Positions 1-64,000 of a DNA stretch of 64,000 bases are shown here, in pieces. Position 1 is the stretch's first letter, and every line of letters begins with the position of its first letter. The notes beneath the pieces were generated by a model. That model saw only the letters and a list, made by a program, of their open reading frames with translations. It was not told where the DNA came from and made no database searches. The stretch is taken from sequence record NC_042100.1. One strand, 5' to 3'. A program made the position numbers and the translations under genes.

Positions 1-2547
1 CTCGTTAAGTAAGGAGAACATACCACCCTCTTTACCTTTGTTCATGATATCATCGAAAGGTGTTGGGACATTGAACAGTTTAAACGCTCGGTAACGGATT
101 ACTGCTGCAAACTGACTTTCCAGTTCATCAGGACTCAGTTTTTCACTGTCGATATTCAATCGTTCCAGCAGTGGACCCATTAACCCTTTCGCCGCAGACA
201 TCGACACCACTTTCTCAGACCATTCCTCGGCTAACTCCATTTTCTCTTTGATCTTAGTCACCGACTCCATTGTTGTTGGACGTGGTAAAGAAACAAAGAA
301 GTTTTGAAGGAAGTCGTTTAAGATCACCATGACTTTCTCTTGTTTGTCACCTTCGATCTTAGCTTTAGAATCCGGCACCAATAACTTTTCCGGTGCGTCC
401 AGAATCGTGTCCACCAAACGGTTCATCACCGGTTCGTTAACTAGGGCATTCTTACGAATAATGTCGGTTAACATTTCGGCAAGTTGGGTTTGATACATGA
501 TCGTTTGGTTGCACAATGTTTCTTGTTCAGCCAATGCTTCGATCTGGAAGTTATTCCCGTTTTCATCTCGTTCATCTAACCAACTGCGAGGCAAACCATA
601 AGTGTTGGCAATGGAAGACAGCAAATACTGACGAGAATCTTCATCAACACGCTTAAACGAAGTACGGTCGATTTGGTTCACCTGCATTTGTGGTGCAGTG
701 ACAAATTTGTTATCACCTGCTTCCACACGGATTAACAAAGATTGTTCTTTTAACGCATCCACAATCATCGGCATCGATAACGTACCAGATGAAATCAGGT
801 TATGAACCGTAGGATTCGATTTAAAGAACTCATAACGCGCCATAGAGATCGTTAAGTCTGGGTCGGTGTCCTGAGCTTCTAACGCCACCACGAGCTCGTT
901 ACGTGTTTGAGCGTTATCTAGTTGTGCTAGTGCATCTGCAACATCCAATGCCGCTAGACGTGCGATGAAGTCTTTTGCTTGTGTAGTTAACGACTCACCA
1001 ATACCTAGACGGTTGTACTGGAACGCCATATAAGTGAAGTAACACTCAGGAATGTAAAGTACTCGTGTGCGTTGTTGCTGGAAAGCACGTTCTAGGAAGA
1101 GCTTCAGCACATCTTCTTCCAAATCGATTGAAACGTCCGAACCATCGCTTCCTGACCATACCGCTTGGTAAAGTTCTTTCTCAATTTGTGACTTCGCGAT
1201 CATTGCAAATTCACTCATATCAAAATCACACTCACCTCCGCTTTGGACTTTACGTAAGTTAGCGACCAATGAGTTAGTTGACGTACCAGTTGGTTTGTCG
1301 TCAATCTTATTGGCTTGGGCACTCAATGACTGGTAGAATCGGTAATCCTTACTCATTTTCAGGAACTCACCGTTTTCATCCAACAATGCATAACCACCAC
1401 GGAGGCGATTAACGTCACCATGAACGTGTACTGGAATGAAACAATCACTCGGAAGATGGTAACCTAAAGGAGTTCCCCAAGGCGCTTGACTGTAAACTCT
1501 TGGCGCGCGTAAAGATTGCGCGGCTTTAGTTGCATAACTGCGATCACCCGGCATAACTTGTTGCAGAGCTTCTTGTTGCGCTAAACCAAGGTTTGCGGTT
1601 TTAGCACCCGGGTTAGGTTGCTTAGTCTTCTTGCTCTTTTCTTTATCAGCACTACTCAGTACGTCGGTTTTAGCCATACGGTTAGCAACGTAACTCTGGA
1701 TGGACTCATTACCCTGAATACCGTTTAATCGTTCCTTGATACGCTGACGCATGTTTTGGACAGCTAACACACTGACGTTATCTGTTACCGTAATGCCGAA
1801 TTTCTCATCAATGATGGGGAACTCATAATCGTCTTCACCAGAACCATCGTTCCAGATAGCTTCCATACCAGTTACTTTATCGTCTACCGCTTTTGGATTT
1901 TTAACAAATCCAATGTTCTTGGCTAACATCACCGACTTATCATTTAACGTGGTTTGTTTGAACACGTTATTGATTTCTCTTTCAACCGACTCACGGTATT
2001 GTTGTTTGGTGAAGCTTTCGTTACCTTCAACGATCTGATTGCCGTTAATGATGTTGTCAAGCGCAGGACGAGTGATGTTTAGCTTTACGTAACTACCACT
2101 ACCAATTAATAAGTCAGAGACCATATTTGGTAGTTCACGCTCGATTTTATAGTCGTTGGTGTAGTACTCACTCAAGACCCTTAGCAAGCTATCATGCAAT
2201 TTAGTGTTTTTGTATTCACTGTTGTTCGAGTCGTACTCCAGAATGTTTTTCGTTGCACCGTTAGGGTGTAAGATCAACGTTTTCCAAATTACTTCAGCCT
2301 TGGTAATATAAGGTGTGATTTTCTTAAGGTCAACGTTAGCGTTGATCGTATTGGCGATAATGTCGCCTAGACTCTTTAGCTTACGACCTTCAACCCGACG
2401 AAGTTGTTCCTCTTCGGTACCGGTACCCTCGGATCGAGTTTCTGCTACCCGAACGTTAAGTATTGCTTCTAGTGGTTTAGGGACACGCGATAGCGACTTA
2501 CGTAGTTCCGTAAGGTCGACTCGAGTATTACCTCTCGTTTGTTTCAT
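1..2547 (-). CDS. Portal protein, phiKZ gp129-like (3' end runs off the window; >=849 aa)
   Basis: Absent from the ORF track because it has no stop in the window. Manual translation of the minus frame from ATG 2547 (SD GAGGG) found no stop in the stretches checked. Contains HLPSDCFIPVHVHGDVNRLRGGYALLDENG and GLPRSWLD, which resemble phiKZ-type portals; divergent from a ~700-aa structural gene as in phiKZ gp129/gp128. Confidence 0.7.
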   Translation of the reverse strand, partial: MKQTRGNTRVDLTELRKSLSRVPKPLEAILNVRVAETRSEGTGTEEEQLRRVEGRKLKSLGDIIANTINANVDLKKITPYITKAEVIWKTLILHPNGATKNILEYDSNNSEYKNTKLHDSLLRVLSEYYTNDYKIERELPNMVSDLLIGSGSYVKLNITRPALDNIINGNQIVEGNESFTKQQYRESVEREINNVFKQTTLNDKSVMLAKNIGFVKNPKAVDDKVTGMEAIWNDGSGEDDYEFPIIDEKFGITVTDNVSVLAVQNMRQRIKERLNGIQGNESIQSYVANRMAKTDVLSSADKEKSKKTKQPNPGAKTANLGLAQQEALQQVMPGDRSYATKAAQSLRAPRVYSQAPWGTPLGYHLPSDCFIPVHVHGDVNRLRGGYALLDENGEFLKMSKDYRFYQSLSAQANKIDDKPTGTSTNSLVANLRKVQSGGECDFDMSEFAMIAKSQIEKELYQAVWSGSDGSDVSIDLEEDVLKLFLERAFQQQRTRVLYIPECYFTYMAFQYNRLGIGESLTTQAKDFIARLAALDVADALAQLDNAQTRNELVVALEAQDTDPDLTISMARYEFFKSNPTVHNLISSGTLSMPMIVDALKEQSLLIRVEAGDNKFVTAPQMQVNQIDRTSFKRVDEDSRQYLLSSIANTYGLPRSWLDERDENGNNFQIEALAEQETLCNQTIMYQTQLAEMLTDIIRKNALVNEPVMNRLVDTILDAPEKLLVPDSKAKIEGDKQEKVMVILNDFLQNFFVSLPRPTTMESVTKIKEKMELAEEWSEKVVSMSAAKGLMGPLLERLNIDSEKLSPDELESQFAAVIRYRAFKLFNVPTPFDDIMNKGKEGGMFSLLNE

Positions 2548-2567
2548 AACACCCTCTTGGATAAACT

Positions 2568-4679
2568 ATGGAAAATATTGAATTTAACGCCCACGTGGAG
2601 AGCGTACTCAGTTTGATGCGTACGTTGGTTATAAAGTGTGAAGCCATCGGCGTCACCGATAACCGTCTCCTCGCAGAAGCGGGGTACCCGGTGTCTCAAG
2701 ATAAGCGCAAGTGGCGTTATTATCTCAATATGACCGGGGAATACCACGAGACTGATGAACCCATGTACGTAGCCTCCATCGATAATGGAGAGCAGATTTT
2801 GTTCAGTAAAGTTAACCTTGATATTCACTTGGCAACACGCCGAGCGTATCAACCGGGTTCTTACTGGTATAAACGATTGACCGAAGAACACCCGGGTCAA
2901 ATCGATTTAATCAACGGGATCATAGACCCCATAAATATGGAGGACGCGATCGCTGCTGAAGACTATAAGATCTTACGCTACAATAAAGATTTAATCGAAA
3001 CTAATGAAGATCAACTAATCCCCGGTTTACAACAATGGATCAATGCGTACACACAACGTCACTTTAAGACGGATTACATGTACACAGAAAACCTACAGCT
3101 ACCTATAGACTTGGCGACGATGTACGGTTTAATGATTCCACTGGTACTGATATTAAGATTAGAAGCATTTGGTACGCGTAATGTTTCTGATTACCATGTT
3201 TGGAATCGTCTCAATTCTTACGGGGACTTCCGGACTTATCGTGCCGGGTTAGGTCAAACCCAGAAAATGTGGTTATACCGTAACATCGAGTACTTAAGAA
3301 ATAACCTCGGTAAGAACTTTACCTTAGAGCAACTCATCTCAAACTTATTGACACCAGAGTCTATTCCGATCTTTCATTATCGTTCTATTATCAACACTGA
3401 GCAGATGGAAACTGACCAAGGTCAACCAGAAGGGTTGTTCGTTAAAGAACGACTTAACTTCAAAGAACTCGAATACGACACCGGGGAACGTTTCACTAAC
3501 TCTCAATTGTTGTCATTTGAGGAGCCAATGGCGAGAGACAATGCTCTACTCAAAGCATATCATGAAGTGCTTGTTGAACCTGAGTCCAAAGAAACGACTT
3601 TTAATGATCTAAGTACTAAGGTGTTGGACTCCACTATGGAGGACTACACCAACCGTCATGACGATACATTAATGAAAACGTTGTTCCATGAATGGATTTA
3701 CACCAGTAAACACAAACTGTATGAATCTATCGTGGACTTCATAGACCCACTCAACGGTAATCATGTGCGTTTGAATACTCATGATGCTCTGATCTACTGG
3801 CAGTTGTTATTGCGTTCTTATCTAGGCACGCCGGTTGAAGTCATTGAACCGTTCTGGTTCCAATGGGTGATGACTAAGGACTTACGTGACTTTGATACCT
3901 TCCGAGCCGCTGGTCCATCACCTGCACTTCATGATTCGGTAGTGATTGATATCCGTAAACAATGGGTGCCTAAGCTCAAAGTAATTTCCCCAGATGCATT
4001 CTTTGATCAGTGCTTTACCATTCATCAAGCAAAATGGAAAGCTAAGAAAATCTATTCACAGCATGATGAACTGTATCAACATGCTTACACCAAAGAATGT
4101 GTTCGTCGTTTGTATGACCATGGTGTCTATTACCTTCATGACCCAGCGGTTCACCCTAGTGCACAGTCTTGGTTAGATGATAAAGAACTCCACCTAGGGG
4201 ACTACAGTAAATCAGAGTTGATCGAGCTATGTTGGGAGATCTTCACTAAAGCCACTGGCTGGGATGTCAAGGGTGTAGTTTCCTTACGACAGATTCAATC
4301 TAACTTAGTTTCTTTGATGACTGACCTGAGTTCTTACACCATTCAAATCCTAAAGGATATTGATGACGGTAATACGACGGCGGAAAATACGGATAACGTT
4401 CACCTAGGACTCACTGGGGATAACCAAATGAGTAACGTGGGTGATTACCTTGCTAATCCTCTAGTGCCGGTAGACATCCATGCAGTACCTTTGGCAGCAA
4501 TGAATGAATACCTGATTACAATCGACGACCGAAACCATGACGTTAAACTTTCTGGTTCCACTCTTCATAATGGAAATCTTAACGTCGATGTTGGAGTAAC
4601 AGAAATCCCACGAGATCAAGTCGCTAATCTACGTGTCCCAGTTTCAGTGGGTGTGAGAGAAGCTACTTGGGCTTACTAA
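2568..4679 (+). CDS. Virion structural protein, probable baseplate component (phiKZ gp128-like), 703 aa
   Basis: Long ORF; size and position next to the portal match phiKZ-like synteny (recalled, not searched). Confidence 0.55.
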   Translation: MENIEFNAHVESVLSLMRTLVIKCEAIGVTDNRLLAEAGYPVSQDKRKWRYYLNMTGEYHETDEPMYVASIDNGEQILFSKVNLDIHLATRRAYQPGSYWYKRLTEEHPGQIDLINGIIDPINMEDAIAAEDYKILRYNKDLIETNEDQLIPGLQQWINAYTQRHFKTDYMYTENLQLPIDLATMYGLMIPLVLILRLEAFGTRNVSDYHVWNRLNSYGDFRTYRAGLGQTQKMWLYRNIEYLRNNLGKNFTLEQLISNLLTPESIPIFHYRSIINTEQMETDQGQPEGLFVKERLNFKELEYDTGERFTNSQLLSFEEPMARDNALLKAYHEVLVEPESKETTFNDLSTKVLDSTMEDYTNRHDDTLMKTLFHEWIYTSKHKLYESIVDFIDPLNGNHVRLNTHDALIYWQLLLRSYLGTPVEVIEPFWFQWVMTKDLRDFDTFRAAGPSPALHDSVVIDIRKQWVPKLKVISPDAFFDQCFTIHQAKWKAKKIYSQHDELYQHAYTKECVRRLYDHGVYYLHDPAVHPSAQSWLDDKELHLGDYSKSELIELCWEIFTKATGWDVKGVVSLRQIQSNLVSLMTDLSSYTIQILKDIDDGNTTAENTDNVHLGLTGDNQMSNVGDYLANPLVPVDIHAVPLAAMNEYLITIDDRNHDVKLSGSTLHNGNLNVDVGVTEIPRDQVANLRVPVSVGVREATWAY

Positions 4680-4738
4680 TTACTAACCTTATAATGGTAT
4701 GTAAACTATTATAATTTTGATCAAAAGGATCTTTACAC

Positions 4739-5653
4739 ATGGCTAACCAAAACGACCTGATCCGAGAATCAGATAACTCTCGTGTTCCGGCGCAAATGGT
4801 ATCCACTCAACCGATGGGTACCAACATCATGATTGCTAAGGCGACCAACAAACAACTAAACATACCGCCTAACACGACATTAAACGAACACCACGAAATC
4901 GAAGTGAATAACTCGTTGGGTGTTAAGAACGGTCAAGACTTTGTATTGGGTTACTTTGGTGTAGGTATCAAAGGCTATCAGGTAGTGGGTAACCACCCGA
5001 TCACCCAAGTTCCGGTGAATTATACCAACCAACACCAGCCATTCGATCAAAACCTGTTCTACTCTATCCCTTTGTGTGCTCGTCCTCTAGACGACGACCT
5101 CAACGAACAAGAGCGTGAAAAATACCGTATCCGCACGATTAAGATCTTAGACGGTGTCCCGACCGCACTTTACTGGTTGATGAAAACTGGGATGAGTGAA
5201 TTCAATCCTAAGACTAAGCGTGCTTACCGTAAACCAGACACCGGTAACGAAGTTCCGGAAGATTACGTGTACCGACCAGAGTCACTTAACCCTGAACCAA
5301 TCGCATTGTCTTCAAACGGAACGGTTCCACTGTCAAACACATACTTGACATCTTCTGGTTTGATGGACTTATCACTCAATGGGACTGCGTTAGAAGAACT
5401 CCGTAACGTATGTCGTTTGATGTTTGGTGATCCTTCACTGGCCGCGGTATCAGAATACCAAATCGTGTGGGGTATCGAATCCACAACCGAAGGGCAAGGT
5501 CCGGGTGGTACAACGTTCCGTCACAAAGAGTTGATCTCAGCAGTAACTCAATACGTTATTTCTGAACGTCATGCTCGTGATGCTAACTCTAACGGCGATA
5601 TCGTCCTTAAATATGACTTGGGTGCCGCTTACCCAATGTTGTTAGAAGAATAA
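4739..5653 (+). CDS. Conserved virion structural protein (phiKZ gp127-like), 304 aa
   Basis: SD AAGGA upstream; co-oriented with the baseplate gene; synteny. Confidence 0.45.
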   Translation: MANQNDLIRESDNSRVPAQMVSTQPMGTNIMIAKATNKQLNIPPNTTLNEHHEIEVNNSLGVKNGQDFVLGYFGVGIKGYQVVGNHPITQVPVNYTNQHQPFDQNLFYSIPLCARPLDDDLNEQEREKYRIRTIKILDGVPTALYWLMKTGMSEFNPKTKRAYRKPDTGNEVPEDYVYRPESLNPEPIALSSNGTVPLSNTYLTSSGLMDLSLNGTALEELRNVCRLMFGDPSLAAVSEYQIVWGIESTTEGQGPGGTTFRHKELISAVTQYVISERHARDANSNGDIVLKYDLGAAYPMLLEE

Positions 5654-6255
5654 TGGAAACACTTCCACTCCCAGAAGGGTGGATACGTTCTATAGCGATA
5701 GACCCATCCACCTCCCGGATGGGGATGTCTATTATTGACGTCAATCTCGAACAACCGGAACGTTTTAAATTACAATGGGTGGAAACCATCCATGGTGATA
5801 AAATGGAACATTTTGGTTCAACGAACTATGACGATGACGGTGCAGTGCAATCCCGCATACTGGGGTTGTCTAAAGCGTACCGCAAACTATTAGACTTCTT
5901 TAACCCTACGGTAGCGGCGTGTGAAGATAACTTCTTAGGGGCATCTCCAGATACCTTTAAGAGACTTATCGAAGCGGTCTCATTGCTGCGTACTGAAACT
6001 GAGAATTATGGGAACGGGCTCTACATGGTGAACGTTCCACCTCGGGCGGCTAAGGAAACCGTTGGGGCCAACTTTAAGGGTACACAAAAAGAAGACGTGA
6101 CCAAAGGTATTAAGAAATACGAAAATATTGACCTTAACGGACACGACTTGGATTTGCTGGATGAACACTCGATCGATGCTATAGCGATAAACTTAAATTT
6201 GTGTGAGCGTATCGCTAAAGATCGAGGTAAATTCCATGACACAAAAAATACCTGA
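5653..6255 (+). CDS. ruvC: RuvC-like Holliday junction resolvase
   Basis: RNase H-fold acidic motifs IAIDPSTSRMG, ACEDNF and EHSIDAIAI, plus AKETVGANFKGTQKEDV; start overlaps the upstream stop. Confidence 0.8.
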   Translation: METLPLPEGWIRSIAIDPSTSRMGMSIIDVNLEQPERFKLQWVETIHGDKMEHFGSTNYDDDGAVQSRILGLSKAYRKLLDFFNPTVAACEDNFLGASPDTFKRLIEAVSLLRTETENYGNGLYMVNVPPRAAKETVGANFKGTQKEDVTKGIKKYENIDLNGHDLDLLDEHSIDAIAINLNLCERIAKDRGKFHDTKNT

Positions 6256-6589
6256 ACGTAATGATCATTTAGATACGGCAGAAGGTGTGGTGCTAGGAAA
6301 GTGGGGAACACGTATTCGAACATTTTGTGGTATCATTGCGGTACTCACGACGTGTTGGGTTTCGTATTCTGGTATGGCCTCTATTGTCGAGTCAGTGAAA
6401 GCTGGTAAAGGTTGGCCTAGTGACATGACGATCTTTTTGTTCGTCTTTGGCCCTGTGGCTATTGCTTGGCAATACATGAGTGTAAACAAACTGTTATCCC
6501 TACTCTTTTCATCCGATGCCCAGAACGCTGTAAAGATCAAAGATCGTTTACGGGGGTTTATTGATCCCGACCCTCCTAATAAACCATAA
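6236..6589 (+). CDS. Two-TM membrane protein, holin candidate (117 aa)
   Basis: Start moved to ATG 6236 (SD GAGGT). Two hydrophobic segments (FCGIIAVLTTCWVSYSGMA; TIFLFVFGPVAIAWQY) and a charged C-tail; next to the spanin pair. Confidence 0.45.
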   Translation: MTQKIPERNDHLDTAEGVVLGKWGTRIRTFCGIIAVLTTCWVSYSGMASIVESVKAGKGWPSDMTIFLFVFGPVAIAWQYMSVNKLLSLLFSSDAQNAVKIKDRLRGFIDPDPPNKP

Positions 6590-6595
6590 CCGAAC

Positions 6596-6628
6596 ATAAC
6601 TCCCTACCCACTGAGGGTAGGGAGTTAT
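6596..6628. terminator. Bidirectional intrinsic terminator
   Basis: 14-bp inverted repeat ATAACTCCCTACCC-actga-GGGTAGGGAGTTAT between convergent genes. Confidence 0.85.
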
Positions 6629-6636
6629 TATTGCTT

Positions 6637-7077
6637 TTATTCTTCTTCACTGTCTGGGGGCTTGGAATCCAGTATCGCGTAAATACGATTCAATGTCTTC
6701 AACAATGACTGGATAGTAACCTTAGCCCCATAGAGTTCTTCAGATCTTTGGTCTGAACGATTGGCAAGTTCAATAGTGTACACTATACTCGCGTAGTGAC
6801 ACTCCCTCGGAACTAAATCACCTTCGCATTTATTAGAACTCAAGAAAGTCTGGAGTGCCAATAACTCACTCGGACTTAACTTTGGAGGGTTCTCCTTTAA
6901 ATAGGGAGGAATGTCTAAGACGCTACTCCTTAATGCACCGACGTTGGCTCGCACGATATCCATCTTAGCAACTTCGGCGTTGACTTTTAGTTGTGCGCTA
7001 CCTTCCTGAAAAGAAGGCTTGGTGGAGCAGCCAGTTAATAACATGATCGCCATCACAACAACGACCAATAATCCCAT
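6637..7077 (-). CDS. Lipoprotein, o-spanin (Rz1-like) candidate
   Basis: Start at ATG 7077 gives MGLLVVVVMAIMLLTG|C, a signal peptide II with lipobox; Pro-rich segment IPPYLKENPP; begins 1 nt after the i-spanin stop. Confidence 0.65.
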   Translation of the reverse strand: MGLLVVVVMAIMLLTGCSTKPSFQEGSAQLKVNAEVAKMDIVRANVGALRSSVLDIPPYLKENPPKLSPSELLALQTFLSSNKCEGDLVPRECHYASIVYTIELANRSDQRSEELYGAKVTIQSLLKTLNRIYAILDSKPPDSEEE

Positions 7078-7078
7078 G

Positions 7079-7468
7079 TTAACCTTCAGGCCGAGGGACT
7101 TCAGTAACCGGATCGTGCTCCACATCTTTATTAGTGGACCCACTAGGTATTACTCCTTTCATTTCTAATTGATACTCGTCCATCATGGACTGGTAACTTT
7201 CACGACGAACACCTTTTTTCTCTTCGAGAAATCGTTCTAACTCAAGATTACTCCTTTTATTCTCTTCCAATATCACTCGAGACTCTTTGTTGATTTGTTC
7301 AAAGGTCTTCATGATATCTTCTAGCTGAGCAATGGTTTCCTTTGACATACCTTCGTCTTTGTCAAAGAACATACCACCTAAGTTTGTGAGCAAGGTCAGT
7401 AATAACAACCCAACGATTGTACCGAACTGCACCGTTGTCCAAGTCATACGTTTATCTTGATCGGGCAT
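7079..7468 (-). CDS. Single-pass membrane coiled-coil protein, i-spanin (Rz-like) candidate
   Basis: N-terminal TM (FGTIVGLLLLTLLTNLGGMF), then a charged helical region; directly upstream of the lipoprotein. Confidence 0.6.
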   Translation of the reverse strand: MPDQDKRMTWTTVQFGTIVGLLLLTLLTNLGGMFFDKDEGMSKETIAQLEDIMKTFEQINKESRVILEENKRSNLELERFLEEKKGVRRESYQSMMDEYQLEMKGVIPSGSTNKDVEHDPVTEVPRPEG

Positions 7469-7471
7469 AAT

Positions 7472-8707
7472 TTACATGTCCTTAAATATCGAGTAAATTT
7501 TGAAGTGATAAGCTTCAACACTATGGTGAGGTTCGTACCAGTTGACTTTGTCATGGAACAACCCCCCACCGTTCTCAGAGCCTGTGGAGTAATCCGTTGA
7601 GATATCGATATATCGGACATCGAAGTCTAGTAACCTTCTGCCTGCGCCTAAGCGATGACGGTAAGTAGGGAACCGTCCGTCAGACAACATCACCGGGTGG
7701 TGAAACTGATCTTCAGTCGCAAATGTGGTGGGGAAAGTATAAGTTTCTAGAGGTTCAACATCCACACCCATGTAAGGGTTGGACATATAGATAATGAAGC
7801 TGTTGAAATTAAGCAACAGTTCCTCTATCACATCGGATCGCTCTAAGAGCTCCGCTTCGACAACACCGCTACGGCAATTTGCGACATTGTCCAAGTCGAT
7901 ATGCTTAGCTCCCTTGACTAACAAGCGACCTAAGTCTAAAGCACGTAAATCTAGTCGGAAGCTGTGCTTCCCTACTTTAGTCACAGCTGGGTCACCGCAG
8001 ATCAATTTACCACCAATGACTAACCACACTGTTTCTTCTAAAATAGGACGATCAACAGTAATGAGTACGGAATGACTCTTACCATCAATGTCAAGTTGTT
8101 CTTTTTCAAACGGAACCGTTTCGATGGAACTGATCCCTTTAAAGTCCAACGCACCCACATGTCCTTTGTCATCAATGCGGAAGTTACGCCCACCGCCAAC
8201 TAAGTAGATGCCATCCGGTCTCCCCACACCACGGATAAAGTAACCGTTGTATGTAAACAGCGTAGTCTTAACAAATTCTTGGTAATTGGGATTCGCTGAA
8301 ACAATATGTTTCAGTTTAAGGTCAACGGCACCGGCGTTCGTTATTTGAGGCTGACGACCCGCAGCGAAATCCAACCGTCCCGGTAAGACCACGTAGCCGG
8401 CTTGTTGCATGTCCTCCATACGGACGTAGTTATAGGTTTCTCCGATCTTACCTAAGTAAACCTTTAATGGGATGCGCTCTTTTGTATCTAACCAGTCTTG
8501 GATGCTACCGTGGAAGTATAAAGCTTCACTTCTATATTCCCCCATGTCTACGGTGATTTCTTTTAATAACAATGCGTCGTAAACAGTGATGAACAAAGCA
8601 CGAGTTTTTTCCATTACCGAGCTTAACTTAGCGTTTTCGATTTTAAGTGGCTGTAGACCCGCCAAGTCCCCTTGGTAGGCACCAATACAGCGTCGGTACA
8701 GATACAT
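7472..8707 (-). CDS. Virion structural protein (phiKZ gp130-like), 411 aa
   Basis: SD AGGAG; size and divergent position next to the tail-fibre cluster match phiKZ-like synteny. Confidence 0.5.
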   Translation of the reverse strand: MYLYRRCIGAYQGDLAGLQPLKIENAKLSSVMEKTRALFITVYDALLLKEITVDMGEYRSEALYFHGSIQDWLDTKERIPLKVYLGKIGETYNYVRMEDMQQAGYVVLPGRLDFAAGRQPQITNAGAVDLKLKHIVSANPNYQEFVKTTLFTYNGYFIRGVGRPDGIYLVGGGRNFRIDDKGHVGALDFKGISSIETVPFEKEQLDIDGKSHSVLITVDRPILEETVWLVIGGKLICGDPAVTKVGKHSFRLDLRALDLGRLLVKGAKHIDLDNVANCRSGVVEAELLERSDVIEELLLNFNSFIIYMSNPYMGVDVEPLETYTFPTTFATEDQFHHPVMLSDGRFPTYRHRLGAGRRLLDFDVRYIDISTDYSTGSENGGGLFHDKVNWYEPHHSVEAYHFKIYSIFKDM

Positions 8708-8785
8708 TATACAAATCTCCTTGGTGAATTCTATAGAATCGTTACGTTACTTGTGCGATTTGACACTAACATAAGGCCTTTTGTT

Positions 8786-10927
8786 ATGAGTTACATCATC
8801 CACCCTTGGAACCCTTTTGGGGACAATGAACAGAGTGTGGTGTACAACGAAACGATCAGTGCGTTAGGTGAGGAACGTAGTTTATTAGTTCCTCGTTACG
8901 GCCCGTTCTTTGAGAAAGATCTCGTTCTTAAAGATGCGCAAACGGGTGTCGAACTAAAGCCGGGTCGAGACTTCGTTTTCAGTTACCCATTCGACGAATT
9001 CATTAAATATTACAATCGAACTGTTTTCGGTGGCATCACTCTATTAGATAGTGGTCGTAACCGACAGCTCGTTCTTGAGAAATACAAAACCGTTGGTGAA
9101 CCGTTCACACAGAATGACCAAGAGTTCATTCGTCTGACGTCAACGATCATTCATTCGGAACGTATTGCGGACTGGAGTCAGGTAGTTAACCTACCTATGG
9201 AAGGGTTCCCTTCTGACCCACACCAACACGAACCGGACTTAACCTACAACTATCATAAATTCATCGAAGTGATGAAAGCGATAGATGCAGCACAGCGCAA
9301 CGAGTTCAACAACCCTACCGTTGCTTCTCAGCTGGCTGAACACGTTTCCCAAGCTTTTAAGTTAACCCACCCTAACGCAACAGCCGCGGATTTCAATCTA
9401 GGTAACGTGGAAGACTTCGGTGTCGCTACCGAATCTGACTTACAAGGTAATTCCGATCAACTGTATTTGACTTTAGCTAAAGGTCGATTACTGACGGAAA
9501 ACATCTTGAAAGATCTGAATCTCTACCCAGATCAAACACCCACAGAACCGGGTAGTGATGACCCACTACATCAACCGCTATCTTTAGCTAAAGCGTTGGA
9601 GTTGTTTGTAGGGAAGAAAGACGATCTTGCTGAAATTGCTAGTCGTGGTAAGGCCGCTCGTCGTAATGCTCGTAATAACCTTGGTCTAGGGGATGCGGCA
9701 ACCGCGACCATCGAACAAACCATCGGTGATGGCCTTAAGGCTTTGATGTCACAAAAAGCGATCTCTGACGCTTTAGCCAAGCTAGTTCCTCAAACCCGAA
9801 CGATCAACGGAATGCCGTTAACCAAAGATATCACTATTGATGTCAACGATAACGATTCTTACTCTAGAACGGAAACCGATAACTTACTAAACAAAAAGTT
9901 TGATAAGACTTCGGTGAGTCAGAGTACGGGTACGAGTTCGGTTGCGGTAATGTCTCAGAAAGTGACGACCGATGAATTGAACAAACGAGTGCCAAACACT
10001 CGTAAAGTGAACGGCAAGCCATTATCGTCTGATGTTTCTTTATCGCCGGGTGATGTGGGGGCGTACACTAAAACTCAAGTCAATGACTTGGTCAATGGTC
10101 GTGTGCCTAATGGTCGTACGGTCAATGGTAAAGCCCTGAGTTCAAATATCTCTTTGAGCGCGGCGGATGTCGGTGCTTATACCAAGTCTGAAGTCAACAG
10201 TCGTTTAGATGACAAGTTTGATAAATCTCGTTTGACCAGCAGTACGGGTGGCAGTACGTCTTATGCGATGACTCAAAAAGGTGTGACTGACCAACTCAAT
10301 ACCAAAGTTCCTACTTCTCGTACGATTAATGGTAAAGCACTTACAGGTAACATCTCTCTGAGTGCAGCTAATGTGGGTGCTTATACTAAGGCAGAGACCG
10401 ATTACCGTCTCAACCTTCGTTTAGAGAAAAACAAAATCTCACAAGGCCAAGGTAATAATGCTGCCTATGTGATGTCCCAGAAAGCAGTAACTGACGGGCT
10501 GAATAGTAAAGTTCCAACGTCACGCACGATTAATGGGAAGGCGTTAACGGGTAACATCTCTTTGAGTGCGTCTGACATCGGACTGGGTTCGGTTGAAAAC
10601 AAACGTTGGGTCAAGGTAAAGGACGCTTCAGTGAGTTTCAACCTTCGTAATGGTTACCGTGTTTACACGGGTGAAGTCGATACCGGTCTACGTCTCCCTT
10701 ATCAAGATGGTCGTCGTTTTGATAAAGATCGTTTCCGTGTTATCCCAGAGACCATAGGTAACATTACGTCCAGCAACGCTAACGCTTGTTGGTGGGGTGT
10801 TGACTATGAGGTCGTTCTGAAACAGTACTGGAATAAGGGTCATCAAATCTGGGTCAAGTTTTACGGTTCAGGTGCGTATATCTCTTCCGGTAAGATCAGT
10901 GGTTACGAGCTGTACGAGTGGAAATAA
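8786..10927 (+). CDS. Tail fibre protein with internal shaft repeats
   Basis: Probable start MSYIIHPW at 8786; the track start overlaps the divergent gene. N-terminal PRYGPFF and HQH motifs are shared with the next paralogues; five VP..RT(I/V)NGK.L...ISLSA.DVGAY repeats. Confidence 0.8.
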   Translation: MSYIIHPWNPFGDNEQSVVYNETISALGEERSLLVPRYGPFFEKDLVLKDAQTGVELKPGRDFVFSYPFDEFIKYYNRTVFGGITLLDSGRNRQLVLEKYKTVGEPFTQNDQEFIRLTSTIIHSERIADWSQVVNLPMEGFPSDPHQHEPDLTYNYHKFIEVMKAIDAAQRNEFNNPTVASQLAEHVSQAFKLTHPNATAADFNLGNVEDFGVATESDLQGNSDQLYLTLAKGRLLTENILKDLNLYPDQTPTEPGSDDPLHQPLSLAKALELFVGKKDDLAEIASRGKAARRNARNNLGLGDAATATIEQTIGDGLKALMSQKAISDALAKLVPQTRTINGMPLTKDITIDVNDNDSYSRTETDNLLNKKFDKTSVSQSTGTSSVAVMSQKVTTDELNKRVPNTRKVNGKPLSSDVSLSPGDVGAYTKTQVNDLVNGRVPNGRTVNGKALSSNISLSAADVGAYTKSEVNSRLDDKFDKSRLTSSTGGSTSYAMTQKGVTDQLNTKVPTSRTINGKALTGNISLSAANVGAYTKAETDYRLNLRLEKNKISQGQGNNAAYVMSQKAVTDGLNSKVPTSRTINGKALTGNISLSASDIGLGSVENKRWVKVKDASVSFNLRNGYRVYTGEVDTGLRLPYQDGRRFDKDRFRVIPETIGNITSSNANACWWGVDYEVVLKQYWNKGHQIWVKFYGSGAYISSGKISGYELYEWK
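9737..10600 (+). repeat. Five coding tail-fibre repeats (38-68 aa units)
   Basis: SQK..TD.LN.KVP.SRTINGKALTGNISLSA units; the last two are 204 nt apart. Confidence 0.85.
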
Positions 10928-10941
10928 TACTTCCTTAGTTA

Positions 10942-10975
10942 ATAATCCAGAGGTCCGTAGGGATCTCTGGATTAT
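10942..10975 (+). terminator. Intrinsic terminator
   Basis: ATAATCCAGAGGTCC-gtag-GGATCTCTGGATTAT stem after the fibre gene. Confidence 0.75.
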
Positions 10976-11047
10976 ATTACGGTAGAACGAATTTTATGAT
11001 TCATTAACTTCTAGGGTAATAACCCGGAACTTATTAAAGGACGGAAT

Positions 11048-14000
11048 ATGAACCTCCCCGAGATTAAACAATATCGGTTTGATGTAAGAGGGTCGGCGAG
11101 AGAGAACTTAGTTCCTCGAGAGTTGATCCCTGCCAGTGATGAACGCAGTGCTAAGATCGTGGTCCCTAGACACGCACCTTTTTTCATTGAGTCAGTTCAC
11201 GTTTACATCGCCGGTCAAACGGTTCCCCTTAACTTAGGTGAGCACTATGACTTCGTGAGCATTGATCACGAGTTATCCGAATACTGCGGTAACCGAGTGA
11301 GTTGGGTGATCCGTAAACTCAAAGACAACCTACCAGACTTAGAGATCACCTATCAAACGTTAGGTTCCATTCCAGCGTTAACCGCGACCACGAAGTACTG
11401 GTATGAAGCGGCAGCGTTAGACCAACGTCCTGTGTGGTTCGATCAGCTATTAAACAAACCAAGTCACTACATGCCAATGTTACACGGCCATGATCTAGCA
11501 CAAGGTTTCTTTAATTTCTCACGTCTTATTGAAGTTTACGAAGATCGATATGAAACACTATTTGGTCAAGATGCTTTAGTGCCTTATCGTGATTGGTTTA
11601 TTGCTCAGCTCAATAACCTTAAATCGTACGTACAACCTTACAGAACGCTTTTGGAGCGTTACACTGACAATCACATTGAGCATCAACGAGATCCTCATGG
11701 AACGCGTTCTAGGGCGGTTCCCGGGTTAGATCAAATCGATGAAGTGAAAACCGCTTCACATTTGGACATCGAAGCTGGAAACAATGATCGTCTACGAGTT
11801 GTTGCAGCTCAAGCTCACGACCTCATTAATAAAGTCGGACCTAATCCTAAAGATCACGTACCTCCAACGATTGTTGGTGATTATGGTCAACACCTACTAC
11901 CGTTAGACGGTAGTCCTTCTCCAATTCCGAAAACAACACTTACCGTTGGTGTTAAGGATTTGATGGTCAACGCTTACGTGGATAGACTAGGAGTAGGTCG
12001 AGGTCAACAACTCTTCACGGGTAACGATAAAGACGTAGTTAACAATATCTTTAACCCGAATCCAATCAGTGATGACCGTAACCCGAATGACAACGTTTGG
12101 ATTAACGAACACATTGATGCCGGATATGATTTGTTTGTGGCAGGCGGTAACCGTGAAGCTCGATTAATGTACAACGCTTCCGGGAACTACTGGGACTTGA
12201 TTATAGATCCAATCAATCCAACGGATTACAAAACACAACCCGATACCAAAATACGAGTAACCGGGGACATGAGTGATGTCAAACGATACATTAGAGAATG
12301 GCGTCTAATCCATACCGAAGGTGCAGTGCATTTGATTCGTACTGTTGACCATGAGACCCGCCCTACAGTTCATTGGAAAACAATCACCTACCGTTCAGAA
12401 CACGGTAACGTTGGTGTGGTACGTTCGTACACGTTCAAATACAAAACCATCAACGATGGGACGAACTACACTGAACAAGGTCGAGTGATTTTGTTTCCTC
12501 GAGGATTCAGTTCCGGTCGTTATGCCAACGGGGACTTGGTGTTTTCCGACCCAGTGGAGTTGGTTCGTGAAGACAATCAGATCTTGATTCTTCCTGCGGT
12601 AGTGGAGGACGCGCTCTATATGGAGTTCTTACTCCCTGAGACGTTCCGACATAAAGGGGAATTGCGCCGTTATGTTCACTCTCATATGGCGGAAGTAAAT
12701 CTGGACCATAGTAAAGCGGAAATGACATTGACGTGGACCGACACTCGACCTCGTCCTTATGTTGTAACTGATTCATTGTTTTCTAAGACACCCGATGCGA
12801 ATAACTACTTTGAGCAAGTTGCGGTCCCTTTCCCTAGTGAGTTAACCAGTCGACGTGCAACTTTAGTTCAAATGTCTCAAGAAGGATTCTTCGGATTTGG
12901 GTATAAAGAGAACTCCCTTGGTGAAATGTTTGCAGTACGCATTACCCCCGGTGAATACTCTATTGATCATACTGGTCGTAAATGGCATTTGGCGGACACG
13001 GGTGAATGGGCAGTTAACCGAGTGGGTGGAGCTTCTCCTATTAACCACGATCACATCGACGTAGGACACCTCCCTCCTATGAATCCTTACATGGGGGTTT
13101 GGGCTGAGTCTAATGTTCGTAACCGTTACGGTATCGTGAAGGGCATCCATCCTGAGCACGGCATGGGTTTCTTTTACAAGAACTTGTACGGCGGAGTTAA
13201 CTTACAAACGATCGCCGGGTCGGAAGTCAGAACCAGTTTACCTCTGGACAACATCGAATACGTGCAGGGTTTACACCCAAGTCGCTGGATTGGTACGGTG
13301 CTGGATGAATCAGAACGTGAATCTGAATTTTGTTGGCAAGTGGCTTCTTCCGACGGTGTTGATCGCTGTGTTCCTTATCAAGTGGGATTCAGTGGTTCTC
13401 AGTTCACGGTAATCCACTACGTTAAAGTTTCTGATGAATGGTTAGCTGGACTTGGAGTCACCGAAAACGACCATTGGACTCTACTATTGGGTAGACCACA
13501 CGATCTTCCAGACTTGTTGTTCATTACTCGAGTACAAGCCGGGTTAATTAAAACCACGGTTAAAGTACTTCGTGTGTCGGACGAAGTCTTGGGTCGTGTT
13601 GACGGCATGCACGATCATACTACGATGACCACACTAGGTGCGGATGACGTACCAACGATCATTGACGAACGAACAACGTCACATCCTTCCCCCGCTCATG
13701 TCGTAAAGGAAAAGATTGGTCATCCTAACCCTTCCATGGACACTAATGTGATTAACGTTCTGATGGGAGTGAGTGGTCGCACTACGTTCAACTTGCACCC
13801 TAACAACCGATTTGGGAATGAATCCCATCAACTGACTTATCCGTTTTCGTTGGTGTTAAATCAGAGTAATGACACGATCGCCTTCTTTGAAGATGAGATT
13901 AAAGACGGCTGTGTGGGGTTGTCTCCTGATTTAGGTTGGGTTCGTACCTCAAACAAAGCACAGCGTATGTGTGGAGGTATGGTTAATGCCGGTCAACAAC

Positions 14001-14317
14001 TAGGGAGTGGTTATCAAGTTAACCCAAGTTACATTCCGGTTTACCCGGGTCTAGTGGGGATGTTTAATATCGTTCCTGAGAACCGTCACAAGGTTTACTT
14101 ACCCATCCCTATGGACGTTCAAGTGGAGAATCATCTGTTCCGCGTTCGTGGTTTGGTTTACGATACGAAACAACTCATTGTCCCCGGGAGTACCCAACGT
14201 CATCATCTTGGTGTTGTTAACGACCCTCTAGGTCCTTACTTAGAAGTAGACAGCTACACAACCGTAGACGAGGGTTGGTTAATCGATGTTACCGAACAAG
14301 GTGTAACAATTATTTAA
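11048..14317 (+). CDS. Tail fibre / baseplate-associated protein, 1089 aa
   Basis: N-terminal PRHAPFF, WFDQLLNKP..HGHD and H...DPH..GL motifs shared with neighbours; beta-rich C-terminal region. Confidence 0.7.
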   Translation: MNLPEIKQYRFDVRGSARENLVPRELIPASDERSAKIVVPRHAPFFIESVHVYIAGQTVPLNLGEHYDFVSIDHELSEYCGNRVSWVIRKLKDNLPDLEITYQTLGSIPALTATTKYWYEAAALDQRPVWFDQLLNKPSHYMPMLHGHDLAQGFFNFSRLIEVYEDRYETLFGQDALVPYRDWFIAQLNNLKSYVQPYRTLLERYTDNHIEHQRDPHGTRSRAVPGLDQIDEVKTASHLDIEAGNNDRLRVVAAQAHDLINKVGPNPKDHVPPTIVGDYGQHLLPLDGSPSPIPKTTLTVGVKDLMVNAYVDRLGVGRGQQLFTGNDKDVVNNIFNPNPISDDRNPNDNVWINEHIDAGYDLFVAGGNREARLMYNASGNYWDLIIDPINPTDYKTQPDTKIRVTGDMSDVKRYIREWRLIHTEGAVHLIRTVDHETRPTVHWKTITYRSEHGNVGVVRSYTFKYKTINDGTNYTEQGRVILFPRGFSSGRYANGDLVFSDPVELVREDNQILILPAVVEDALYMEFLLPETFRHKGELRRYVHSHMAEVNLDHSKAEMTLTWTDTRPRPYVVTDSLFSKTPDANNYFEQVAVPFPSELTSRRATLVQMSQEGFFGFGYKENSLGEMFAVRITPGEYSIDHTGRKWHLADTGEWAVNRVGGASPINHDHIDVGHLPPMNPYMGVWAESNVRNRYGIVKGIHPEHGMGFFYKNLYGGVNLQTIAGSEVRTSLPLDNIEYVQGLHPSRWIGTVLDESERESEFCWQVASSDGVDRCVPYQVGFSGSQFTVIHYVKVSDEWLAGLGVTENDHWTLLLGRPHDLPDLLFITRVQAGLIKTTVKVLRVSDEVLGRVDGMHDHTTMTTLGADDVPTIIDERTTSHPSPAHVVKEKIGHPNPSMDTNVINVLMGVSGRTTFNLHPNNRFGNESHQLTYPFSLVLNQSNDTIAFFEDEIKDGCVGLSPDLGWVRTSNKAQRMCGGMVNAGQQLGSGYQVNPSYIPVYPGLVGMFNIVPENRHKVYLPIPMDVQVENHLFRVRGLVYDTKQLIVPGSTQRHHLGVVNDPLGPYLEVDSYTTVDEGWLIDVTEQGVTII

Positions 14318-14320
14318 TGT

Positions 14321-14337
14321 AGGGGGGTTCACCCCCT
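14321..14337 (+). terminator. Stem-loop between fibre genes
   Basis: AGGGGG-gttca-CCCCCT followed by TTA. Confidence 0.5.
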
Positions 14338-14355
14338 TTAACTAACGAGGACCGT

Positions 14356-16566
14356 ATGGAAATTGTTAAAGTATTGCCTTTGGATTTAAAGGGTGAGTTG
14401 GCGTCTAACTACATCTCTGATGAAGTTCAGCCCGTCACCGCTCTATCCCGAGACTGGTATCGTCCTGATTACAGTCCTTTCTTCATCGACGACTTTGAGT
14501 TGTACGATGGGGATGGGATGTTGCTAAAACGCAACGTCCACTATTCCTTTGAATCCTTAAACCAAGAAATGGTGAAGAAGACCGGTAAACCCGTTTACAA
14601 CTTCTTCCGGATTAAAGACATCACCCTCAACTACAAAAAGTCTTACCACATTAAGTATCGGAGTATCGGTAATACCGGCTTCCCTCGTTCCTTAATTAGT
14701 AAGATGGCTCATGAATTGTTAAACAGCGATTACTGGGTAGATTGGGATACTCAGGTACTAGGTAAACCACCTACGATGCCGGCGTATCAACATTGGCACG
14801 ATATCGCAACAGAAGTAGCCAACTGGGATCAGTTCATTAGCTTTGCCCAGCAACACCTTGACTTCGTTATGGAGACCAAGCGTGCACACTACGACCGCAC
14901 CATGGCGATGATCAATAAAGTGGAGGGATTGTTTTCTAAAGAACATCGGGATTACCGACAAAGACTAAAAGAACACGATCAAGACTACGGCAACCCGCAT
15001 GAACTTGAACGCAAACATTTTAGTTTAACGTATATACCCAATGTCCCTTTGGCAACCGTCAAGGAAGACTATCAAGGGGATATCATCGATCGGTTCTCTA
15101 CTCCGAAAGGATTAGCGTTAGCGGTTAAAGACAAACAACGTATGTCTCCGACCTTGGTGCGTTCAGGTGAGATCAAACAAAACGCCTTTAACCTACTCGG
15201 TAAAACGTCGACTGTTCATCCACCGAGAACCATGGAGTTCAACCAAATTACTAAAGCCGCAGTATGTCGTGATGTAAAGGACGGACTGGTGTTTTATTTT
15301 GGGGACAACTCCGGTCAGCCGATTGGTCTCCTTTATGGTCAAGGTACTGAGTTAAGTTTCACTGGTGAACAACGAGACATTAACGCTTCCGACGGCAGAT
15401 CAGATGAAGTGTTGAAGACCTTGGGTGGCGGTGTTGTGATACGTCGTCATGATTCAAACACTGGTCTTTATTACGCCAATCCTGAGGAACTCCTAAGTGG
15501 GTCTCCGAATTTCACTAAACTGGATTTAAGTAATCTGGATGGATTATACGGTACAGGGTGGGAAGAACGCAGTTGGTTTGTTAAGTGTCAACGTGGGTTG
15601 TTATTGATCACTCATGATACTGAGAGCAGTACCTACGTTTATAATGTGAAGTTCAGCCTGTTTGAGTTCGATGACGCCCAGCTTGACCTTGGAAAGACTT
15701 ACACCTCACGTGCGCTTTCCTTTGATTACCAGAACGAAGACGGAACAGACATCAAAGATTCTTATCGTCTAGCGTTGGTCTCGATTAAACAAGGTACAGA
15801 AACCAATACCTTCGATCGTTTCCACCATAGTTTCACTCGAGCAATACGTACTGTAAATCTTAATGGTCATGGGTTCTCCTTATCAGCGGAGGTAGAAAAC
15901 GAACATCCTGAACGTGTGCTGTTGAAACTGTTGACGTCAGTTACATTGGACGGGGATGAATACCCAATCGAATCTGGATGGGAGCTAAACTTGAAAGAGA
16001 TGCGCTTCACTAACATTCCGGGATCGAGTAATGCCCGTTCCATCGATAACACCAAGTCGTATCAACGTTTCGGTGACTCCTTAATCAAACTAACCAAAGG
16101 TCCGTCAAAGTACCCAAGCTTGGGAATTAGTCAAGACGGTAACTTGATCAACTACTACGGGAATAAACGTTATACGGCGTGCGGGACCATTTCAATGACC
16201 CCGATGTTAGTTTACCGCACTTCAGTTGAAACTAAGTTATTTGAGGGCGTGGTTTCTAAAGACGCAAACCTCGGGTTAGTGGTGGTCCCGAGTGGGGAAA
16301 CCAAATGGACGGTTTCTGTCCCTAATGACTGCGAAGCCGTTTACCAAGGTGTTCGTGCTACGTTAAAACGTTGTTCACTCGATGTGCGTACGTCTAGCAA
16401 GTGGTCAGGTGGTGGGGTCACACCAATACAAGTTGGTTTGATCTCTTCCCCATCAGGCTTAATGTTAGTAACAGATGAACCTGAACATAAAGGGTTCTAC
16501 CCAATAGCACGAATGTTGATCGATGATACAGGTATCAGCAATTTCTCATTAATGACTGGAGACTAA
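14356..16566 (+). CDS. Tail fibre / baseplate-associated protein, 736 aa
   Basis: RPDYSPFF, WDTQVLGKP..HWHD and H...GNPH motifs; SD GAGG. Confidence 0.7.
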   Translation: MEIVKVLPLDLKGELASNYISDEVQPVTALSRDWYRPDYSPFFIDDFELYDGDGMLLKRNVHYSFESLNQEMVKKTGKPVYNFFRIKDITLNYKKSYHIKYRSIGNTGFPRSLISKMAHELLNSDYWVDWDTQVLGKPPTMPAYQHWHDIATEVANWDQFISFAQQHLDFVMETKRAHYDRTMAMINKVEGLFSKEHRDYRQRLKEHDQDYGNPHELERKHFSLTYIPNVPLATVKEDYQGDIIDRFSTPKGLALAVKDKQRMSPTLVRSGEIKQNAFNLLGKTSTVHPPRTMEFNQITKAAVCRDVKDGLVFYFGDNSGQPIGLLYGQGTELSFTGEQRDINASDGRSDEVLKTLGGGVVIRRHDSNTGLYYANPEELLSGSPNFTKLDLSNLDGLYGTGWEERSWFVKCQRGLLLITHDTESSTYVYNVKFSLFEFDDAQLDLGKTYTSRALSFDYQNEDGTDIKDSYRLALVSIKQGTETNTFDRFHHSFTRAIRTVNLNGHGFSLSAEVENEHPERVLLKLLTSVTLDGDEYPIESGWELNLKEMRFTNIPGSSNARSIDNTKSYQRFGDSLIKLTKGPSKYPSLGISQDGNLINYYGNKRYTACGTISMTPMLVYRTSVETKLFEGVVSKDANLGLVVVPSGETKWTVSVPNDCEAVYQGVRATLKRCSLDVRTSSKWSGGGVTPIQVGLISSPSGLMLVTDEPEHKGFYPIARMLIDDTGISNFSLMTGD

Positions 16567-16567
16567 C

Positions 16568-19078
16568 ATGAAAGTAGTTAGTGGAGGTATTCCGGGGAGA
16601 CCCCAACATACCACCGGTGCCGGTGATGTTTATACACAATTACACCGCATTGCATTTGCAAGAGCTGAACAGATCACCGAGACTGATCGTCAAACCCAAG
16701 CGTTAAATAGTGAAGTCACGGAATTAGTTAATGTTAACTACTCTGAGTTAAATAAGAAACTGACTGACCACATAAACTTAAAAGGTCCTCAACACGGCGA
16801 AACACTAGAGACCTTAGGGTTGTCTATGGTAGAGGACTTTCCCTTTACCCATGTTACCCATATTCAGTCAGGATCCGTTTACAACGAGTACGTTACACCT
16901 AAAACCTTAGGTGACGCGTTACATACGGTGAGTCATAGACCTGACGGGACGTTGTTACCGGTAAAGCGTTCTTACTTTACCGGAGTTGATGTCCCTAAAG
17001 AACCTATTCCTGACATCAACATCCACCCTACGGAAACCGACGATGGACTGCAATGGGTGCAAGGTAAGGTGTTGTCATGTGGGATGGGTGAAATGTTTAT
17101 CACTTATCCTGAGGTCGGTAAACAAGCCTATCTACTTAACGGTTCACCGGGCGCTAAACGTATTCACACCCTTAAACAGTTGGGGGTGGAGGATTCATCG
17201 GTAGCTCCTGAAGTCCATGGATGGAACGCGTGTTGCTTACGTCGTCAACAATCCTTCCGTCGTTTCCATGGTTATTTATCGGGCGAGTCCTTTGGTGTGG
17301 TAGGTCACGACCAAAACGATGAACTCCAGACTGGTAACCATATCACTTGGATGGATCCAGACCCTATTAACGGGAAAGGGTACGCAGGGTTCATTACTGC
17401 TGACGTCGATGGAGTGAAGTTTGGTTTGGTGCAACACAGTCCTTTAACTAAAGGAACACACGCAGGGATCAATGGAGATGGGTTTACCGGTTACGGTGGA
17501 CGAATTGTGGAAGACACGAACGCCTACCGTTTTACATTCGAAGGAATCGATCGAACCAAAACTTACGCTAAAGTGAGTTGGAACGCGTTAACTGGAAAGA
17601 CTGGTATCAAGTTCGAACACAGTGAAGTGGTCCATGGTGGGTTTGAATGGTTGGATTACGGTCGTGAACTCTTTGCGTTTTTGTGCGTGAATCTAAGTGA
17701 TGCTGATGGGAATCAACATACAGCTTACTTTGGATGGGAAATCGATCTTCGTAATCCTAAAGCAGTGAGTTGTACACGACTCAATACCCCGTTTGATTGG
17801 TCGACAAGTGCGATCCCTCAACTTGATAAAGTTCATCCTTTCCATCCACTGCATGGTGCGAGTGTATTCCGTCCTCAAGGTGGGCACGCCACTGTTCACT
17901 CATACAACCTGCAAACGTTCGTTTTAGATCACATCCACGACATTCGCTCGTTGCGTGAACTCTATGATCGTTGTTTGGAAATACCAACTCTGCCTTTGAG
18001 TACTGAGTTAAGGTTAAACCAAGGACTCCCATCGTTTGTTGTTGATTCTCAATATGGACGTTCATTCTTCCAAGGCAAAGAAACGTTAATTATTGGGACT
18101 CCTAACGCAATCGGTGAGTGGACATATCAGCATCAGATCCAACGTACACATTCATTTGAATCTCGCCTCATCTCGGAGATGAAAGAGTTCGATCAAGAAT
18201 GTGTAAACACCATCACGGAAAACGATGCATTCTTAACCGGTTTAGTGTGGTCGACTGAAAACATGCACCAAGCTAAAGGGACCATTCGTGGGGTTGTTGG
18301 CAAAGGTATGTTGGGTAAACCGGCTTATCTTACTGACAGCTCGTTGACCAAGGTTAAACTCCAACATAAAGCTTTCTTGGCGGAGAATCAAGAAGACGCT
18401 TATGCTTGTGTGTTGGTTTACCCAGATGGTAGCGAGTACGTCGGACTAGAGATGCGTTGTGATAATAACAGCAACGTTTACTTGGCTCGACTAAACGTGA
18501 CCCTAGTAGGTGGTCGTTACGACTTAGAACGCATCGGAGACTTTGTCAAAGTTTACGAAGGTAACGGGAAAGTTCTTAATGCACCAACTAATTTGCGTCG
18601 TTTCTTAAAACGAGATTTCTACGTAAATTACAAAGCTGGTTCCAACCCGAAAGTCACACTTCAAAACCCTATTCCAGACCGTACGTTACTGGTGACGGTT
18701 GAAGTCACCGACACCATTACAGTGGACGACGTTGTCGCTCCAGTCGCGAACGAGTTTGGATTAACTCAATACCGTGCAGTCATGACAGGACCAAACGGCG
18801 TGGCACTACCAGACTTAAACGTCTCGAATTTTTCCTTCAATGATTCAGGTAATAAGTTTTCTTTAGGTGGAATACCAAATATGGGACCAATGGGAACCAT
18901 ACCTAACTTAGACACTACCGTAGTCATCGGCGGGCGTCCGTACACCATTCCTACTTCGTTCTACTGGATGAAACAAGGAGAGACCGATCCTAAACTTAAC
19001 TTTGAGTTAAAGGACGGGGAACTGTGTGCGAGAGTTCTAGACGGCATTAGTTGGCAAGAGTTAGAATACATTCCATAA
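16568..19078 (+). CDS. Tail fibre-like protein, 836 aa
   Basis: LTDHINLKGPQHGETLETLGLSMVEDF matches the family motif; lacks the PFF N-domain; translationally coupled. Confidence 0.6.
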   Translation: MKVVSGGIPGRPQHTTGAGDVYTQLHRIAFARAEQITETDRQTQALNSEVTELVNVNYSELNKKLTDHINLKGPQHGETLETLGLSMVEDFPFTHVTHIQSGSVYNEYVTPKTLGDALHTVSHRPDGTLLPVKRSYFTGVDVPKEPIPDINIHPTETDDGLQWVQGKVLSCGMGEMFITYPEVGKQAYLLNGSPGAKRIHTLKQLGVEDSSVAPEVHGWNACCLRRQQSFRRFHGYLSGESFGVVGHDQNDELQTGNHITWMDPDPINGKGYAGFITADVDGVKFGLVQHSPLTKGTHAGINGDGFTGYGGRIVEDTNAYRFTFEGIDRTKTYAKVSWNALTGKTGIKFEHSEVVHGGFEWLDYGRELFAFLCVNLSDADGNQHTAYFGWEIDLRNPKAVSCTRLNTPFDWSTSAIPQLDKVHPFHPLHGASVFRPQGGHATVHSYNLQTFVLDHIHDIRSLRELYDRCLEIPTLPLSTELRLNQGLPSFVVDSQYGRSFFQGKETLIIGTPNAIGEWTYQHQIQRTHSFESRLISEMKEFDQECVNTITENDAFLTGLVWSTENMHQAKGTIRGVVGKGMLGKPAYLTDSSLTKVKLQHKAFLAENQEDAYACVLVYPDGSEYVGLEMRCDNNSNVYLARLNVTLVGGRYDLERIGDFVKVYEGNGKVLNAPTNLRRFLKRDFYVNYKAGSNPKVTLQNPIPDRTLLVTVEVTDTITVDDVVAPVANEFGLTQYRAVMTGPNGVALPDLNVSNFSFNDSGNKFSLGGIPNMGPMGTIPNLDTTVVIGGRPYTIPTSFYWMKQGETDPKLNFELKDGELCARVLDGISWQELEYIP

Positions 19079-19084
19079 TCAATA

Positions 19085-19118
19085 ATAACTCCTACCTCCG
19101 TTGGGAGGTAGGAGTTAT
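19085..19118. terminator. Bidirectional intrinsic terminator
   Basis: 15-bp inverted repeat ATAACTCCTACCTCC-gttg-GGAGGTAGGAGTTAT between convergent genes. Confidence 0.85.
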
Positions 19119-19126
19119 GTTTCTTT

Positions 19127-20179
19127 TTAGATCGGTGGAGAGGTCGGTGAACCTTTGTTACCAGTGTGTTTGTGGTTCTTCAATGATACGCCTGCGGCTA
19201 CAACGTCCACTTCGGATTCTACTACATCCTGAGCTTTAATGCCACCGGAGGTTGCTAAGGTCCCACCTGAACCACCCGGACCTGCGGTACAGCTCATACC
19301 GCCAGCTACCCCTAAGTTACCTTGAATCCCTACGTTACCTTGAATCGTGTTAGTCGGACACACAATACTAATGGAATCTCCCTTCCAATCGGTTTTCTTA
19401 GCATTCATCGTCAAGGAATTAGTTGTAACTTTCATGGTTCCAGAGTCCATAACAAAGTCATTACATTTAACGAAGAACTTATCCGTTTTCATGTTAATCG
19501 ACTTAGCGGCTTCGAACAACTGTGTTCCCTTGTTAATTAAGGAGATGTCTTTACGATTGATGTTAAAGATAGAACCTTCACGGTTACGCATCACCCAAGA
19601 GTGTTTTAATGAATCCAAGGCAAATGCGTTTTTCTCCGTATCCGTTAAAGACCATGTTCCGTTCCGAGTATTAAATCCAAGTCGGTAAGCGACGGGTTCT
19701 TTGTTTGCTTGTGTGGTCTTAAACACAACTTCTTGGTGTCGGGTAGAGAAAACCAGTGTGTAATAATCGTCAAAACTAAAAGGTGCGTTTTTATCCACAT
19801 GAGGATTGGCATTCCATGCATACAACACATGTTCCAATCGGAATGTTTCGTTTCCTATCCCCCATGTTGTCCAGTAGATTTGATCATCGTCATTAAACTT
19901 GTAAAGCGCGACCTTAGATCCCACACGAACGTCAGGGGCGGTTAAACGGTTAGGGTTAAACGGCATCCACTTGGCGGTATAAAAATTAGCACGTAAACCT
20001 TTACTGGTTTGATAACCAGTTTCACCGGTAGGGTTGGAGCTGGACACGGGTACCGCGTTGGCTATCCCCGCACCGTCGGTCTGTGGGAACTCCACTTTAT
20101 TCGTCACATTGACGTAGTAAGAGTTTTCAGGTTTGTTCTCCAATACGGTCCCGACTCCGATGAAATTAAGTAAATTCAT
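19127..20179 (-). CDS. Baseplate central spike (gpV/gp5-like; phiKZ gp164-like)
   Basis: OB-fold-like N-terminus (APDVRVGSKVALY), beta-repeat middle, C-terminal SLKNHKHTG with the HxH metal-binding apex motif; divergent from SbcC as in phiKZ. Confidence 0.8.
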   Translation of the reverse strand: MNLLNFIGVGTVLENKPENSYYVNVTNKVEFPQTDGAGIANAVPVSSSNPTGETGYQTSKGLRANFYTAKWMPFNPNRLTAPDVRVGSKVALYKFNDDDQIYWTTWGIGNETFRLEHVLYAWNANPHVDKNAPFSFDDYYTLVFSTRHQEVVFKTTQANKEPVAYRLGFNTRNGTWSLTDTEKNAFALDSLKHSWVMRNREGSIFNINRKDISLINKGTQLFEAAKSINMKTDKFFVKCNDFVMDSGTMKVTTNSLTMNAKKTDWKGDSISIVCPTNTIQGNVGIQGNLGVAGGMSCTAGPGGSGGTLATSGGIKAQDVVESEVDVVAAGVSLKNHKHTGNKGSPTSPPI

Positions 20180-20229
20180 ACATAGGGTCCTATAGATAAG
20201 TAGGGTAAATTAATTAAAGAGTTTTTTCA

Positions 20230-22707
20230 ATGATCACAGAATTACGTTTAAAGAATAACACGGGTCTGCTCACCAAAGGCACACGTTCTGTGGAATTAAC
20301 GTTAACAGATCTAGTTAACATTTTCATGGGCAGGAACGGGTACGGTAAAACCAGTCTATTAAAAGAATGTCACCCATTACCACCGGATAATGCGGATTAC
20401 GCCAAGGGTGGGTACAAATACGTAAAATGGGTGGTGTCAGAACAAGAGTTTTACATCATGGAATCCCACACCGGGAGTTCTTCCACACACTCCTTCAAAA
20501 AGAACGGAGTAGAAGAGCTCAACACGGGTGGAACACTCACTGTTCAAAAAGAGTTGTGTAAACAATACTTCGGACTAACACCGAACTTAGTTAAATACAT
20601 GAGTGGGTTAAAGGTTAACGATTTATTTACAACCCTATCCACAGCAGTAAGAAAACAGATCATCATGGACATGTATCCGAATGACACTCGTTATGCGGTA
20701 AACGTCTACAATAAAATCAAATCAGAACTCCGCAACTGCGTTGGTGCGATTAAAAATCAACACCACCGTTTGGCTGAAGAAAATCAGCGTAAAGAACAAC
20801 TCATGGGTAAGAAAGTCCCGGAGCTAGAACAAGACATAGAGAAGCTTGATACCCGAATCAAAGAAGCAATGGTGTTATCAGGAGCACTGGACGGTGTTAA
20901 TCCCCCTAATGAAAACCTTCAGCAGGAGATGCGTCGTTTTATTAAACTGACCAAAGAGTTGGTGGTGGGTTCAGTCACTACGGTGCAGACACCTAGGGAA
21001 CTCGAATTAACGTGTACCCAATACAAACGTATCATGACTGCCAAGAATCTTAAGATCGGCATCTACCGTTCTAAGATTACTGATTTGATGGAAACGTTGA
21101 GCGGAGTTAACTACGTCACGGAAACCCCAGAGGTTTTGGAACAACAACGTCAAGATCTACTCGCTTTACAAAAACATGACATTGAAGTCTTTGAAGACTC
21201 AAAGCGTATTGTGGAAGAAGTCTTTGGAGAAGTTAAAGACGATGTCATCGATCTACTGAGTCGTGCCTCGGGTCAACTGGTAAGTGTGTTAGAACAAGTA
21301 ACGTTGGCAAGTAGCGATAAGGTTACATTGTTGGATTATCGCTTATGGGAAGAACGCCTTGAGGAAATCAACAACCAAGGTCGTAACCTGAAGTATCAAA
21401 CTGAAGAACTTCGTCATCAACTAAAACATTTCGACATGACTGAAGATATGCAGTGTCCGGAATGTGATCACGAGTTCAAGCCCGGTTTTGATCTTAAAGA
21501 CGTGGAGTTAAAACGCAAAGAACTCACCCGCCTCGAACAAACGTTACAAACCGTGCGTGATCAAAGAGAATCCCTCAAGAAACGTCTGGCTTTAGATGAG
21601 GAATTCTACACCACATTATCTAAAGTGGTTTCCACAGCACGTTACCTTGATGACGACGATCGCACCTTACTAAATATCCTAAAGGACCACCGAGTTGGTT
21701 ATAGGGACGCAACGCCATTAATCAATGGCATCAAAATGGCGGTTGTGTATAGGGAACGTCGTGACCTGTTAAATCAACATCAAGCAGAGATACAATCTCT
21801 CACTATTCGTATTGACGCGTTACGAAGAAATGATATTTCTGAACTGTCGCGTCAATTAACAGAGCTAGAATCGTTGTTGGCAAGTGAAATGGAGTCATTG
21901 CGACGATTCAACGATAAACTAAGTAAAGTTGAATACAAACTGGAGGAAATGCAAACACGAGATGCAAAAATTGATTTACTGGAAACGCTTAGAGACCACA
22001 TCCTAGAGTCTTTTAAAGACAAAGGTCGTTATATCTTAAAGCAGGCCACCAGTAACGCCATTAACGACTGGGTACCGACTAAAGATCGTTACATGCAAAT
22101 GTTGATCCGTGGTCGCTCTACTGAGTCTGTTATACGTTCCATCGAAGAAGACATTCAACGATTAGAAGAACGTCGTGATAAATTACAATTATTACAAGAC
22201 ACAATCTGTCCTAATAAGGGAATGATTGCTAAGTTAATGGAAGACTTTATTAAAGCACTAGTAGGAAACATGAATGCCATTATTCGCGAGGTGTTCACTA
22301 CGCCGCTTTACATATTGCCTTGTGTCAATAACAAAGGTGAGTTGTCGTATCGTTTCCCAGTCATTAACTCTGTAGATGGTAAACCGTCTAAAGACGTTAG
22401 TGATTGTTCGGGTGGGGAACAAGACATCATCAACCTAGCATTCCGTATGGTGTTGATGCGCTACCAATCACAAAACCGATTCCCGTTAATACTGGATGAG
22501 GTGGGTGTAAAACTGGATGCGTTCCACCAACAACGTTTGTTTGATTATATCTTGAATATCTCGACTAATGGTAGTGTTGCCCAAATCCTTATGGTCTCGC
22601 ACTTCTTTAGTCATACGAGTATGTTTAAAGATCCTAACGTCATTGCTTTGAACTCCGAGGGTATTAGTGTTCCGGAAGACGCGAACCGGAAGGCGAAGTT
22701 CAAATAA
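20230..22707 (+). CDS. sbcC: SbcC/Rad50-like SMC ATPase
   Basis: Walker A GRNGYGKT, coiled coils, Zn hook CPEC, signature CSGGEQ, Walker B LILDE, H-loop VSH. Confidence 0.92.
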   Translation: MITELRLKNNTGLLTKGTRSVELTLTDLVNIFMGRNGYGKTSLLKECHPLPPDNADYAKGGYKYVKWVVSEQEFYIMESHTGSSSTHSFKKNGVEELNTGGTLTVQKELCKQYFGLTPNLVKYMSGLKVNDLFTTLSTAVRKQIIMDMYPNDTRYAVNVYNKIKSELRNCVGAIKNQHHRLAEENQRKEQLMGKKVPELEQDIEKLDTRIKEAMVLSGALDGVNPPNENLQQEMRRFIKLTKELVVGSVTTVQTPRELELTCTQYKRIMTAKNLKIGIYRSKITDLMETLSGVNYVTETPEVLEQQRQDLLALQKHDIEVFEDSKRIVEEVFGEVKDDVIDLLSRASGQLVSVLEQVTLASSDKVTLLDYRLWEERLEEINNQGRNLKYQTEELRHQLKHFDMTEDMQCPECDHEFKPGFDLKDVELKRKELTRLEQTLQTVRDQRESLKKRLALDEEFYTTLSKVVSTARYLDDDDRTLLNILKDHRVGYRDATPLINGIKMAVVYRERRDLLNQHQAEIQSLTIRIDALRRNDISELSRQLTELESLLASEMESLRRFNDKLSKVEYKLEEMQTRDAKIDLLETLRDHILESFKDKGRYILKQATSNAINDWVPTKDRYMQMLIRGRSTESVIRSIEEDIQRLEERRDKLQLLQDTICPNKGMIAKLMEDFIKALVGNMNAIIREVFTTPLYILPCVNNKGELSYRFPVINSVDGKPSKDVSDCSGGEQDIINLAFRMVLMRYQSQNRFPLILDEVGVKLDAFHQQRLFDYILNISTNGSVAQILMVSHFFSHTSMFKDPNVIALNSEGISVPEDANRKAKFK

Positions 22708-22714
22708 ATTTAAA

Positions 22715-22732
22715 TCTATATTATCTGAGTGT
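22715..22732 (+). promoter_or_regulatory. Putative early (virion-RNAP) promoter, copy 1
   Basis: TCTATATTATCTGAGTGT; matches three other intergenic copies and the phiKZ TATATTAC early motif. Confidence 0.75.
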
Positions 22733-22797
22733 CTTAGTGATTCGTAACAGCTAAAACACTTTTATAGACACTCAGTTTTTTAAAGGAAGTTTACATT

Positions 22798-23070
22798 ATG
22801 TCGAACACAAAAGCACCCGTCTCTTTACGAGGCACTTATGACCCTACTGGTGTGATCCAGTGTGACCAAAACGGTACCGAAGAAATTTCGGTGGTTTACA
22901 ACCGAGTACAAAATCACTTGCAAGCCTCAGTATGTATCAACGGCGAAACTAAAGCCTTCGTTACTTTTGGTATTAACGGAGAGCGAGCGGTTAACACGTT
23001 TGTGCAAGGTTACGGCGACCAAACCCGACTAGAGCAGTCTATTCAGAACATCATGTCGGCGGTCCACTAA
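22798..23070 (+). CDS. Hypothetical protein, 90 aa
   Basis: SD AAGGA; first gene after the early motif. Confidence 0.7.
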   Translation: MSNTKAPVSLRGTYDPTGVIQCDQNGTEEISVVYNRVQNHLQASVCINGETKAFVTFGINGERAVNTFVQGYGDQTRLEQSIQNIMSAVH

Positions 23071-23080
23071 TGAAGTTTAA

Positions 23081-23110
23081 ATTCGCGGGGTGGGTTGCCA
23101 TCTCGCGAAT
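23081..23110 (+). terminator. Stem-loop (terminator or processing site)
   Basis: ATTCGCGGGGTGG-gttg-CCATCTCGCGAAT followed by TT. Confidence 0.6.
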
Positions 23111-23130
23111 TTACTTGTTATGGAGTCTTT

Positions 23131-23574
23131 ATGAACAAACAGACAATTGATAATGCCATCCCACTTAGTGAAACCGAAGGAACATTCACCCAAGGTTATC
23201 ATCGATTAAATGTAAAATTAAGTGTCTCTTTTAATCCTTACGAACAAGTAATTTTAGTTTGTAATGATTTTGAATTTGGTCAAGATGGAAGTGTGTTCAA
23301 TAATGGGGTACTTCGTACCGCCGATGAGGTCCAGTGGTTAGACGTAATCCCGGAAGACCCTATAGCGGACGCTGTGCAAACCATGAGTGAGCAAATCGCT
23401 ACCCCCGGTCTTTTATTTGATCGAGTTGACGATAAATACCGAGAGAAATTTGTAGAGATGCAACTGGTGTTATTGGAGTCGTTCAAAACACAAACCCAAG
23501 ATTTAAAACAAAACATCCGCAGTGATCTTTACAAATTTAAACAGCAAATCGAAACCACTAAACACATTAACTAG
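23131..23574 (+). CDS. Hypothetical protein, 147 aa
   Basis: Start moved to ATG 23131 (SD GGAG); the track start lies inside the hairpin. Confidence 0.65.
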   Translation: MNKQTIDNAIPLSETEGTFTQGYHRLNVKLSVSFNPYEQVILVCNDFEFGQDGSVFNNGVLRTADEVQWLDVIPEDPIADAVQTMSEQIATPGLLFDRVDDKYREKFVEMQLVLLESFKTQTQDLKQNIRSDLYKFKQQIETTKHIN

Positions 23575-23583
23575 GAACTTTTT

Positions 23584-24219
23584 ATGCACATCACATTTGA
23601 CATGGACGACACCCTTACCGCCACTCACCAATACATCCGAGACAACTTAGAACCAACGAGTGAAGAAAGCCTTTACGCGATGGTGACCGCGGACCGAGAA
23701 GGCCATGCATACGTTAACGCTGGTGCCGTTCTGCAAACCGATATCTATGAACAAATACTTCGTGGCGAAGAGTTCATGTTAGAATCTGGTGTCGCTAAAT
23801 GGGTTCGTGATGAATACGAACAGTTCTGTGAATTGATCACGACGCTTAAAAACCTCGGTCATACTTTTAGTATTTGCACACACCGTGGTTGGACCGAAAC
23901 CGGTTCGGAGAAAACGATGGAATGGTTAAAAACCAAAGCACTCGATATGTTCGAAGTAATTCATTGCTTGGATTCTAAAGTTCATCCTTGTAAATTGACT
24001 TACCTCGAAGACTTATACGGTCGAGATTTCATTATCGTGGATGATAACCCTTACCACGGTATCGATCGTGCTAAGGAACTTGATTTCAATCAAAACGTGA
24101 TTCAGTGTGTGGGTGAACACATCGTGCCGGAGTACGTACACTTCCGTACGTTCGACACTTTCACAACATTCAAAGAACATCTATTAACCTTATTAGGAGT
24201 AGACCATGAGTCTATTTAA
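23584..24219 (+). CDS. HAD-superfamily phosphatase, 5'(3')-deoxyribonucleotidase-like
   Basis: Motif I FDMDDTL, motif II ICTHR, motif III K, motif IV IVDDNP. Confidence 0.8.
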   Translation: MHITFDMDDTLTATHQYIRDNLEPTSEESLYAMVTADREGHAYVNAGAVLQTDIYEQILRGEEFMLESGVAKWVRDEYEQFCELITTLKNLGHTFSICTHRGWTETGSEKTMEWLKTKALDMFEVIHCLDSKVHPCKLTYLEDLYGRDFIIVDDNPYHGIDRAKELDFNQNVIQCVGEHIVPEYVHFRTFDTFTTFKEHLLTLLGVDHESI

Positions 24220-26167
24220 AGCACGACTAGAAAGTCTGGTTAAACAAATCCGCTACCACGCTTCGGTTTATTACCGAGAAGACCGTAGTGAAATCAGTGA
24301 CGCTGATTACGACTTACTCGTCCAAGAATACAATCAGTTGATTTCTGATCATCCCGAACTCCTTACTGAAGAAAACGATCTCTTCAAGGGTAAGGCGGTC
24401 CCTATTGCTGAAGTTAACTCTGAGTTTGAGAAGATCTCTCATGAGCCTCCCATGTTGTCTCTGGATAACGTCTTCACTATTGAAGAATACGAGTCTTGGA
24501 AAGACGGACTCGAACCAGAAGATCAAAACGATCTAGAACTGGAGTGGAAGTTTGATGGGATCGCTTTACGACTCACTTATGAGAACGGTAAGCTGAAATC
24601 TCTTGCAACACGTGGCACAGGGTTGATAGGCGAGGACGTGACTGTTAACGTCGATCACTTCTCTAACATCCCTAGAGAACTCCCTGAGGACTTTACAGAG
24701 GACAAGGAGATCATTATAGATGGTGAAGGTGTCATCGATCTAAAGTTATACGAAGAACTTAATGATCTGGTCCCTAAGCCTTATGTTACTCCTCGTCATG
24801 CCGCAGCCGGTATTACCCGTAATCGTAAGTTAAAAGAGCTGGTTACTGGGAGTCTGGTCTTTATCGCACACTCGTTCCCTAGAGCAATTAAAAGCAGCTA
24901 CGAAGATACGATGTATGCATTAATTGCTTTGGGTTTCAGTACACCTAAGGAATATCGCGTTCAACACATTACCACCGACCGACCGTCTCACTTACCGTTT
25001 GCCGTGGATGGCATCGTCGCAAAGGTTCGTAATTATGAGAGCCGTGTCAAACTCGGTGAAACTAATCACCATCCTCGTTGGGCGACTGCGTTTAAATTCC
25101 CAACTTTAGTCGAAACACCTAAGTTAGAAGATGTGGTCTGGGAAACAGGACGTACGGGCACCATTACTCCCGTGGCTCAGTTTCTCCCAGTGGTGATTGC
25201 CGGGGTTACAGTTCAACGTGCCACGCTATACAACTTCCGAACGTTCCAACGAGAATCAGAAGGGTTACGTGTTGGGTCAGTGATTAAGGTTGGGATGTCC
25301 GGTGACATCATCCCTAAGTTCTTCTCAGTAGAGAAAGTAGGTAAGGGGCGTCAATGTAACGCTCCTCGCGACTGTCCGTCTTGTGGCGAACCACTGCGTT
25401 TTGAAGGGCAAAGTAAGGAACAAGTGTTTCTGACGTGTACGAACCACGCTAAGTGCCCTGCTCAAACCCTTGGTCGTTTGTACAACTACGGGTCCGTAGA
25501 CGCGATGAACATCCGTGGGTTAGGTCCGGCTTCTATTGCTCGATTTAACGAGCTTGGTGTTCTGAATACGTTTGTTGATTTGTATCACTTACGTACCATG
25601 ACACAAAACCAAACCCTAAGTAAAACCGAGATGAATTTGTTGGATGCGATTGATGAAAGTCGAACCACTACTTTTGCTCGCTTTATTACCGGGTTAGGAA
25701 TTAATGGCGTTGGTAAAGGTATAGCCAGAGAGTTATCTAAACACATCAAGGATAAAGATGAGTTATTACCTTTATTAGAAGACCAAGCGGCGTTGATGGA
25801 AATCCCTGATATCGGTTGGGGTATCAGTATGAACATCGCAAGTTACGTTAAAGAGAATCGACGCACTATTGAGGAACTCCTCGATTTACTGGAGTTTGAG
25901 GCTACGGAGATTCCTGACTACAGCACTCAGGTTACCGTTACCGGGAAGTTCCCATTCCGTCGTAAGGAAATCGAAGCGTGCTTTGCTGAGCAAGGTTATG
26001 AAGTCACTGATCGAGTTACTTCTAAAACCAAACTCATCGTGTTAGGTGAACACCCGACACAGCATAAGGTGGACACAGCTAAAGAACTTGGCAAGCCTGT
26101 CTTGGACATTGCGGTGCATCCTGAACTCACCGTAAATGAATTATTAAAAGAAGTACAGGGGTATTAA
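24206..26167 (+). CDS. ligA: NAD-dependent DNA ligase
   Basis: ISDADYD, MLSLDN, EWKFDG adenylation motif, DGIVAK, PRWATAFKF, Zn finger CPSC..C..C, HhH motifs and C-terminal BRCT. Confidence 0.96.
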   Translation: MSLFKARLESLVKQIRYHASVYYREDRSEISDADYDLLVQEYNQLISDHPELLTEENDLFKGKAVPIAEVNSEFEKISHEPPMLSLDNVFTIEEYESWKDGLEPEDQNDLELEWKFDGIALRLTYENGKLKSLATRGTGLIGEDVTVNVDHFSNIPRELPEDFTEDKEIIIDGEGVIDLKLYEELNDLVPKPYVTPRHAAAGITRNRKLKELVTGSLVFIAHSFPRAIKSSYEDTMYALIALGFSTPKEYRVQHITTDRPSHLPFAVDGIVAKVRNYESRVKLGETNHHPRWATAFKFPTLVETPKLEDVVWETGRTGTITPVAQFLPVVIAGVTVQRATLYNFRTFQRESEGLRVGSVIKVGMSGDIIPKFFSVEKVGKGRQCNAPRDCPSCGEPLRFEGQSKEQVFLTCTNHAKCPAQTLGRLYNYGSVDAMNIRGLGPASIARFNELGVLNTFVDLYHLRTMTQNQTLSKTEMNLLDAIDESRTTTFARFITGLGINGVGKGIARELSKHIKDKDELLPLLEDQAALMEIPDIGWGISMNIASYVKENRRTIEELLDLLEFEATEIPDYSTQVTVTGKFPFRRKEIEACFAEQGYEVTDRVTSKTKLIVLGEHPTQHKVDTAKELGKPVLDIAVHPELTVNELLKEVQGY

Positions 26168-26197
26168 TTACCCCTCCCATCCTAAAGAGGAACCATA

Positions 26198-26500
26198 ATG
26201 ACGAAACTGTATTTAGTGACTCTTCATATCGGAGAGAAAACTGGAGCGGAGATTGAAGATTGCTTAAAAGCATTCCCTAAGACTCGCTTCCATTCAGTTG
26301 ATAAGTATCAAGTGACTTATTACACTAAGATCGCAAACGAAAATGTAATCTTGAATGAACTGGAAGACGTCACGGGTATTTCTACTGCCGGCGTTGAGTT
26401 AATGGAACTGAACGACCATCATTTCGTTATCGTGCTAAAAGCCGACGGCGATGTCCATTTTACTAAGAAAGATCACCACCTAGCGTCATCTTTATTTTAA
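26198..26500 (+). CDS. Hypothetical protein, 100 aa
   Basis: SD GAGGA; co-oriented ORF. Confidence 0.7.
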   Translation: MTKLYLVTLHIGEKTGAEIEDCLKAFPKTRFHSVDKYQVTYYTKIANENVILNELEDVTGISTAGVELMELNDHHFVIVLKADGDVHFTKKDHHLASSLF

Positions 26501-26527
26501 ACCACCCATTAAAAGGAAAAATACAAC

Positions 26528-27772
26528 ATGTCTAGCAAAAAAGCAAAAGCACCAGTTCCTGTAACCGCTGCATCAGTGGAAGAAACGTCTATCGAAACTA
26601 CACCTGTGGTTACAGAAGAGAAACTTTCTTATGTTGAGTTAGGGAATGGGATTGTTGACCGAGATGGTAAAATCCATACCGTTAAGGAACATGCGGTTGG
26701 TGTCTTTAAACTCAAAGATGTGATTAAAGACAACCTCTCTTTCCTCCACTCATTTAACCAAGCGAAATCATGGTTGACTCAAAATGTTGGGTTTCGTCCA
26801 TTTAAGGGGGATGATTCCACTCCTTTGGAAGAAACTGAACTTTATCAGATTAACGTAGATGATAAAACTACGGTTTTCATGGATGAAGATTCCGTGGTGA
26901 AATTCGATAAAAATAAACCACATGATTTCTATTGGTACGGAGATGAAGACAAAAACACCGGACCAGTTGTACTTATTGTGATCGGGTCTCACATCGATCT
27001 TGGTGAAGTTTTACACTCAACTCACAATAATGGTTATTCGTTGCTTTATAACCTGACCGGTAGAATCAACACCTTAAAAAGCTCCGTTGTGTTATCCGAT
27101 AATCAAGGTCGTCGTTCTGAAATCGATTGTGGTTCAATCATCAATTCCGAAGTCACATTCAATGGATACCGATTTAAGGTAACCTCGTTGGACAACGTGA
27201 CGATTGCCAATAGTTTCGTTGACATGGAAGGGTATGTGAGTGATGCTGCTATTAAAGATTCGCACATTTCCTTAAACAAATATTCAGCCATCAGTAATGC
27301 AGATATCTACCGCTCACACATCATGTGTGATGCTTTCAACGTTGGTCGACGTTCAAAACCCGGTGCGTATGTTCCGCGTTTATCAGTTCATAATCTCCAT
27401 CTATACTTTAATGGTGATAGCTTTGACATTCGTCGTGGGTTTGAATACGACACCATTGGCGGTGGCTATAATTACCAGTCTCTTTCGTTTATCCCACTTC
27501 AACGTAATGCGGATACGACAGAATTCATGTTGTATGCACCAAAACTTGAAGATCGTGATTACGCCACACCAACCGCTAAAATCACATGGGATATGGATAA
27601 ATCAGAACTCCGTAAGATCGTCAAGTCACTGATCGATCCTAGAAGTAAATCAGACGATTCTCCACTAGCTGGCATCGGAACTATCCAGTCTTCTATTGTT
27701 GAAGAAGCGGTATCGGTTCTGTATAACCGTTTACGCATCATTAAGCAAACACGCTTTGCTGAAGAACTTTAA
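26528..27772 (+). CDS. Hypothetical protein with beta-solenoid-like repeats, 414 aa
   Basis: Recurring I.(N/D/R)S.(I/V) units: IINSEV, IANSFV, IKDSHI, IYRSHI. Confidence 0.6.
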   Translation: MSSKKAKAPVPVTAASVEETSIETTPVVTEEKLSYVELGNGIVDRDGKIHTVKEHAVGVFKLKDVIKDNLSFLHSFNQAKSWLTQNVGFRPFKGDDSTPLEETELYQINVDDKTTVFMDEDSVVKFDKNKPHDFYWYGDEDKNTGPVVLIVIGSHIDLGEVLHSTHNNGYSLLYNLTGRINTLKSSVVLSDNQGRRSEIDCGSIINSEVTFNGYRFKVTSLDNVTIANSFVDMEGYVSDAAIKDSHISLNKYSAISNADIYRSHIMCDAFNVGRRSKPGAYVPRLSVHNLHLYFNGDSFDIRRGFEYDTIGGGYNYQSLSFIPLQRNADTTEFMLYAPKLEDRDYATPTAKITWDMDKSELRKIVKSLIDPRSKSDDSPLAGIGTIQSSIVEEAVSVLYNRLRIIKQTRFAEEL

Positions 27773-27782
27773 TCACTAACGA

Positions 27783-27817
27783 ATCCCTTAGAGCACCTTA
27801 CCGGGGCTCTAAGGGAT
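27783..27817 (+). terminator. Stem-loop
   Basis: ATCCCTTAGAGC...GCTCTAAGGGAT, 12-bp stem. Confidence 0.6.
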
Positions 27818-27829
27818 AAAGGAGTTACC

Positions 27830-28312
27830 ATGGATACTTTACCAACCACAGAAGTAGACATTTATATCAACGGTGAACAAAAGACCATCACCGTAACCAT
27901 CAGCAACAAACCTCTGCTCATCCCAATGGTCATTAATGCCGCTATGGATGACGATCCTTTTATTAAACTCGCTATCAATGAGTGGGTAAGTAAATACCCT
28001 GAGGATGGTGTTATTTACTCCTATGAGAGCGATGACGGGATGTTAACCCTAGAGTTTGAACCAGAGTGCATCTTGGACATTGAAATTGATCCAGCGTTCC
28101 GTACGGCGTTTTGGACGTTTGGTAGCTCATGGGGAGGTCGCTTACGTGTGGAAGGTCGTTGTGGGTTGTTTAATTCACACATCCCAGATAGCGGCGTAGT
28201 GATGCGAGATTCGTTCTTATTTAGTCAAGACACACTAACCCCCGGGGTGAGGCTCTACGACACCACTATGATCAAATTAGAAGGCAATACGCGTAACGTT
28301 CACATTACTTAA
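27830..28312 (+). CDS. Hypothetical protein, 160 aa
   Basis: SD AAGGAG; C-terminus has short beta-repeat-like segments. Confidence 0.7.
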   Translation: MDTLPTTEVDIYINGEQKTITVTISNKPLLIPMVINAAMDDDPFIKLAINEWVSKYPEDGVIYSYESDDGMLTLEFEPECILDIEIDPAFRTAFWTFGSSWGGRLRVEGRCGLFNSHIPDSGVVMRDSFLFSQDTLTPGVRLYDTTMIKLEGNTRNVHIT

Positions 28313-28318
28313 CAACAT

Positions 28319-28347
28319 ATCCCCTTCCCTAACACAGGGAAGGGGAT
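28319..28347 (+). terminator. Intrinsic terminator
   Basis: ATCCCCTTCCCT-aacac-AGGGAAGGGGAT followed by an AT-rich tract. Confidence 0.75.
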
Positions 28348-28484
28348 AATTATAATTATTTCTTAACTGTATTTTCTATCTTTTTGGGGAGGGGGAGAAA
28401 GAAAAACAAAAAACGATGTCTATTTATTATTTTTAATATATATATATATACCAACAAATCAATTAACCTTTAATAAGGAATAAC

Positions 28485-29453
28485 ATGAAACAGACCAGCA
28501 AACAAATCCTTGATTGCCTTTCAGAAGAAGATAGACTCAAATGGGAAAGAATCGAACAAGAAGTAAAAGGCAAGCTTCACCGAGTAACTGTGGTTTGGTT
28601 ATCCGAACACTTAGGTATCTCACAAAGAACGATAACACGTTTAATCAATACTGTGACTTATCTCACTCCAACACAATGGTTGTTAGATCAAAGATATATA
28701 TCGACCATTAATGTGTTGAAAGACCCTAACTATGATTTAAGTGGTCTACAGGAGCAAGTCGGCTACAAACACCAATATAACTTCTATGATTACTTCCGTA
28801 AGCGTTTTCCCTTTACCTTTCCTGAAATTGCTTACTTACATTCACTTGGACTTTCCAAGGATTTCATTGAAGGTGACTTTGATAACATTGAAGAGTTCTT
28901 GGCGTTTGAAATGATTCAGATGATCCAACGTACTAATGGTAAGATCAAAGTTAAAGAGGATCTTTTAAATTTCTTTGGAGGAAGTCATACTTGGTTTTAC
29001 CGGGTCTGGTATCGCTACAACGGTCCGGAGTCTCCTTCTGAATTTATTTCCTTCACCCGTATTCGGTGGTTACGAAGAGACTTCTTGGAAAGCAACACCA
29101 CACCGAATGAATACTTCTTAAAGAACAAGTTAGGCTCCCATAATGTGGACTATACCCATAAAGTTCACTACGGGATCACTTTCCGTGCTTGGGCGAGTAA
29201 ACAGATAGAAGGTAAACCACGTCGTCGCAAAAATGGGTGCGATGAGCTATTAGGTGAGGAGTGGTTAGAGCGCATCAAACAACATATTACATATCGAGAA
29301 ATCGACATAGAGACCATCTCTAAGAAAGTAGGGTTATCCACCCAAGCGATGCGTAAGGTGATTACGTACTATTGTAAGAAGACGTATTTTGACTTTAAGT
29401 GTGAGGTACTCGCTTCCAAACAATCAAATCTAACTGTCAGGTCTTATGTATGA
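28485..29453 (+). CDS. AraC/XylS-type multi-HTH DNA-binding protein
   Basis: VTVVWLSEHLGISQRTITRL..TPTQWLLDQR....L.....LQEQVGYKHQYNFYDYFRKRF is a full AraC HTH pair; a second degenerate copy and a third partial copy (IETISKKVGLSTQAMRKVI) follow. Confidence 0.75.
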   Translation: MKQTSKQILDCLSEEDRLKWERIEQEVKGKLHRVTVVWLSEHLGISQRTITRLINTVTYLTPTQWLLDQRYISTINVLKDPNYDLSGLQEQVGYKHQYNFYDYFRKRFPFTFPEIAYLHSLGLSKDFIEGDFDNIEEFLAFEMIQMIQRTNGKIKVKEDLLNFFGGSHTWFYRVWYRYNGPESPSEFISFTRIRWLRRDFLESNTTPNEYFLKNKLGSHNVDYTHKVHYGITFRAWASKQIEGKPRRRKNGCDELLGEEWLERIKQHITYREIDIETISKKVGLSTQAMRKVITYYCKKTYFDFKCEVLASKQSNLTVRSYV

Positions 29454-29477
29454 CGATAATTCAAAAGGAAACTTATC

Positions 29478-30002
29478 ATGTTAATAGTAAACACCGACGG
29501 GTCTTGTGTGGGGGAATCCGGCGCAGGTCCTTCGGGTTACGGGATAGTTATCCGTGATGGTGACGTGGTTATTGAGCTAAGTGCTGGATATAAACGCTCC
29601 ACCAACAACCGGATGGAGATGTTAGCCACCATAGTGGCGTTAGAAGGACTACCTGAGCGTCGTAAGGTGTCTGTCACAACTGATTCCCAGTATGTCAAAC
29701 AAGGTATCGAACAATGGATACATGGTTGGCGCAGACGTGGGTGGAAGCGCGCAGACGGTGGTCCTGTTAAAAACGTAGATCTATGGAAACGTTTGTATGC
29801 AATGACACGTTACCATAACGTCACTTGGAACTGGGTTAAAGGTCACTCCGGCGATCCAGATAACGAACGTTGTGATACGCTAGCGCAAGACGCTGCCCGT
29901 AACCGAGCCACACTGGAAGATGAAGGGTACTTCACTTTCAATGAAAACCTACCTAAGTTCACCCCAGATAAAAGCCGACAATGGTGGAGACGAAATCGAT
30001 GA
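29478..30002 (+). CDS. rnhA: Ribonuclease HI
   Basis: TDGSC, TNNRMEM, TDSQYV and [15 protein letters not shown]; all catalytic D/E/D/H/D residues present. Confidence 0.96.
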
Positions 30003-30319
30003 TCGACATGACTGAGTCCAAGGAAATCCTTAAAAAGATCAAGGTAGCTTCACAAAAACCCCACCAAGATATGACTCCTTTGGAAGTGAGTGAGTTTAAC
30101 ACTAAGATTTTGCAACACCCATTGGTGGTTGGTGTCGTTCGAGTGAACCTCATGACGGTACCAAATTACTCACCATATTGTGGGGGATTCTCCGAATGTG
30201 ATCAGATGCCTAGGACTCATTACGAAAGGGGACAATTCCAATGTCCGACTTGTGGTTGGCGTAGTAGTTTTCCTGAGGAGTTTATGGGTATGTATCGTTA
30301 TCATTGGGGACTCGATTAA
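29999..30319 (+). CDS. Small Zn-ribbon-like protein
   Basis: ATGA overlap with the rnhA stop; YCG...C..MPRT...QFQCPTCGW. Confidence 0.6.
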
Positions 30320-30322
30320 AGT

Positions 30323-30340
30323 AGAGGGTTAACACCCTCT
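30323..30340 (+). terminator. Intrinsic terminator
   Basis: AGAGGGT-taac-ACCCTCT followed by CTTTATTTTT. Confidence 0.7.
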
Positions 30341-30381
30341 CTTTATTTTTGCGTATCAAATAAAAGTTTAAGGATTAATCC

Positions 30382-30873
30382 ATGAAATTCAATTCAGACT
30401 CGACCAAAAGCAAAGTGGATAAAGGTTATGTCTCCGTTGATCTGGCGTATTTTCAGTGTGGTCGTTTAAGAGAACTAGTGACCAATCACGGAATCAAACC
30501 TATCGACGATGGCGACTTTCACGTCACTATCGCTTATGATAAAGAGTTGATAGATAACACCCTTGAAATAGACATCGATAAAAACCGTTTATACGAAGCC
30601 AAGGTTATCGGTGTGGAACTAATGGGTGAAGTTAAAGACGGGTTACAGTCAGCGGTAGCACTGACCTTAGAATCAGAAGAATTAGTGGAAGAACACTTTA
30701 AGTGGATGGCAGCTGGTTATGAACACGGTTGGCCTGAATACATCCCTCACATGAGTGTGGCTTACGACGTACCCGTTAAAGATAGCGAACGTTTGGTTAA
30801 AGCGTTAGAACCTTACATCGGTAGAACGTTCTATTTCGTTAACCTGTCAGCAGAACCTGTAAACAATAATTAG
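30382..30873 (+). CDS. acb1: 2H phosphoesterase, anti-CBASS nuclease Acb1 (T4 57B)-like
   Basis: Two HxT/S motifs (FHVTIAY, IPHMSVAY). GYVS, AVALTLESEEL..H, GYEHGWPEYIPH and a C-terminal EP match the T4 Acb1 layout. Confidence 0.8.
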   Translation: MKFNSDSTKSKVDKGYVSVDLAYFQCGRLRELVTNHGIKPIDDGDFHVTIAYDKELIDNTLEIDIDKNRLYEAKVIGVELMGEVKDGLQSAVALTLESEELVEEHFKWMAAGYEHGWPEYIPHMSVAYDVPVKDSERLVKALEPYIGRTFYFVNLSAEPVNNN

Positions 30874-30882
30874 GAAAACAAC

Positions 30883-31527
30883 ATGAGTAAAAGAAATAAG
30901 GGTGAACGTCGCGGTGTTCAGCTGAGACTACGTCAATCCCGTCGAGAGCGAGCCAACCGACACACCATGGCGATGGCGGTCAAAGACATTAGCGAACACC
31001 TTTACTTCTTTGGTAGTCACGCTCATCAGCTAGATACCATTGATTGGTCCCCTAAACTAAAACGTTTATCAAAAAGAAGAGATCAAGAAACCGCCATTGC
31101 TAGTATCATCTCTCTACTATCAGAGTCTCGAGCTTGGCAGTTATTCTTTTTCATTGGGATTGATACCGGTGAGGAAGTCGAAGTCTTTTCTTTCTTAGAA
31201 ACGATTAAAAAGACCAACTACATGACAGCACCTGAACAATTCGCTGAAGTCATAGACGAATACGTTCAGGAAGTACAGTCCGTTATTGATGAAGGTGGTG
31301 AGTTCAAAAACACTCAGCTGTCTCCTCATCACAAAATATGTGGGTTTGGTTATTACTTGTTTTATTCCACAGATTACAACTTAGAGGGTCATGAAGATGA
31401 GATCTCGGATTCCCTCCATGACGCCGGTGTATTCAATACGCCATTCGATAGAAACAATTACCTGCGTTTAGAACATAAGCATTTCTCTGATATGTTTAAA
31501 CGCCAAGAACTCCGTATTAAGGATTGA
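30883..31527 (+). CDS. Hypothetical protein with Arg-rich N-terminus, 214 aa
   Basis: SD AGGA; basic N-terminus MSKRNKGERRGVQLRLRQSRRER. Confidence 0.7.
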   Translation: MSKRNKGERRGVQLRLRQSRRERANRHTMAMAVKDISEHLYFFGSHAHQLDTIDWSPKLKRLSKRRDQETAIASIISLLSESRAWQLFFFIGIDTGEEVEVFSFLETIKKTNYMTAPEQFAEVIDEYVQEVQSVIDEGGEFKNTQLSPHHKICGFGYYLFYSTDYNLEGHEDEISDSLHDAGVFNTPFDRNNYLRLEHKHFSDMFKRQELRIKD

Positions 31528-32675
31528 TCATGAATCATTTTATTAAAGCTTTAGAACACGTTGTGCACACCAGTGAACATACCCTAGGGGAAGTTGTTAA
31601 ATACGGTTGGTCTTACCAATTTGATTTAATCCAAGAAGGGATGTTACCTCAGTGGTCTGGTATCGTGGAATTGCCCGCGATTAAACCGGCGCTTGCAGAA
31701 CTGGATTGGTTAATCAACAACCAAGGTGATCTAACCATTTTGCATGACGCTGGGCTACATCACCACGATTACCTAGAGTTTGAGCAAGACTTGACTTTCA
31801 CCAAACAGTACAAGTTCGAAGAACGCTGCACACTTGCAACGGAACGTTTCCTTGAAGCCGGTTTGATCGTGCAAGGCGAAGAAGGTCTAAAAGGTGCTTT
31901 CCTCGACAACGGGATGATGGACCGTCACCTTACTGTCGATAAATGTATGGCGGCGATGGGCATCACTGAAGCTCGCGAAGAAACCGTGGGTAAAGAAGGC
32001 GGCATTGGTCCTTGTCACGGTTTGGCTTTCAAACAACCGACCAACACAGGCACGATATTATTCCACCACCCGGATTACCTACCGGACCCAGAAACTCCTA
32101 TCCAAGAAGGTCTAAGTGAAGGTCGTTACTCGTACATTCCAAAACAGATCATGATGACGTTCCTAACGTCTGAGGTTCCTTTAGAAGAACGTGCGTTGCA
32201 ACTTAAAGACCCGAAAGCTTCAGCGTTGTTGGCGGCTTTGCTGAAAGAGGAACCGTTTGAACGATTGGTGGAGTTAGGGTTTAAATACCCTAAAGAAACT
32301 CACGATAACGTGGAGCGCATTGAATTAATCCAAGACTTGTTTAATGGTCACGGTATCCCGAGTAAGCGCCTGCACACCCGTTTAACCCTCGGAGACTTCT
32401 CTCCGCTGAAAGAATACATGACTGAGTTGTTACCGTACATGATCTATTCGGAGTACGTGGCGCACAAAATCAATGCGGAAAACACGACATTCACAGTAGA
32501 CGCTAACCAGTTGATCTTGGACAAAGAAACATTAGCTATGTTAAACACCATCGTTGAATCCGATCAAGATTGGACGAAACCTGCAACCGTTAAACTCCTT
32601 CGTCCTTACGATATGAGTTTGACTCAACCCATTACTGAACAAGAACTGGAAATCAAAAACTATTCCGGTTTGTAA
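31524..32675 (+). CDS. Thymidylate-synthase-fold protein, catalytically degenerate
   Basis: Retains the TS scaffold (FDL..G.LP, ELDWLI, GIGP.HG, HPDYLPD, GRYSYIP..MMTF), but the catalytic PCH reads PKQ; DRTG, QRSxD, N and HxY motifs are absent. Confidence 0.7.
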   Translation: MIMNHFIKALEHVVHTSEHTLGEVVKYGWSYQFDLIQEGMLPQWSGIVELPAIKPALAELDWLINNQGDLTILHDAGLHHHDYLEFEQDLTFTKQYKFEERCTLATERFLEAGLIVQGEEGLKGAFLDNGMMDRHLTVDKCMAAMGITEAREETVGKEGGIGPCHGLAFKQPTNTGTILFHHPDYLPDPETPIQEGLSEGRYSYIPKQIMMTFLTSEVPLEERALQLKDPKASALLAALLKEEPFERLVELGFKYPKETHDNVERIELIQDLFNGHGIPSKRLHTRLTLGDFSPLKEYMTELLPYMIYSEYVAHKINAENTTFTVDANQLILDKETLAMLNTIVESDQDWTKPATVKLLRPYDMSLTQPITEQELEIKNYSGL

Positions 32676-32687
32676 AAATAACTCAAG

Positions 32688-32705
32688 TCTATATTACTTG
32701 GGTGT
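32688..32705 (+). promoter_or_regulatory. Putative early promoter, copy 2
   Basis: TCTATATTACTTGGGTGT, 42 nt upstream of groEL. Confidence 0.8.
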
Positions 32706-32747
32706 GTATACCACTAATTAACTTAACCTTTTAACGAGGAATCAATA

Positions 32748-34307
32748 ATGCTTTACCTAACTAAAGAAACCAAACGAATCCGTACTGAAGCTGTAATGGA
32801 AGTGACATCAGCCGTTACTTCTACTATGGGGCCAGAAGGGAAAGTGGTGGTTTGTGATAAAAACGGTATTCCGTTCCCAACCAAAGACGGGGTGACCGTA
32901 GCAAAAGCATTGCGCTTTGAAGACCCGTCTAAAGACATGTTCGCCACTATGGTGGCGGAATGTTGTTTGCGCACGGATAAAATCTGTGGTGATGGAACGA
33001 CAACCACCGCGTTCCTATTAAACAAAATCTACAGTCGTTTTAACCACCTCATTTCATTCAATACCAAAAAGCTGTTGCGTGAATACACCCAAGAACTCGT
33101 TGGTTACCTCAATGAACTATCCACCAAAGTAGATGTTGAGTCTGACTTATTACGTCAAGTAATGATGACGACCAGTAACAACGACGAGCGCATCGTCAAC
33201 AAAGTGTTGGAAATCTACCGTGATAACCCACATTTACCTGAGTTGTTATTCAAAGAAGCAAACGACGATCAAGACCAAGTGCAAGCAAGTCATGGTTGTT
33301 CTTGGCCGGGTGGATTTGCTTCTCCTGAGTTTTCAACGCTCGGTAACGGTGCACCAGAAGTGTTCATGGAAAACGATGGTTATCGACCTATCTTAGTGTC
33401 AGGTCGCATCGATGGCTTGGATAACGAAGAAGCCGTTTCTAAGTTCATTGAGTACACTCGAGAGTACGTTGAAAAAGGTGGGACTTATCTCATCATGGGA
33501 CGTAGTATCGAAAGTGTAACCGAACAAACTTTGAAAACGTTCAACTCTAAGTGTGGTCGAGTAGCATATAAAGCGGTCGTACTTCGTGCGGCAGGTAGTT
33601 CGGGTGTTTCCATCATGAACGACATTGCAACGGTGTTAGACGCTAAGATGCACACTCAATTGGTGGAAGACCATCCTGAGTATCGTGTTCCGAAAGATTA
33701 CCCAATTGCACGTATTACAAGTGCAGCGGTTTCCTTTGCTGGATCAACATTGACACATAAAGCGTCTTTGGACAAAGCTATTACTAACGTTCAAAACGAA
33801 CTGAAAGAACTGAATGTGGACCAACGTCATTCAGCCTTAGGTAAAATCATCGAACATCGTCTTCGTATTTTGTCAGGCGGAACGGTTACTTTGTATGTCG
33901 GCGGCATCACGGAATCTGATATCCGTGAACGCATTGGTCGCTTTGAAGACGTAGCGCGTGTTTGTGTCTCAGCGTTGTCTAACGGTGTCTTGCAAGGTTG
34001 TGGTTACTCGTTGATCCTAGCAGGTAAGAAACTAGTAGCGAAGCACCCAGAGTGTGAGATCGTGGAGGGGTTATGGAGTGTCCTAAAGAGTCAATCTGAA
34101 TATCTGATGTTAACAGAGTACAAGGATGGGATGATTTACACTAACTTAGCAACAGGCGAACAAGGTACAGAGCCGGGTAAGTTAGGAGTTTGGGATGCGG
34201 CACTGGCAACCACCACAGCGTTAGAAGCCGCAACTTCTATGGCGATTACGTTAATGGATTCAGAAACCCTTATCCTTAACTCTCGACTATCTGAAGTACG
34301 CTTCTAA
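32748..34307 (+). CDS. groEL: Phage GroEL-like chaperonin
   Basis: STMGPEG, TKDGVTVAK, GDGTTT, LSGGTVTLYVGGITE, RFED (catalytic Asp), LQGCG and GVWDA. Confidence 0.93.
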   Translation: MLYLTKETKRIRTEAVMEVTSAVTSTMGPEGKVVVCDKNGIPFPTKDGVTVAKALRFEDPSKDMFATMVAECCLRTDKICGDGTTTTAFLLNKIYSRFNHLISFNTKKLLREYTQELVGYLNELSTKVDVESDLLRQVMMTTSNNDERIVNKVLEIYRDNPHLPELLFKEANDDQDQVQASHGCSWPGGFASPEFSTLGNGAPEVFMENDGYRPILVSGRIDGLDNEEAVSKFIEYTREYVEKGGTYLIMGRSIESVTEQTLKTFNSKCGRVAYKAVVLRAAGSSGVSIMNDIATVLDAKMHTQLVEDHPEYRVPKDYPIARITSAAVSFAGSTLTHKASLDKAITNVQNELKELNVDQRHSALGKIIEHRLRILSGGTVTLYVGGITESDIRERIGRFEDVARVCVSALSNGVLQGCGYSLILAGKKLVAKHPECEIVEGLWSVLKSQSEYLMLTEYKDGMIYTNLATGEQGTEPGKLGVWDAALATTTALEAATSMAITLMDSETLILNSRLSEVRF

Positions 34308-34319
34308 TTATCACTAATG

Positions 34320-34343
34320 TGTGGACTCCTACGGGAGTCCACA
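34320..34343 (+). terminator. Intrinsic terminator
   Basis: TGTGGACTCC-tacg-GGAGTCCACA followed by a T-rich tract. Confidence 0.8.
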
Positions 34344-34407
34344 TACTTTAGTATTTTATTTTTTAAGGTAATTTATCAACGTCCTCCGGTTACCGAGGGA
34401 TTGAGTT

Positions 34408-34557
34408 ATGAAGAAAAAGAAACAACGTAAAAAAGAAAGAAAGCGGCAAGAAGAAGCAGGCAAACTCCTAGCAAAGTTTCAACTTAACCCGGGGATGTTA
34501 ATGACACCGACCCAACAAGCTGTTCATTTGGACATGATTAACCCCACTCGTTTTTAA
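34408..34557 (+). CDS. Small basic protein, 49 aa (below ORF-track cutoff)
   Basis: Manual translation MKKKKQRKKERKRQEEAGKLLAKFQLNPGMLMTPTQQAVHLDMINPTRF; SD GAGGG; fills the gap before the next SD. Confidence 0.55.
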   Translation: MKKKKQRKKERKRQEEAGKLLAKFQLNPGMLMTPTQQAVHLDMINPTRF

Positions 34558-34568
34558 AAGGAATAAAT

Positions 34569-35048
34569 ATGAATTGGTTTAAACGCTTTATTAAACTCAA
34601 AGTAGCGAAAAAAGAAATCCAACGACTATGGGTTTTAGAACAACGCATCCGAGACATGGAAGCATGGTTATCTACGGAACCTAAGTTAGTGCGCGCTGCT
34701 GAGTGGTTAAAAGAAAAAGACAACCCGAAATCGATCTCGGACTTTCGAACTCAGTTTGAAGCAGAGTTTGGCAGTGGTCGTACGACACCACATAGACAAC
34801 AAGCAAACTCCCCTAAACGTAGTGTCCCAAACCAAGCACTAAGAAACAACCCATCCCGCACAAAACACGACCAAGAACACCTCGGGACTGTAGTGACTCA
34901 ACATCAACATCATCACTACCACGATGAGAGTACTTACCACTCCAATACTCGAAGTGAATGTGAGCGTTCACCTGAACCAACTCCTGTTCGCGACGAACCG
35001 TCTAGGTCTTGTAACGATCAATCAAGCATGGACACGTCTTATGATTAA
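34569..35048 (+). CDS. Hypothetical protein with low-complexity His/Ser-rich C-terminus
   Basis: SD AAGGA; helical N-terminus and disordered tail (QHQHHHYHDE). Confidence 0.7.
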   Translation: MNWFKRFIKLKVAKKEIQRLWVLEQRIRDMEAWLSTEPKLVRAAEWLKEKDNPKSISDFRTQFEAEFGSGRTTPHRQQANSPKRSVPNQALRNNPSRTKHDQEHLGTVVTQHQHHHYHDESTYHSNTRSECERSPEPTPVRDEPSRSCNDQSSMDTSYD

Positions 35049-35343
35049 CACGGAAATGGTTTTTAGTAGGTTGGGATTAAAGGGTGCCTATGAGGTACTC
35101 AATAACGACCGTGACTTATTTCGTATAGTGATGATTATCACTATTGGTAACGTCTTCCATGTTTGCGGGCTTCCTTCAGTAAAGGGAGGGTTAGCAATAG
35201 GAGTGTTGTATGGTTTGGTGACCGCTTCCTTTGTCACACGACCTTACGAACCAGATGGCGATTGGTTTACCATGGGAAGAATCATCGGGTCCTTTATAAT
35301 GGGCTTGGGTATTTGGCATTTCTTGGATTGGGTGATATATTGA
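35041..35343 (+). CDS. Small multi-pass membrane protein (100 aa)
   Basis: Start moved to ATG 35041, which overlaps the upstream stop; about three hydrophobic segments. Confidence 0.6.
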   Translation: MINTEMVFSRLGLKGAYEVLNNDRDLFRIVMIITIGNVFHVCGLPSVKGGLAIGVLYGLVTASFVTRPYEPDGDWFTMGRIIGSFIMGLGIWHFLDWVIY

Positions 35344-35480
35344 ACAAAACAACTTATTGGGTCTTGAATTGTCTCGGAGCCTTCGTCTTTGCAGGAGTGA
35401 TGGTGATGGGTCTCATCATTGCTCCTTTCTTTTTTATTTATCGACAACTAACTAAAACGAAAAAGGCAACACATGTCTAA
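35340..35480 (+). CDS. Small single-pass membrane protein (46 aa)
   Basis: TTG start overlapping the upstream TGA; YWVLNCLGAFVFAGVMVMGLIIAPFFFIY followed by a basic tail. Confidence 0.45.
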   Translation: MNKTTYWVLNCLGAFVFAGVMVMGLIIAPFFFIYRQLTKTKKATHV

Positions 35481-36069
35481 AATTTATTTCTATACAAGCG
35501 CAATGTCTTCAGGTAAGACGACCACGGCTATTCAAACTGCGTATAACTATCAAGAACGCGGGATGATCCCTTTCGTGCTGAAACCTGTAGTGGATACCCG
35601 AGATGGCTGTCCTCGTACGCTGACCAGTCGTAGCGGTGCTAAGTGGGACAACTGCATCCCTTTCCCTAAAGAAGGGCTCGGTGAGTTAGAGTTGTGGTTG
35701 CGTGATCATGAACGTCAACCTGATGTCATCATTATTGATGAGGTACAGTTCATTAGCGAAGAACAAATCGCGAGTTTAGCCGAGTTAACTCGAAAGCTCG
35801 GCATTCCTTTGTTATGTTACGGTCTTCGTAATAACTTCCAAGGCGGTGGGTTCCCTGCGAGTGATTGGTTACTGCGTCACGCTTCTAGCATCAACATCGT
35901 TAAAGGGATGTGTTGGTGTGGTAAAAACGCCACTCACAACTTGATGGTGGTTGACGGGAAACCTTATTACGGAACTCCTGGCGAATCCACCGTAGTAGTG
36001 GGCGGTAACGAAACTTACCATGCGGTGTGCTTCACCCACTTTAAGTCAGGAACTCACAAAAAGTCTTAA
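35473..36069 (+). CDS. tdk: Thymidine kinase (TK1 type)
   Basis: P-loop SAMSSGKT, IIIDEVQF, CYGL...F, Zn site CWC...C and VVVGGNETY. Confidence 0.95.
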   Translation: MSKIYFYTSAMSSGKTTTAIQTAYNYQERGMIPFVLKPVVDTRDGCPRTLTSRSGAKWDNCIPFPKEGLGELELWLRDHERQPDVIIIDEVQFISEEQIASLAELTRKLGIPLLCYGLRNNFQGGGFPASDWLLRHASSINIVKGMCWCGKNATHNLMVVDGKPYYGTPGESTVVVGGNETYHAVCFTHFKSGTHKKS

Positions 36070-36082
36070 CACTCCGGAATGC

Positions 36083-36106
36083 TATGGAGGTTCATGAGGA
36101 ACCTCT
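36083..36106 (+). promoter_or_regulatory. TATG late-promoter-like motif with flush 5' stem-loop
   Basis: TATG, then from its G: GGAGGTTC-atgag-GAACCTCT; 21 nt before a virion-type gene. Confidence 0.5.
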
Positions 36107-36127
36107 TTAGTTAATCAAGGAGATGCC

Positions 36128-37312
36128 ATGAAAGACGTAAGACAAATGCTCATTAATCGAATGAGTGAAGTCCATATCCGTAATGCGATGGAAACAGGAG
36201 ATCCAGCTAAAATAGAACAAGCTAACACGTTGTTTAAAGACCTGTTAGTGAGTGAAGTAACCATAAGTAACATCGAAGAAGTCGGTCGTGGTACTCAACG
36301 TTACCGTGCGGATATCGATCTTAGCCAACGTGGAGGTTCGGTGATCAAGCAGTACTGGTCGCCAGCTAATCCCACCGAGGCTTTAATCGAATTATACGAA
36401 ACGGGAGAATATTCTCAGAACGGGGATAACGTGACCAAAATACGTCTGAGTAGTAAAGCCGTGTTCCTACATTACTTTAATACTCATGATTTGATGACCC
36501 TGACCACGACTGGTTATTTGTCTCAAACTGAACTTGAGACCCTTTTCCCTTTTGATCCTCAAGACGTGCGTGTACAAAACTTCGGCGACTACATCAATTT
36601 TGACGGTCCTTTCATCAGTGGTCGCATGATAGTGCGTGATGGTAAAGAAGGGATATTGACCGGGACCCACGACCCGGTGGATGTTCGTATTTGGACAGAA
36701 GATGAGAACGGGGATAAGGAAGTGGTGTTGGATGACATGAACTACTTCCCGGTTGGTCATAACGTGGATACTAAGTTCCGCATTTATCTGGAGGACTCAC
36801 CGGATTATCAAAGCGGTGACACGTTTACGGTTTCTTATACTGGAGACTACCGACCTCTTGAAAAAGACACCCTAACCTATCAACAAGGTCAACCTTTAGA
36901 GATCCCTACCGATGAACGAATGGTGCCTGGACAAATTATCCAGTTCACTATCACTGGTAAGGGTGGTTTTAGTTGTATGGTGAGTGGTGTTGTGGTGATT
37001 GCGCACGCTTACACCTATACTCCAGATGGACGCATAGATATAGAAGTTACTTACCCTGAGGTTATCACTGGCAGTTTGGTGTTTAAGGGTAAACCCGAAC
37101 AAACGTGGCATGTTCCTGAGGACGACCAGCCACCTGGAATGTACCTCTACGATCGTGGGCGTTTCGTGCACTTCGTTCCTATGGACGACACCACACTAAA
37201 CGACTTTGAACTACCTTTACTTGAGCCTGGAAAATACGGAATGTACTTCCGTTCACCGGGCAGTTATAAGAATACCTTTGGAGGACTTTTGACGGTTAAC
37301 GCCCCAGAATAA
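36128..37312 (+). CDS. Putative virion protein, N-domain paralogous to the 1508-aa protein, beta-rich C-terminus
   Basis: RQMLI..GDPAKIEQA..F..L...EV...WSP aligns with the N-terminus of 37383. Confidence 0.6.
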   Translation: MKDVRQMLINRMSEVHIRNAMETGDPAKIEQANTLFKDLLVSEVTISNIEEVGRGTQRYRADIDLSQRGGSVIKQYWSPANPTEALIELYETGEYSQNGDNVTKIRLSSKAVFLHYFNTHDLMTLTTTGYLSQTELETLFPFDPQDVRVQNFGDYINFDGPFISGRMIVRDGKEGILTGTHDPVDVRIWTEDENGDKEVVLDDMNYFPVGHNVDTKFRIYLEDSPDYQSGDTFTVSYTGDYRPLEKDTLTYQQGQPLEIPTDERMVPGQIIQFTITGKGGFSCMVSGVVVIAHAYTYTPDGRIDIEVTYPEVITGSLVFKGKPEQTWHVPEDDQPPGMYLYDRGRFVHFVPMDDTTLNDFELPLLEPGKYGMYFRSPGSYKNTFGGLLTVNAPE

Positions 37313-37333
37313 CTCCTTAATTTTTTGTCATTT

Positions 37334-37360
37334 TATGAGCGGGGGCCCGTCCCCGCTCAT
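37334..37360 (+). promoter_or_regulatory. TATG late-promoter-like motif with flush 5' stem-loop (could also act as terminator)
   Basis: TATG, then from its G: GAGCGGGG-gcccgt-CCCCGCTC, followed by ATTTTT. Confidence 0.55.
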
Positions 37361-37382
37361 TTTTGACGCATGCTAAGGAAAC

Positions 37383-40300
37383 ATGATGAAACATATTCGA
37401 CAAATCCTGTTGGACAAAACCGCACTGATTCGAATCAGTTATGCTGAGTCCCAAGGTGACCCGGCGGAGATCGCTTTAGCTAAATCCCGCTTCGACGGTC
37501 TGATGGACGACGAGGTCCAGTTTCTAAGTATTAAAGAACGTTATGAAGGTGCCGGTACCTTCATCGGTGAAATCAAGTTAACTGGTCGTGATGGTTTTGA
37601 ATTCGTTCAAGAATGGTCTCCCGGTGACACCGTCCCGGTATTGAGTAAGAAAGAACGCATTAAGGTCCCTAACCTAGAAGTATTTCGTAATATCGTTATT
37701 CCTGGACTTTATTACGTGGAAGATATTGCCGAACTATGTTTGGTAGTAAAAGAGTCCATGTCAATTCTGGATATCCAGAAACTATTAGGTTTTGAATTTG
37801 ACCCAGGTGAACTAGAAGTTCGCTTGAGTCATTTAAAGGTACAGTCTCCTATCGTGGACGGCACGTTACCCCTTAAAACAGTGACACCTAATCCAGACGG
37901 TACTATGACTGACGGGACAGGTATTAATATTACGGACTCTTCCGTTGAAGGTAATATTTTGCCAGCCAACCCATACGCCCCTACTCAATACATTACTGTG
38001 GAACGAGTAGGTAGTGAACCGGTAATGTCGGCAGAAATTGATAAAGCTTTTAAAGCTGAATTCGTTGGCACGTACCGTCAAGGTGAGATCATCGAAGGGA
38101 CTCTAGGTGAAGATAACACTTTCAACTTAGACTTGGACCTTAAGAATCAACAAACCGACGATTTACAGATGATCGTTTCTGTAGGTCTAGACCGTGATAA
38201 ACTTACCGATGTTTACTCAGTCACTTATATTGACGAACATTGGACTATTGGTGAAGTTACCACACCAGTAGAGTTAACTCGTGTTGGACACCCTTTCCGT
38301 ATTGCAGGTCATGTGGTCGGGGACTTTGGACGCACACCTTGGGGTGACGAACTCCATGAACCTAAGATCATCATTGAAGAAGTTGATCAAGAACCGGTTG
38401 TGGTTCAATTCGACACAAACGGGATGTTTGATATTCAACACACCCCAGTAGTGGCGGGTGACATGACCATTAAATTTGTTTGTGGTCTTCCTCAAGATCT
38501 GAACGTATTCTCTGAAACACATCAGATCCTTACTGCATTGTCAGTCGACGATCTCGTCTTAGGTCCTTTGACTGCGGATAAAACCGAAGTAAGAGCTGAT
38601 GAGTTAGTCACACTGACCAGCACACTGCGTTCATCAGACGGACTAACCCTTACCGATACCCCAGTGGACTTTATCGTTGACGACCAAGTAACCAGTCAAC
38701 TATTCGCCTCTCCGGAAGGTGTATTAGAACACATTTACGATGTAGAGAACGATACTCTGGATCCCGTAACTTACGCTGTTAAATTACGACTTGGTGCCGA
38801 TGAGAGCAATGTGATTACGATTACGGTTCAACCATCTGATCAAGTCCCTGGTCGTTTTGAAATTATCAACGACCAAGGTGAGTTATTTAAAGAAGGTGAG
38901 TTGCGCTTCCGTATTTACGACACGGTAGATCGTCCTATGGTCGGTACTAGCGGTACTTGGTTCCGTGAAGGTGGTGCACCTAAAGCTTACGCTGTGGACG
39001 GTGAAGAATACGTAGCTACGCTAGATTCTCCGGTTGACGTTGAAAACACTGTGGTTGAATCAATCACATTAAAATGTCAATCACTAGAAACCCCAGTAGA
39101 CTTCACCTGGAATTTGGTTCGTCGTTTCGATGAAGTGTTCTTAGAACCTGATAACCCAACGACTGGTGTAACTGACGACACCATTACCTTAACAGGTAAA
39201 ACCTTGGACCAAATCGATGACCCAGTGGGCAATGTTCCATTAGTGTTTAAAACTGATGGTCTTAAGGTCTCTGACATCACATCCAACGAACTGGGTGTGT
39301 TCAGTGTGGAAGTAAGTGAGACTGATGAAGCGGAACATCTATATTCGTTTATTGGTGAGAACGATATCGGTGCTTCTTTAGCAGTAACCTGGGCAAAAGT
39401 TCACCAACTAACTTCTATTGACTTGACTAGCCCTACTACAGTAAGTCTCTTTACTGACGAAACCTTCCAGGTTACCGGTAGACTGTTGGATCAGTATTCA
39501 GAGAACCTAGTAGGTGAAACTGTGACGTTAGAGTTCCCTGACGGTTATACTGAACAACAAGTTACAACCGAGTCAGGCTTTAGCTTCACAGCGACTTACC
39601 GTGATAACGGTTCCCTATCACACACCATTAACGTTAAGGCTGGAGAGTTCACCACCCCAATTAATGTGAATTGGGAAGTTAAGAGCGAACCTATCATCGC
39701 TAACCTTACCGTAGTTCCTAATACGGTAGACATTGGTGAAGATTACACCGTGACTGGTGAAATCGAAGTCAACTACCCTCACGATTGGTCAAGCACTCGT
39801 GTTGCTATCACCAACGATGCAGGTGAGACAACTAACGTGACTTGTGCGACTGATGGCACGTTTACTTATACCGGTACTGCAAGTGCGCAAGGAACCCACC
39901 AGATCAGTGCTGATGCTGTGGACGTAGTAACACCTGAAGAAACCATCACGTTAACTGTTCGTGAACCTCGTGTCCCGACCGCTATTAACGTTCTTAACCT
40001 ACCTGAGAGTGCAAATACTTTTGAAGGTCAAACCGCTACTATTACAGGTAACGTACTAGATCAAGAAAGTGAAGTCATTGATACTGAAGTCACTGCAACC
40101 CTTGACGGGACACCATTGACCAACACCGCGGTAGAACCTGGAACGTTCAGCTTTGACGCTACTCACGACGGTGTGGGTACCGCAGTGATGACCATCAGTG
40201 CTGGTGATGTCACACGTGACGTAACAATCACATGGCGTGCAGTCACTTACGAATTCACTAACGTTAAGATGTTAGAAGAATCCGTACTTCAGGGAGAAGC

Positions 40301-41909
40301 GTTTGGTTTCCAAGGTACCTTGTTCAGTGAAGGCGGTGGTAACGTAGCCGGTAAGACTATCGAAGCATTAGATAGTTCTAACAACCCATTGACTACCGTG
40401 GTTACTGAACCTGATGGTTCTTACTCTGGTACTTACACGTCTAACACCCCTGGCGCGCTGGCGGTTAAATTCCGCTACGGCACAGTGGAGAGCGGGCAGT
40501 ACACAGTTATCATCCGCGAGATCATGGTTCCTACTACGGTTTCAATCAACACTGATCCTAAGACTTCGGATATCAACCAATCAGTCACTTTCGCCGGTCT
40601 AGTTAAAGACCAGAAAGGTAACATCATGGTTGGTGTGTTAGCTGAGCTTAAAGAGGGTGACACAGTACTGGCTTCTCAGGAAACGTTGTTCAATGGTCGC
40701 TTTAGTATCGATCACACTGAAACAGATGCGGGTGTTAAAACTTACACTGTTAAAGTTGGTGATGTTACTCACGACATCCAAGTCACTTGGGTTGACCCTA
40801 ACTTAGTTACGGCAATCAATCAAATCGCACCTATCGATAACGATGTGGTAGCAGGTGAAGAGCTTAGTGTGACAGTAGAAATGTTGAACTCTTCAGGTGG
40901 CGTGGTTTCAAGTAAAGAACCAACGTTTACTTACACCGGTGTAGCGACTCCGACTCAAACTGGTAATGTGTTCACCATCACTGAAACCGAAGCGGCAACC
41001 GCTACCTTGACGGTGAGTGCGGACGGTGTAGACCTTCCAATCGAACTAACGTGGGTAGCGCCTCCGGCAGTCTACAGTACTATTGAAGTAGTTTCAGGTG
41101 AGACAACCGGTACAACCGGTGAAACGGTTCCTGTTAAGATCGTAACTAAAGACCAGAACGGTGATCCGATGCCTAACCAAGCGGTTACTTGGAATACCGG
41201 TGGTGCACCATTCCCAGTTAGCTTTACTGACGGAAACGGTGAACTTACGTTCAGCTTCAGCTCTGAAGATGAAGGCGCAGTAACGTACAACTTCAGCGGT
41301 GGCGGTGGTGTGACAGGTACATCTCACACGATCACTTGGTCAGACCCGGCTCCAGTTTACAGTGCTATTGAGTTAGTGTCTGGTGGAACCTCTGGTGAGG
41401 TCGGCACGCCGGTAGAAGTTGTGATTCGTACCGTGGACCAAAACGGTGAGGTAATGGGTGGTCAAAACGTTGTTTGGAACACTGGCGGTATCCCGTTCCC
41501 ACAACAAACATCGGATGCCCAAGGTCTACTCACTTTCAACCTTAATGCGGACGAAGCTGGTGATGTCACCTACAACTTCCTGGGTGGTGGTAACGTGACT
41601 AAACTTAGCCACACTATCACGTGGTCTGAACCTACGCCGGTCTACACAGGCATCGACGTTCAACATGGTAATCTAGATGTCGCAGCAGGCGAAACAGTAA
41701 CCTTCACTATCACTACTCTTGACCAGAATGGACAACCAATGGATCAAGAACAAGTGGTGATGTACGACGGCAACATGACTTGGCCGGCTCGTACCTCTAA
41801 TCTAGAAGGTGTGGTCGTGTTTGAGTTTACGGAAGCCGAAGCTAAGAGTGTGACCTACGCCTTCCTAGGTGGAGACGATCGTAAAGAGTACACCGTAACT
41901 TGGAGTTAA
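37383..41909 (+). CDS. Large acidic virion protein with tandem Ig-like (Big_1/invasin-type) domains, 1508 aa
   Basis: About a dozen ~95-aa beta-sandwich units (G.T.T..G...DQ.G..V.N..V.......T...G.F.......G...Y...). Confidence 0.85.
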   Translation: MMKHIRQILLDKTALIRISYAESQGDPAEIALAKSRFDGLMDDEVQFLSIKERYEGAGTFIGEIKLTGRDGFEFVQEWSPGDTVPVLSKKERIKVPNLEVFRNIVIPGLYYVEDIAELCLVVKESMSILDIQKLLGFEFDPGELEVRLSHLKVQSPIVDGTLPLKTVTPNPDGTMTDGTGINITDSSVEGNILPANPYAPTQYITVERVGSEPVMSAEIDKAFKAEFVGTYRQGEIIEGTLGEDNTFNLDLDLKNQQTDDLQMIVSVGLDRDKLTDVYSVTYIDEHWTIGEVTTPVELTRVGHPFRIAGHVVGDFGRTPWGDELHEPKIIIEEVDQEPVVVQFDTNGMFDIQHTPVVAGDMTIKFVCGLPQDLNVFSETHQILTALSVDDLVLGPLTADKTEVRADELVTLTSTLRSSDGLTLTDTPVDFIVDDQVTSQLFASPEGVLEHIYDVENDTLDPVTYAVKLRLGADESNVITITVQPSDQVPGRFEIINDQGELFKEGELRFRIYDTVDRPMVGTSGTWFREGGAPKAYAVDGEEYVATLDSPVDVENTVVESITLKCQSLETPVDFTWNLVRRFDEVFLEPDNPTTGVTDDTITLTGKTLDQIDDPVGNVPLVFKTDGLKVSDITSNELGVFSVEVSETDEAEHLYSFIGENDIGASLAVTWAKVHQLTSIDLTSPTTVSLFTDETFQVTGRLLDQYSENLVGETVTLEFPDGYTEQQVTTESGFSFTATYRDNGSLSHTINVKAGEFTTPINVNWEVKSEPIIANLTVVPNTVDIGEDYTVTGEIEVNYPHDWSSTRVAITNDAGETTNVTCATDGTFTYTGTASAQGTHQISADAVDVVTPEETITLTVREPRVPTAINVLNLPESANTFEGQTATITGNVLDQESEVIDTEVTATLDGTPLTNTAVEPGTFSFDATHDGVGTAVMTISAGDVTRDVTITWRAVTYEFTNVKMLEESVLQGEAFGFQGTLFSEGGGNVAGKTIEALDSSNNPLTTVVTEPDGSYSGTYTSNTPGALAVKFRYGTVESGQYTVIIREIMVPTTVSINTDPKTSDINQSVTFAGLVKDQKGNIMVGVLAELKEGDTVLASQETLFNGRFSIDHTETDAGVKTYTVKVGDVTHDIQVTWVDPNLVTAINQIAPIDNDVVAGEELSVTVEMLNSSGGVVSSKEPTFTYTGVATPTQTGNVFTITETEAATATLTVSADGVDLPIELTWVAPPAVYSTIEVVSGETTGTTGETVPVKIVTKDQNGDPMPNQAVTWNTGGAPFPVSFTDGNGELTFSFSSEDEGAVTYNFSGGGGVTGTSHTITWSDPAPVYSAIELVSGGTSGEVGTPVEVVIRTVDQNGEVMGGQNVVWNTGGIPFPQQTSDAQGLLTFNLNADEAGDVTYNFLGGGNVTKLSHTITWSEPTPVYTGIDVQHGNLDVAAGETVTFTITTLDQNGQPMDQEQVVMYDGNMTWPARTSNLEGVVVFEFTEAEAKSVTYAFLGGDDRKEYTVTWS
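41061..41906 (+). repeat. Three tandem 285-nt (95-aa) Ig repeats
   Basis: P..VY..I....G....GETV...I.T.DQNG..M....V.WNTGG.PFP units start at 41061, 41346 and 41631. Confidence 0.9.
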
Positions 41910-41939
41910 CTCTAAACCAAAATAATTAAAATAAGAAAT

Positions 41940-41966
41940 ATAAAGCGGACTAAACATCCGCTTTAT
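41940..41966 (+). terminator. Intrinsic terminator
   Basis: ATAAAGCGGA-ctaaaca-TCCGCTTTAT followed by ATTATTT. Confidence 0.75.
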
Positions 41967-41977
41967 ATTATTTCGAG

Positions 41978-41995
41978 TCTATATCATAAGAGTGT
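41978..41995 (+). promoter_or_regulatory. Putative early promoter, copy 3
   Basis: TCTATATCATAAGAGTGT right after a terminator; heads the 42-46 kb block. Confidence 0.75.
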
Positions 41996-42018
41996 AAGGG
42001 AAACTTAATTAAGCTTTT

Positions 42019-42789
42019 ATGAGTAAGGAAATGTCTATGCAACATCAACGTTATTGTCATGACTTCCAGAAGTTAATGGTCTCTTTGTCATGGCTAGGGC
42101 AAATCATGGGTTACGTGGAAGTATTCGATGAATACCGAGACCGTAAACTCATTAGTACCGACCATGTGTCGTTTGGTATACATCATGAAAACCAATACGC
42201 CTCGTTCTTCTTTCTAGATGAAGATGGTAAATATCATGAAGTCACGCTGAATGATAAAGGTCGTGTCCCAGCTGTTAAAGTGGTTCAAGAACTCCGCACA
42301 CTTATTTTAAATCAACCGGAATTATTCCGATTGTTAGCAGAGAACGCAGGGTCACTTAATTCATTAGTCATCAAAGTGGTAGGGGAAACCATGAAACTTC
42401 ACAGCGATGACTTAGCCAGTAAGTTATTGCGTTACGGACTCAGTGATTATCAAAAGCTCCTAGATGAAGATCTCAAAGCTTTTAGTAGTAACTGGATGTC
42501 TTTATGGGTGTGGTTCTTCACACTCCCTCATATCGCCGCAGAGTTCGATTTAAAGCTAGATGAATCGATCACGTTAACTTATTGTATGATTCGTCCTCGT
42601 TCCAGAGAGTATTGTGAAACAAAAGTTCAAATGGTTCATACCGAGTTAGATAACTTTTACGTCACACTACACTTCGAAACGATCAACACCAACAACAGCG
42701 CTATTGTTTATAAGCACTTAGAACCAAACTTCTGGGACGACGAACGTTTGGATTCTTTTGAACTCATCCAACATTTATATCAAGGTTAA
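42019..42789 (+). CDS. Hypothetical early protein (module-B family), 256 aa
   Basis: FFFLDEDGKYHEVTL..LRTLILNQPELFRLLAE resembles segments of 50284 and 54054. Confidence 0.7.
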   Translation: MSKEMSMQHQRYCHDFQKLMVSLSWLGQIMGYVEVFDEYRDRKLISTDHVSFGIHHENQYASFFFLDEDGKYHEVTLNDKGRVPAVKVVQELRTLILNQPELFRLLAENAGSLNSLVIKVVGETMKLHSDDLASKLLRYGLSDYQKLLDEDLKAFSSNWMSLWVWFFTLPHIAAEFDLKLDESITLTYCMIRPRSREYCETKVQMVHTELDNFYVTLHFETINTNNSAIVYKHLEPNFWDDERLDSFELIQHLYQG

Positions 42790-42790
42790 C

Positions 42791-42820
42791 AACTAAAGGT
42801 GTCTTCGGACACCTTTAGTT
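42791..42820 (+). terminator. UUCG stem-loop
   Basis: AACTAAAGGTGTC-ttcg-GACACCTTTAGTT, 13-bp perfect stem. Confidence 0.8.
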
Positions 42821-42836
42821 ACTTACCGGAGTCAGT

Positions 42837-43856
42837 ATGAAAACATTAATACAAGCTATAAAAACCACGTTAGGTGGACTCGATGTAAACTTTATTCCTT
42901 TTGCAACTGAAGTGGGTGGAGACCATAATGTTGTTTTGGAATGCCAATCTCCTGAAGATTGGAAGTTAAGGACGACTGAGCAAGAAGACATTTTGACTTG
43001 CCGTCGAGGTAAGGTGGACGTAGTCTTTAAAGAACACCCTAATAAGTTTAATTACTTGATTGGACGTTTAGGTGACGCGGTGAACCTAGCCTATTTAGAC
43101 CATCGTGATATTAATCGTTGGATCCCCAAAATTGTGGACCGTGATATCACCCGTGGTTATTTTAACTTACTCGTTACGATCCGAACGATCCTTCGTCACC
43201 TAAAGGCTAATGAAGAAGATTTCCCGTTCCCAATTAAGCTGAATGAAGATACCGCGCTACCTATGTTCCTAGGTCGTTATAGTGATCATCCAGACTTAAT
43301 CCTTTGGTCCTTTGAATTGGAAGGGACTGAGAGATGGTTATTCTTGGACGATCCTGAACCTTGTTATACTCCCGTAAGTGAGTATTTAGCGATGTGGTGT
43401 TCCCGTAATGAATTGGTTGTGGATGAGCTAATTCAACAACTCCGCCATGAAGCAAAGGCTCGCTTTGGTGTGGAGTTCCATTACGAACCTCCTATTGGTC
43501 TAACTATTCTAGCAGAGTTAATGGATCACCCTAAGTACCTTCCTACTTACGGTCACCTCCCGGCACCTTGCATTAAGGGTGAGTCTAATAACGTGACACT
43601 TAGTATGCGACCAAGCGAAGAACACGGACGCATCTTAGAAGTAGAAATCGAAGGTAAGCATTTCTGCGTCTCTATCGAGTCAGGCGCGGTTTTAGATTTA
43701 CCTGAAGACATTCTCCCAAGTGATTATCTAAAATTGAATGTCGTGCTTGTCACGTACATTTATAACTATTTTGGTGACCACAACGCTGAACCCTACGGTC
43801 GAGTATTGTTTTGCAATATGATCGACGAGAAAATCAACCAACTTACCGAGATCTAA
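42837..43856 (+). CDS. Hypothetical protein, 339 aa
   Basis: SD GGAG; long co-oriented ORF. Confidence 0.75.
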   Translation: MKTLIQAIKTTLGGLDVNFIPFATEVGGDHNVVLECQSPEDWKLRTTEQEDILTCRRGKVDVVFKEHPNKFNYLIGRLGDAVNLAYLDHRDINRWIPKIVDRDITRGYFNLLVTIRTILRHLKANEEDFPFPIKLNEDTALPMFLGRYSDHPDLILWSFELEGTERWLFLDDPEPCYTPVSEYLAMWCSRNELVVDELIQQLRHEAKARFGVEFHYEPPIGLTILAELMDHPKYLPTYGHLPAPCIKGESNNVTLSMRPSEEHGRILEVEIEGKHFCVSIESGAVLDLPEDILPSDYLKLNVVLVTYIYNYFGDHNAEPYGRVLFCNMIDEKINQLTEI

Positions 43857-43859
43857 ACC

Positions 43860-44192
43860 ATGTTAAAATCCCAACTAGAGTTTTTCAAAAAGACGATCGA
43901 AGAAGCCAACCAAGACGGCAAGCCTGCACCCGTTGCCAAATACTTCCATGTGCTGGATACCGAAGTGTTCATAACAGGAACAAGAATTTCAGAGTCTGGA
44001 ATAGATCAAGCCCCAGAACTTGAAATGGAAAAACTTAATCCGGTCGAACAAGCACTTTTAACCGGCATCCGTGAAGTCTATGAAGGTCGTCATGCTGACG
44101 TAACCGAGATGTTACCTGAGGACACACCCTTTGAACGCGCTTGGGTGATTGAAGATCATTTGTACGGACTCACCTTTAAAAAGATCCAATAA
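43860..44192 (+). CDS. Hypothetical protein, 110 aa (weak module-C similarity)
   Basis: AWVIEDHLYGLTF resembles RWLHDAYGLTF of 53701. Confidence 0.7.
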   Translation: MLKSQLEFFKKTIEEANQDGKPAPVAKYFHVLDTEVFITGTRISESGIDQAPELEMEKLNPVEQALLTGIREVYEGRHADVTEMLPEDTPFERAWVIEDHLYGLTFKKIQ

Positions 44193-44282
44193 TTAACTTT
44201 CGACTGTGCCTTAGAATTTTATTGATCAAAAAACTTCACTCTCTCAAAAAGTGAAATCAGTAAAAATAATAAGGTACAGTCT

Positions 44283-44735
44283 ATGAAAGCGTCATTAGCA
44301 GAAATGATTAAACGTTTGGTAATCGCACAACACGGTATTTCACTGGATGGGGAATTCGATGTCGATCCCGACACCATCCGACAAAACCCAGATTATCCAG
44401 ATCGTTTTACCGCAGAGGGGTTTAACAATGGTAAACGCATACCGCTATCTTGGAAGCGTGTAAGTATCACACCTATTTTAAATGACCTATGTCATAAACA
44501 AGGTGAACGTGAAGCCGGGGAAGAAGGATTGTACTACGATGAAGGTGCGATGCATCACTATGTTGCTGTTCGCCCTAACCATAAGTTAGAAGACATCAAC
44601 CGCCTACTGGGTTCTTCATTCACCGAAGATCAATTAGTTTTCAGACCAGAGAAATTCGAAGGTCGCTGGGTACTACAGCATCCGTGTTACTATGGTCGTA
44701 TATTCACCAGTGTCTTGCTACCTAAAGCAAGCTAA
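44283..44735 (+). CDS. Stand-alone homologue of the second N-terminal domain of the Ig virion proteins
   Basis: GLYYDEG..VAVRPNHKLEDINRLLGSSFTEDQL..QHPCYYGRI aligns with GLYYVED..LVVKESMSILDIQKLLGFEFDPGEL..QSPIVDGTL in 37383. Confidence 0.65.
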   Translation: MKASLAEMIKRLVIAQHGISLDGEFDVDPDTIRQNPDYPDRFTAEGFNNGKRIPLSWKRVSITPILNDLCHKQGEREAGEEGLYYDEGAMHHYVAVRPNHKLEDINRLLGSSFTEDQLVFRPEKFEGRWVLQHPCYYGRIFTSVLLPKAS

Positions 44736-44755
44736 TACATTAAGGTTTTATAACC

Positions 44756-45280
44756 ATGTCTCAGGAAATAATTTTTATAAAAATGGCAGAGGATTTTGCC
44801 AGTTCAGTTGTCTCTCTACGTAAGAGCAGTGAGTCTGCTTGTTTACGTGGTATCTCCACAAGGCTTAATGACGCTCGCCGTCAATTACATCGTGAAGTCT
44901 CTCGCTTGGGTGCAAAGCCGGGTACGTTAACCGTGACCAACTGCATTCAAATGGAAGTGTTACCTAAGGGATTTACTTCTACGCTAAAAACCAAACTAGG
45001 GCTCAAGATGGATTTAAAGTATCGAGAGTTCCCAGTTGATCATAACTTGAAGTCAGTACTCCCTGAAGACTACTTCCGTCATATTTGCATTGAGTCATAT
45101 CGAATAGCAAAAGAACAAGACGGTAAGTATTTTACTGGAGAACAACTTCAAGAACGTTTTACTGAGTTGCTCAACACACATCTGCCTGAAGAAAGCAAAC
45201 TGGGATTAAGTGGGACTATCCTTCACCCTTGGACTCATAACGCTCAATTCAGACTGACGTTGACTGATTTGGTAGACTAG
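44756..45280 (+). CDS. Hypothetical protein, 174 aa
   Basis: Co-oriented ORF; possibly a diverged relative of 44283. Confidence 0.7.
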   Translation: MSQEIIFIKMAEDFASSVVSLRKSSESACLRGISTRLNDARRQLHREVSRLGAKPGTLTVTNCIQMEVLPKGFTSTLKTKLGLKMDLKYREFPVDHNLKSVLPEDYFRHICIESYRIAKEQDGKYFTGEQLQERFTELLNTHLPEESKLGLSGTILHPWTHNAQFRLTLTDLVD

Positions 45281-45281
45281 T

Positions 45282-45752
45282 ATGGACACTTGCATCTCGG
45301 ATCTCCCGGAGGACATAGACGTCCCGACGGCGATCTTACACCAACACCAACAATACTGGTGTGTGGTAAACAAACGGGATGGTAAGTGGTATGGTTACGT
45401 TGGTTCTTCCGGTAAGGGGAACCAACGTACCAAATATACCGCTTTTACAATATTTAGACCGGTGCACGAAGACATCATAGTTAGTGTGCTGTTTGAGTAT
45501 TTAACCAACCCTAAGTTGTTCGACCTCGTTAGTCGACGGTCTTACAAATTCACCTTAACCACATTAAAACAATTACTGGACCACTTTTATCCATTGGGAA
45601 AAATTTGGTCTGTTCGTTATCGTAATCGCCCCGCTTATTTAAGTTCAGGACAAGGTCGGAAGTTGTCTTTGAAAGTAGCAGGTAATCACGAACTCACTTT
45701 AAACATCGATGATTGGAAACCCAATCTAATTCAATCTCGAACTTTTATCTAA
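45282..45752 (+). CDS. Hypothetical protein, 156 aa
   Basis: Coupled to the upstream stop. Confidence 0.65.
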   Translation: MDTCISDLPEDIDVPTAILHQHQQYWCVVNKRDGKWYGYVGSSGKGNQRTKYTAFTIFRPVHEDIIVSVLFEYLTNPKLFDLVSRRSYKFTLTTLKQLLDHFYPLGKIWSVRYRNRPAYLSSGQGRKLSLKVAGNHELTLNIDDWKPNLIQSRTFI

Positions 45753-45771
45753 ATTCATTAAGGAGTCATCC

Positions 45772-46263
45772 ATGACTGACAAGCAAATCATCCAAGGTCG
45801 TAGCTTTACCTTTAACACTAAGACGTCTTCTCGAATCGAATCATCTTTCGATGGAGAGTACGGCACTTTGGTCATCAAGCTAGACGACGGTAAAGAAACC
45901 AATCTAACCCGTCGCACTTACCCTAAAAGTTTTATTGATGGTTTTAACGGCAGTGAGATTTGGGGAGCCCAACAACTAACTAAGATTTTGTTGGGGTTAT
46001 TTATCATCGACCCTAAAGGTCTGATCAATCTTAGTCGTTCCCCTAGAACGTGCCTATCAACACTAATCAACGTCTACCGTGAAGAGTTCTGTATCAAGGG
46101 AACCTTTTTCTATACTGATGTTGAACTGTCCATGGAATCAGTAGTTATTAGTTCGCAAATCGAAAAAGATGTTCGCATTGAAACACCTAATATTCGTGAA
46201 CTCACCACAAGTCTGTTAAACAAAATCATGGAAGTGTCAAACCGTTATGCTCGTAAACGCTAA
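45772..46263 (+). CDS. Hypothetical protein, 163 aa
   Basis: SD AAGGAG. Confidence 0.7.
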   Translation: MTDKQIIQGRSFTFNTKTSSRIESSFDGEYGTLVIKLDDGKETNLTRRTYPKSFIDGFNGSEIWGAQQLTKILLGLFIIDPKGLINLSRSPRTCLSTLINVYREEFCIKGTFFYTDVELSMESVVISSQIEKDVRIETPNIRELTTSLLNKIMEVSNRYARKR

Positions 46264-46275
46264 ACGAAAGTGATA

Positions 46276-46310
46276 AGTAACTAGGACTCCGATAAGGAGT
46301 CCTAGTTACT
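46276..46310. terminator. Bidirectional intrinsic terminator
   Basis: AGTAACTAGGACTCC-gataa-GGAGTCCTAGTTACT between convergent genes. Confidence 0.85.
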
Positions 46311-46325
46311 ATACTTATTTATTTT

Positions 46326-48407
46326 TTAAAACAATCCCATCGGACTCACGTGAGTAACCACTTTAGGTGGTGTCACCGACTCATCCCATAGTGTGTGATC
46401 AGCATCGAAGAGATCTTCAGTGCCAGCTACCCCCACTAAGGTTACGTCTTCGCCGTGCTGCACTGACATGATCTGAGCAACTTGTTCCCGACTCCATTGC
46501 ATGATATCCAAATTACGCCCTGTAACGTTCTCTCGACCGTTTGTGTCTAATTCAAACATGTATGCAAAGGTAGGAGCAGTTTGCCCCTGACGATGCACCC
46601 TAGCGATCGTTTGAGTTAACGTGTAATCACGCCAAGGAGCATTCATACACAACACTTGGTTAGCCATTAACAAAGGATAACCAGTAGACAGTGATTTGAA
46701 TGTCGTGATCAACGGGTTCTTGGTTTCTGACTCACCAAACTGAGCGACGAGTTTATCACGCTCACTTGTATTATTACCGTAAACGAAGATGGTATCGTAA
46801 CCTTGCTTAGTTAGGTGATCATCACACTCATAAACCACATCAACGTGATCTGTAAAGATAAGGGTCTTTTTCTCTACGTGGTCGATGTAACTTGGTAAGT
46901 CCGCGTGCTCAACCAACGCTTTAACGGCTTCGATACGAGCTTTGCCTAAAACGTTACCTAACGCTTCCCCTTGAATCTTCAACCCAACGTACTTGACGAT
47001 GGACTTAGCATTACGGAAATGTTTACGTTCCGTTGGACGCATCCATTCTTCTATATCTAATTCGATTTCTTTAGCACGTTTAGATAAATCAGAATCGGTG
47101 AAGTTATTGTACCCATCTTTACGGAACTTGTTCACGATACGGAGGTATTCGTCTAGTTCACTCAACGCTTTCTGATCATTACGTTTAATACAATGTGCAC
47201 GGTAACCACTGATTATGTCATTGAAGTAACTTACGTACTGTTCCATGTTATTGGAATAATACTTATAACGATCTTGGATGTAAACCTGCATTTGGTTACG
47301 GATGGAATCCAGAGTAAAGTGCTCGGCATTTGGAACCTTAACCTTCACACGTTCCGGAGCTGGAGCGTCACCCATTCCATCCAATACTGCGATCGTGTAT
47401 TTCTCGGCACCGATACGGTGGGCCAGCAATTCGTTGAGTTTATCACGAGAGCGTCCGTAACCGTCTAGGAACGCTTTTCGCACATTACCCTTAAAGAAAC
47501 TATCGATCAAACAGAAGATCGTGTAGGACTCTTTACCGACTCCTTTGATCGGGGTGCCGGACATAGGTAGTGCGTCAGTGAAACCATAAACTTCGTTGTA
47601 TTCAATGAGTTTCTTAGTGCGCTTCGAGTTCGGATCGTTAAAGTTATGACACTCATCGACGATCATCTTAAACGCGGGATTTCCTGTGTTAAAGGAATGA
47701 ATCATTCGCATGTATTTTTCACACAAGGGATCTAACATGAACTCATAGTGAACAAAGTAATATTCGTCGTCTTTCTGAGGCGGGCGATCCATTTTGGAAT
47801 GCCAAAACTTTGGAGGTTTAACCCACACCTCGTGTTTGATGTTATTGGTCATGTGATTAGCCCACACTTCTTCAATAACGTTCAAAGGTACGAACCCAAC
47901 AGTCTTACCCTTAGGAAGCGATTCAGACCACATCAGTGATAGGGCGGTCTTACCACTCCCAGCTTTACCATCTAATAACAATCCTTTTAGGTGATAAGAA
48001 GCTTTACGAGATGTGTAAGTTTCCAAGAAGCGTAGCTGTGGGTCTAATGGCTTAAGTTTAACCGTTCGCTTTAGCTTGTTCATATCGAACAAAGAAGGTT
48101 GCGGTACTAATGTGCTCTGCACCCAAGTTTCAGTTTGGATAAGCTCTTGTACCTTCACTAAGTCACGGCGATTTACTCGAGTACTTTTTAACTGAAGTAG
48201 TTTAGTTATTAGGTGATTGAGCTCCAAAAGGAAAAATGATTTAACTTCAAACTTGCGAGAATTAACCCGACTAAGCATATACTTAGTGATGGTGGTAGTC
48301 CCGTAAAGTCTATTAACGTCTTGTTCAAACGGACGCCAAGATAACCCAGAGATGATGGCACGTTGGTCATCCACCTCTATACTGGGTCCGAATAACATAC
48401 TAAACAT
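46326..48407 (-). CDS. SF2 (SNF2/DEAD-like) helicase
   Basis: Motif I GKAGSGKT, motif II VDECH, motif III SGTP, motif V STGYPL, motif VI QTIARVHRQGQ. Confidence 0.9.
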   Translation of the reverse strand: MFSMLFGPSIEVDDQRAIISGLSWRPFEQDVNRLYGTTTITKYMLSRVNSRKFEVKSFFLLELNHLITKLLQLKSTRVNRRDLVKVQELIQTETWVQSTLVPQPSLFDMNKLKRTVKLKPLDPQLRFLETYTSRKASYHLKGLLLDGKAGSGKTALSLMWSESLPKGKTVGFVPLNVIEEVWANHMTNNIKHEVWVKPPKFWHSKMDRPPQKDDEYYFVHYEFMLDPLCEKYMRMIHSFNTGNPAFKMIVDECHNFNDPNSKRTKKLIEYNEVYGFTDALPMSGTPIKGVGKESYTIFCLIDSFFKGNVRKAFLDGYGRSRDKLNELLAHRIGAEKYTIAVLDGMGDAPAPERVKVKVPNAEHFTLDSIRNQMQVYIQDRYKYYSNNMEQYVSYFNDIISGYRAHCIKRNDQKALSELDEYLRIVNKFRKDGYNNFTDSDLSKRAKEIELDIEEWMRPTERKHFRNAKSIVKYVGLKIQGEALGNVLGKARIEAVKALVEHADLPSYIDHVEKKTLIFTDHVDVVYECDDHLTKQGYDTIFVYGNNTSERDKLVAQFGESETKNPLITTFKSLSTGYPLLMANQVLCMNAPWRDYTLTQTIARVHRQGQTAPTFAYMFELDTNGRENVTGRNLDIMQWSREQVAQIMSVQHGEDVTLVGVAGTEDLFDADHTLWDESVTPPKVVTHVSPMGLF

Positions 48408-48454
48408 AATAACCCCTATTAAAGTTTAATTGAAAAAAGAAAAAGGAAACTGAC

Positions 48455-49810
48455 ATGTCTAAGTCTAAACCTAACCACGACCTTTGGAAGATGTTTGCGT
48501 ACATTGCTGAAGGACTAAACAACCTTACTTTCATCATGCCTGTTGAAACTAACGGAACACCTTCCCTGCTACACACAGGTCTTGCACCAGAAGACATGAA
48601 TGTGACAATCTCTAATCACGAATACCTACCAATGACCCGTATTCGTATTGATTTTAATCTTCCGGTTGAACTTACGGAATACCTAGAGTCTGATGACCCT
48701 GATATGCCGTACAGTGCTAAGCAACTGAAAGAATGGTTAGGTGATCGAGAACACCTTGAGTACTTGGTGTACAACGTCATGATCGAAAGCATTCTGGAAC
48801 AACTTCGTGAGCTTAATAAATTGAGCAAGGAAGTTGACAGTTTCTCCAACGATCGTAACGTGAAAGAACTGATTGGTTTCATCGCCACTTTGAGCATGGA
48901 ACAAGTTAATTCAGAAGAGCGTAAGCATCGTAACAAGTACTACCCAATGGTTATTAACCGCATCCCTAACATCACGGTTTACGAACCGTCAGATGAATGG
49001 ATCGACGAACACTTTGGTGATATGACCGCACACGATGTTCAGCACGTAGATACAGTTGTTAATCGTAATGCCAAACGCATTGCTACCCAACTTGGCAAAA
49101 TTGGTGAGCTTGTAAACCAGTGGGGAGAAAAGACCCCTACAGTCAAGACACACGATTTATGGTTCTCCCTTAACATCGAAGACCATAAAATTAAATTGGG
49201 TCTGGATTTACAACCAGTACGCAATGAAGAAAATTTTGTTATCAATCGTACTCCAGTTAATCTTGATCAGTGGGAACATGAACAAGATCGAGAAATGATT
49301 GCAGCGCTCGAGTCACACGTGGATGAAATGAATATCGTCATTGGTAACCTATTGAACTACAATACTGGTTACGAAGTGTTGAATAAAGAAATCCACCAAC
49401 TTTACATCGGTAAGATCCACCACCCAATTGCTAAGCACACAGTGCGTGTTTGGGGCTTTGATGATGTATGTGAAGAAGGTCGTAAATTGATCGACGAAGA
49501 GATCAGCTGGTTCCTACAAACTATTGAAGATGAGTGCGTGCGCACACAGCGTCCAGTTAAACTGGATATCTCCAATATGATGTTGCATACGGTGGAGCAA
49601 GGTGAATCGTTTATCTTACCGCACGATGAACAAGTAATCGCTGAACGTTGTCAGACTTTCTCTGGTACGTTCTTTGATGCATTCCAACAACACCTGTACG
49701 ATGTAGAAACAGAACACTTCGCACCATACACGAACGTGAAACCTGCGGACCTAGACAACCAAGCGGTGATCACTGAAGAAGATTTGTTGAACGCACCTAC
49801 GATCCACTAA
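48455..49810 (+). CDS. Hypothetical acidic protein, 451 aa
   Basis: SD AAGGA; weak similarity to 51049 (GLAPEDMNV vs ALLPEEYRV; GFDD). Confidence 0.75.
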   Translation: MSKSKPNHDLWKMFAYIAEGLNNLTFIMPVETNGTPSLLHTGLAPEDMNVTISNHEYLPMTRIRIDFNLPVELTEYLESDDPDMPYSAKQLKEWLGDREHLEYLVYNVMIESILEQLRELNKLSKEVDSFSNDRNVKELIGFIATLSMEQVNSEERKHRNKYYPMVINRIPNITVYEPSDEWIDEHFGDMTAHDVQHVDTVVNRNAKRIATQLGKIGELVNQWGEKTPTVKTHDLWFSLNIEDHKIKLGLDLQPVRNEENFVINRTPVNLDQWEHEQDREMIAALESHVDEMNIVIGNLLNYNTGYEVLNKEIHQLYIGKIHHPIAKHTVRVWGFDDVCEEGRKLIDEEISWFLQTIEDECVRTQRPVKLDISNMMLHTVEQGESFILPHDEQVIAERCQTFSGTFFDAFQQHLYDVETEHFAPYTNVKPADLDNQAVITEEDLLNAPTIH

Positions 49811-49815
49811 GATGT

Positions 49816-49834
49816 TATGGGGACCCGTCCCCAT
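49816..49834 (+). promoter_or_regulatory. TATG late-promoter-like motif with flush 5' stem-loop
   Basis: TATG, then from its G: GGGGA-cccg-TCCCC; upstream of the single-Ig gene. Confidence 0.5.
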
Positions 49835-49862
49835 TTAATTCGCTTATTAACAGGAGACTAAT

Positions 49863-50153
49863 ATGTCAGCGATTCTAAATCACGCCGTAGCCACTGATAA
49901 AGTGAAGCGTGGTAATCCGATCCAGCTTAAAGGTAAATTTGATGGTTTGGGTCAACCGCATCAAATAGTGTTGTCACTTAATGGTAAGGTGTTGAACGAA
50001 GTTCTTTACACGGAACCAAATGGTGGGTTCTGTTTTGAGATCCCTACCGACGACATTAAACCCGGCACTGTTACCCTTGTATATCAGCTTACTGAAAATA
50101 CAGAAGCGGGTTATGAACACCAAGGTGAGTTTAAGGTTCGAGTAACCAAGTAA
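49863..50153 (+). CDS. Single Ig-like domain protein, 96 aa
   Basis: Alternating beta pattern VKRGNPIQLKG..IVLSLNG..GGFCFEIPT..PGTVTLVYQ..GEFKVRVTK; SD AGGAG. Confidence 0.65.
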   Translation: MSAILNHAVATDKVKRGNPIQLKGKFDGLGQPHQIVLSLNGKVLNEVLYTEPNGGFCFEIPTDDIKPGTVTLVYQLTENTEAGYEHQGEFKVRVTK

Positions 50154-50158
50154 ACTAC

Positions 50159-50194
50159 TATATCCCCTCACCCCATTTGGGGTGAGGGGATATA
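50159..50194 (+). terminator. Intrinsic terminator
   Basis: TATATCCCCTCACCCC-attt-GGGGTGAGGGGATATA, 16-bp stem. Confidence 0.85.
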
Positions 50195-50218
50195 TCGCAT
50201 TCTGTAAAATTTAACAGA

Positions 50219-50236
50219 TCTATATTACTATGGTGT
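50219..50236 (+). promoter_or_regulatory. Putative early promoter, copy 4
   Basis: TCTATATTACTATGGTGT after a terminator; heads the 50-57 kb block. Confidence 0.8.
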
Positions 50237-50283
50237 ATGAATCCATACGCTATTTATTTCATTAACTTAAAAGGATAAACATC

Positions 50284-51039
50284 ATGTCCAATAAACACAT
50301 TAAAAACGTTATCACTTCAGGTCGCTACGTTCCAGAGAAAGGTAAGTTCGGTATCACCTTTACGGTTATAGACTGTGAGGGTAAAGAAGTTTCCCTACTC
50401 ATAAACAACGAAGAAGTCCATCGCAACTGGATTAAAAGCGATCGTTCAGAACACCGAGTGGGTATTGACTTAGAACGCTTCGACCTTACACACTTCACGT
50501 TGAAAATCTTAGTTCATAAAGGTGGTAACCCTATCGAACTTAAGGGCTTCGAATACGACGTTGTCCCAGAGAGTGTCCTTGCATCGAAAAACATCATTTC
50601 AATAGGGGAGAACTTAAAAGCGTTGAAACGTAACCTAGATATCATCACTCACATGGCGTTCCGTGCCAGAATGGATTTCAATAAAGAAAATCCTTCGATG
50701 AGAGAGAGTCGAGTCGGTACCAAGTTTTTAGAGTTCAGCACCCCAGAATTGGAGTACCTGTTCTTTGTACGAAACACCCGTAATAACGGGATGCCTTTGT
50801 TAACCATGTACTGTACGGACTTGAATGGTGCGCAACACGAAGTTAACTTCCGTCTAATGGGCTGGCAAGTAACCCGTGACAAAATATTAAATGCTGTCGC
50901 TAAACCATCGGTGATGAAAGCACTCATTGATTTATCTAAACCTTCCGGCACTAAATCGCTGTTACGTCTGGCGGACGATGAGCGATACAAAGAAACCTTA
51001 CGTGAAACCCTATTAACTGTAACTCGTCATGAGAAATAA
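50284..51039 (+). CDS. Hypothetical early protein: beta-sandwich-like N-domain plus module B
   Basis: Beta-rich first ~95 aa; C-part MYCTDLNGAQHEVNF resembles 42019. Confidence 0.7.
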   Translation: MSNKHIKNVITSGRYVPEKGKFGITFTVIDCEGKEVSLLINNEEVHRNWIKSDRSEHRVGIDLERFDLTHFTLKILVHKGGNPIELKGFEYDVVPESVLASKNIISIGENLKALKRNLDIITHMAFRARMDFNKENPSMRESRVGTKFLEFSTPELEYLFFVRNTRNNGMPLLTMYCTDLNGAQHEVNFRLMGWQVTRDKILNAVAKPSVMKALIDLSKPSGTKSLLRLADDERYKETLRETLLTVTRHEK

Positions 51040-51048
51040 GGAAATAAA

Positions 51049-52572
51049 ATGAATAAGAGTATTTTGGCCGCACTGGACGTTTTAGCGACATCCATAGAAA
51101 TGCAAGAACGTCAACTCCAAATCCGCACGGGTAACCGAGAAATGCTACAAGGTGTTATCACGGACGCCCTACTTCCTGAAGAGTACCGAGTAAATAACTT
51201 TGGTTACGGAGGACGTGATGAAGTTAAACCAGACCCAGTGTATCGATTAGTCCGTAATAATGATACTTGGAGTGATTTCGATCTCCCTAAAGATAAGGAG
51301 GGGTGGGAAGCACTACTGGATAAGGTTGACCCAGAGTTAAAGCAAAACGTCACAGTAACAGAGCGCCTTACCTTAGATCTGGGTTGGGGTGTAGCTAAAA
51401 TGGGACTTTGTAGTTTAGAATGGGTTTATACCTTCGTTGGATTTGATGACTTTAATATCATGAAGTCCGCATTAAAACCTAACCCACTACTGGAAAACGA
51501 ACTGAATCGCCGAGTCTTAGAGTTAGTGTCTAACGCGTATGGTAGCACGAGTAATGAAAGAAAGAATTTCATTAACTCAACCAGCGGTGTTTTAAAACGC
51601 GCACTGGATTTACGAAACACTTTAGTGGAGCGTGGGTTAATACCTTTCTTTGACAAATATAAAAAGGTTCAGGTTGCTTGGGGACATGTGGATAAACTAA
51701 TCCCCGGGATCTCACAAAGCCCAATTGATTTAAATAAGGACACGGAACTCTTGTTATCTTTGTCTTATTTAAACTTTAATTTGGCCGTGGGAGCAAACAA
51801 TATGGTCGGGGTAACCGAATTCGATAATGGCAAGTACACCCCTATTGACTTTAACGACCCAGAAAGGTTCGCACCAAGTGTGGTGAAGGCATTAAACGAA
51901 ATGCTGGACAATGTGGATATTCCGGAAACCACCGGACATGTTCGCTGGGAAAACCTGAGAGCGGTTCGAAACAATCGCCCAGAGTACGGATTCAGTCCTT
52001 GTCACGTTCTCACTATTCGAATTAAAGACATGTTCGGTGAGCAACTGACTCGTGATATATTTATCCACTCCAAAGAACCGTTAGACTTCAAAGTCTTAGG
52101 TAAATTAGCTAAGCAAACCCGGGAGTTCGTGTCTAATGAGACCGCCCTTATGTCTGCGACCACGGATAATTGCAACCTAGTAGAAGGTCATCTTATTAAC
52201 TTTGTTGAAGCCTTTGGGTTATCCAACAACGTAGAGTTAAAGGTGACGCGTCGTCATCAAGTGATCGTTTATCTTGGAGAAGGCAAGACTTACTCATTTA
52301 AGTCACGTAAAGACGTTTCCCCGGCTTTTATTGATTTCATGCATAAGTTATGCGGTGTTGAATTAAAACCTCTACACGAGCTTCCTGAGGACCTTAAACA
52401 AGACTTAGGACCTTACACTTGCATGGACCCAAAACATACAACTGTTTTGTGTAAAACCAATGAGGTCGAGTTCCCTGAAACTCATCTCTTGGATCAAATC
52501 ATAGACAGACTCAGTGCTTCTGGAAACCTTAACGAAGACTGGATTTATAACGCCGTAAACGAAATCATTTAA
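51049..52572 (+). CDS. Hypothetical protein, 507 aa
   Basis: SD AAGGA; long ORF. Confidence 0.75.
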   Translation: MNKSILAALDVLATSIEMQERQLQIRTGNREMLQGVITDALLPEEYRVNNFGYGGRDEVKPDPVYRLVRNNDTWSDFDLPKDKEGWEALLDKVDPELKQNVTVTERLTLDLGWGVAKMGLCSLEWVYTFVGFDDFNIMKSALKPNPLLENELNRRVLELVSNAYGSTSNERKNFINSTSGVLKRALDLRNTLVERGLIPFFDKYKKVQVAWGHVDKLIPGISQSPIDLNKDTELLLSLSYLNFNLAVGANNMVGVTEFDNGKYTPIDFNDPERFAPSVVKALNEMLDNVDIPETTGHVRWENLRAVRNNRPEYGFSPCHVLTIRIKDMFGEQLTRDIFIHSKEPLDFKVLGKLAKQTREFVSNETALMSATTDNCNLVEGHLINFVEAFGLSNNVELKVTRRHQVIVYLGEGKTYSFKSRKDVSPAFIDFMHKLCGVELKPLHELPEDLKQDLGPYTCMDPKHTTVLCKTNEVEFPETHLLDQIIDRLSASGNLNEDWIYNAVNEII

Positions 52573-52581
52573 ACTCATCAC

Positions 52582-52597
52582 GGGGTGGAAACACCCC
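52582..52597 (+). terminator. GAAA stem-loop (weak terminator or processing site)
   Basis: GGGGTG-gaaa-CACCCC. Confidence 0.5.
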
Positions 52598-52619
52598 ATC
52601 TCTTATAAGGATTATTCCA

Positions 52620-53711
52620 ATGAAAAAACTACACGCAGAACTTAACTACCGAATTCACCCGGCTTCAATCAACAACACACTTTACGTTTATGCGGATGAG
52701 AGTCTGTTCGGTAAAACTCTGTTGGTTTACGTTACCACTACGCTCGATGAATTAGAAGAGCATGAAGAAGAACTTCCCGTGTTGGATCGTGGAACCACTG
52801 TGTACCATGAACTACTGGAGTTAGATATCACCACCATTAATCTCCGCAGCATCAACCTTCCTAATGGTCATACTTACGAGGTGAATGTTCATGTGTTGGA
52901 TGACAACGATGAATCAGTAGCTGAAGTTAAAGACCTTCTAGTCCATCATCCGGAAGACTTTGATCTAGAAAAACATTTGAAAAATAATGCTCAAACCGCG
53001 CTAGATCGATTTGAGGTTATCACTGGTGGGTTAAACTACTGGGGTGGTGAAGACGTTACATTGTTTGATTCTTACATCGCTGGCAGACAATTAGAGATCC
53101 GTTCGGTTGTGGGTCGTTGGGTGTTGACCACCTACCTAGCTTTAGAGGAAATCGAAGTAGTAGACAGTGCACCGACCTTCCAAGAACTCTTTAAACGTAT
53201 TAAGGGTAATGGTGACCTGAAAGACATCATAGACTCAGGTCTTTTATTTGAGCATTTCATGTCACCCATTACTTTTGATAAAACCACAAAAGTTTTCAAC
53301 TCCCGTGTGCGTTTGATGGAAGATTTTGTCTTTAAAAATATCGATGACCACATCGAAGAAACGCGAACAGTGGTAGAAACCCAAGTTCCACCTGAAGTTG
53401 AAACAGAAGAAGATTTGGATAAATTCATTGAAGACGCGATAACTTCCATTAATCCTAAGTTTTCTATTTTAGATTACATGAGTTTTGTGGGTGAATTGGC
53501 TGGTCGTTTCGAAGAAGGGTTTGATCAAGTCATAGATCGTCGCTTGTTCTTAAATTTGTTTTCTTCTAACTTCGTTAAACACTTGAAAGGTTTCGATATC
53601 GAACCGGAATGGTTAGAACGTGATTACTATTTGTCTTTCCATCTCCGTGATGGCAAGTGGGAATACGAAGGAAACCAGAATGTGAAGGAGTTACTGGAAC
53701 ATGTCTCGTAA
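52620..53711 (+). CDS. Hypothetical protein: beta-sandwich-like N-domain, middle domain and module C, 363 aa
   Basis: The C-terminal ~100 aa align with the whole of 53701. Confidence 0.75.
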   Translation: MKKLHAELNYRIHPASINNTLYVYADESLFGKTLLVYVTTTLDELEEHEEELPVLDRGTTVYHELLELDITTINLRSINLPNGHTYEVNVHVLDDNDESVAEVKDLLVHHPEDFDLEKHLKNNAQTALDRFEVITGGLNYWGGEDVTLFDSYIAGRQLEIRSVVGRWVLTTYLALEEIEVVDSAPTFQELFKRIKGNGDLKDIIDSGLLFEHFMSPITFDKTTKVFNSRVRLMEDFVFKNIDDHIEETRTVVETQVPPEVETEEDLDKFIEDAITSINPKFSILDYMSFVGELAGRFEEGFDQVIDRRLFLNLFSSNFVKHLKGFDIEPEWLERDYYLSFHLRDGKWEYEGNQNVKELLEHVS

Positions 53712-53997
53712 ACCTAACTTTGATATGGTGCGTTTCAAACGGTGGTTAGACGGGTGGTTCGCCTCAAATCCAAAACCATCGAAACACGAAGAATATCTTA
53801 CTTTGATGAGAGACTACTCTGGGGCTTTTGGGGAGGCTATGCTTAAACAGCTTCGTTCTTACGAAGACGTTCACAGTCGTTGGTTACACGATGCCTACGG
53901 TTTAACGTTTAGGCGGGATGAAAACCGGGAGTGGGAAGTGGGGTTTAACGAACTTGTTTGGGAGTTCCTTAATTCCTCTAGAAAGACTCACATGTAA
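53701..53997 (+). CDS. Stand-alone module C, tandem paralogue of the 52620 C-terminus
   Basis: NPKPSKHEEY..YSGAFGEA..KQL..WLHDAYGLTF..WE vs NPKFSILDY..LAGRFEEG..KHL..WLERDYYLSF..WE. Confidence 0.75.
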   Translation: MSRKPNFDMVRFKRWLDGWFASNPKPSKHEEYLTLMRDYSGAFGEAMLKQLRSYEDVHSRWLHDAYGLTFRRDENREWEVGFNELVWEFLNSSRKTHM

Positions 53998-54008
53998 AAT
54001 ATAATCCG

Positions 54009-54029
54009 GGGGTCCATTGATAGGACCCC
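54009..54029 (+). terminator. Stem-loop terminator
   Basis: GGGGTCC-attgata-GGACCCC followed by TACTTTT. Confidence 0.6.
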
Positions 54030-54053
54030 TACTTTTAATTAAAGGTTAATACC

Positions 54054-54566
54054 ATGCAACAACCTGATATGAGACCAGCCGTTGGTTTGTTCTTAACTTT
54101 ATACGGGGCGTTAAAGCGTCTCCGTGATCAAGAACCCCCGATGAAAGAACTTTCTCAAGAATACCGAGACAACCGTTTCTGTAAAGAACTCGTTAATTGT
54201 TTCGACCCTGCTTCTTATCGATTCAGTGTGTTTGACATCACGTTGGATTACTGGTTCCATAAAGAACTCAATAAAGAGATAGCGTTAGTCACCATACGCG
54301 ATGAAGGACAGGGTAATCACATGAACACGATTAATCTTGATATTTCTGATCCTAACATAACTTTAGAAACACTATGGGTGAATCTGCTCCATATTCTGGT
54401 GTTCCGATACCCAGATACCCTAACTCGTATCGCCGAGTCCGGTGACGACATTCTGGAAAACCTATCGCTTGGTGAGCTCTACGTATTAGGTGGTAAACAC
54501 CGTTTCTCTGAACCACTGCAAACACTTTACGTTTCATTAACTTCTCCGCTTTTAGATAACGAGTAA
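54054..54566 (+). CDS. Hypothetical protein (module-B family), 170 aa
   Basis: LVTIRDEGQGNHMNTINL..LLHILVFRYPDTLTRIAE resembles 42019. Confidence 0.7.
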   Translation: MQQPDMRPAVGLFLTLYGALKRLRDQEPPMKELSQEYRDNRFCKELVNCFDPASYRFSVFDITLDYWFHKELNKEIALVTIRDEGQGNHMNTINLDISDPNITLETLWVNLLHILVFRYPDTLTRIAESGDDILENLSLGELYVLGGKHRFSEPLQTLYVSLTSPLLDNE

Positions 54567-54572
54567 ATCGAC

Positions 54573-55352
54573 ATGAATAAATTTAACATCGAAGTAAACA
54601 AACAAATTCATCATCTTGACGAAACGATCACAATCCATCCTTCTTGGCGTGACCTAGGGAAGTTGGAAAACCGTCATGAGCTCCACGCAGAACTTTACAT
54701 TAACGATGAAGTCCTAGCTTCCGGTTACAACATCGATGACGTTTCTTATTCTCTTGTGGAAGGGCTTTTACCTAAAGTGACTGATTACCGTACTAAATTG
54801 GTGATCTATCGTAATCAAGAAGTAATCGCAGAATCCCACGAAGCGTGGATGCGGGTCGACACTCGATTGAGTGCTGAAATTTCTGACATGAATCTAAAAA
54901 CTCGCGGCATGGATTTCTTTGCGACCTTTATGCGTGCACTGGCGTTAATGGAACCACGTCTTAACAAAGCCACTGAGCACCCTAGTGAGCGTTACAAACT
55001 GTTTGCTTGGGAAATCGGTCCGTGGTTCTTTGAACTCTACTGGGACGTCGCTCGTAAGTCCTACGATTTGACGTATTGTCCCGCTAACGACATCGATAAC
55101 ATCACCGCTATCGAACTTGAGTCCGGTGGATACACGAGCATCGGTGCGGGTCTTCTACCATTACTGGATTCAAATGTCAAGGAATGGGTTATCCATCCTA
55201 ATTTCCGTAAGGCGGTAATTGAAGAACCACTGGGTAGTGATTTGGTTTATCACTATACGTTCCTTATGGCGCTAGCGAGCTCGAACGATACCTTGAGTAA
55301 CGTACCGGCTGGTATCCGTGCGATCACTGGATTTGCAAGAAAGGTGAAATGA
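54573..55352 (+). CDS. Hypothetical protein: beta-sandwich-like N-domain plus C-domain, 259 aa
   Basis: Beta-rich first ~95 aa (TITIHP..LHAELYIN..YRTKLVIYR). Confidence 0.7.
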   Translation: MNKFNIEVNKQIHHLDETITIHPSWRDLGKLENRHELHAELYINDEVLASGYNIDDVSYSLVEGLLPKVTDYRTKLVIYRNQEVIAESHEAWMRVDTRLSAEISDMNLKTRGMDFFATFMRALALMEPRLNKATEHPSERYKLFAWEIGPWFFELYWDVARKSYDLTYCPANDIDNITAIELESGGYTSIGAGLLPLLDSNVKEWVIHPNFRKAVIEEPLGSDLVYHYTFLMALASSNDTLSNVPAGIRAITGFARKVK

Positions 55353-56026
55353 TGAAAATAGCTATCGCTAAACCCCGGGTGTTACTCGGGGATTACATTC
55401 GTATCAAAACCACCGAATACGAACACAAACCTAACGTAACATTAAACGCCGATCTCAGTAATCTCGAGACGGGGACGACGCGTGCGGTCACTATTGCTAA
55501 CTACCGAACGAACGATGGCTACGTTTCTTATCTGGATACCAAGGGATTGGAAATTGGTGATTATAGTCTAGTGGTTTGGGAACGAGGGAATTACGGTAAT
55601 CGTGATGAAGGTCGTTTCTCCATCAGCAAAGAAGCCATTCAAGATCATAAATTGCAGGCACAACTCAAGACGTTCCACCGGATACTTTGGAAGTGGTTAG
55701 AGTCGATTAATGTTTACTCTGCTCCAGTGAAGTTGAATGAATTGAATTTCTTACCTGATGCGGATAAAAAGACGTTGGGCGTAAGCCTAACTAATCAAGC
55801 GGGACTGGTGAACTTAAATGAAGAAAACTTCGATGAAGTGTTTGAATCACTTTGCCGGTTGTTGGCGGTTCATTACCGAACTATTGATGAAGTAATCCCT
55901 ACGGAAGATATGGTAGACCTTCGTTGTCACTTAGTGAATTTGGGTCAACTCAAGTATGACTTGGAAATCGACGCCCATCGCCTCACCAGCCTATTCCCAC
56001 GAACTTTAACACTTTATACCAATTAA
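55349..56026 (+). CDS. Hypothetical protein with Ig-like N-domain resembling 49863, 225 aa
   Basis: VLLGDYIRI..GYVSYLDTKGLEIGDYSLVVW..EGRFSI vs VKRGNPIQL..GFCFEIPTDDIKPGTVTLVY..QGEFKV. Confidence 0.7.
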   Translation: MMKIAIAKPRVLLGDYIRIKTTEYEHKPNVTLNADLSNLETGTTRAVTIANYRTNDGYVSYLDTKGLEIGDYSLVVWERGNYGNRDEGRFSISKEAIQDHKLQAQLKTFHRILWKWLESINVYSAPVKLNELNFLPDADKKTLGVSLTNQAGLVNLNEENFDEVFESLCRLLAVHYRTIDEVIPTEDMVDLRCHLVNLGQLKYDLEIDAHRLTSLFPRTLTLYTN

Positions 56027-56037
56027 AGGAGATTGAC

Positions 56038-56655
56038 GTGTTAATTAAGAAAATTGATAATGTGTTAGACCTACCTAAGATTAATGAAGGTTATCGCCGT
56101 GGGATGATAACCAATCAACAACTCGATGATTTGGTCTTGCCGGTTATAACCGTAGTGTCAGGTCCCGAACAACTGTTCTTTCACTTGGATAAAGAAGTCT
56201 GTTCAAACCCACAAGAGTCATTGAAACAACTAGTGTCAATCAATCGAGATTTCCGTTCAGCAGAAGTCTACGGTGAGTTCACACCAGAAGTAGTGTGCTT
56301 CCTTCGTGAAAATAACTACCACGTTAATTTGATCCCTTGTCCGTTATTCAGCAAAATCAAAAACTTGAACATTTATCGTGTGGACGATATTGAAGAGTTG
56401 GATTTCCAAGATCACGTCAGAATCGGAACGGTGTTGATGCATGAAGGGAAATTAATTTACCAGCAATCGGAAGAAGATTTAAATTCGGTGGATGCTGTGT
56501 TGGTTAGCCTTGATCCCATCTCCACGGTCTCGCATTTGTTGGAAATAGTAGACCTCATTTCCAATCGAGTGAAAAAGGCCAACGTTTACATTCAGTGTAG
56601 TAACGGACTTTCTAAGTTGATGACTGAAAAAGGTATGAAGCATTATGTCTACTAA
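56038..56655 (+). CDS. Hypothetical protein with two tandem ~100-aa alpha/beta domains
   Basis: GTG start, SD AAGGAG; the two halves end similarly (FLRENNYHV / LMTEKGMKHY). Confidence 0.7.
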   Translation: MLIKKIDNVLDLPKINEGYRRGMITNQQLDDLVLPVITVVSGPEQLFFHLDKEVCSNPQESLKQLVSINRDFRSAEVYGEFTPEVVCFLRENNYHVNLIPCPLFSKIKNLNIYRVDDIEELDFQDHVRIGTVLMHEGKLIYQQSEEDLNSVDAVLVSLDPISTVSHLLEIVDLISNRVKKANVYIQCSNGLSKLMTEKGMKHYVY

Positions 56656-56974
56656 CCTGAACATTTGGATTTACGATAACTTAAATCCTGACGATTATAA
56701 AGACGTACGGGCGTTTAACCGACAAGACTATGTTTATTGTCAAATGGAGTACGACACTCATTCTGAGGTTAGCCTTTACATGGGAGACACTCGAGATCAT
56801 CGAGTCCCAGTCGTAATAATGGAACAACTTAGACCTGAGGTGTTTCTTTCTCATCTAAATAAGTTGGCTGAACAAGAACGTGAACGCATTATTGTTTTTG
56901 TTCCGGACTATCCCGAATTACTGGAAGTCTTAGATAAAAACAATTATAACTACCACCCAGCAAGTGGGGATTAA
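56645..56974 (+). CDS. Single-domain paralogue of 56038, 109 aa
   Basis: NLNIWIYDNL vs NLNIYRVDDI; ends VLDKNNYNY. Confidence 0.7.
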   Translation: MSTNLNIWIYDNLNPDDYKDVRAFNRQDYVYCQMEYDTHSEVSLYMGDTRDHRVPVVIMEQLRPEVFLSHLNKLAEQERERIIVFVPDYPELLEVLDKNNYNYHPASGD

Positions 56975-56980
56975 TAGGTA

Positions 56981-57013
56981 AGTACTCTCCTCCCGTTAAG
57001 GGAGGAGAGTACT
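56981..57013. terminator. Bidirectional intrinsic terminator
   Basis: AGTACTCTCCTCCC-gttaa-GGGAGGAGAGTACT between convergent genes. Confidence 0.85.
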
Positions 57014-57035
57014 ATTATACCTGTTTTTTTTTTCT

Positions 57036-57671
57036 TCAGCTCTGAAGATTTCGAAGCTGTTCTTCTAACACAGCAATGTAAGCACGATCCAAGACTTGTT
57101 CTTCTTCTAACTGCTTAACACGAACCGCGTCAGAAGGGTCTTTGGTAATCGCTGCACGTCGTGTATTTTCAAACACTTCGTTTTGTTCTCTAGAAACATA
57201 AGACTTAGTCGGAACCGTTCCTAGATGAACTTCAGGTTCACTTATACCAGTGATAGCTGAAGTTTGATCTTTAAGGTAAGTTTGGAATGTTTTCAGTTCG
57301 TCTTTTAAAGATGGTGGAACCGCACCCAAATCGACGATGTAACATAAACGTTCGTACAATACTCCATCTAACAACGGGAAAGATTTAAAGTATGTAGAAG
57401 GGACATGGATAGTAGGAGCGCCGGCAGCAACCAAGGTGATTACTGCGCCGTCTTCATTATCCAGTTGTTCCATCAAAGACTTGGTGTCGCTGGAAGACAT
57501 CCCGACCGGCTCACCCACTAATAAGTAAGTGTTAACCTTAGCGATGTTAAGTTCGTCAACCGTTCGTATTGCTTCGACCGTATACATGTATTTAGGATCA
57601 CATATTTGGTCAAACGGAGATAACGCCACAAAAGAACCACTGACTCCAATTTGAGGAATCACATTACTCAT
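57036..57671 (-). CDS. Conserved phiKZ-like protein, probably virion-associated, 211 aa
   Basis: Overlaps the stop of the 442-aa gene; core-genome synteny. Confidence 0.55.
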   Translation of the reverse strand: MSNVIPQIGVSGSFVALSPFDQICDPKYMYTVEAIRTVDELNIAKVNTYLLVGEPVGMSSSDTKSLMEQLDNEDGAVITLVAAGAPTIHVPSTYFKSFPLLDGVLYERLCYIVDLGAVPPSLKDELKTFQTYLKDQTSAITGISEPEVHLGTVPTKSYVSREQNEVFENTRRAAITKDPSDAVRVKQLEEEQVLDRAYIAVLEEQLRNLQS

Positions 57672-58992
57672 CGATCACCCCGTCTTTTACCATCTGCCAC
57701 ATGGTTGGACATAAGTAGTTAACCTTACCAATACGTTTGGTCACGTACAAGAAACCATGACGTTCTAAACGCTTGATGCCCGCAGGCGGAATACCATCCG
57801 GGCGTACCTGTTCGGCTGCCGATAATAACGTTTCCATTTGCTTAATGAAGTCAAACGTTGTAGGTTCAACCCGACCGTTATCCACGTCAATAGTACTTAG
57901 GATCTGGTAATCTGGGACCACTTGTTTGATTTTCACTTTACCGCCGTAGTTATTTGGTTTAGCAACAAAAGAAACCAAAGTGTTATTATACATGAACGGT
58001 ACAGTTTGTAAGGATTTTATGAGGTCCTCGTTATTAACAGAAGGACAATACTTGGTGGGTAAGGCGAGTAAGGTTTCGTAATCACCGATAGGGGAGTACG
58101 TCGACGCTCTCTTAGTCTCGTTCGTGACACCGACCGTGTTCCAATATGGAATACAAGTAAACTCTAGTGGATTGAACAAATCAGGTAGGTGAGGTTCCCA
58201 AGTTGTTTCGTTGCTATCCGAGCTTGCTAGGATGGCTTCTTTAATAGCTTCGTAAATCTGCTCATCAGCGTCAGTGGCATTGCCATAAATGATGACGGTA
58301 AAGTAAATGGGTACGGATACACCATTCGTGGTGTCGATGAATTCAAACTTTATTGGTCTACGCGCAGTATACGGGTATTTCTGACCAACTGTCAATTCGT
58401 TAACACGTTCCTGAACTTTTTCAGCGGTTTCTTGACGTAGACGTTCTTCTATATCTAGATGACTGTGTACGAGCAAGTAATCCATTTGTTCAGGTGGTAG
58501 GGGTAGCGCTACTAGGACCTCGCGGTAAGGGTAGCCGGATTCGAAGTGTCCCGTTGCATACCAAATGCGTGCGGTTACCGGATCCGTAGTTGGGAATGTC
58601 ATTTCCACATAAGACGGTAGGTAAATCGCGCTGTTCGTTACCATTTCACCGACGCTAACAATTTCAATATCTTTTGTGAAAGTGGCTCGGAGCTGTTGCA
58701 GGCATTCTTGAGCGTTTTGGTTCAAGTTACCTTTCTTACCTTGGTCTAATAACCATACGGTGATTTCATTCTGACGATCGATCAGCGCTTGGTCTAAATA
58801 GACCTCTTCGCCTTCAAGATTTTTAGAATAGAAGTTGATTAAAGTACAGACACCATTCGACTCCACGTAGGAGTTAGGGTCTTTGCTAAACGTCATCTCT
58901 TGTCCGGTAAGTTCACCGATAGGAGACGTCATCAAAGGGTGTCGATCATGGAGTTCCGGAATACTTCCGAACGATAAGAAATTAACAGGCAT
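57664..58992 (-). CDS. Virion structural protein (phiKZ gp157-like), 442 aa
   Basis: SPIGELT...TFSKD and LPDLFNPLEFTCIPYW segments; position two genes from the RNase H-fold gene as recalled for phiKZ. Confidence 0.55.
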   Translation of the reverse strand: MPVNFLSFGSIPELHDRHPLMTSPIGELTGQEMTFSKDPNSYVESNGVCTLINFYSKNLEGEEVYLDQALIDRQNEITVWLLDQGKKGNLNQNAQECLQQLRATFTKDIEIVSVGEMVTNSAIYLPSYVEMTFPTTDPVTARIWYATGHFESGYPYREVLVALPLPPEQMDYLLVHSHLDIEERLRQETAEKVQERVNELTVGQKYPYTARRPIKFEFIDTTNGVSVPIYFTVIIYGNATDADEQIYEAIKEAILASSDSNETTWEPHLPDLFNPLEFTCIPYWNTVGVTNETKRASTYSPIGDYETLLALPTKYCPSVNNEDLIKSLQTVPFMYNNTLVSFVAKPNNYGGKVKIKQVVPDYQILSTIDVDNGRVEPTTFDFIKQMETLLSAAEQVRPDGIPPAGIKRLERHGFLYVTKRIGKVNYLCPTMWQMVKDGVIDE

Positions 58993-59023
58993 AATAGTTT
59001 CCCACTAATAAAAACAATAAGGT

Positions 59024-59464
59024 GTGTTAGCGATGTTTATAGTTCTACAAGAACTGGCGGACCGTTTCATAGAATCCGTGATCCCAAAGGTTCAAGGAGA
59101 GACATACGAAGAAAAGATAAGAGTGGTATTACGGTGGGCGATCTTCTACTCTACCATCGTGACGTGGTTGTTGTTTGGTCTAGGCATTCAATACACCCAC
59201 ACGTTGTTAAAGAAGCAAGAATGGAAGGAAACCAGTGCGGTTATCCAACAAATCTTTGCGGTGGAAGACAACCCGTTAAAGTCATTCGTGACCATTAACC
59301 GAGGTTTAACCGCCCGCCTCGAGACCATTCAGGACGAACACATCGCGATTTTAAAAGAACGTGCAGTATTGGCTAGAGATAATGAAAGGTTAACTCGAGA
59401 AAATATTCAGCTTAAACGTTTAATAGAGTCTAAACAGTGTTCTATTCAGAATGAGAAACCTTAA
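59024..59464 (+). CDS. Membrane-anchored coiled-coil protein, 146 aa
   Basis: GTG start; TM VVLRWAIFYSTIVTWLLFGLGI; C-terminal heptads. Confidence 0.65.
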   Translation: MLAMFIVLQELADRFIESVIPKVQGETYEEKIRVVLRWAIFYSTIVTWLLFGLGIQYTHTLLKKQEWKETSAVIQQIFAVEDNPLKSFVTINRGLTARLETIQDEHIAILKERAVLARDNERLTRENIQLKRLIESKQCSIQNEKP

Positions 59465-59468
59465 TAAC

Positions 59469-59502
59469 ATACCGGACTGTTCCTTCGGGGACGGTCCGGT
59501 AT
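59469..59502 (+). terminator. UUCG intrinsic terminator
   Basis: ATACCGGACTGTTCC-ttcg-GGGACGGTCCGGTAT followed by ATTT. Confidence 0.85.
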
Positions 59503-59521
59503 ATTTCCACCCGGGTGCAGA

Positions 59522-59532
59522 TATATAGGTTA
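59522..59532 (+). promoter_or_regulatory. Candidate middle-class promoter element, copy 1
   Basis: TATATAGGTTA, identical to 61952-61962. Confidence 0.4.
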
Positions 59533-59556
59533 TCAATATAAACTAGTGGTATCGAG

Positions 59557-61089
59557 ATGACAACATTGAAAAAGAACATGGTGGTTTACATTGGAGTTGG
59601 AACCACCACCTTCAAGAAAACACGTCGCAAGCCGGAAACGAAATTATTCCATGCGGCGTTACACGGGTACACTTACAACCCGGAAGTTGAAGGTAAGAAA
59701 CAATTAAAGAAAAACGTACCAGCTACGATGGGTTATTGGACGAGCTCTACCACTACCTCAGGCATTGTGGTAAATCAACAAGACATTATTTCTGGTTATT
59801 CTTCGAGTTGTTCAGAAGAAGCCGAAGCTTGGGTAACGTTATTAGAGCAACTTCAAAGTTACGTATCTTCTGTGACGAAAGAGATCGTAGTTGAGAAGAA
59901 AGAAGAAAAAGAATACGATGTGGAATGGACTCGTATTTTGTTTATTCCGGATTCTCCGTTCTTCTATCGCTTAATGGAAATGACCGAAAGTCGTAAAGGT
60001 CAGTTAAGTGACGAGCTATTTAAACGTGTTCGTTCTCTGCAAGATTTCTTTAACCCATACATGCCGACCAGTAAGTCAACGGATGTACGTGTGGCGTTTG
60101 TTAAAGGGGGACTGGGTGCTAAGCGTTTAGGTGAAGAACTCGGTTTGTCTGATGTGATGACTCTCTGGGGTGACAACCAAGAGTGTTACGTCGTCAGCAC
60201 ACCGGTAAAAGAGTACGAGAACCCAGAAACGGGATTACCGAAGATCATTAGCGGAAACCGTTGGTATTTCCGCACCGGTAAAGGTACCGATTACTGGGAT
60301 GAAATCGAAGGTCATCGTCGTTACCAATTCGGTAAGGTCGAGAAAGGTAAACATTACTACGGGAAATTAACGCCTGACGTGACCTACAGCGCGTTGTTTG
60401 TTAAAGAACCTATTCCTTACTTCGATAAACTTTACAACTTCACAGAGCAGCGCACAGAGAACCCTAGAGAGCTAATGTGTACCGGGAACATGCAGTATGT
60501 GACCAGTAAAGGGGTGGCGCGTTTGATCGACACTTATCCCGGGGTTCGTAAAGGTAAAGATTTAGTCGTGCCTTTTGTGGTAGGGACTAAAGAAGACCCT
60601 ACGTTAATCGAACTTATCGACCCACCGGGTTTGTCGTTCATGATCGTTGAGTCTATGGATCGCATTGATTTAACTTTCCGTTGTTGGCGTAATCGTGATG
60701 AAAATAACTGTTATGGTGAATACCAAGAGTATTTTGACATCACTGATCGTTTCTTCGTAAAAGAAGAAAACAAAAAGAAAGAGATCAAGGTTAAACTACA
60801 TCCCGATTTTAAATCTAACGAGGCAGTGATTCGTCATACGGCCAAGCACCCTAAAGCAGTGTGTCCGGTCCCGATCATGTTGAGTGTGGGTTACGATGTT
60901 CCTGAACGCAACTGCTTTAACTCGATTACGGACCCAGAAGTAAAGGTGTGGTTAAACTTAGACTACAGTAATGATCGTTGTTTGATCTACCGCACCATCA
61001 TTGAAACCTCCGATTGGGTGTATGTCTTCACGTCTGCTTCTGCAAATGTACGGGTGCTGAACAAAAAGGAATTGGGTGAAAATAAATAA
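59557..61089 (+). CDS. Jumbo-phage RNase H-fold protein (phiKZ gp155-like), active site degenerate, 510 aa
   Basis: Family features HGYTY, PATMGY, EAE and PDS are present, but the first catalytic YxDG reads YIGV and WVKGH..NE.AD reads FVKGGLGAKRL. Confidence 0.6.
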   Translation: MTTLKKNMVVYIGVGTTTFKKTRRKPETKLFHAALHGYTYNPEVEGKKQLKKNVPATMGYWTSSTTTSGIVVNQQDIISGYSSSCSEEAEAWVTLLEQLQSYVSSVTKEIVVEKKEEKEYDVEWTRILFIPDSPFFYRLMEMTESRKGQLSDELFKRVRSLQDFFNPYMPTSKSTDVRVAFVKGGLGAKRLGEELGLSDVMTLWGDNQECYVVSTPVKEYENPETGLPKIISGNRWYFRTGKGTDYWDEIEGHRRYQFGKVEKGKHYYGKLTPDVTYSALFVKEPIPYFDKLYNFTEQRTENPRELMCTGNMQYVTSKGVARLIDTYPGVRKGKDLVVPFVVGTKEDPTLIELIDPPGLSFMIVESMDRIDLTFRCWRNRDENNCYGEYQEYFDITDRFFVKEENKKKEIKVKLHPDFKSNEAVIRHTAKHPKAVCPVPIMLSVGYDVPERNCFNSITDPEVKVWLNLDYSNDRCLIYRTIIETSDWVYVFTSASANVRVLNKKELGENK

Positions 61090-61093
61090 AAGT

Positions 61094-61115
61094 GAGGTAG
61101 GGATTACCCTACCTC
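61094..61115. terminator. Bidirectional intrinsic terminator
   Basis: GAGGTAGGG-atta-CCCTACCTC with A-rich and T-rich flanks between convergent genes. Confidence 0.8.
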
Positions 61116-61127
61116 CTTATTTTTGAT

Positions 61128-61937
61128 TTACCAACTCTGAACGGCATCACAATGACCTTTAAAGACCGCCGATAGTTCGTTCAATAAACCGATGGTTGCG
61201 CCAGTAACGTTCATGTAACGTTCAAACTCATCAAAGGTTTCTTTGAATTGGTTGATTTCACGTTCGCTTAAAACAATGTCGCTGGACAAAATACGACTTA
61301 ATACGACTTCCGCAAGTTCAGCGTTCAGCTTCAACTGACGAGCGATGATCTCAGCATCGCGTGCTTTAATCATTTTCACACGAAGGTTGAAGTCATTAAT
61401 AAGTGCAAACATACTACCGAACGACGGGTACAAAGTTTCCAGTGACACCTGCTGAGTTCTCTTAGGGTCACCTAGAGATTTAATGAACTTATCGATTTCA
61501 TTAATGTGTTGTGAAGTCCCAGAGATCGTATGACGATAAGTTGTTCCCACCTTACCTTTGGCTGCGATTTCTTTTAACCAACCGTAGAACTTCACTGAAT
61601 CGGTTTTAAACCCGTCCATTAAGGAAACTCCAGCCATGCAGTTTTTAACGTACTGATCCCACGTCATTGTACGTTCATTAAAGTGAACCGGCACACCCAT
61701 TTGCTTATCCACTTTAGATAGGTAGCTCAATTTATTAGCTTTAGCTTGCGCGCGTTTATAATCTACGGTGTGGATAGACCCAGACATCCCTGAGATCTTT
61801 CGATCTAATTCCAAAGACAGGCTGCTAAGACGTAATCGGAATCCTTCAATAGGTGTTAAAAACTTAGGGATACCGAATGCTTCATTTCCGTCCACTGCAC
61901 CATTTGAGCGTAGACGTTCCAAGTAATAATTTTCCAT
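61128..61937 (-). CDS. Virion structural protein (phiKZ gp153-like), 269 aa
   Basis: Start moved to MENYY (SD AAAGG); GNEAF resembles an S/A/G-X-E head-protease site; divergent from UvsX. Confidence 0.55.
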   Translation of the reverse strand: MENYYLERLRSNGAVDGNEAFGIPKFLTPIEGFRLRLSSLSLELDRKISGMSGSIHTVDYKRAQAKANKLSYLSKVDKQMGVPVHFNERTMTWDQYVKNCMAGVSLMDGFKTDSVKFYGWLKEIAAKGKVGTTYRHTISGTSQHINEIDKFIKSLGDPKRTQQVSLETLYPSFGSMFALINDFNLRVKMIKARDAEIIARQLKLNAELAEVVLSRILSSDIVLSEREINQFKETFDEFERYMNVTGATIGLLNELSAVFKGHCDAVQSW

Positions 61938-61951
61938 GACTGTAATGCCTT

Positions 61952-61962
61952 TATATAGGTTA
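61952..61962 (+). promoter_or_regulatory. Candidate middle-class promoter element, copy 2
   Basis: TATATAGGTTA, 31 nt upstream of uvsX. Confidence 0.4.
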
Positions 61963-61993
61963 ACTAACATAAAATTCAAAAACAGAGGTACAT

Positions 61994-63430
61994 ATGTCCG
62001 CCGCTTTTAATTTCGTCAAAAAAATCGAATCTTCAGAATCGATTCAAATTGGCTTGAACTTTTCTCCTATCTACGACATTAACAATGGTCGTTTCTTTAT
62101 TGGTAAAGATGACCTTGCTTATTGTAATGGTGGTGTGACTCCCAACAACGCCATTGCGGGTGGTTCGAATACCCAGAAAACAGGTATGTTGATCTTAAGC
62201 TGTTTAAGCTTCCTAGAGCGCATCCCACAAGGCATTATCATTTACGGTGATACCGAAGCTACCCTAGACATCGGTCGTCTATCAGAAGCCGTAGACGCAC
62301 GTTTTGGTGAACCGGGTTACTTTAGCCGTGAAATCTTAAATAAACGATTCATTTACTTAAGTTCCAATGATGGATACGACGGCACTCAGTTACACAATCT
62401 TATCAAAGAAGCTTACAAAGAATTCCAAGAGTCTAAAGGTGATAAGTCTCGTTACATCGAAACTCCGTTCTACGATAAGTCAGGTAAGTTGATTTCTATC
62501 TACACTCCTATCATGGTGATCACTGACTCACTAGGTGAGCTTCGCTTTAATGAAGCATCGGTTAAGTTCCAAGAAGGTGATGTGGATGAGGGTGGTAAGA
62601 AACGTACTCGTGATATGGAATTCGGTAACTTAAAACGTATCGTATTCGAAGATGCTCACCACCTAGGTGGAGTCGCCGGTCTTAAACTTTGGTGGGTCGG
62701 ACAAACTACTGACGTCATCAACATGGATGGTAAACCCCAAGAAAAACAATCGACCTTTATCCGTCAAGGTAAAAAGATCGCTAAGTGTCCTAAAGCCATC
62801 TTACAGCTTCCTGCTCAAGGTTACGAAATCATTCGTGGTTCTGCTCTTAAATCCGACCAACAATGGATGTACCCTAACCCGTTAGGTCGTGATGTCATTA
62901 TCGACGCCGATGCTCGTGAAAACCCGGATTTATTATCCTACGCTTACACCATGTTCCGTAACAAAGGTGGGTCTTCTGGTATCAGTGGTACATTCATCGG
63001 TTCTCAGTCAGACGGCATTCAAGAAGGTCTATCGATGTACCATGCGTTAAAGACCAACGGTTACTTTGGTCTAGACGGTTCTAAGGTATCTCATGAGTGT
63101 ACATTCCTGCCGGGAGTTAAAGTGGGTCGTACGACGGTTCGCAGTGTTATCGCTAAGAACCATAAGTTCTACCGTGCCATCACACTGATGTATCACATCA
63201 TGGTCATGCAACGTCAGTGGTTACGCCTTCCAGATCAATACCGCATGACTCCGGAAGAAATTTACAAAGCCGTTAAAGAGAAAGGTTTCGATTGGGATGA
63301 GTTATTAGACTCCGTAGATTTCTGGCACACCAACCCAGACATCGACAAACCAACTATCACGGCGATGCAAATCTTCCGCCTAGCAACCGGCGAATCAACA
63401 GCGACTGGTCGCCCACCTAAGAAAAAGTAA
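61994..63430 (+). CDS. uvsX: UvsX/RecA-like recombinase (phiKZ gp152-like)
   Basis: Variant P-loop GGSNTQKT, YGDTEATL, Walker B-like MVITDSL; 478-aa size typical of the jumbo-phage family. Confidence 0.85.
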   Translation: MSAAFNFVKKIESSESIQIGLNFSPIYDINNGRFFIGKDDLAYCNGGVTPNNAIAGGSNTQKTGMLILSCLSFLERIPQGIIIYGDTEATLDIGRLSEAVDARFGEPGYFSREILNKRFIYLSSNDGYDGTQLHNLIKEAYKEFQESKGDKSRYIETPFYDKSGKLISIYTPIMVITDSLGELRFNEASVKFQEGDVDEGGKKRTRDMEFGNLKRIVFEDAHHLGGVAGLKLWWVGQTTDVINMDGKPQEKQSTFIRQGKKIAKCPKAILQLPAQGYEIIRGSALKSDQQWMYPNPLGRDVIIDADARENPDLLSYAYTMFRNKGGSSGISGTFIGSQSDGIQEGLSMYHALKTNGYFGLDGSKVSHECTFLPGVKVGRTTVRSVIAKNHKFYRAITLMYHIMVMQRQWLRLPDQYRMTPEEIYKAVKEKGFDWDELLDSVDFWHTNPDIDKPTITAMQIFRLATGESTATGRPPKKK

Positions 63431-63439
63431 TTTAAATAT

Positions 63440-63462
63440 TATGGGGGTGGTTCGCCACCCTC
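63440..63462 (+). promoter_or_regulatory. TATG motif with flush UUCG stem-loop (terminator of uvsX and/or late start)
   Basis: TATG, then from its G: GGGGGTGG-ttcg-CCACCCTC, followed by TTTTT. Confidence 0.55.
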
Positions 63463-63489
63463 TTTTTAAGAATTTGGAGAATAACAACA

Positions 63490-63855
63490 ATGTCAGTGAA
63501 CACACAAAACATCCTTATCATCTGCGATTCTGGGTTTGATAAATTATGTTCTAACCCTGAGGATTACGTCAGTCGGCTAAAACAAGTGGTAACTGGTCGA
63601 ACAGGGACTGATTGTGAGTTAAATACGGTTAGTGGTAAATATGGTTTAGGTAACATCGATGCAGAGATCAACGTCTTAGAGATCGAAGATCGCAATAAAA
63701 CCTCTTTTGTTCAGACCATTGAAAACCTAGCCGACCGCACTAACGAATTAATCATCATTTCAATCATGGATCACGACGCTCACATCGAAGCACTAGCTTC
63801 TGCATTGAGTGAACGCTGTATCACCATTCGTCGTTATAAGTACGAGAGGAAATAA
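63490..63855 (+). CDS. Hypothetical alpha/beta protein, 121 aa
   Basis: SD GGAG; Rossmann-like alternation (NILIICDSG..NTVSGKYG..LIIISI). Confidence 0.7.
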   Translation: MSVNTQNILIICDSGFDKLCSNPEDYVSRLKQVVTGRTGTDCELNTVSGKYGLGNIDAEINVLEIEDRNKTSFVQTIENLADRTNELIIISIMDHDAHIEALASALSERCITIRRYKYERK

Positions 63856-63856
63856 C

Positions 63857-64000
63857 ATGGCAGAACGTAACCGTAAGCAAGCTGAAAAATACTGGCTTAC
63901 GTTAATGAAAGAAATCACCAAGGGTGGTTATAACTATACAGTTTATCGCTCGTTGTTTGATAAACTCACTGATGATCAGTTTGAAGAGTTTATAGTAAAA
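63857..64000 (+). CDS. N-terminus of a probable virion RNA polymerase subunit (phiKZ gp149-like), partial
   Basis: Not in the track. MAERNRKQAEKYWLTLMKEITKGGYNYTVYRSLFDKLTDDQFEEFIVK, SD GAGG; fits the recalled RK.AE....Y..LF..M/L.D..F..F N-terminus and position near UvsX. Confidence 0.5.
   Translation, partial: MAERNRKQAEKYWLTLMKEITKGGYNYTVYRSLFDKLTDDQFEEFIVK

Follow-up and report, generated by a model that had tools for sequence, protein, structure and literature searches.

Thymidylate synthase (TS) is among the most conserved enzymes and is a classic drug target. The terminal 64 kb of the nucleus-forming Vibrio jumbo phage Aphrodite1 carries a gene, gp167, that resembles a TS stripped of its active site. 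This stretch (64,000 nucleotides of record NC_042100.1) is the window analyzed here, and RefSeq labels the gene "hypothetical". Is gp167 a true relative of TS, can it still perform TS chemistry and, if it cannot, for what is it kept? Sequence comparison and predicted fold make it very likely that gp167 derives from TS, has no TS activity and is kept for some function. The core of a preliminary description made from the letters of the window, a full-length TS fold unfit for TS chemistry yet kept, agrees with the fold, the residue losses, the dN/dS values and the presence of a second ThyA, gp027.

That description placed an intact ORF of 383 amino acids at 31524–32675. The frame is intact and on the plus strand, with its stop codon at 32673–32675, but its length needs correcting. 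ATG 31530 is likely the start in preference to TTG 31524, giving 381 residues, as judged from the position of the Shine-Dalgarno sequence, the stop codon of the upstream gene gp166 (TGA, 31525–31527) and the RefSeq start, which is also ATG 31530. The Shine-Dalgarno sequence falls within the 3′ end of gp166, so translational coupling from gp166 to gp167 is plausible. PHROG 26020, a family of unknown function, matches gp167 over its full length (E 1.9e-199; residues 3–383 against profile positions 1–386).

30883..31527, plus strand: gp166, 214 aa, function unknown (gene calls, comparisons)
31519..31523, plus strand: Shine-Dalgarno AAGGA, 6 nt 5′ of ATG 31530 (read from the sequence)
31530..32675, plus strand: gp167, pseudo-thymidylate synthase with TS fold, 381 aa (ORF, RefSeq start, PHROG 26020, hhalign, fold match at Z 21.4)

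Standard family searches miss the relationship. Searches of Pfam, NCBIfam and PDB sequences with gp167 returned no match, to TS or to any other enzyme family. Neither gp167 nor any of three relatives was detected by the Pfam TS model PF00303, at its curated threshold or at a cut-off as loose as E 1; none of the NCBIfam TS models matched, and the PDB sequence search had no hit at E 10. A feature search of the ESM Atlas gave best scores of at most 0.58, which is noise, and recorded no structure. Because the Pfam TS model misses gp167, its TS scaffold is visible only to profile and fold methods. A tblastn search does reach a genuine, insert-bearing TS of Serratia jumbo phages, at E 5e-5, and a pairwise BLASTP comparison with an insert-bearing TS reaches E 1e-11. 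Profile–profile alignment (hhalign) of the 12-member gp167 family with 19 TSs gives 98.8% probability and E 7.6e-17 over 293 columns. Against the insert-bearing jumbo-phage TSs the values are 98.1% and E 1e-13, with the inserts aligned too, and against canonical TSs only 68% and E 5e-5.

The predicted structure agrees. An AlphaFold2 (AF2) model of gp167 reached a pLDDT of 93.2 from an alignment that took in real TSs, and the best 50 Foldseek matches of this model in the PDB are all TS. A VIA comparison with solved ThyA gives Z 21.4 and an rmsd of 2.6 Å over 226 residues (226 of the 258 in Mtb ThyA), spanning model residues 1–381. The alpha/beta fold typical of TS, built around a large central sheet, is thus present. 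A first AF2 model from a 4-sequence alignment was poor (pLDDT 54.6) and was kept only as an unbiased check. A family-only AF2 model matches TS alone, at E 4e-4. The BFVD model of the orthologue from phage 2 TSL-2019 superposes at TM 0.87, and the next-best viral structures are jumbo-phage TSs. Profile and fold comparisons of the kind proposed at the outset thus both return TS, and the claim of an end-to-end TS scaffold is borne out by hhalign, the Foldseek top 50 and the Z 21.4 match.

The kind of TS is indicated by insertions. All three lineage-specific insertions of the OBP gp234-type TS are found in gp167 at the same positions, in a merged MAFFT alignment and by hhalign. The segments that matter for the argument are these.

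31785..31994, plus strand: insertion 1, an enlarged "small domain", residues 86–155 (merged alignment, hhalign)
31887..31964, plus strand: conservation peak of the gp167 family, residues 120–145, FLDNGMMDRHLTVDKCMAAMG (conservation profile)
32007..32027, plus strand: GPCHGLA, counterpart of the TS motif GPVYGxQ (alignments)
32079..32138, plus strand: insertion 2, LPDP loop, LPDPETPIQEGLSEGRYSYI (alignments)
32139..32147, plus strand: P-K-Q replacing the P-C-H nucleophile motif (alignments)
32175..32363, plus strand: insertion 3, helical, residues 216–278 (alignments, conservation profile)
32424..32426, plus strand: codon of Glu299, family-invariant, at the pyrimidine-recognizing Asn177 position of ThyA (alignments)

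Insertion 1 lies between HHHD, the equivalent of WDEW, and the GxxGxxHG motif. It is common to the insert-bearing jumbo-phage TSs and is about 11 residues longer in gp167. Within it, segment 120–145 has the invariant residues N127, T135, C139 (nt 31944–31946) and G144. In GPCHGLA the Tyr94 position is His163, and Cys162 is confined to its own lineage and unconserved. Insertion 2, which adds 13 residues compared with E. coli ThyA, is likewise common to the jumbo-phage TSs. The preliminary description had written it as LPD..P.....G...P; the shared LPDP insertion stands, but the literal pattern fails, the actual string being LPDPETPIQEGLSEGRYSYIP. Insertion 3, also common to jumbo-phage TSs, is the least conserved region of the gp167 family.

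Catalytic residues were compared in 12 family representatives aligned to TS. At the Cys146 position, Lys205 in gp167, nine have Lys, three have Asn and none has Cys, while the His147 position is Gln in 11 of 12. PKQ (nt 32139–32147) does align with the P-C-H nucleophile motif, as had been proposed. The phosphate site has been altered throughout (Arg21 to Glu16, Arg166 to Gly288, Ser167 to Asp289), with all three positions varying within the family, and the 22-residue helix-loop bearing Arg126 and Arg127 is deleted in all 12. All four phosphate-binding arginines are therefore gone, two of them through this deletion. Pyrimidine and ribose contacts are replaced (Asn177 to Glu299, His207 to Ile, Tyr209 to Asp, Asp169 to Ser291, Tyr94 to His163), as are the folate contacts (Trp80 to His or Arg, Trp83 to Leu), and the C-terminal lid IKFPIAI is absent. 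The phosphate-binding Arg and the RSxD, Asn and HxY motifs had been called missing, and they are: Arg21, Arg166, Ser167, Asp169, His207 and Tyr209 are absent and Asn177 is Glu. Losses that the preliminary description had passed over are those of the Arg126/Arg127 helix-loop and the IKFPIAI lid.

What remains of TS is largely structural. Among 45 TS-invariant columns, the gp167 family retains 14 and has altered 31. The retained columns are structural Gly, Pro and Trp plus Glu58, a residue of the TS general-base network kept in 11 of 12 members; Trp61 is likewise retained. Seven altered columns have been re-fixed at 75% or more of members (W80R, Y94H, W98F, L143Y, C146K, H147Q and N177E). All 12 representatives have Glu299 and Cys139, and nearly all have His78 and Asp80; Lys205, His163 and His179 vary. 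The set that marks dCMP and dUMP hydroxymethylases (Cys, the phosphate arginines and Asp at the Asn177 position) is not present, with Glu at the last of these.

An alternative nucleophile was considered in the GPCHG cysteine, whose placement in the active site, together with thyA complementation or pyrimidine modification by the protein, had been named as an outcome that would overturn the reading. The cysteine aligns beside the active-site Tyr94 position. It occurs in Aphrodite1 only, one of the 12 representatives, the other 11 having Ser, Gln or Asn, and because it is not conserved it was rejected as a nucleophile.

An intact thyA elsewhere in the genome had been suggested as a check, and one is found. 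The product of gp027, present in all related phages, matches the Pfam TS model at 1e-53 with the RTG, Cys, RSxD, Asn and HxY motifs complete. Its best NCBIfam match is NF002498, a 283-position ThyA model that we take to represent Vibrio-type ThyA. Judging by its motifs, gp027 can cover dTMP synthesis in gp167-bearing phages. About 175 kb of sequence separates the two genes, and pairwise comparison of gp167 with gp027 detects no similarity. In the Aphrodite1 genome, insert-bearing TS queries match gp167 and not gp027. A recent duplication of gp027 as the origin of gp167 was rejected on these two results.

The divergent gene is nonetheless under selection. Two pairs of homologues give dN/dS values of 0.067 (at dS 0.20) and 0.036, which is strong purifying selection and answers the earlier call for such a comparison. 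The ORF is intact in every relative, with no frameshift, and ranges from 376 to 431 aa across lineages despite saturated dS. Marine-metagenome contigs differ from gp167 by two synonymous changes and one Val-to-Ile, with no indels, and near-identical strains in public DNA runs also have the ORF intact. On homology, residue loss and purifying selection, as read from sequence, gp167 qualifies as a pseudoenzyme by the operational definition. It is also the fastest-diverging conserved gene of its neighborhood, with 30% identity to its pTD1 counterpart versus 44–83% for neighboring genes and 91% for gp027. Across related phages the corresponding ranges are 29–47% for gp167 and 91–96% for gp027.

The family is narrow. 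An exhaustive HMMER profile search of 1.84 billion representatives found nine 50%-identity clusters, all below 1e-30, and nothing between these and the 1e-3 cut-off, so that search holds no intermediates keeping catalytic residues. All members of known source come from nucleus-forming jumbo phages infecting Vibrionaceae. An IMG/VR scan returned only four known phages, and a scan of metagenome contigs with the family profile returned no relatives. In a maximum-likelihood tree the gp167 family falls outside all sampled TSs on a stem of more than two substitutions per site, a placement made untrustworthy by long-branch effects; gp027 is likewise on a very long branch. Because this stem blocks tree placement, kinship with the insert-bearing TSs rests on the shared insertions and the profile scores. 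By these, gp167 is probably a descendant of the insert-bearing ThyA of phiKZ/OBP-like jumbo phages.

The surroundings of gp167 may bear on its role. It lies third in a putative four-gene unit.

30323..30340, plus strand: terminator-like hairpin 5′ of the putative unit (consensus scan only)
30382..30873, plus strand: Acb1-like 2H phosphoesterase with two HxT/S motifs (Pfam PF23474 at E 1.4e-15, PHROG 755)
32748..34307, plus strand: phage GroEL-type chaperonin (Pfam, PHROG, gene-order comparison)
34318..34345, plus strand: terminator-like hairpin with a 12-bp stem, just 3′ of GroEL (consensus scan only)

The Acb1-like gene is the first of the putative operon, and L014 has the same gene order. 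The product of gp166 has a conserved N-terminus rich in Arg and Lys and evolves fast; an ESM Atlas feature search with it was uninformative. Its gene is directly 5′ of the pseudo-TS in every context where upstream DNA is present, GroEL is directly 3′ in all contexts examined, and the order gp166-like, pseudo-TS, Cpn60 is kept even in the most divergent members. Since the region is co-linear in closely related phages, this synteny is weak evidence for functional coupling. A terminator consensus scan of 30341–34317 found no site except a weak one inside GroEL. Matches to sigma-70 promoters were below chance (10 versus 15 expected from shuffled sequence); these phages use their own RNA polymerases. 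The linked DHFR of OBP-type phages has no annotated counterpart beside gp167.

Our preferred explanation, to which we give about an even chance, is that a dead ThyA descendant has been re-used as a non-catalytic binding protein. The ancestral phage ThyA would probably have been released from catalysis upon acquisition of gp027, and then turned into a binding module. A specific mechanism, in which the old cleft does the binding, is offered tentatively because the phosphate/ribose half of the pocket appears to have decayed, the base/folate half to have been re-fixed with polar residues new to it (His78, Arg/His79, Asp80, His163, Tyr202, Lys205, Gln206 and Glu299), and the small domain beside the cleft to have been enlarged into the most conserved segment. 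That these residues and the small domain would line a single cavity is proposed from their alignment to known ThyA positions and from textbook ThyA and the L. casei structure. The cleft may bind a small non-phosphate ligand, possibly cationic or amino-bearing, or a peptide. A binder is mildly favored because former active-site positions are re-fixed and not drifting. The new site would be only partly fixed, since Lys205 is Asn in three of 12 and neither His163 nor His179 is invariant, and, with an invariant Cys139 in the insert, new chemistry is conceivable. A role in host takeover or counter-defense is suggested because gp167 appears to be co-transcribed with the Acb1-like phosphodiesterase, gp166 and phage GroEL. 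The TS fold natively grips a pyrimidine nucleotide, and by analogy gp167 might sequester a host immune signal or metabolite, although we regard this as very unlikely. Candidate targets would be cyclic nucleotides of the Pycsar/CBASS kind, built on cytosine or uracil, and other small molecules with an amino group. Such a target would be held by the enlarged small domain and by the remodeled base-side cleft, where Glu invariably occupies the Asn177 position, and gp167 would act alongside the Acb1-like phosphodiesterase of the same putative operon. If true, gp167 would be the first known case of an immune-evasion protein that evolved from thymidylate synthase.

The preliminary description had offered a dominant-negative heterodimer, a nucleotide or folate sponge or decoy for defense sensors, and a scaffold; further uses of a dead TS were weighed beside these. 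ThyA is an obligate dimer in which each active site needs two arginines of the other subunit. Using the beta-sheet interface by which TS dimerizes, a gp167 subunit might join one of host ThyA or of gp027, and the heterodimer would be inactive or re-tuned because gp167 cannot donate Arg126′/Arg127′ to its partner, giving the phage control of dTMP flux. The dependence of ThyA active sites on partner arginines, with an R126E mutant PDB entry among the fold matches, speaks for such a poison or regulatory subunit. So do the long sheet strands kept in the gp167 model while the Arg126/127 helix-loop is wholly absent, and the catalytically intact ThyA that is always co-encoded; dead paralogues that regulate active ones are a precedent (PMC3663545). 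It is nevertheless unlikely. A fixed interface should slow divergence, yet gp167 is only 29–47% identical where gp027 is 91–96% identical; the two are not recent paralogues, show no pairwise similarity and are encoded about 175 kb apart, and a role at the interface alone leaves the re-fixed cleft and the strongly conserved small domain unexplained. A structural role linked to the adjacent phage GroEL, with gp167 as its adaptor, cofactor or obligate client, would fit the pseudo-TS/Cpn60 adjacency seen in every context, most divergent member included, and the position of the active OBP-type TS, encoded 5.7 kb 5′ of the orthologous phage GroEL gene and in the same orientation. That adjacency may be mere inherited gene order, and we consider this role distinctly unlikely. 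In a variant of it gp167 would serve as the scaffold of a complex for nucleotide synthesis or virion assembly, and its cleft would be irrelevant, but from a scaffold one would not expect polar residues to be re-fixed where the active site used to be, and gp167 is not among the RefSeq structural labels, as a virion scaffold might be.

Catalysis of some kind is the remaining alternative. A TS fold with a different catalytic centre and substrate, built on invariant Cys139 or on a cluster of His78, His163, His179, Glu57, Asp80 and Glu299, would account for the re-fixed old active-site positions (Glu299 and Cys139 without exception, His78 and Asp80 nearly so) and for Glu58 in 11 of 12. T4 gp42, a dCMP hydroxymethylase, owes its different base specificity to an acidic residue (Asp) at the Asn177 position, and gp167 is acidic there too. 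We know of no chemistry in the TS superfamily that dispenses with the phosphate-binding arginines and a nucleophile equivalent to Cys146, however, and this lack of a known case counts against a new enzyme, as do the variability of Lys205, His163 and His179, the much faster evolution of the family than of enzymes in the same genomes, and the lack of a match to another enzyme family. Such an enzyme is also unlikely. Extremely unlikely, in opposite directions, are a TS or hydroxymethylase still active through another cysteine, such as that of GPCHG, and a decaying gene without function. In their favor, gp167 is very divergent, and Cys162 does align beside the Tyr94 position that lines the TS active site. 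But Cys162 is missing from the other 11 representatives, and the phosphate-binding residues, folate contacts and C-terminal lid are all gone; decay is contradicted by dN/dS of 0.04–0.07 and by ORFs of 376–431 aa left intact in every lineage despite saturated dS.

Full-text literature searches found no natural ThyA-fold protein that lacks the catalytic apparatus yet is under selection, and no description of gp167 or of any TS pseudoenzyme. In gp167 a highly conserved fold seems to have been put to a new, probably non-catalytic use, because all catalytic residues are lost and the gene stays under selection. It would be a clean natural conversion of an enzyme to a non-enzyme, probably after a second ThyA was acquired, and it gives the "hypothetical" family PHROG 26020 a fold and an evolutionary origin. 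The Acb1-like phosphodiesterase, gp166, pseudo-TS and GroEL form a candidate host-interface module that is testable with existing Cas13 or antisense knock-down. Should gp167 turn out to act as a poison subunit or as a sponge, it would reveal a new means of blocking or exploiting the TS scaffold.

Among known systems, gp167 is closest to the insert-bearing jumbo-phage TSs, its best match in sequence, profile and structure. These include OBP gp234, Serratia phage vB_SmaM-Sureiya 01330 and the TS of Klebsiella phage N1M2, with the TSs of 201phi2-1 and Aeromonas D3 as further structural relatives. They share its fold at about 392–396 aa, against 381 for gp167. The inserts in common are one in the small domain, which opens with the E-R helix, one that forms the LPDP loop, and a helical one after the nucleophile strand. 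This TS type, like gp167, has a phage GroEL gene downstream of it in the same orientation. Unlike gp167, the jumbo-phage TSs keep all TS catalytic residues and match PF00303 at 4e-59. In gp167 the Arg126/127 helix and the C-terminal IKFPIAI have been deleted, and the small-domain insert has become longer and fixed. Canonical ThyA (EC 2.1.1.45; E. coli, M. tuberculosis, PDB 4foa and 1f4c, and gp027) has the same overall fold (Z 21, rmsd 2.6–2.8 Å, about 226 residues) and shares the structural Gly, Pro and Trp residues, Glu58 and Trp61; gp167 lacks its Cys146, Arg21, Arg126′, Arg127′, Arg166, Ser167, Asp169, Asn177, His207, Tyr209, Trp80, Trp83 and lid. T4 gp42 dCMP hydroxymethylase and the phage dUMP hydroxymethylases belong to the same fold superfamily. 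The structural match to T4 gp42 is marginal (rank 30), far weaker than those to jumbo-phage TSs, and the Glu that gp167 has at the Asn177 position is reminiscent of the Asp found there in dCMP hydroxymethylase, but hydroxymethylases keep the Cys nucleophile and phosphate-binding arginines and gp167 has neither.

Two further systems resemble gp167 in how they work. In trypanosomatids a dead paralogue of deoxyhypusine synthase regulates the active enzyme (PMC3663545). As with gp167, selection keeps a dead copy of an oligomeric enzyme in a genome that also has an active one; unlike that pair, gp167 and gp027 come from different TS lineages, are not recent duplicates, are unlinked and evolve at unequal rates. 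The likeness to Tad1, Tad2 and Acb2 is one of working analogy, in that gp167 also combines a small-molecule-binding fold with a fast-evolving gene and an anti-CBASS-type neighbor. Tad1, Tad2 and Acb2 are phage sponge proteins, counter-defense binders of nucleotide signals. They have no sequence or fold relation to gp167, which is missing the TS phosphate-binding residues that would favor nucleotide binding.

The Vibrio phage Aphrodite1 record (NC_042100/MG720308) is 237,722 bp long, and the window is its final 64 kb (record position minus 173,722 gives window position). The phage belongs to the Gorgonvirinae. Its genes include a nuclear-shell protein, PhuZ tubulin, and multi-subunit RNA polymerases, and it is therefore a nucleus-forming jumbo phage. 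The gene considered here, gp167, is named "hypothetical protein" in RefSeq. Its open frame spans 31524-32675 (+ strand). The preliminary description gave an intact ORF of 383 aa; the intactness stands, but the length does not. The start is likely ATG 31530, preceded by AAGGA at 31519-31523 and lying two bases after the TGA stop of gp166 (31525-31527). The product is then 381 aa (43.4 kDa, pI 4.9). Residue numbers follow this protein and are two lower than those used previously.

Direct family searches with gp167 gave a sole profile match, PHROG 26020, of unknown function. Pfam PF00303 did not match even at E 1, no NCBIfam model matched, and no PDB sequence matched at E 10. With tblastn, 50,697 phage genomes yielded orthologues from related jumbo phages of Vibrio and Photobacterium and, at E 5e-5, a gene of Serratia phages Sureiya and Yubaba whose annotation is thymidylate synthase (TS). 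The Serratia gene product is a genuine TS (Pfam, 4e-59; E. coli ThyA, 9e-41) bearing three insertions. Pairwise BLASTP aligns it with gp167 at 1e-11, placing PKQ on PCH and matching the LPDP loops. When 1.84 billion representatives were searched exhaustively with a profile, the gp167 family amounted to only nine clusters, all below 1e-30. With hhalign, the 12-sequence family matched 19 TSs at 98.8% probability (E 7.6e-17) over 293 columns across both proteins. Restricting the comparison to insert-bearing jumbo-phage TSs gave 98.1% (E 1e-13), with the alignment continuing through the insertions, whereas canonical TSs gave only 68% (E 5e-5). The jumbo-phage-style insert described earlier survives as this shared LPDP loop, but its literal pattern needed correction.

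An AF2 model of gp167 from a merged alignment reached pLDDT 93.2 and pTM 0.85, and its best 50 PDB matches were all TSs. VIA-align superposed it on M. tuberculosis ThyA (Z 21.4, rmsd 2.6 Å, 226 residues), covering model residues 1-381. The merged alignment included real TSs. Therefore, we re-checked the fold with a family-only model. This model, from four sequences, was poor, and its top matches were still only TSs (E 4e-4). The independently predicted BFVD model of the phage 2 TSL-2019 orthologue superposes on gp167 at TM 0.87; among the BFVD viral matches, jumbo-phage TSs come next, with 201phi2-1, Aeromonas D3, and several Erwinia phages as examples. In AlphaFold DB clusters the named entries are only TS or DHFR-TS, with about half of 30 rows unnamed. 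The hhalign and fold scores bear out the earlier claim of a full-length TS scaffold.

E. coli ThyA numbering was carried over through a HMMER alignment, and TS-invariant positions were tabulated against the family.

TS positions and elements, and their state in gp167 or its family
Cys146 (nucleophile): Lys205 in gp167; Lys in 9/12 family members, Asn in 3/12
His147: Gln
Arg21: Glu16 in gp167; variable across the family
Arg166, Ser167: Gly288, Asp289 in gp167; variable across the family
Asp169: Ser291
Asn177: Glu299, family-invariant
Asp205, His207, Tyr209: unconserved in the family
Tyr94: His163
Trp80: His or Arg
Trp83: Leu
22-residue helix-loop DQ...DSRR with Arg126/Arg127: deleted in all members
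C-terminal lid IKFPIAI: absent in the family

The family keeps 14 of the 45 TS-invariant columns, namely Glu58 and a set of structural positions (Gly, Pro, Trp, Tyr, or Ala), and has changed the remaining 31. The replacement of PCH by PKQ and the missing phosphate-binding Arg, RSxD, Asn, and HxY, all reported before, are confirmed at these positions. To them we add the loss of both the Arg126/127 helix and the C-terminal lid, an invariant Glu in place of Asn177, and a conserved small domain. The Cys of GPCHG had been raised as a possible active-site residue. This Cys162 aligns with Val93, adjacent to Tyr94, and is present in Aphrodite1 only among the 12 representatives, the others having Ser, Gln, or Asn. 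Together, the losses and the unconserved Cys162 exclude canonical TS chemistry, to the extent that sequence alone can do so.

A search for an intact thyA elsewhere, as proposed earlier, found gp027 (record 29872-30780). It matches PF00303 at 1e-53 and keeps the RTG, Cys, RSxD, Asn, and HxY elements. Its top NCBIfam match is the ThyA model NF002498 (283 positions, 375 bits), which we take to represent Vibrio-type ThyA. The closest relatives beyond the phage group are in Vibrio siphophages (~57% identity). Every pseudo-TS-bearing phage has gp027, and gp167 and gp027 are the only TS-fold genes in the Aphrodite1 genome. No pairwise similarity was detected between them; insert-bearing TS queries match gp167 and a canonical TS query matches gp027. 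The active-looking gp027 has Met for His147 (P-C-M) and Gly for Arg127. Immediately upstream lies gp026, a gene for an HD-domain phosphohydrolase; both genes fall within locus L007 (record 29082-30780, outside the window).

The gp167 ORF is intact in every lineage (376-431 aa). Nei-Gojobori dN/dS is 0.067 between Aphrodite1 and USC-1 (dS 0.20) and 0.036 between the PDCC-1 and 2 TSL-2019 orthologues. Marine-metagenome contigs from near-identical strains show two synonymous changes, one Val-to-Ile, and no indels in gp167. The intact ORFs and low dN/dS rule against a decaying gene and support the pseudo-enzyme reading of the preliminary description. Among conserved genes nearby, gp167 diverges fastest.

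Identity between Aphrodite1 and pTD1
gp167 (pseudo-TS): 30%
gp166 (fast-evolving): 44%
Acb1-like phosphoesterase: 55%
GroEL: 58%
RNase H: 76%
Thymidine kinase: 83%
gp027 (second TS): 91%

Family conservation is 0.61 at TS-invariant columns versus 0.46 elsewhere (Mann-Whitney p 0.001). Phosphate and ribose positions vary within the family, and new residues have become fixed at seven positions on the base or folate side (W80R, Y94H, W98F, L143Y, C146K, H147Q, N177E). The most conserved stretch, residues 120-145 (FLDNGMMxKHLTLxxCxxAxG; Asn127, Thr135, Cys139, and Gly144 invariant), lies inside insertion 1, the enlarged small domain. We take this insertion to occupy the site at which L. casei ThyA has its small-domain insertion, on the cleft's folate side. 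This pattern would be expected if the cleft is still used, but not for dUMP or folate. A pure scaffold role would fit it less well.

The order RNase H, small ORF, Acb1-like 2H phosphoesterase, gp166, pseudo-TS, GroEL, and later thymidine kinase is conserved in pTD1, VP4B, phiKT1028, and one Logan contig. The most divergent members keep part of it: pseudo-TS then Cpn60 (locus L013), and a gp166-like gene then pseudo-TS (locus L015).

Features around gp167
30323-30340: terminator-like hairpin
30382-30873, +: Acb1-like gene, RefSeq name "RNA ligase"; Pfam Acb1 (anti-CBASS phosphodiesterase), E 1.4e-15
30883-31527, +: gp166, 214 aa, PHROG 24995, function unknown
31530-32675, +: gp167
32748-34307, +: GroEL
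34318-34345: terminator-like hairpin

The hairpins flank the four-gene stretch 30382-34307, which suggests one transcription unit. The 30382-30873 product, encoded two genes upstream of the pseudo-TS, has two HxT/S motifs (FHVTIAY and PHMSVAY); with the Acb1 match, it is likely a cyclic-nucleotide-degrading counter-defence enzyme. gp166 directly precedes the pseudo-TS wherever upstream DNA exists for comparison. Apart from its PHROG, no family was recognised for it. Its N-terminal 25-30 residues are conserved and Arg/Lys-rich, and the acidic pseudo-TS may be its partner.

Other features were seen nearby. A near-perfect, GC-rich palindromic hairpin of 13-14 bp at 28318-28348 (TATCCCCTTCCC...GGGAAGGGGATA), called a terminator on both strands, lies just upstream of an AraC-type HTH gene (28485-29453). 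Between GroEL and thymidine kinase RefSeq lists just two tiny ORFs. Longer + strand ORFs there (34569-35048, 34924-35343, 35163-35480), including one of 159 aa that has a His-rich tract and one of 139 aa that is hydrophobic, have 68-92% protein identity in USC-1 and PDCC-1 and may be unannotated or mis-annotated genes. gp172 (36128-37312, +) is 98% identical to Photobacterium phage PDCC-1 and only 44% to USC-1; the start of gp173 (37383-41909, +) is 100% and 77% identical, respectively. USC-1 is otherwise far closer to Aphrodite1 (97-99% in the flanking genes), which suggests a recent recombinational swap of this block. Public marine-metagenome runs of 2024 (X1-X5) carry near-identical strains, with 57-73% of words sampled from 30300-34400; differences are third-codon-position changes clustered in the 5' part of GroEL (32798-33200).

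We consider it highly probable that gp167 is a TS-derived protein that has lost TS activity and is functionally maintained. A still-active TS or a decaying gene is very improbable given the lost residues and the dN/dS. As to mechanism, our first choice, held tentatively, is a non-catalytic binder that would act through the remodelled cleft, within a host-takeover or counter-defence operon. Ranked next, and unlikely, is a poison or regulatory subunit of ThyA: the absent Arg126'/127' would cripple the partner site, but the extreme rate difference between gp167 and gp027 fits this badly. A neo-enzyme is about equally doubtful, with invariant Cys139 and Glu299 in its favor. A chaperonin-linked or structural role seems slightly less probable again. 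Literature searches found no publication on gp167. At present gp167 is of moderate interest, which the discovery of a partner or ligand would raise considerably.

The two TS genes suggest an origin for gp167. Acquisition of a Vibrio-type ThyA would have made the ancestral jumbo-phage TS redundant. The redundant enzyme may then have lost catalysis, with the linked DHFR lost from the lineage and the TS-derived protein retained for another role. The tree has long branches and does not confirm nesting of gp167 among jumbo-phage TSs; the argument therefore rests on shared insertions, profile scores, and weak positional evidence. Neither DHFR nor ClpP is annotated in Aphrodite1. In OBP-type phages an active insert-bearing TS stands in a one-strand run, TS ... 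DHFR ... ClpP ... GroEL, with GroEL last. The chaperonins are homologous, Aphrodite1 GroEL being 29% identical (E 1e-49) to that of Pseudomonas phage OBP (locus L012, 13923-15176).

Follow-up and report, generated by a model that had tools for sequence, protein, structure and literature searches.

Intergenic TATG tetramers at the 5' foot of hairpins in Vibrio phage Aphrodite1: candidate late promoters placed over putative terminators

The late promoters of phage phiKZ are read by a non-virion RNA polymerase (nvRNAP) that, as an earlier note on the DNA studied here had correctly stated, initiates at the G of the tetramer TATG (PMC4666361), and its subunit GP123 reads this tetramer as single-stranded non-template DNA (PMC12809450). 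For late promoters of this kind, TATG is necessary but not sufficient, and downstream sequence alters the output of the phiKZ promoter P119L about 30-fold (PMC4666361). Infection by phiKZ withstands rifampicin, and its two RNA polymerases act without the host enzyme (PMC4666361); the phage studied here presumably behaves alike. For the other end of the transcript, a conserved terminator motif followed by TTAT(K) has been described in phiKZ, along with 42 phage termination sites that directly follow promoters within 5' UTRs, and 17 candidate small RNAs derived from 5' UTRs (Putzeys et al. 2024, PMC10914365).

In our own count for phiKZ, 27 of 104 hairpins had the G of a TATG no more than 12 nt 3' of the stem, the distances peaking at +4 to +6. 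Two further systems bear on hairpins at the start of a transcript. In gamma-proteobacteria, a 5'-terminal stem-loop of the ompA type acts as a stabiliser by hindering pyrophosphate removal and the 5'-end-dependent attack of RNase E. Additionally, the promoters of the N4 virion RNA polymerase carry a DNA inverted repeat at the start site of a phage polymerase; in those promoters the polymerase recognises the hairpin itself, which is formed on the template strand upstream of +1.

The window analyzed in this study is a 64-kb stretch at the end of the genome of Vibrio phage Aphrodite1 (NC_042100.1), a phiKZ-like, nucleus-forming jumbo phage of Vibrio alginolyticus. Four intergenic TATGs in this window had been proposed as late promoters whose G opens a GC-rich hairpin, and all four combinations of TATG and hairpin were found at the coordinates claimed (36083, 37334, 49816 and 63440), as follows.

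36083..36086, + strand: site 1 TATG, putative +1 G at 36086
36086..36106, + strand: site 1 hairpin, 36086-36093 paired with 36099-36106; 8 bp, 5-nt loop, -10.6 kcal/mol
37334..37337, + strand: site 2 TATG, not conserved, within the stem
37337-37344 with 37351-37358, + strand: site 2 stem counted from the G, part of a longer helix
37335..37364, + strand: site 2 hairpin, 37335-37344 paired with 37351-37360; 10 bp, 6-nt loop, -19 kcal/mol; T5 at 37360-37364
49816..49819, + strand: site 3 TATG, 5 nt past the gene 0018 stop and 44 nt upstream of the gene 0017 ATG
49817..49834, + strand: site 3 hairpin, 49819-49823 paired with 49828-49832; loop CCCG
63440..63443, + strand: site 4 TATG, 9 nt past the stop of the UvsX-like gene 0002 and 47 nt upstream of the gene 0001 ATG
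63443..63467, + strand: site 4 hairpin, 63443-63450 paired with 63455-63462; 8 bp, loop TTCG, -13.3 kcal/mol; T5 at 63463-63467

The TATG lies on the sense strand at all four sites, with its G 42-47 nt upstream of a start codon, and the hairpins (-7 to -19 kcal/mol) start 5-22 nt 3' of stop codons on the same strand as the gene. Judged from the sequence, these RNA hairpins lie between cistrons and are of the intrinsic-terminator type, located just 3' of the stops in co-directional genes. In folds of the RNAs that begin with the G and run up to the next start codon, the hairpin was the minimum-energy structure in four of four (-11 to -19 kcal/mol), in agreement with the proposed zero 5' overhang. 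The accompanying claim that the G is the first stem base held for sites 1 and 4, but the helices of sites 2 and 3 pair the AT of TATG as well, extending two further pairs (ATG...CAT), and therefore the G is not the first helix base in DNA or in read-through RNA. The block GGGRCCCGTCCCC, said to be common to two sites, has exactly two occurrences, at sites 2 and 3, against 0.05 expected. Of the hairpins suggested to end upstream transcripts, only those at sites 2 and 4 look like canonical terminators, with a T tract that is not canonical at sites 1 and 3. The latter have four T among the eight bases 3' of the stem and fall short of a standard T-tract criterion (the tail TTAGTTAA at site 1 is a weak T tract, and TTAATTCG at site 3 is likewise weak), and sites 1-3 are absent from the terminator-like elements listed in a scan of the sequence.

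The genes downstream offered less than had been claimed, in that only one of them, 0027, looks virion-like, where all four had been described as virion-type. PHROGs and Pfam searches returned no function for the downstream genes apart from Big_1 in the gene after site 2, which encodes 1508 aa with Ig-like Big_1 domains, and when phiKZ homologues were sought as a guide to temporal class, most of these genes had no detectable one. An Rfam search of window positions 30000-64000 gave no family match, sigma-70 promoters were not enriched (26 found against 34.6 expected), and matches in sequencing runs were to DNA or metagenome contigs of related strains that supplied strain variants only. Small ORFs beginning at the ATG of TATG were considered and rejected: they lack a ribosome-binding site and vary in length and frame among relatives, and at site 2 the ATG itself is not kept.

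Comparison with related phages set sites 1, 3 and 4 apart from site 2. At the former three, TATG is invariant down to approximately 40-70% protein identity, the stems covary, and the spacer is always zero, a spacing retained although loops and upstream sequence carry indels; in every relative folded, the minimum-energy structure had the G paired as its first base with zero overhang. At site 1, where G 36086 lies 13 nt past the thymidine kinase stop and 42 nt upstream of the gene 0028 ATG, the block GATGCTATGGAGG is unchanged in six phages, to 40% protein identity, TATG is kept in pTD1, and stem pairing is 100% across five distinct sequences with two compensatory pairs. At site 3, TTATG is unchanged in seven genomes; the Aphrodite1 stem is 5 bp counted from the G (7 bp with AT), and the stems of relatives differ while all beginning at the G. 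In VP4B and pTD1 the site 3 hairpin is kept as a 9-bp stem without any T tract, and therefore termination alone is insufficient as an explanation there. At site 4, whose hairpin has canonical terminator shape, TATG is unchanged in 9 of 11 relatives and reads ATAG in the two most distant, and at least six different stem versions occur, every one paired from the G. A hairpin is also present at this junction of UvsX-like and gp151-like genes in phiKZ, EL and KPN8, with TATG elsewhere or absent.

Site 2 behaved differently. Its hairpin, 3' of gene 0028, has the canonical shape of an intrinsic terminator, and its stem is 100% paired among relatives with two compensatory pairs. In USC-1, 5 TSL-2019, phiKT1019 and pTD1 the TATG has become TATA with a compensating change of CAT to TAT, so the TATG at this site amounts to stem pairs. 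Site 2 is most likely just a terminator, whose stem would spell TATG through chance.

The wider record of the tetramer suggests that TATG is probably a late initiator in the Aphrodite1 clade, since it is conserved like Shine-Dalgarno tetramers and stands upstream of capsid, tail and virion genes. Between Aphrodite1 and pTD1, TATG was kept at 15 of 22 orthologous upstream positions, compared with 36% for all tetramers (p 0.002), and it ranked third of 79 intergenic tetramers by conservation, after the Shine-Dalgarno tetramers AAGG and GGAG. Genes preceded by a conserved TATG comprise those for the major capsid protein, a probable tail sheath and a minor tail protein and four labelled 'virion structural'; the conserved TATGs before the capsid gene lie at record positions of about 162167 and 162200. 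The TATGs of sites 1, 3 and 4 are likewise conserved, that of site 2 is not. Aphrodite1 has homologues of four of the five genes for phiKZ nvRNAP subunits (gp55, gp71-73, gp74 and gp123; tblastn, E 1e-14 to 1e-40), and phiKZ gp68 gave no tblastn match in the Aphrodite1 genome. In an alignment at 20% identity, three of the seven TATG-contacting residues of GP123 are identical in Aphrodite1 (F151, K158 and H331), whereas H185, K190, Y399 and Y406 are replaced (N, P, V/I and H).

The frequency with which TATG adjoins a hairpin was counted in the sense intergenic DNA of the whole Aphrodite1 genome, taking hairpins of -6 kcal/mol or better that start at the G. Such a hairpin was found at 8 of 47 TATGs, compared with 12 of 508 other WWWG tetramers (Fisher, 8e-5) and 125 of 2584 other NNNG tetramers (p 0.002). 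These eight cases include the four discovery sites and one more within an early-promoter-like motif:

50219..50253, + strand: fifth TATG-hairpin case in the window, G at 50232, with the TATG inside the early-promoter-like TCTATATTAC-TATGGTG

This fifth case differs in kind from the four sites, and another TATG-hairpin case, at genome position 146460, is not conserved. A hairpin at the G was seen for 4 of 52 TATGs in pTD1 (p 0.24, not significant) and for 1 of 155 intergenic TATGs in phiKZ, which is a depletion. The adjacency, whose genome-wide enrichment the earlier note had named as a check, is thus non-random in Aphrodite1 with few cases, but not significant in pTD1 and reversed in phiKZ. 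Because enrichment was not significant in pTD1, the pattern rests on the three conserved junctions together with weaker hairpins; 6 of 15 conserved TATGs had a G-start hairpin of -2 kcal/mol or better, versus 7-11% of control G positions. Among capsid-centred 20-kb loci from 16 contigs, no TATG was found at the 5' foot of a hairpin, and in the phiKZ-like ones TATG came after hairpins.

Set against the described systems, the Aphrodite1 sites resemble the phiKZ nvRNAP late promoters in having the same tetramer before structural genes, a homologous polymerase encoded in the genome and strong intergenic conservation. They differ in that a +1 hairpin is lacking from phiKZ late promoters (the model promoter P119L starts with unstructured sequence), in that the phiKZ starts are mapped at the G while those of Aphrodite1 are putative, and in that the TATG-binding pocket is only partly conserved. 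TATG at the foot of a hairpin is therefore not general to nvRNAP late promoters, and the idea that a hairpin supplies the downstream determinant still missing for the late promoters of phiKZ is ruled out by P119L, which has none. The terminator-TTATG cassette of phiKZ shares with Aphrodite1 a GC-rich hairpin and a TATG in one short intergenic stretch between co-directional genes, and at the homologous UvsX-like/gp151 junction of phiKZ both elements are present. The order, however, is opposite: hairpin then TATG in phiKZ, TATG then hairpin at sites 1, 3 and 4 of Aphrodite1. With TATG 3' of the hairpin, the new phiKZ transcript is free of it, whereas the Aphrodite1 order would have the transcript begin with the hairpin. 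The phiKZ order (G of TATG 0-12 nt after the stem) occurs at none of the four sites and at 7 of 65 hairpins elsewhere in Aphrodite1.

The 5'-UTR termination sites of phiKZ are similar in placing a termination signal directly 3' of a promoter, but their RNAs reach approximately 250 nt, whereas termination at an Aphrodite1 hairpin starting at +1 would give approximately 25-30 nt. The predicted Aphrodite1 messages are like those with ompA-type stem-loops in leaving no 5' nucleotide unpaired and the ribosome-binding site free; they differ in that the Aphrodite1 5' end is a predicted one and the hairpin also lies within the 3' untranslated region of the upstream gene. Unlike the N4 repeat, that of Aphrodite1 is downstream of +1, and the polymerase belongs to another family.

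Combined, these results suggest a promoter-over-terminator arrangement at sites 1, 3 and 4, in which one hairpin would end the upstream message and shield the start of the next, and we consider this reading about evenly balanced between being right and wrong. Transcripts of the upstream gene would terminate or pause at the hairpin, a step efficient only at sites with a T run 3' of the stem. Late transcripts of the downstream gene would begin at the G of TATG, read by a phiKZ-type nvRNAP; given such a start, the same hairpin would stand at the extreme 5' end with no unpaired nucleotide. It would then stabilise the late mRNA in the ompA manner, and the Shine-Dalgarno region is left unpaired in the predicted late mRNA. 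Of this scheme, the sequence, folds, covariation, TATG conservation and gene context are observed; that late transcripts start at the G, that upstream ones terminate at the hairpin and that the hairpin stabilises the late mRNA are three plausible steps that we infer. Counting against this arrangement, a transcript begun at the foot of a competent terminator, as at site 4, ought to undergo partial termination itself.

A simpler account, which we regard as rather unlikely yet a serious contender, is that the hairpins are only terminators or 3'-end protection of the upstream genes and that TATG has no initiating role at these sites, the adjacency having arisen from AT-rich flanks meeting G-rich stems, from ATG...CAT extensions and from slow-evolving intergenic DNA. 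The position of the hairpins just 3' of stops and the T runs at sites 2 and 4 would be expected on this account, as would the family-wide hairpin at the UvsX-like/gp151-like junction (phiKZ, EL, KPN8) irrespective of TATG, the lack of TATG conservation at site 2 and genome position 146460, the non-significant enrichment in pTD1 and the avoidance of the hairpin foot by phiKZ TATGs. It also agrees with the finding that, with all orientations counted, AAAG and ATAG equal TATG in frequency at stem starts. However, it leaves unexplained that TATG is invariant at sites 1, 3 and 4 while adjoining stem positions vary, that zero spacing survives the indels around it, that TATG conservation across the genome equals that of Shine-Dalgarno tetramers, and that a T tract is missing at site 3 in VP4B and pTD1 and falls below the criterion at sites 1 and 3 of Aphrodite1.

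The two other alternatives keep the hairpin close to a new 5' end. Improbably, in our view, TATG could initiate with the hairpin acting mainly as a promoter-proximal attenuator, so that most transcripts stop at about 25-30 nt and yield a tiny RNA or regulated read-through; the full terminator shape of site 4 directly after the putative +1 fits this, as do the phiKZ termination sites next to promoters (PMC10914365), but in phiKZ the 5' UTRs concerned can reach 250 nt and have no hairpin at +1, phiKZ TATGs themselves have no hairpin 3' of them, and T tracts are poor or absent at sites 1 and 3. More improbable still is RNA processing at the 5' foot of the hairpin, where a read-through polycistronic RNA would be cut just before the G to leave a downstream mRNA that opens with the hairpin, with no promoter there. 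The sequence preceding the stem is AU-rich, single-stranded and conserved, and read-through is to be expected at sites 1 and 3 from their weak T tracts. Phage intergenic hairpins do serve as processing sites, as with the RNase III sites of T7, but we know of no nuclease of such specificity here, and the conserved TATGs without a hairpin before capsid and tail genes fit an initiator better.

Extending the promoter-over-terminator reading, we tentatively propose, with more doubt than confidence, that across the Gorgonvirinae a subset of late units is built in this way, such that pairing in the hairpin closing the upstream unit begins with the +1 G. A single element would thereby insulate two temporal classes and provide a zero-overhang 5' stem-loop, in the inverse of the hairpin-then-TTATG order of phiKZ. 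A weaker form, with small G-start hairpins, would occur at approximately 40% of conserved late initiators, including those of capsid and tail-sheath genes.

Overall, the late promoter of the nvRNAP is a puzzle in which four bases are necessary and not sufficient, and the comparative evidence presented here suggests that the TATG rule reaches a distant, Vibrio-infecting clade. The geometry of TATG and hairpin is clade-specific: phiKZ has TATG 3' of its hairpins, and three conserved junctions of Aphrodite1 have it at the 5' foot. Should the starts not be confirmed, the sites would be ordinary terminators, and a list of candidate late initiators for this phage group would be what is left. If the starts are confirmed, these junctions would be natural and very compact modules combining insulator, promoter and 5' stabiliser, and a way into the question of how messages produced within the phage nucleus are protected.

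The window matches Vibrio phage Aphrodite1 (MG720308.1, positions 173723-237722, plus strand) without a difference. This 237.7-kb jumbo phage belongs to the Gorgonvirinae and carries PhuZ/TubZ and split RNA polymerase genes, with its genes mostly on the plus strand. The four TATG motifs with adjoining hairpins, together with the stems quoted for them in the earlier note, were all located in the window as follows:

Site 1: G at 36086, plus strand, hairpin after the thymidine kinase stop codon
Site 2: G at 37337, plus strand, hairpin after the gene 0028 stop codon
Site 3: G at 49819, plus strand, hairpin after the gene 0018 stop codon
Site 4: G at 63443, plus strand, hairpin after the stop codon of the UvsX-like gene 0002

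The hairpins begin 5-22 nt 3' of the upstream stop codons, and the G precedes the next start codon by 42-47 nt. In folds of the RNA between the G and the start codon, the proposed zero-overhang 5' stem-loop was the minimum-energy structure at all four sites, leaving the ribosome-binding site mostly unpaired. The sequence reported as common to two sites, GGGRCCCGTCCCC, occurs at sites 2 and 3 and nowhere else (expected 0.05). At these two sites the G does not open the stem as had been claimed: the helix runs to ATG...CAT, which puts two pairs ahead of the G and makes it third in the stem, whether in DNA or in read-through RNA.

The designation of the downstream genes as virion-type is not shown; PHROGs and Pfam assign no function except for Ig-like Big_1 repeats in gene 0027 (1508 aa). 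Genes 0028 (394 aa) and 0027 (window 36128-41909) share a homologous N-terminal region of ~85 residues, based on cross-hits between PHROG families. In relatives, 0027 is annotated as diguanylate cyclase or hemagglutinin-related, which looks like over-annotation of what is probably a virion surface protein. Proteins of the related phages USC-1 and 5 TSL-2019 are 98-99% identical to those of Aphrodite1 for 0018 (window 48455-49810) and 0001 (63490-63855) but only 38-44% for 0028 (36128-37312), whereas in PDCC-1 the relation is reversed (98% for 0028, 69-75% for 0018 and 0001). These mosaic identities point to recent recombination among these phages. Additionally, metagenome contigs of related strains have unrelated or diverged sequence in place of three stretches of ~260-330 nt that separate the GroEL-like gene from thymidine kinase (window 34364-35461), marking a variable region.

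The phiKZ non-virion RNA polymerase (nvRNAP) does initiate on the G of TATG, as the earlier note had stated; all four bases are required yet do not suffice, and output varies ~30-fold with the sequence downstream, which has no consensus (PMC4666361). The beta-like subunit GP123 grips the four non-template-strand bases (PMC12809450). Homologues of gp55, gp71-73, gp74 and gp123 are encoded by Aphrodite1, with 3/7 TATG-contacting residues of GP123 identical in an alignment of low identity. When 137 upstream regions of Aphrodite1 were compared with their pTD1 orthologues (77% identical overall), TATG was retained in 15 of 22 cases compared with 36% for all tetramers (p 0.002), ranking third of 79 behind the Shine-Dalgarno tetramers AAGG and GGAG. 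Besides sites 1, 3 and 4, the conserved TATGs comprise two copies ahead of the major capsid gene, which six genomes carry unchanged, and others ahead of a minor tail gene, several "virion structural" genes and the probable tail-sheath gene. A hairpin of -2 kcal/mol or better starts from the G in six of the 15, among them small hairpins ahead of the capsid, sheath and 0170 genes, compared with 7-11% of control positions. At MG720308.1 39437-39581, which is not part of the window, the probable tail-sheath gene and a virion structural gene diverge from an intergenic region whose two strands each carry a conserved TATG with a small hairpin at its G (GTAGAAA/TTTCTAC and GACAG/CTGTC); both hairpins also occur in pTD1.

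The individual sites differ in their conservation. At site 1, GATGCTATGGAGG is unchanged in six phages, even as the downstream protein is just ~40% identical, and the top of the stem carries compensated changes (pairing 100%, two pairs altered on both sides). TTATG at site 3 is unchanged in seven genomes over stems of GGGGA/TCCCC, GGGGAC/GTCCCC or, in VP4B and pTD1, a 9-bp GRGGTCGTR without a T tract. At site 4, TATG is unchanged in 9 of 11 relatives over at least six stem versions, the G being the first paired base in every fold; the two most distant relatives have ATAG at the stem foot. Site 2 reads TATA in four relatives with a compensating CAT to TAT change, so the G there is merely a stem pair and the site should be dropped from the set. 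At a further Aphrodite1 case (record position 146460) the TATG is not conserved; the invariant copy there is one that follows the hairpin and lies 24 nt ahead of a virion structural gene.

The genome-wide enrichment proposed as a check was observed over the complete Aphrodite1 genome, window included. Hairpins of -6 kcal/mol or better begin at the G of 8/47 sense intergenic TATGs, four of these eight being the discovery sites themselves and one (G at 50232) falling within another motif, compared with 12/508 other WWWG (Fisher 8e-5) and 125/2584 other NNNG (p 0.002). Hairpins at the TATG G were also lower in energy than those at control positions (Mann-Whitney 6e-4, 6e-3). On both strands, TATG is the tetramer whose last base most frequently begins a hairpin (25/1250 at -6 kcal/mol; 0.8% for all G-ending tetramers); with all orientations pooled, AAAG and ATAG match its frequency at stem starts. 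Among 65 co-directional intergenic hairpins, the TATG G lies at offset 0 (n=3) or 2 (n=3) from the first paired base, and only two TATGs were found within 30 nt upstream. The pTD1 whole genome gave 4/52, not significant, comprising the three conserved sites and one lineage-specific case, and capsid-centred loci in 16 contigs had no TATG at a hairpin 5' foot. Genes contain slightly fewer copies of TATG and its complement than expected. The lowest tetramer in coding regions of the entire genomes is GGCC (observed/expected 0.46 in Aphrodite1, 0.35 in pTD1), a strong depletion suggesting that a HaeIII-type restriction site is avoided.

Two other intergenic families were noted, as follows:

Motif ~ttcaaaTCTATATTAYCTWRGTG: window 22715, 32688, 41978 and 50219, plus strand; 16 more elsewhere in the genome
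Hairpins of 14-16 bp: window 6596, 19085/19118, 28348 (minus) and 50194 (minus); many sites elsewhere in the genome

The 20 copies of the motif in MG720308.1, all intergenic, plus-strand and strongly conserved, often lie 30-50 nt past a terminator, and in about half of them a hairpin begins near GTG, 11-15 nt from where the motif starts; by analogy with phiKZ-like phages, the motif looks like an AT-rich early (virion polymerase) promoter. The long hairpins have near-identical arms (ATAACTCCTACCTCC ... GGAGGTAGGAGTTAT), and several finish in ...GTTATG, placing TATG at the 3' edge. Many lie between convergent genes with the hairpin on either strand, and are therefore probably a conserved bidirectional terminator family.

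In contrast to Aphrodite1, TATGs across the whole phiKZ genome (NC_004629.1) avoid a hairpin at the G (1/155 sense intergenic TATGs vs 69/923 controls), and the model late promoter P119L, from published oligonucleotides and the genome, starts with unstructured sequence. Instead, a TATG follows 27/104 (26%) of phiKZ co-directional intergenic hairpins with its G no more than 12 nt past the stem, the distances being sharply concentrated at +4 to +6. This agrees with the published terminator motif, a stem-loop then TTAT (Putzeys et al., PMC10914365), whose tail therefore overlaps the late-promoter core. At the junction homologous to site 4 (gp152 UvsX-like to gp151), phiKZ has the hairpin first and TATG second, whereas EL and Klebsiella phage KPN8 have the hairpin and no TATG; the hairpin is thus old and family-wide, and the TATG placement lineage-specific.

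Combined, the sequence comparisons give roughly an even chance that these are inter-cistronic terminator-type hairpins with, at three of them, a conserved and probably functional TATG initiator fused to the 5' foot. The main rival, plain terminators without initiation at these sites, is possible but clearly less probable. The terminator role suggested earlier is partly matched in sequence, with a T5 run after sites 2 and 4 and only four T in eight at sites 1 and 3; none of sites 1-3 was called terminator-like by the built-in terminator scan. The strongest evidence for TATG as a putative initiator in this clade is the Aphrodite1/pTD1 upstream-region conservation. Promoter-proximal attenuation by the hairpins is improbable, and processing at the hairpin foot is more doubtful still. 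A search for transcriptomes from this clade found none.

If the foot TATG is an initiator, a late transcript beginning at its G would carry the hairpin at its very 5' end. A 5'-terminal stem-loop is an established stabiliser against E. coli-type RppH and RNase E, and a hairpin-first late transcript would fit the requirement for such a structure. The TATG initiator, intrinsic terminators, 5' stem-loops and promoter-proximal terminators are already known. Consistent with the earlier note, no description of a TATG at the 5' foot, with the terminator hairpin forming the next mRNA's 5' end, was found in the jumbo-phage transcription papers examined, nor an evident match among the titles and abstracts listed by a general literature search. 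The arrangement, seen to date at only a few conserved junctions of a single subfamily, can be tested directly.
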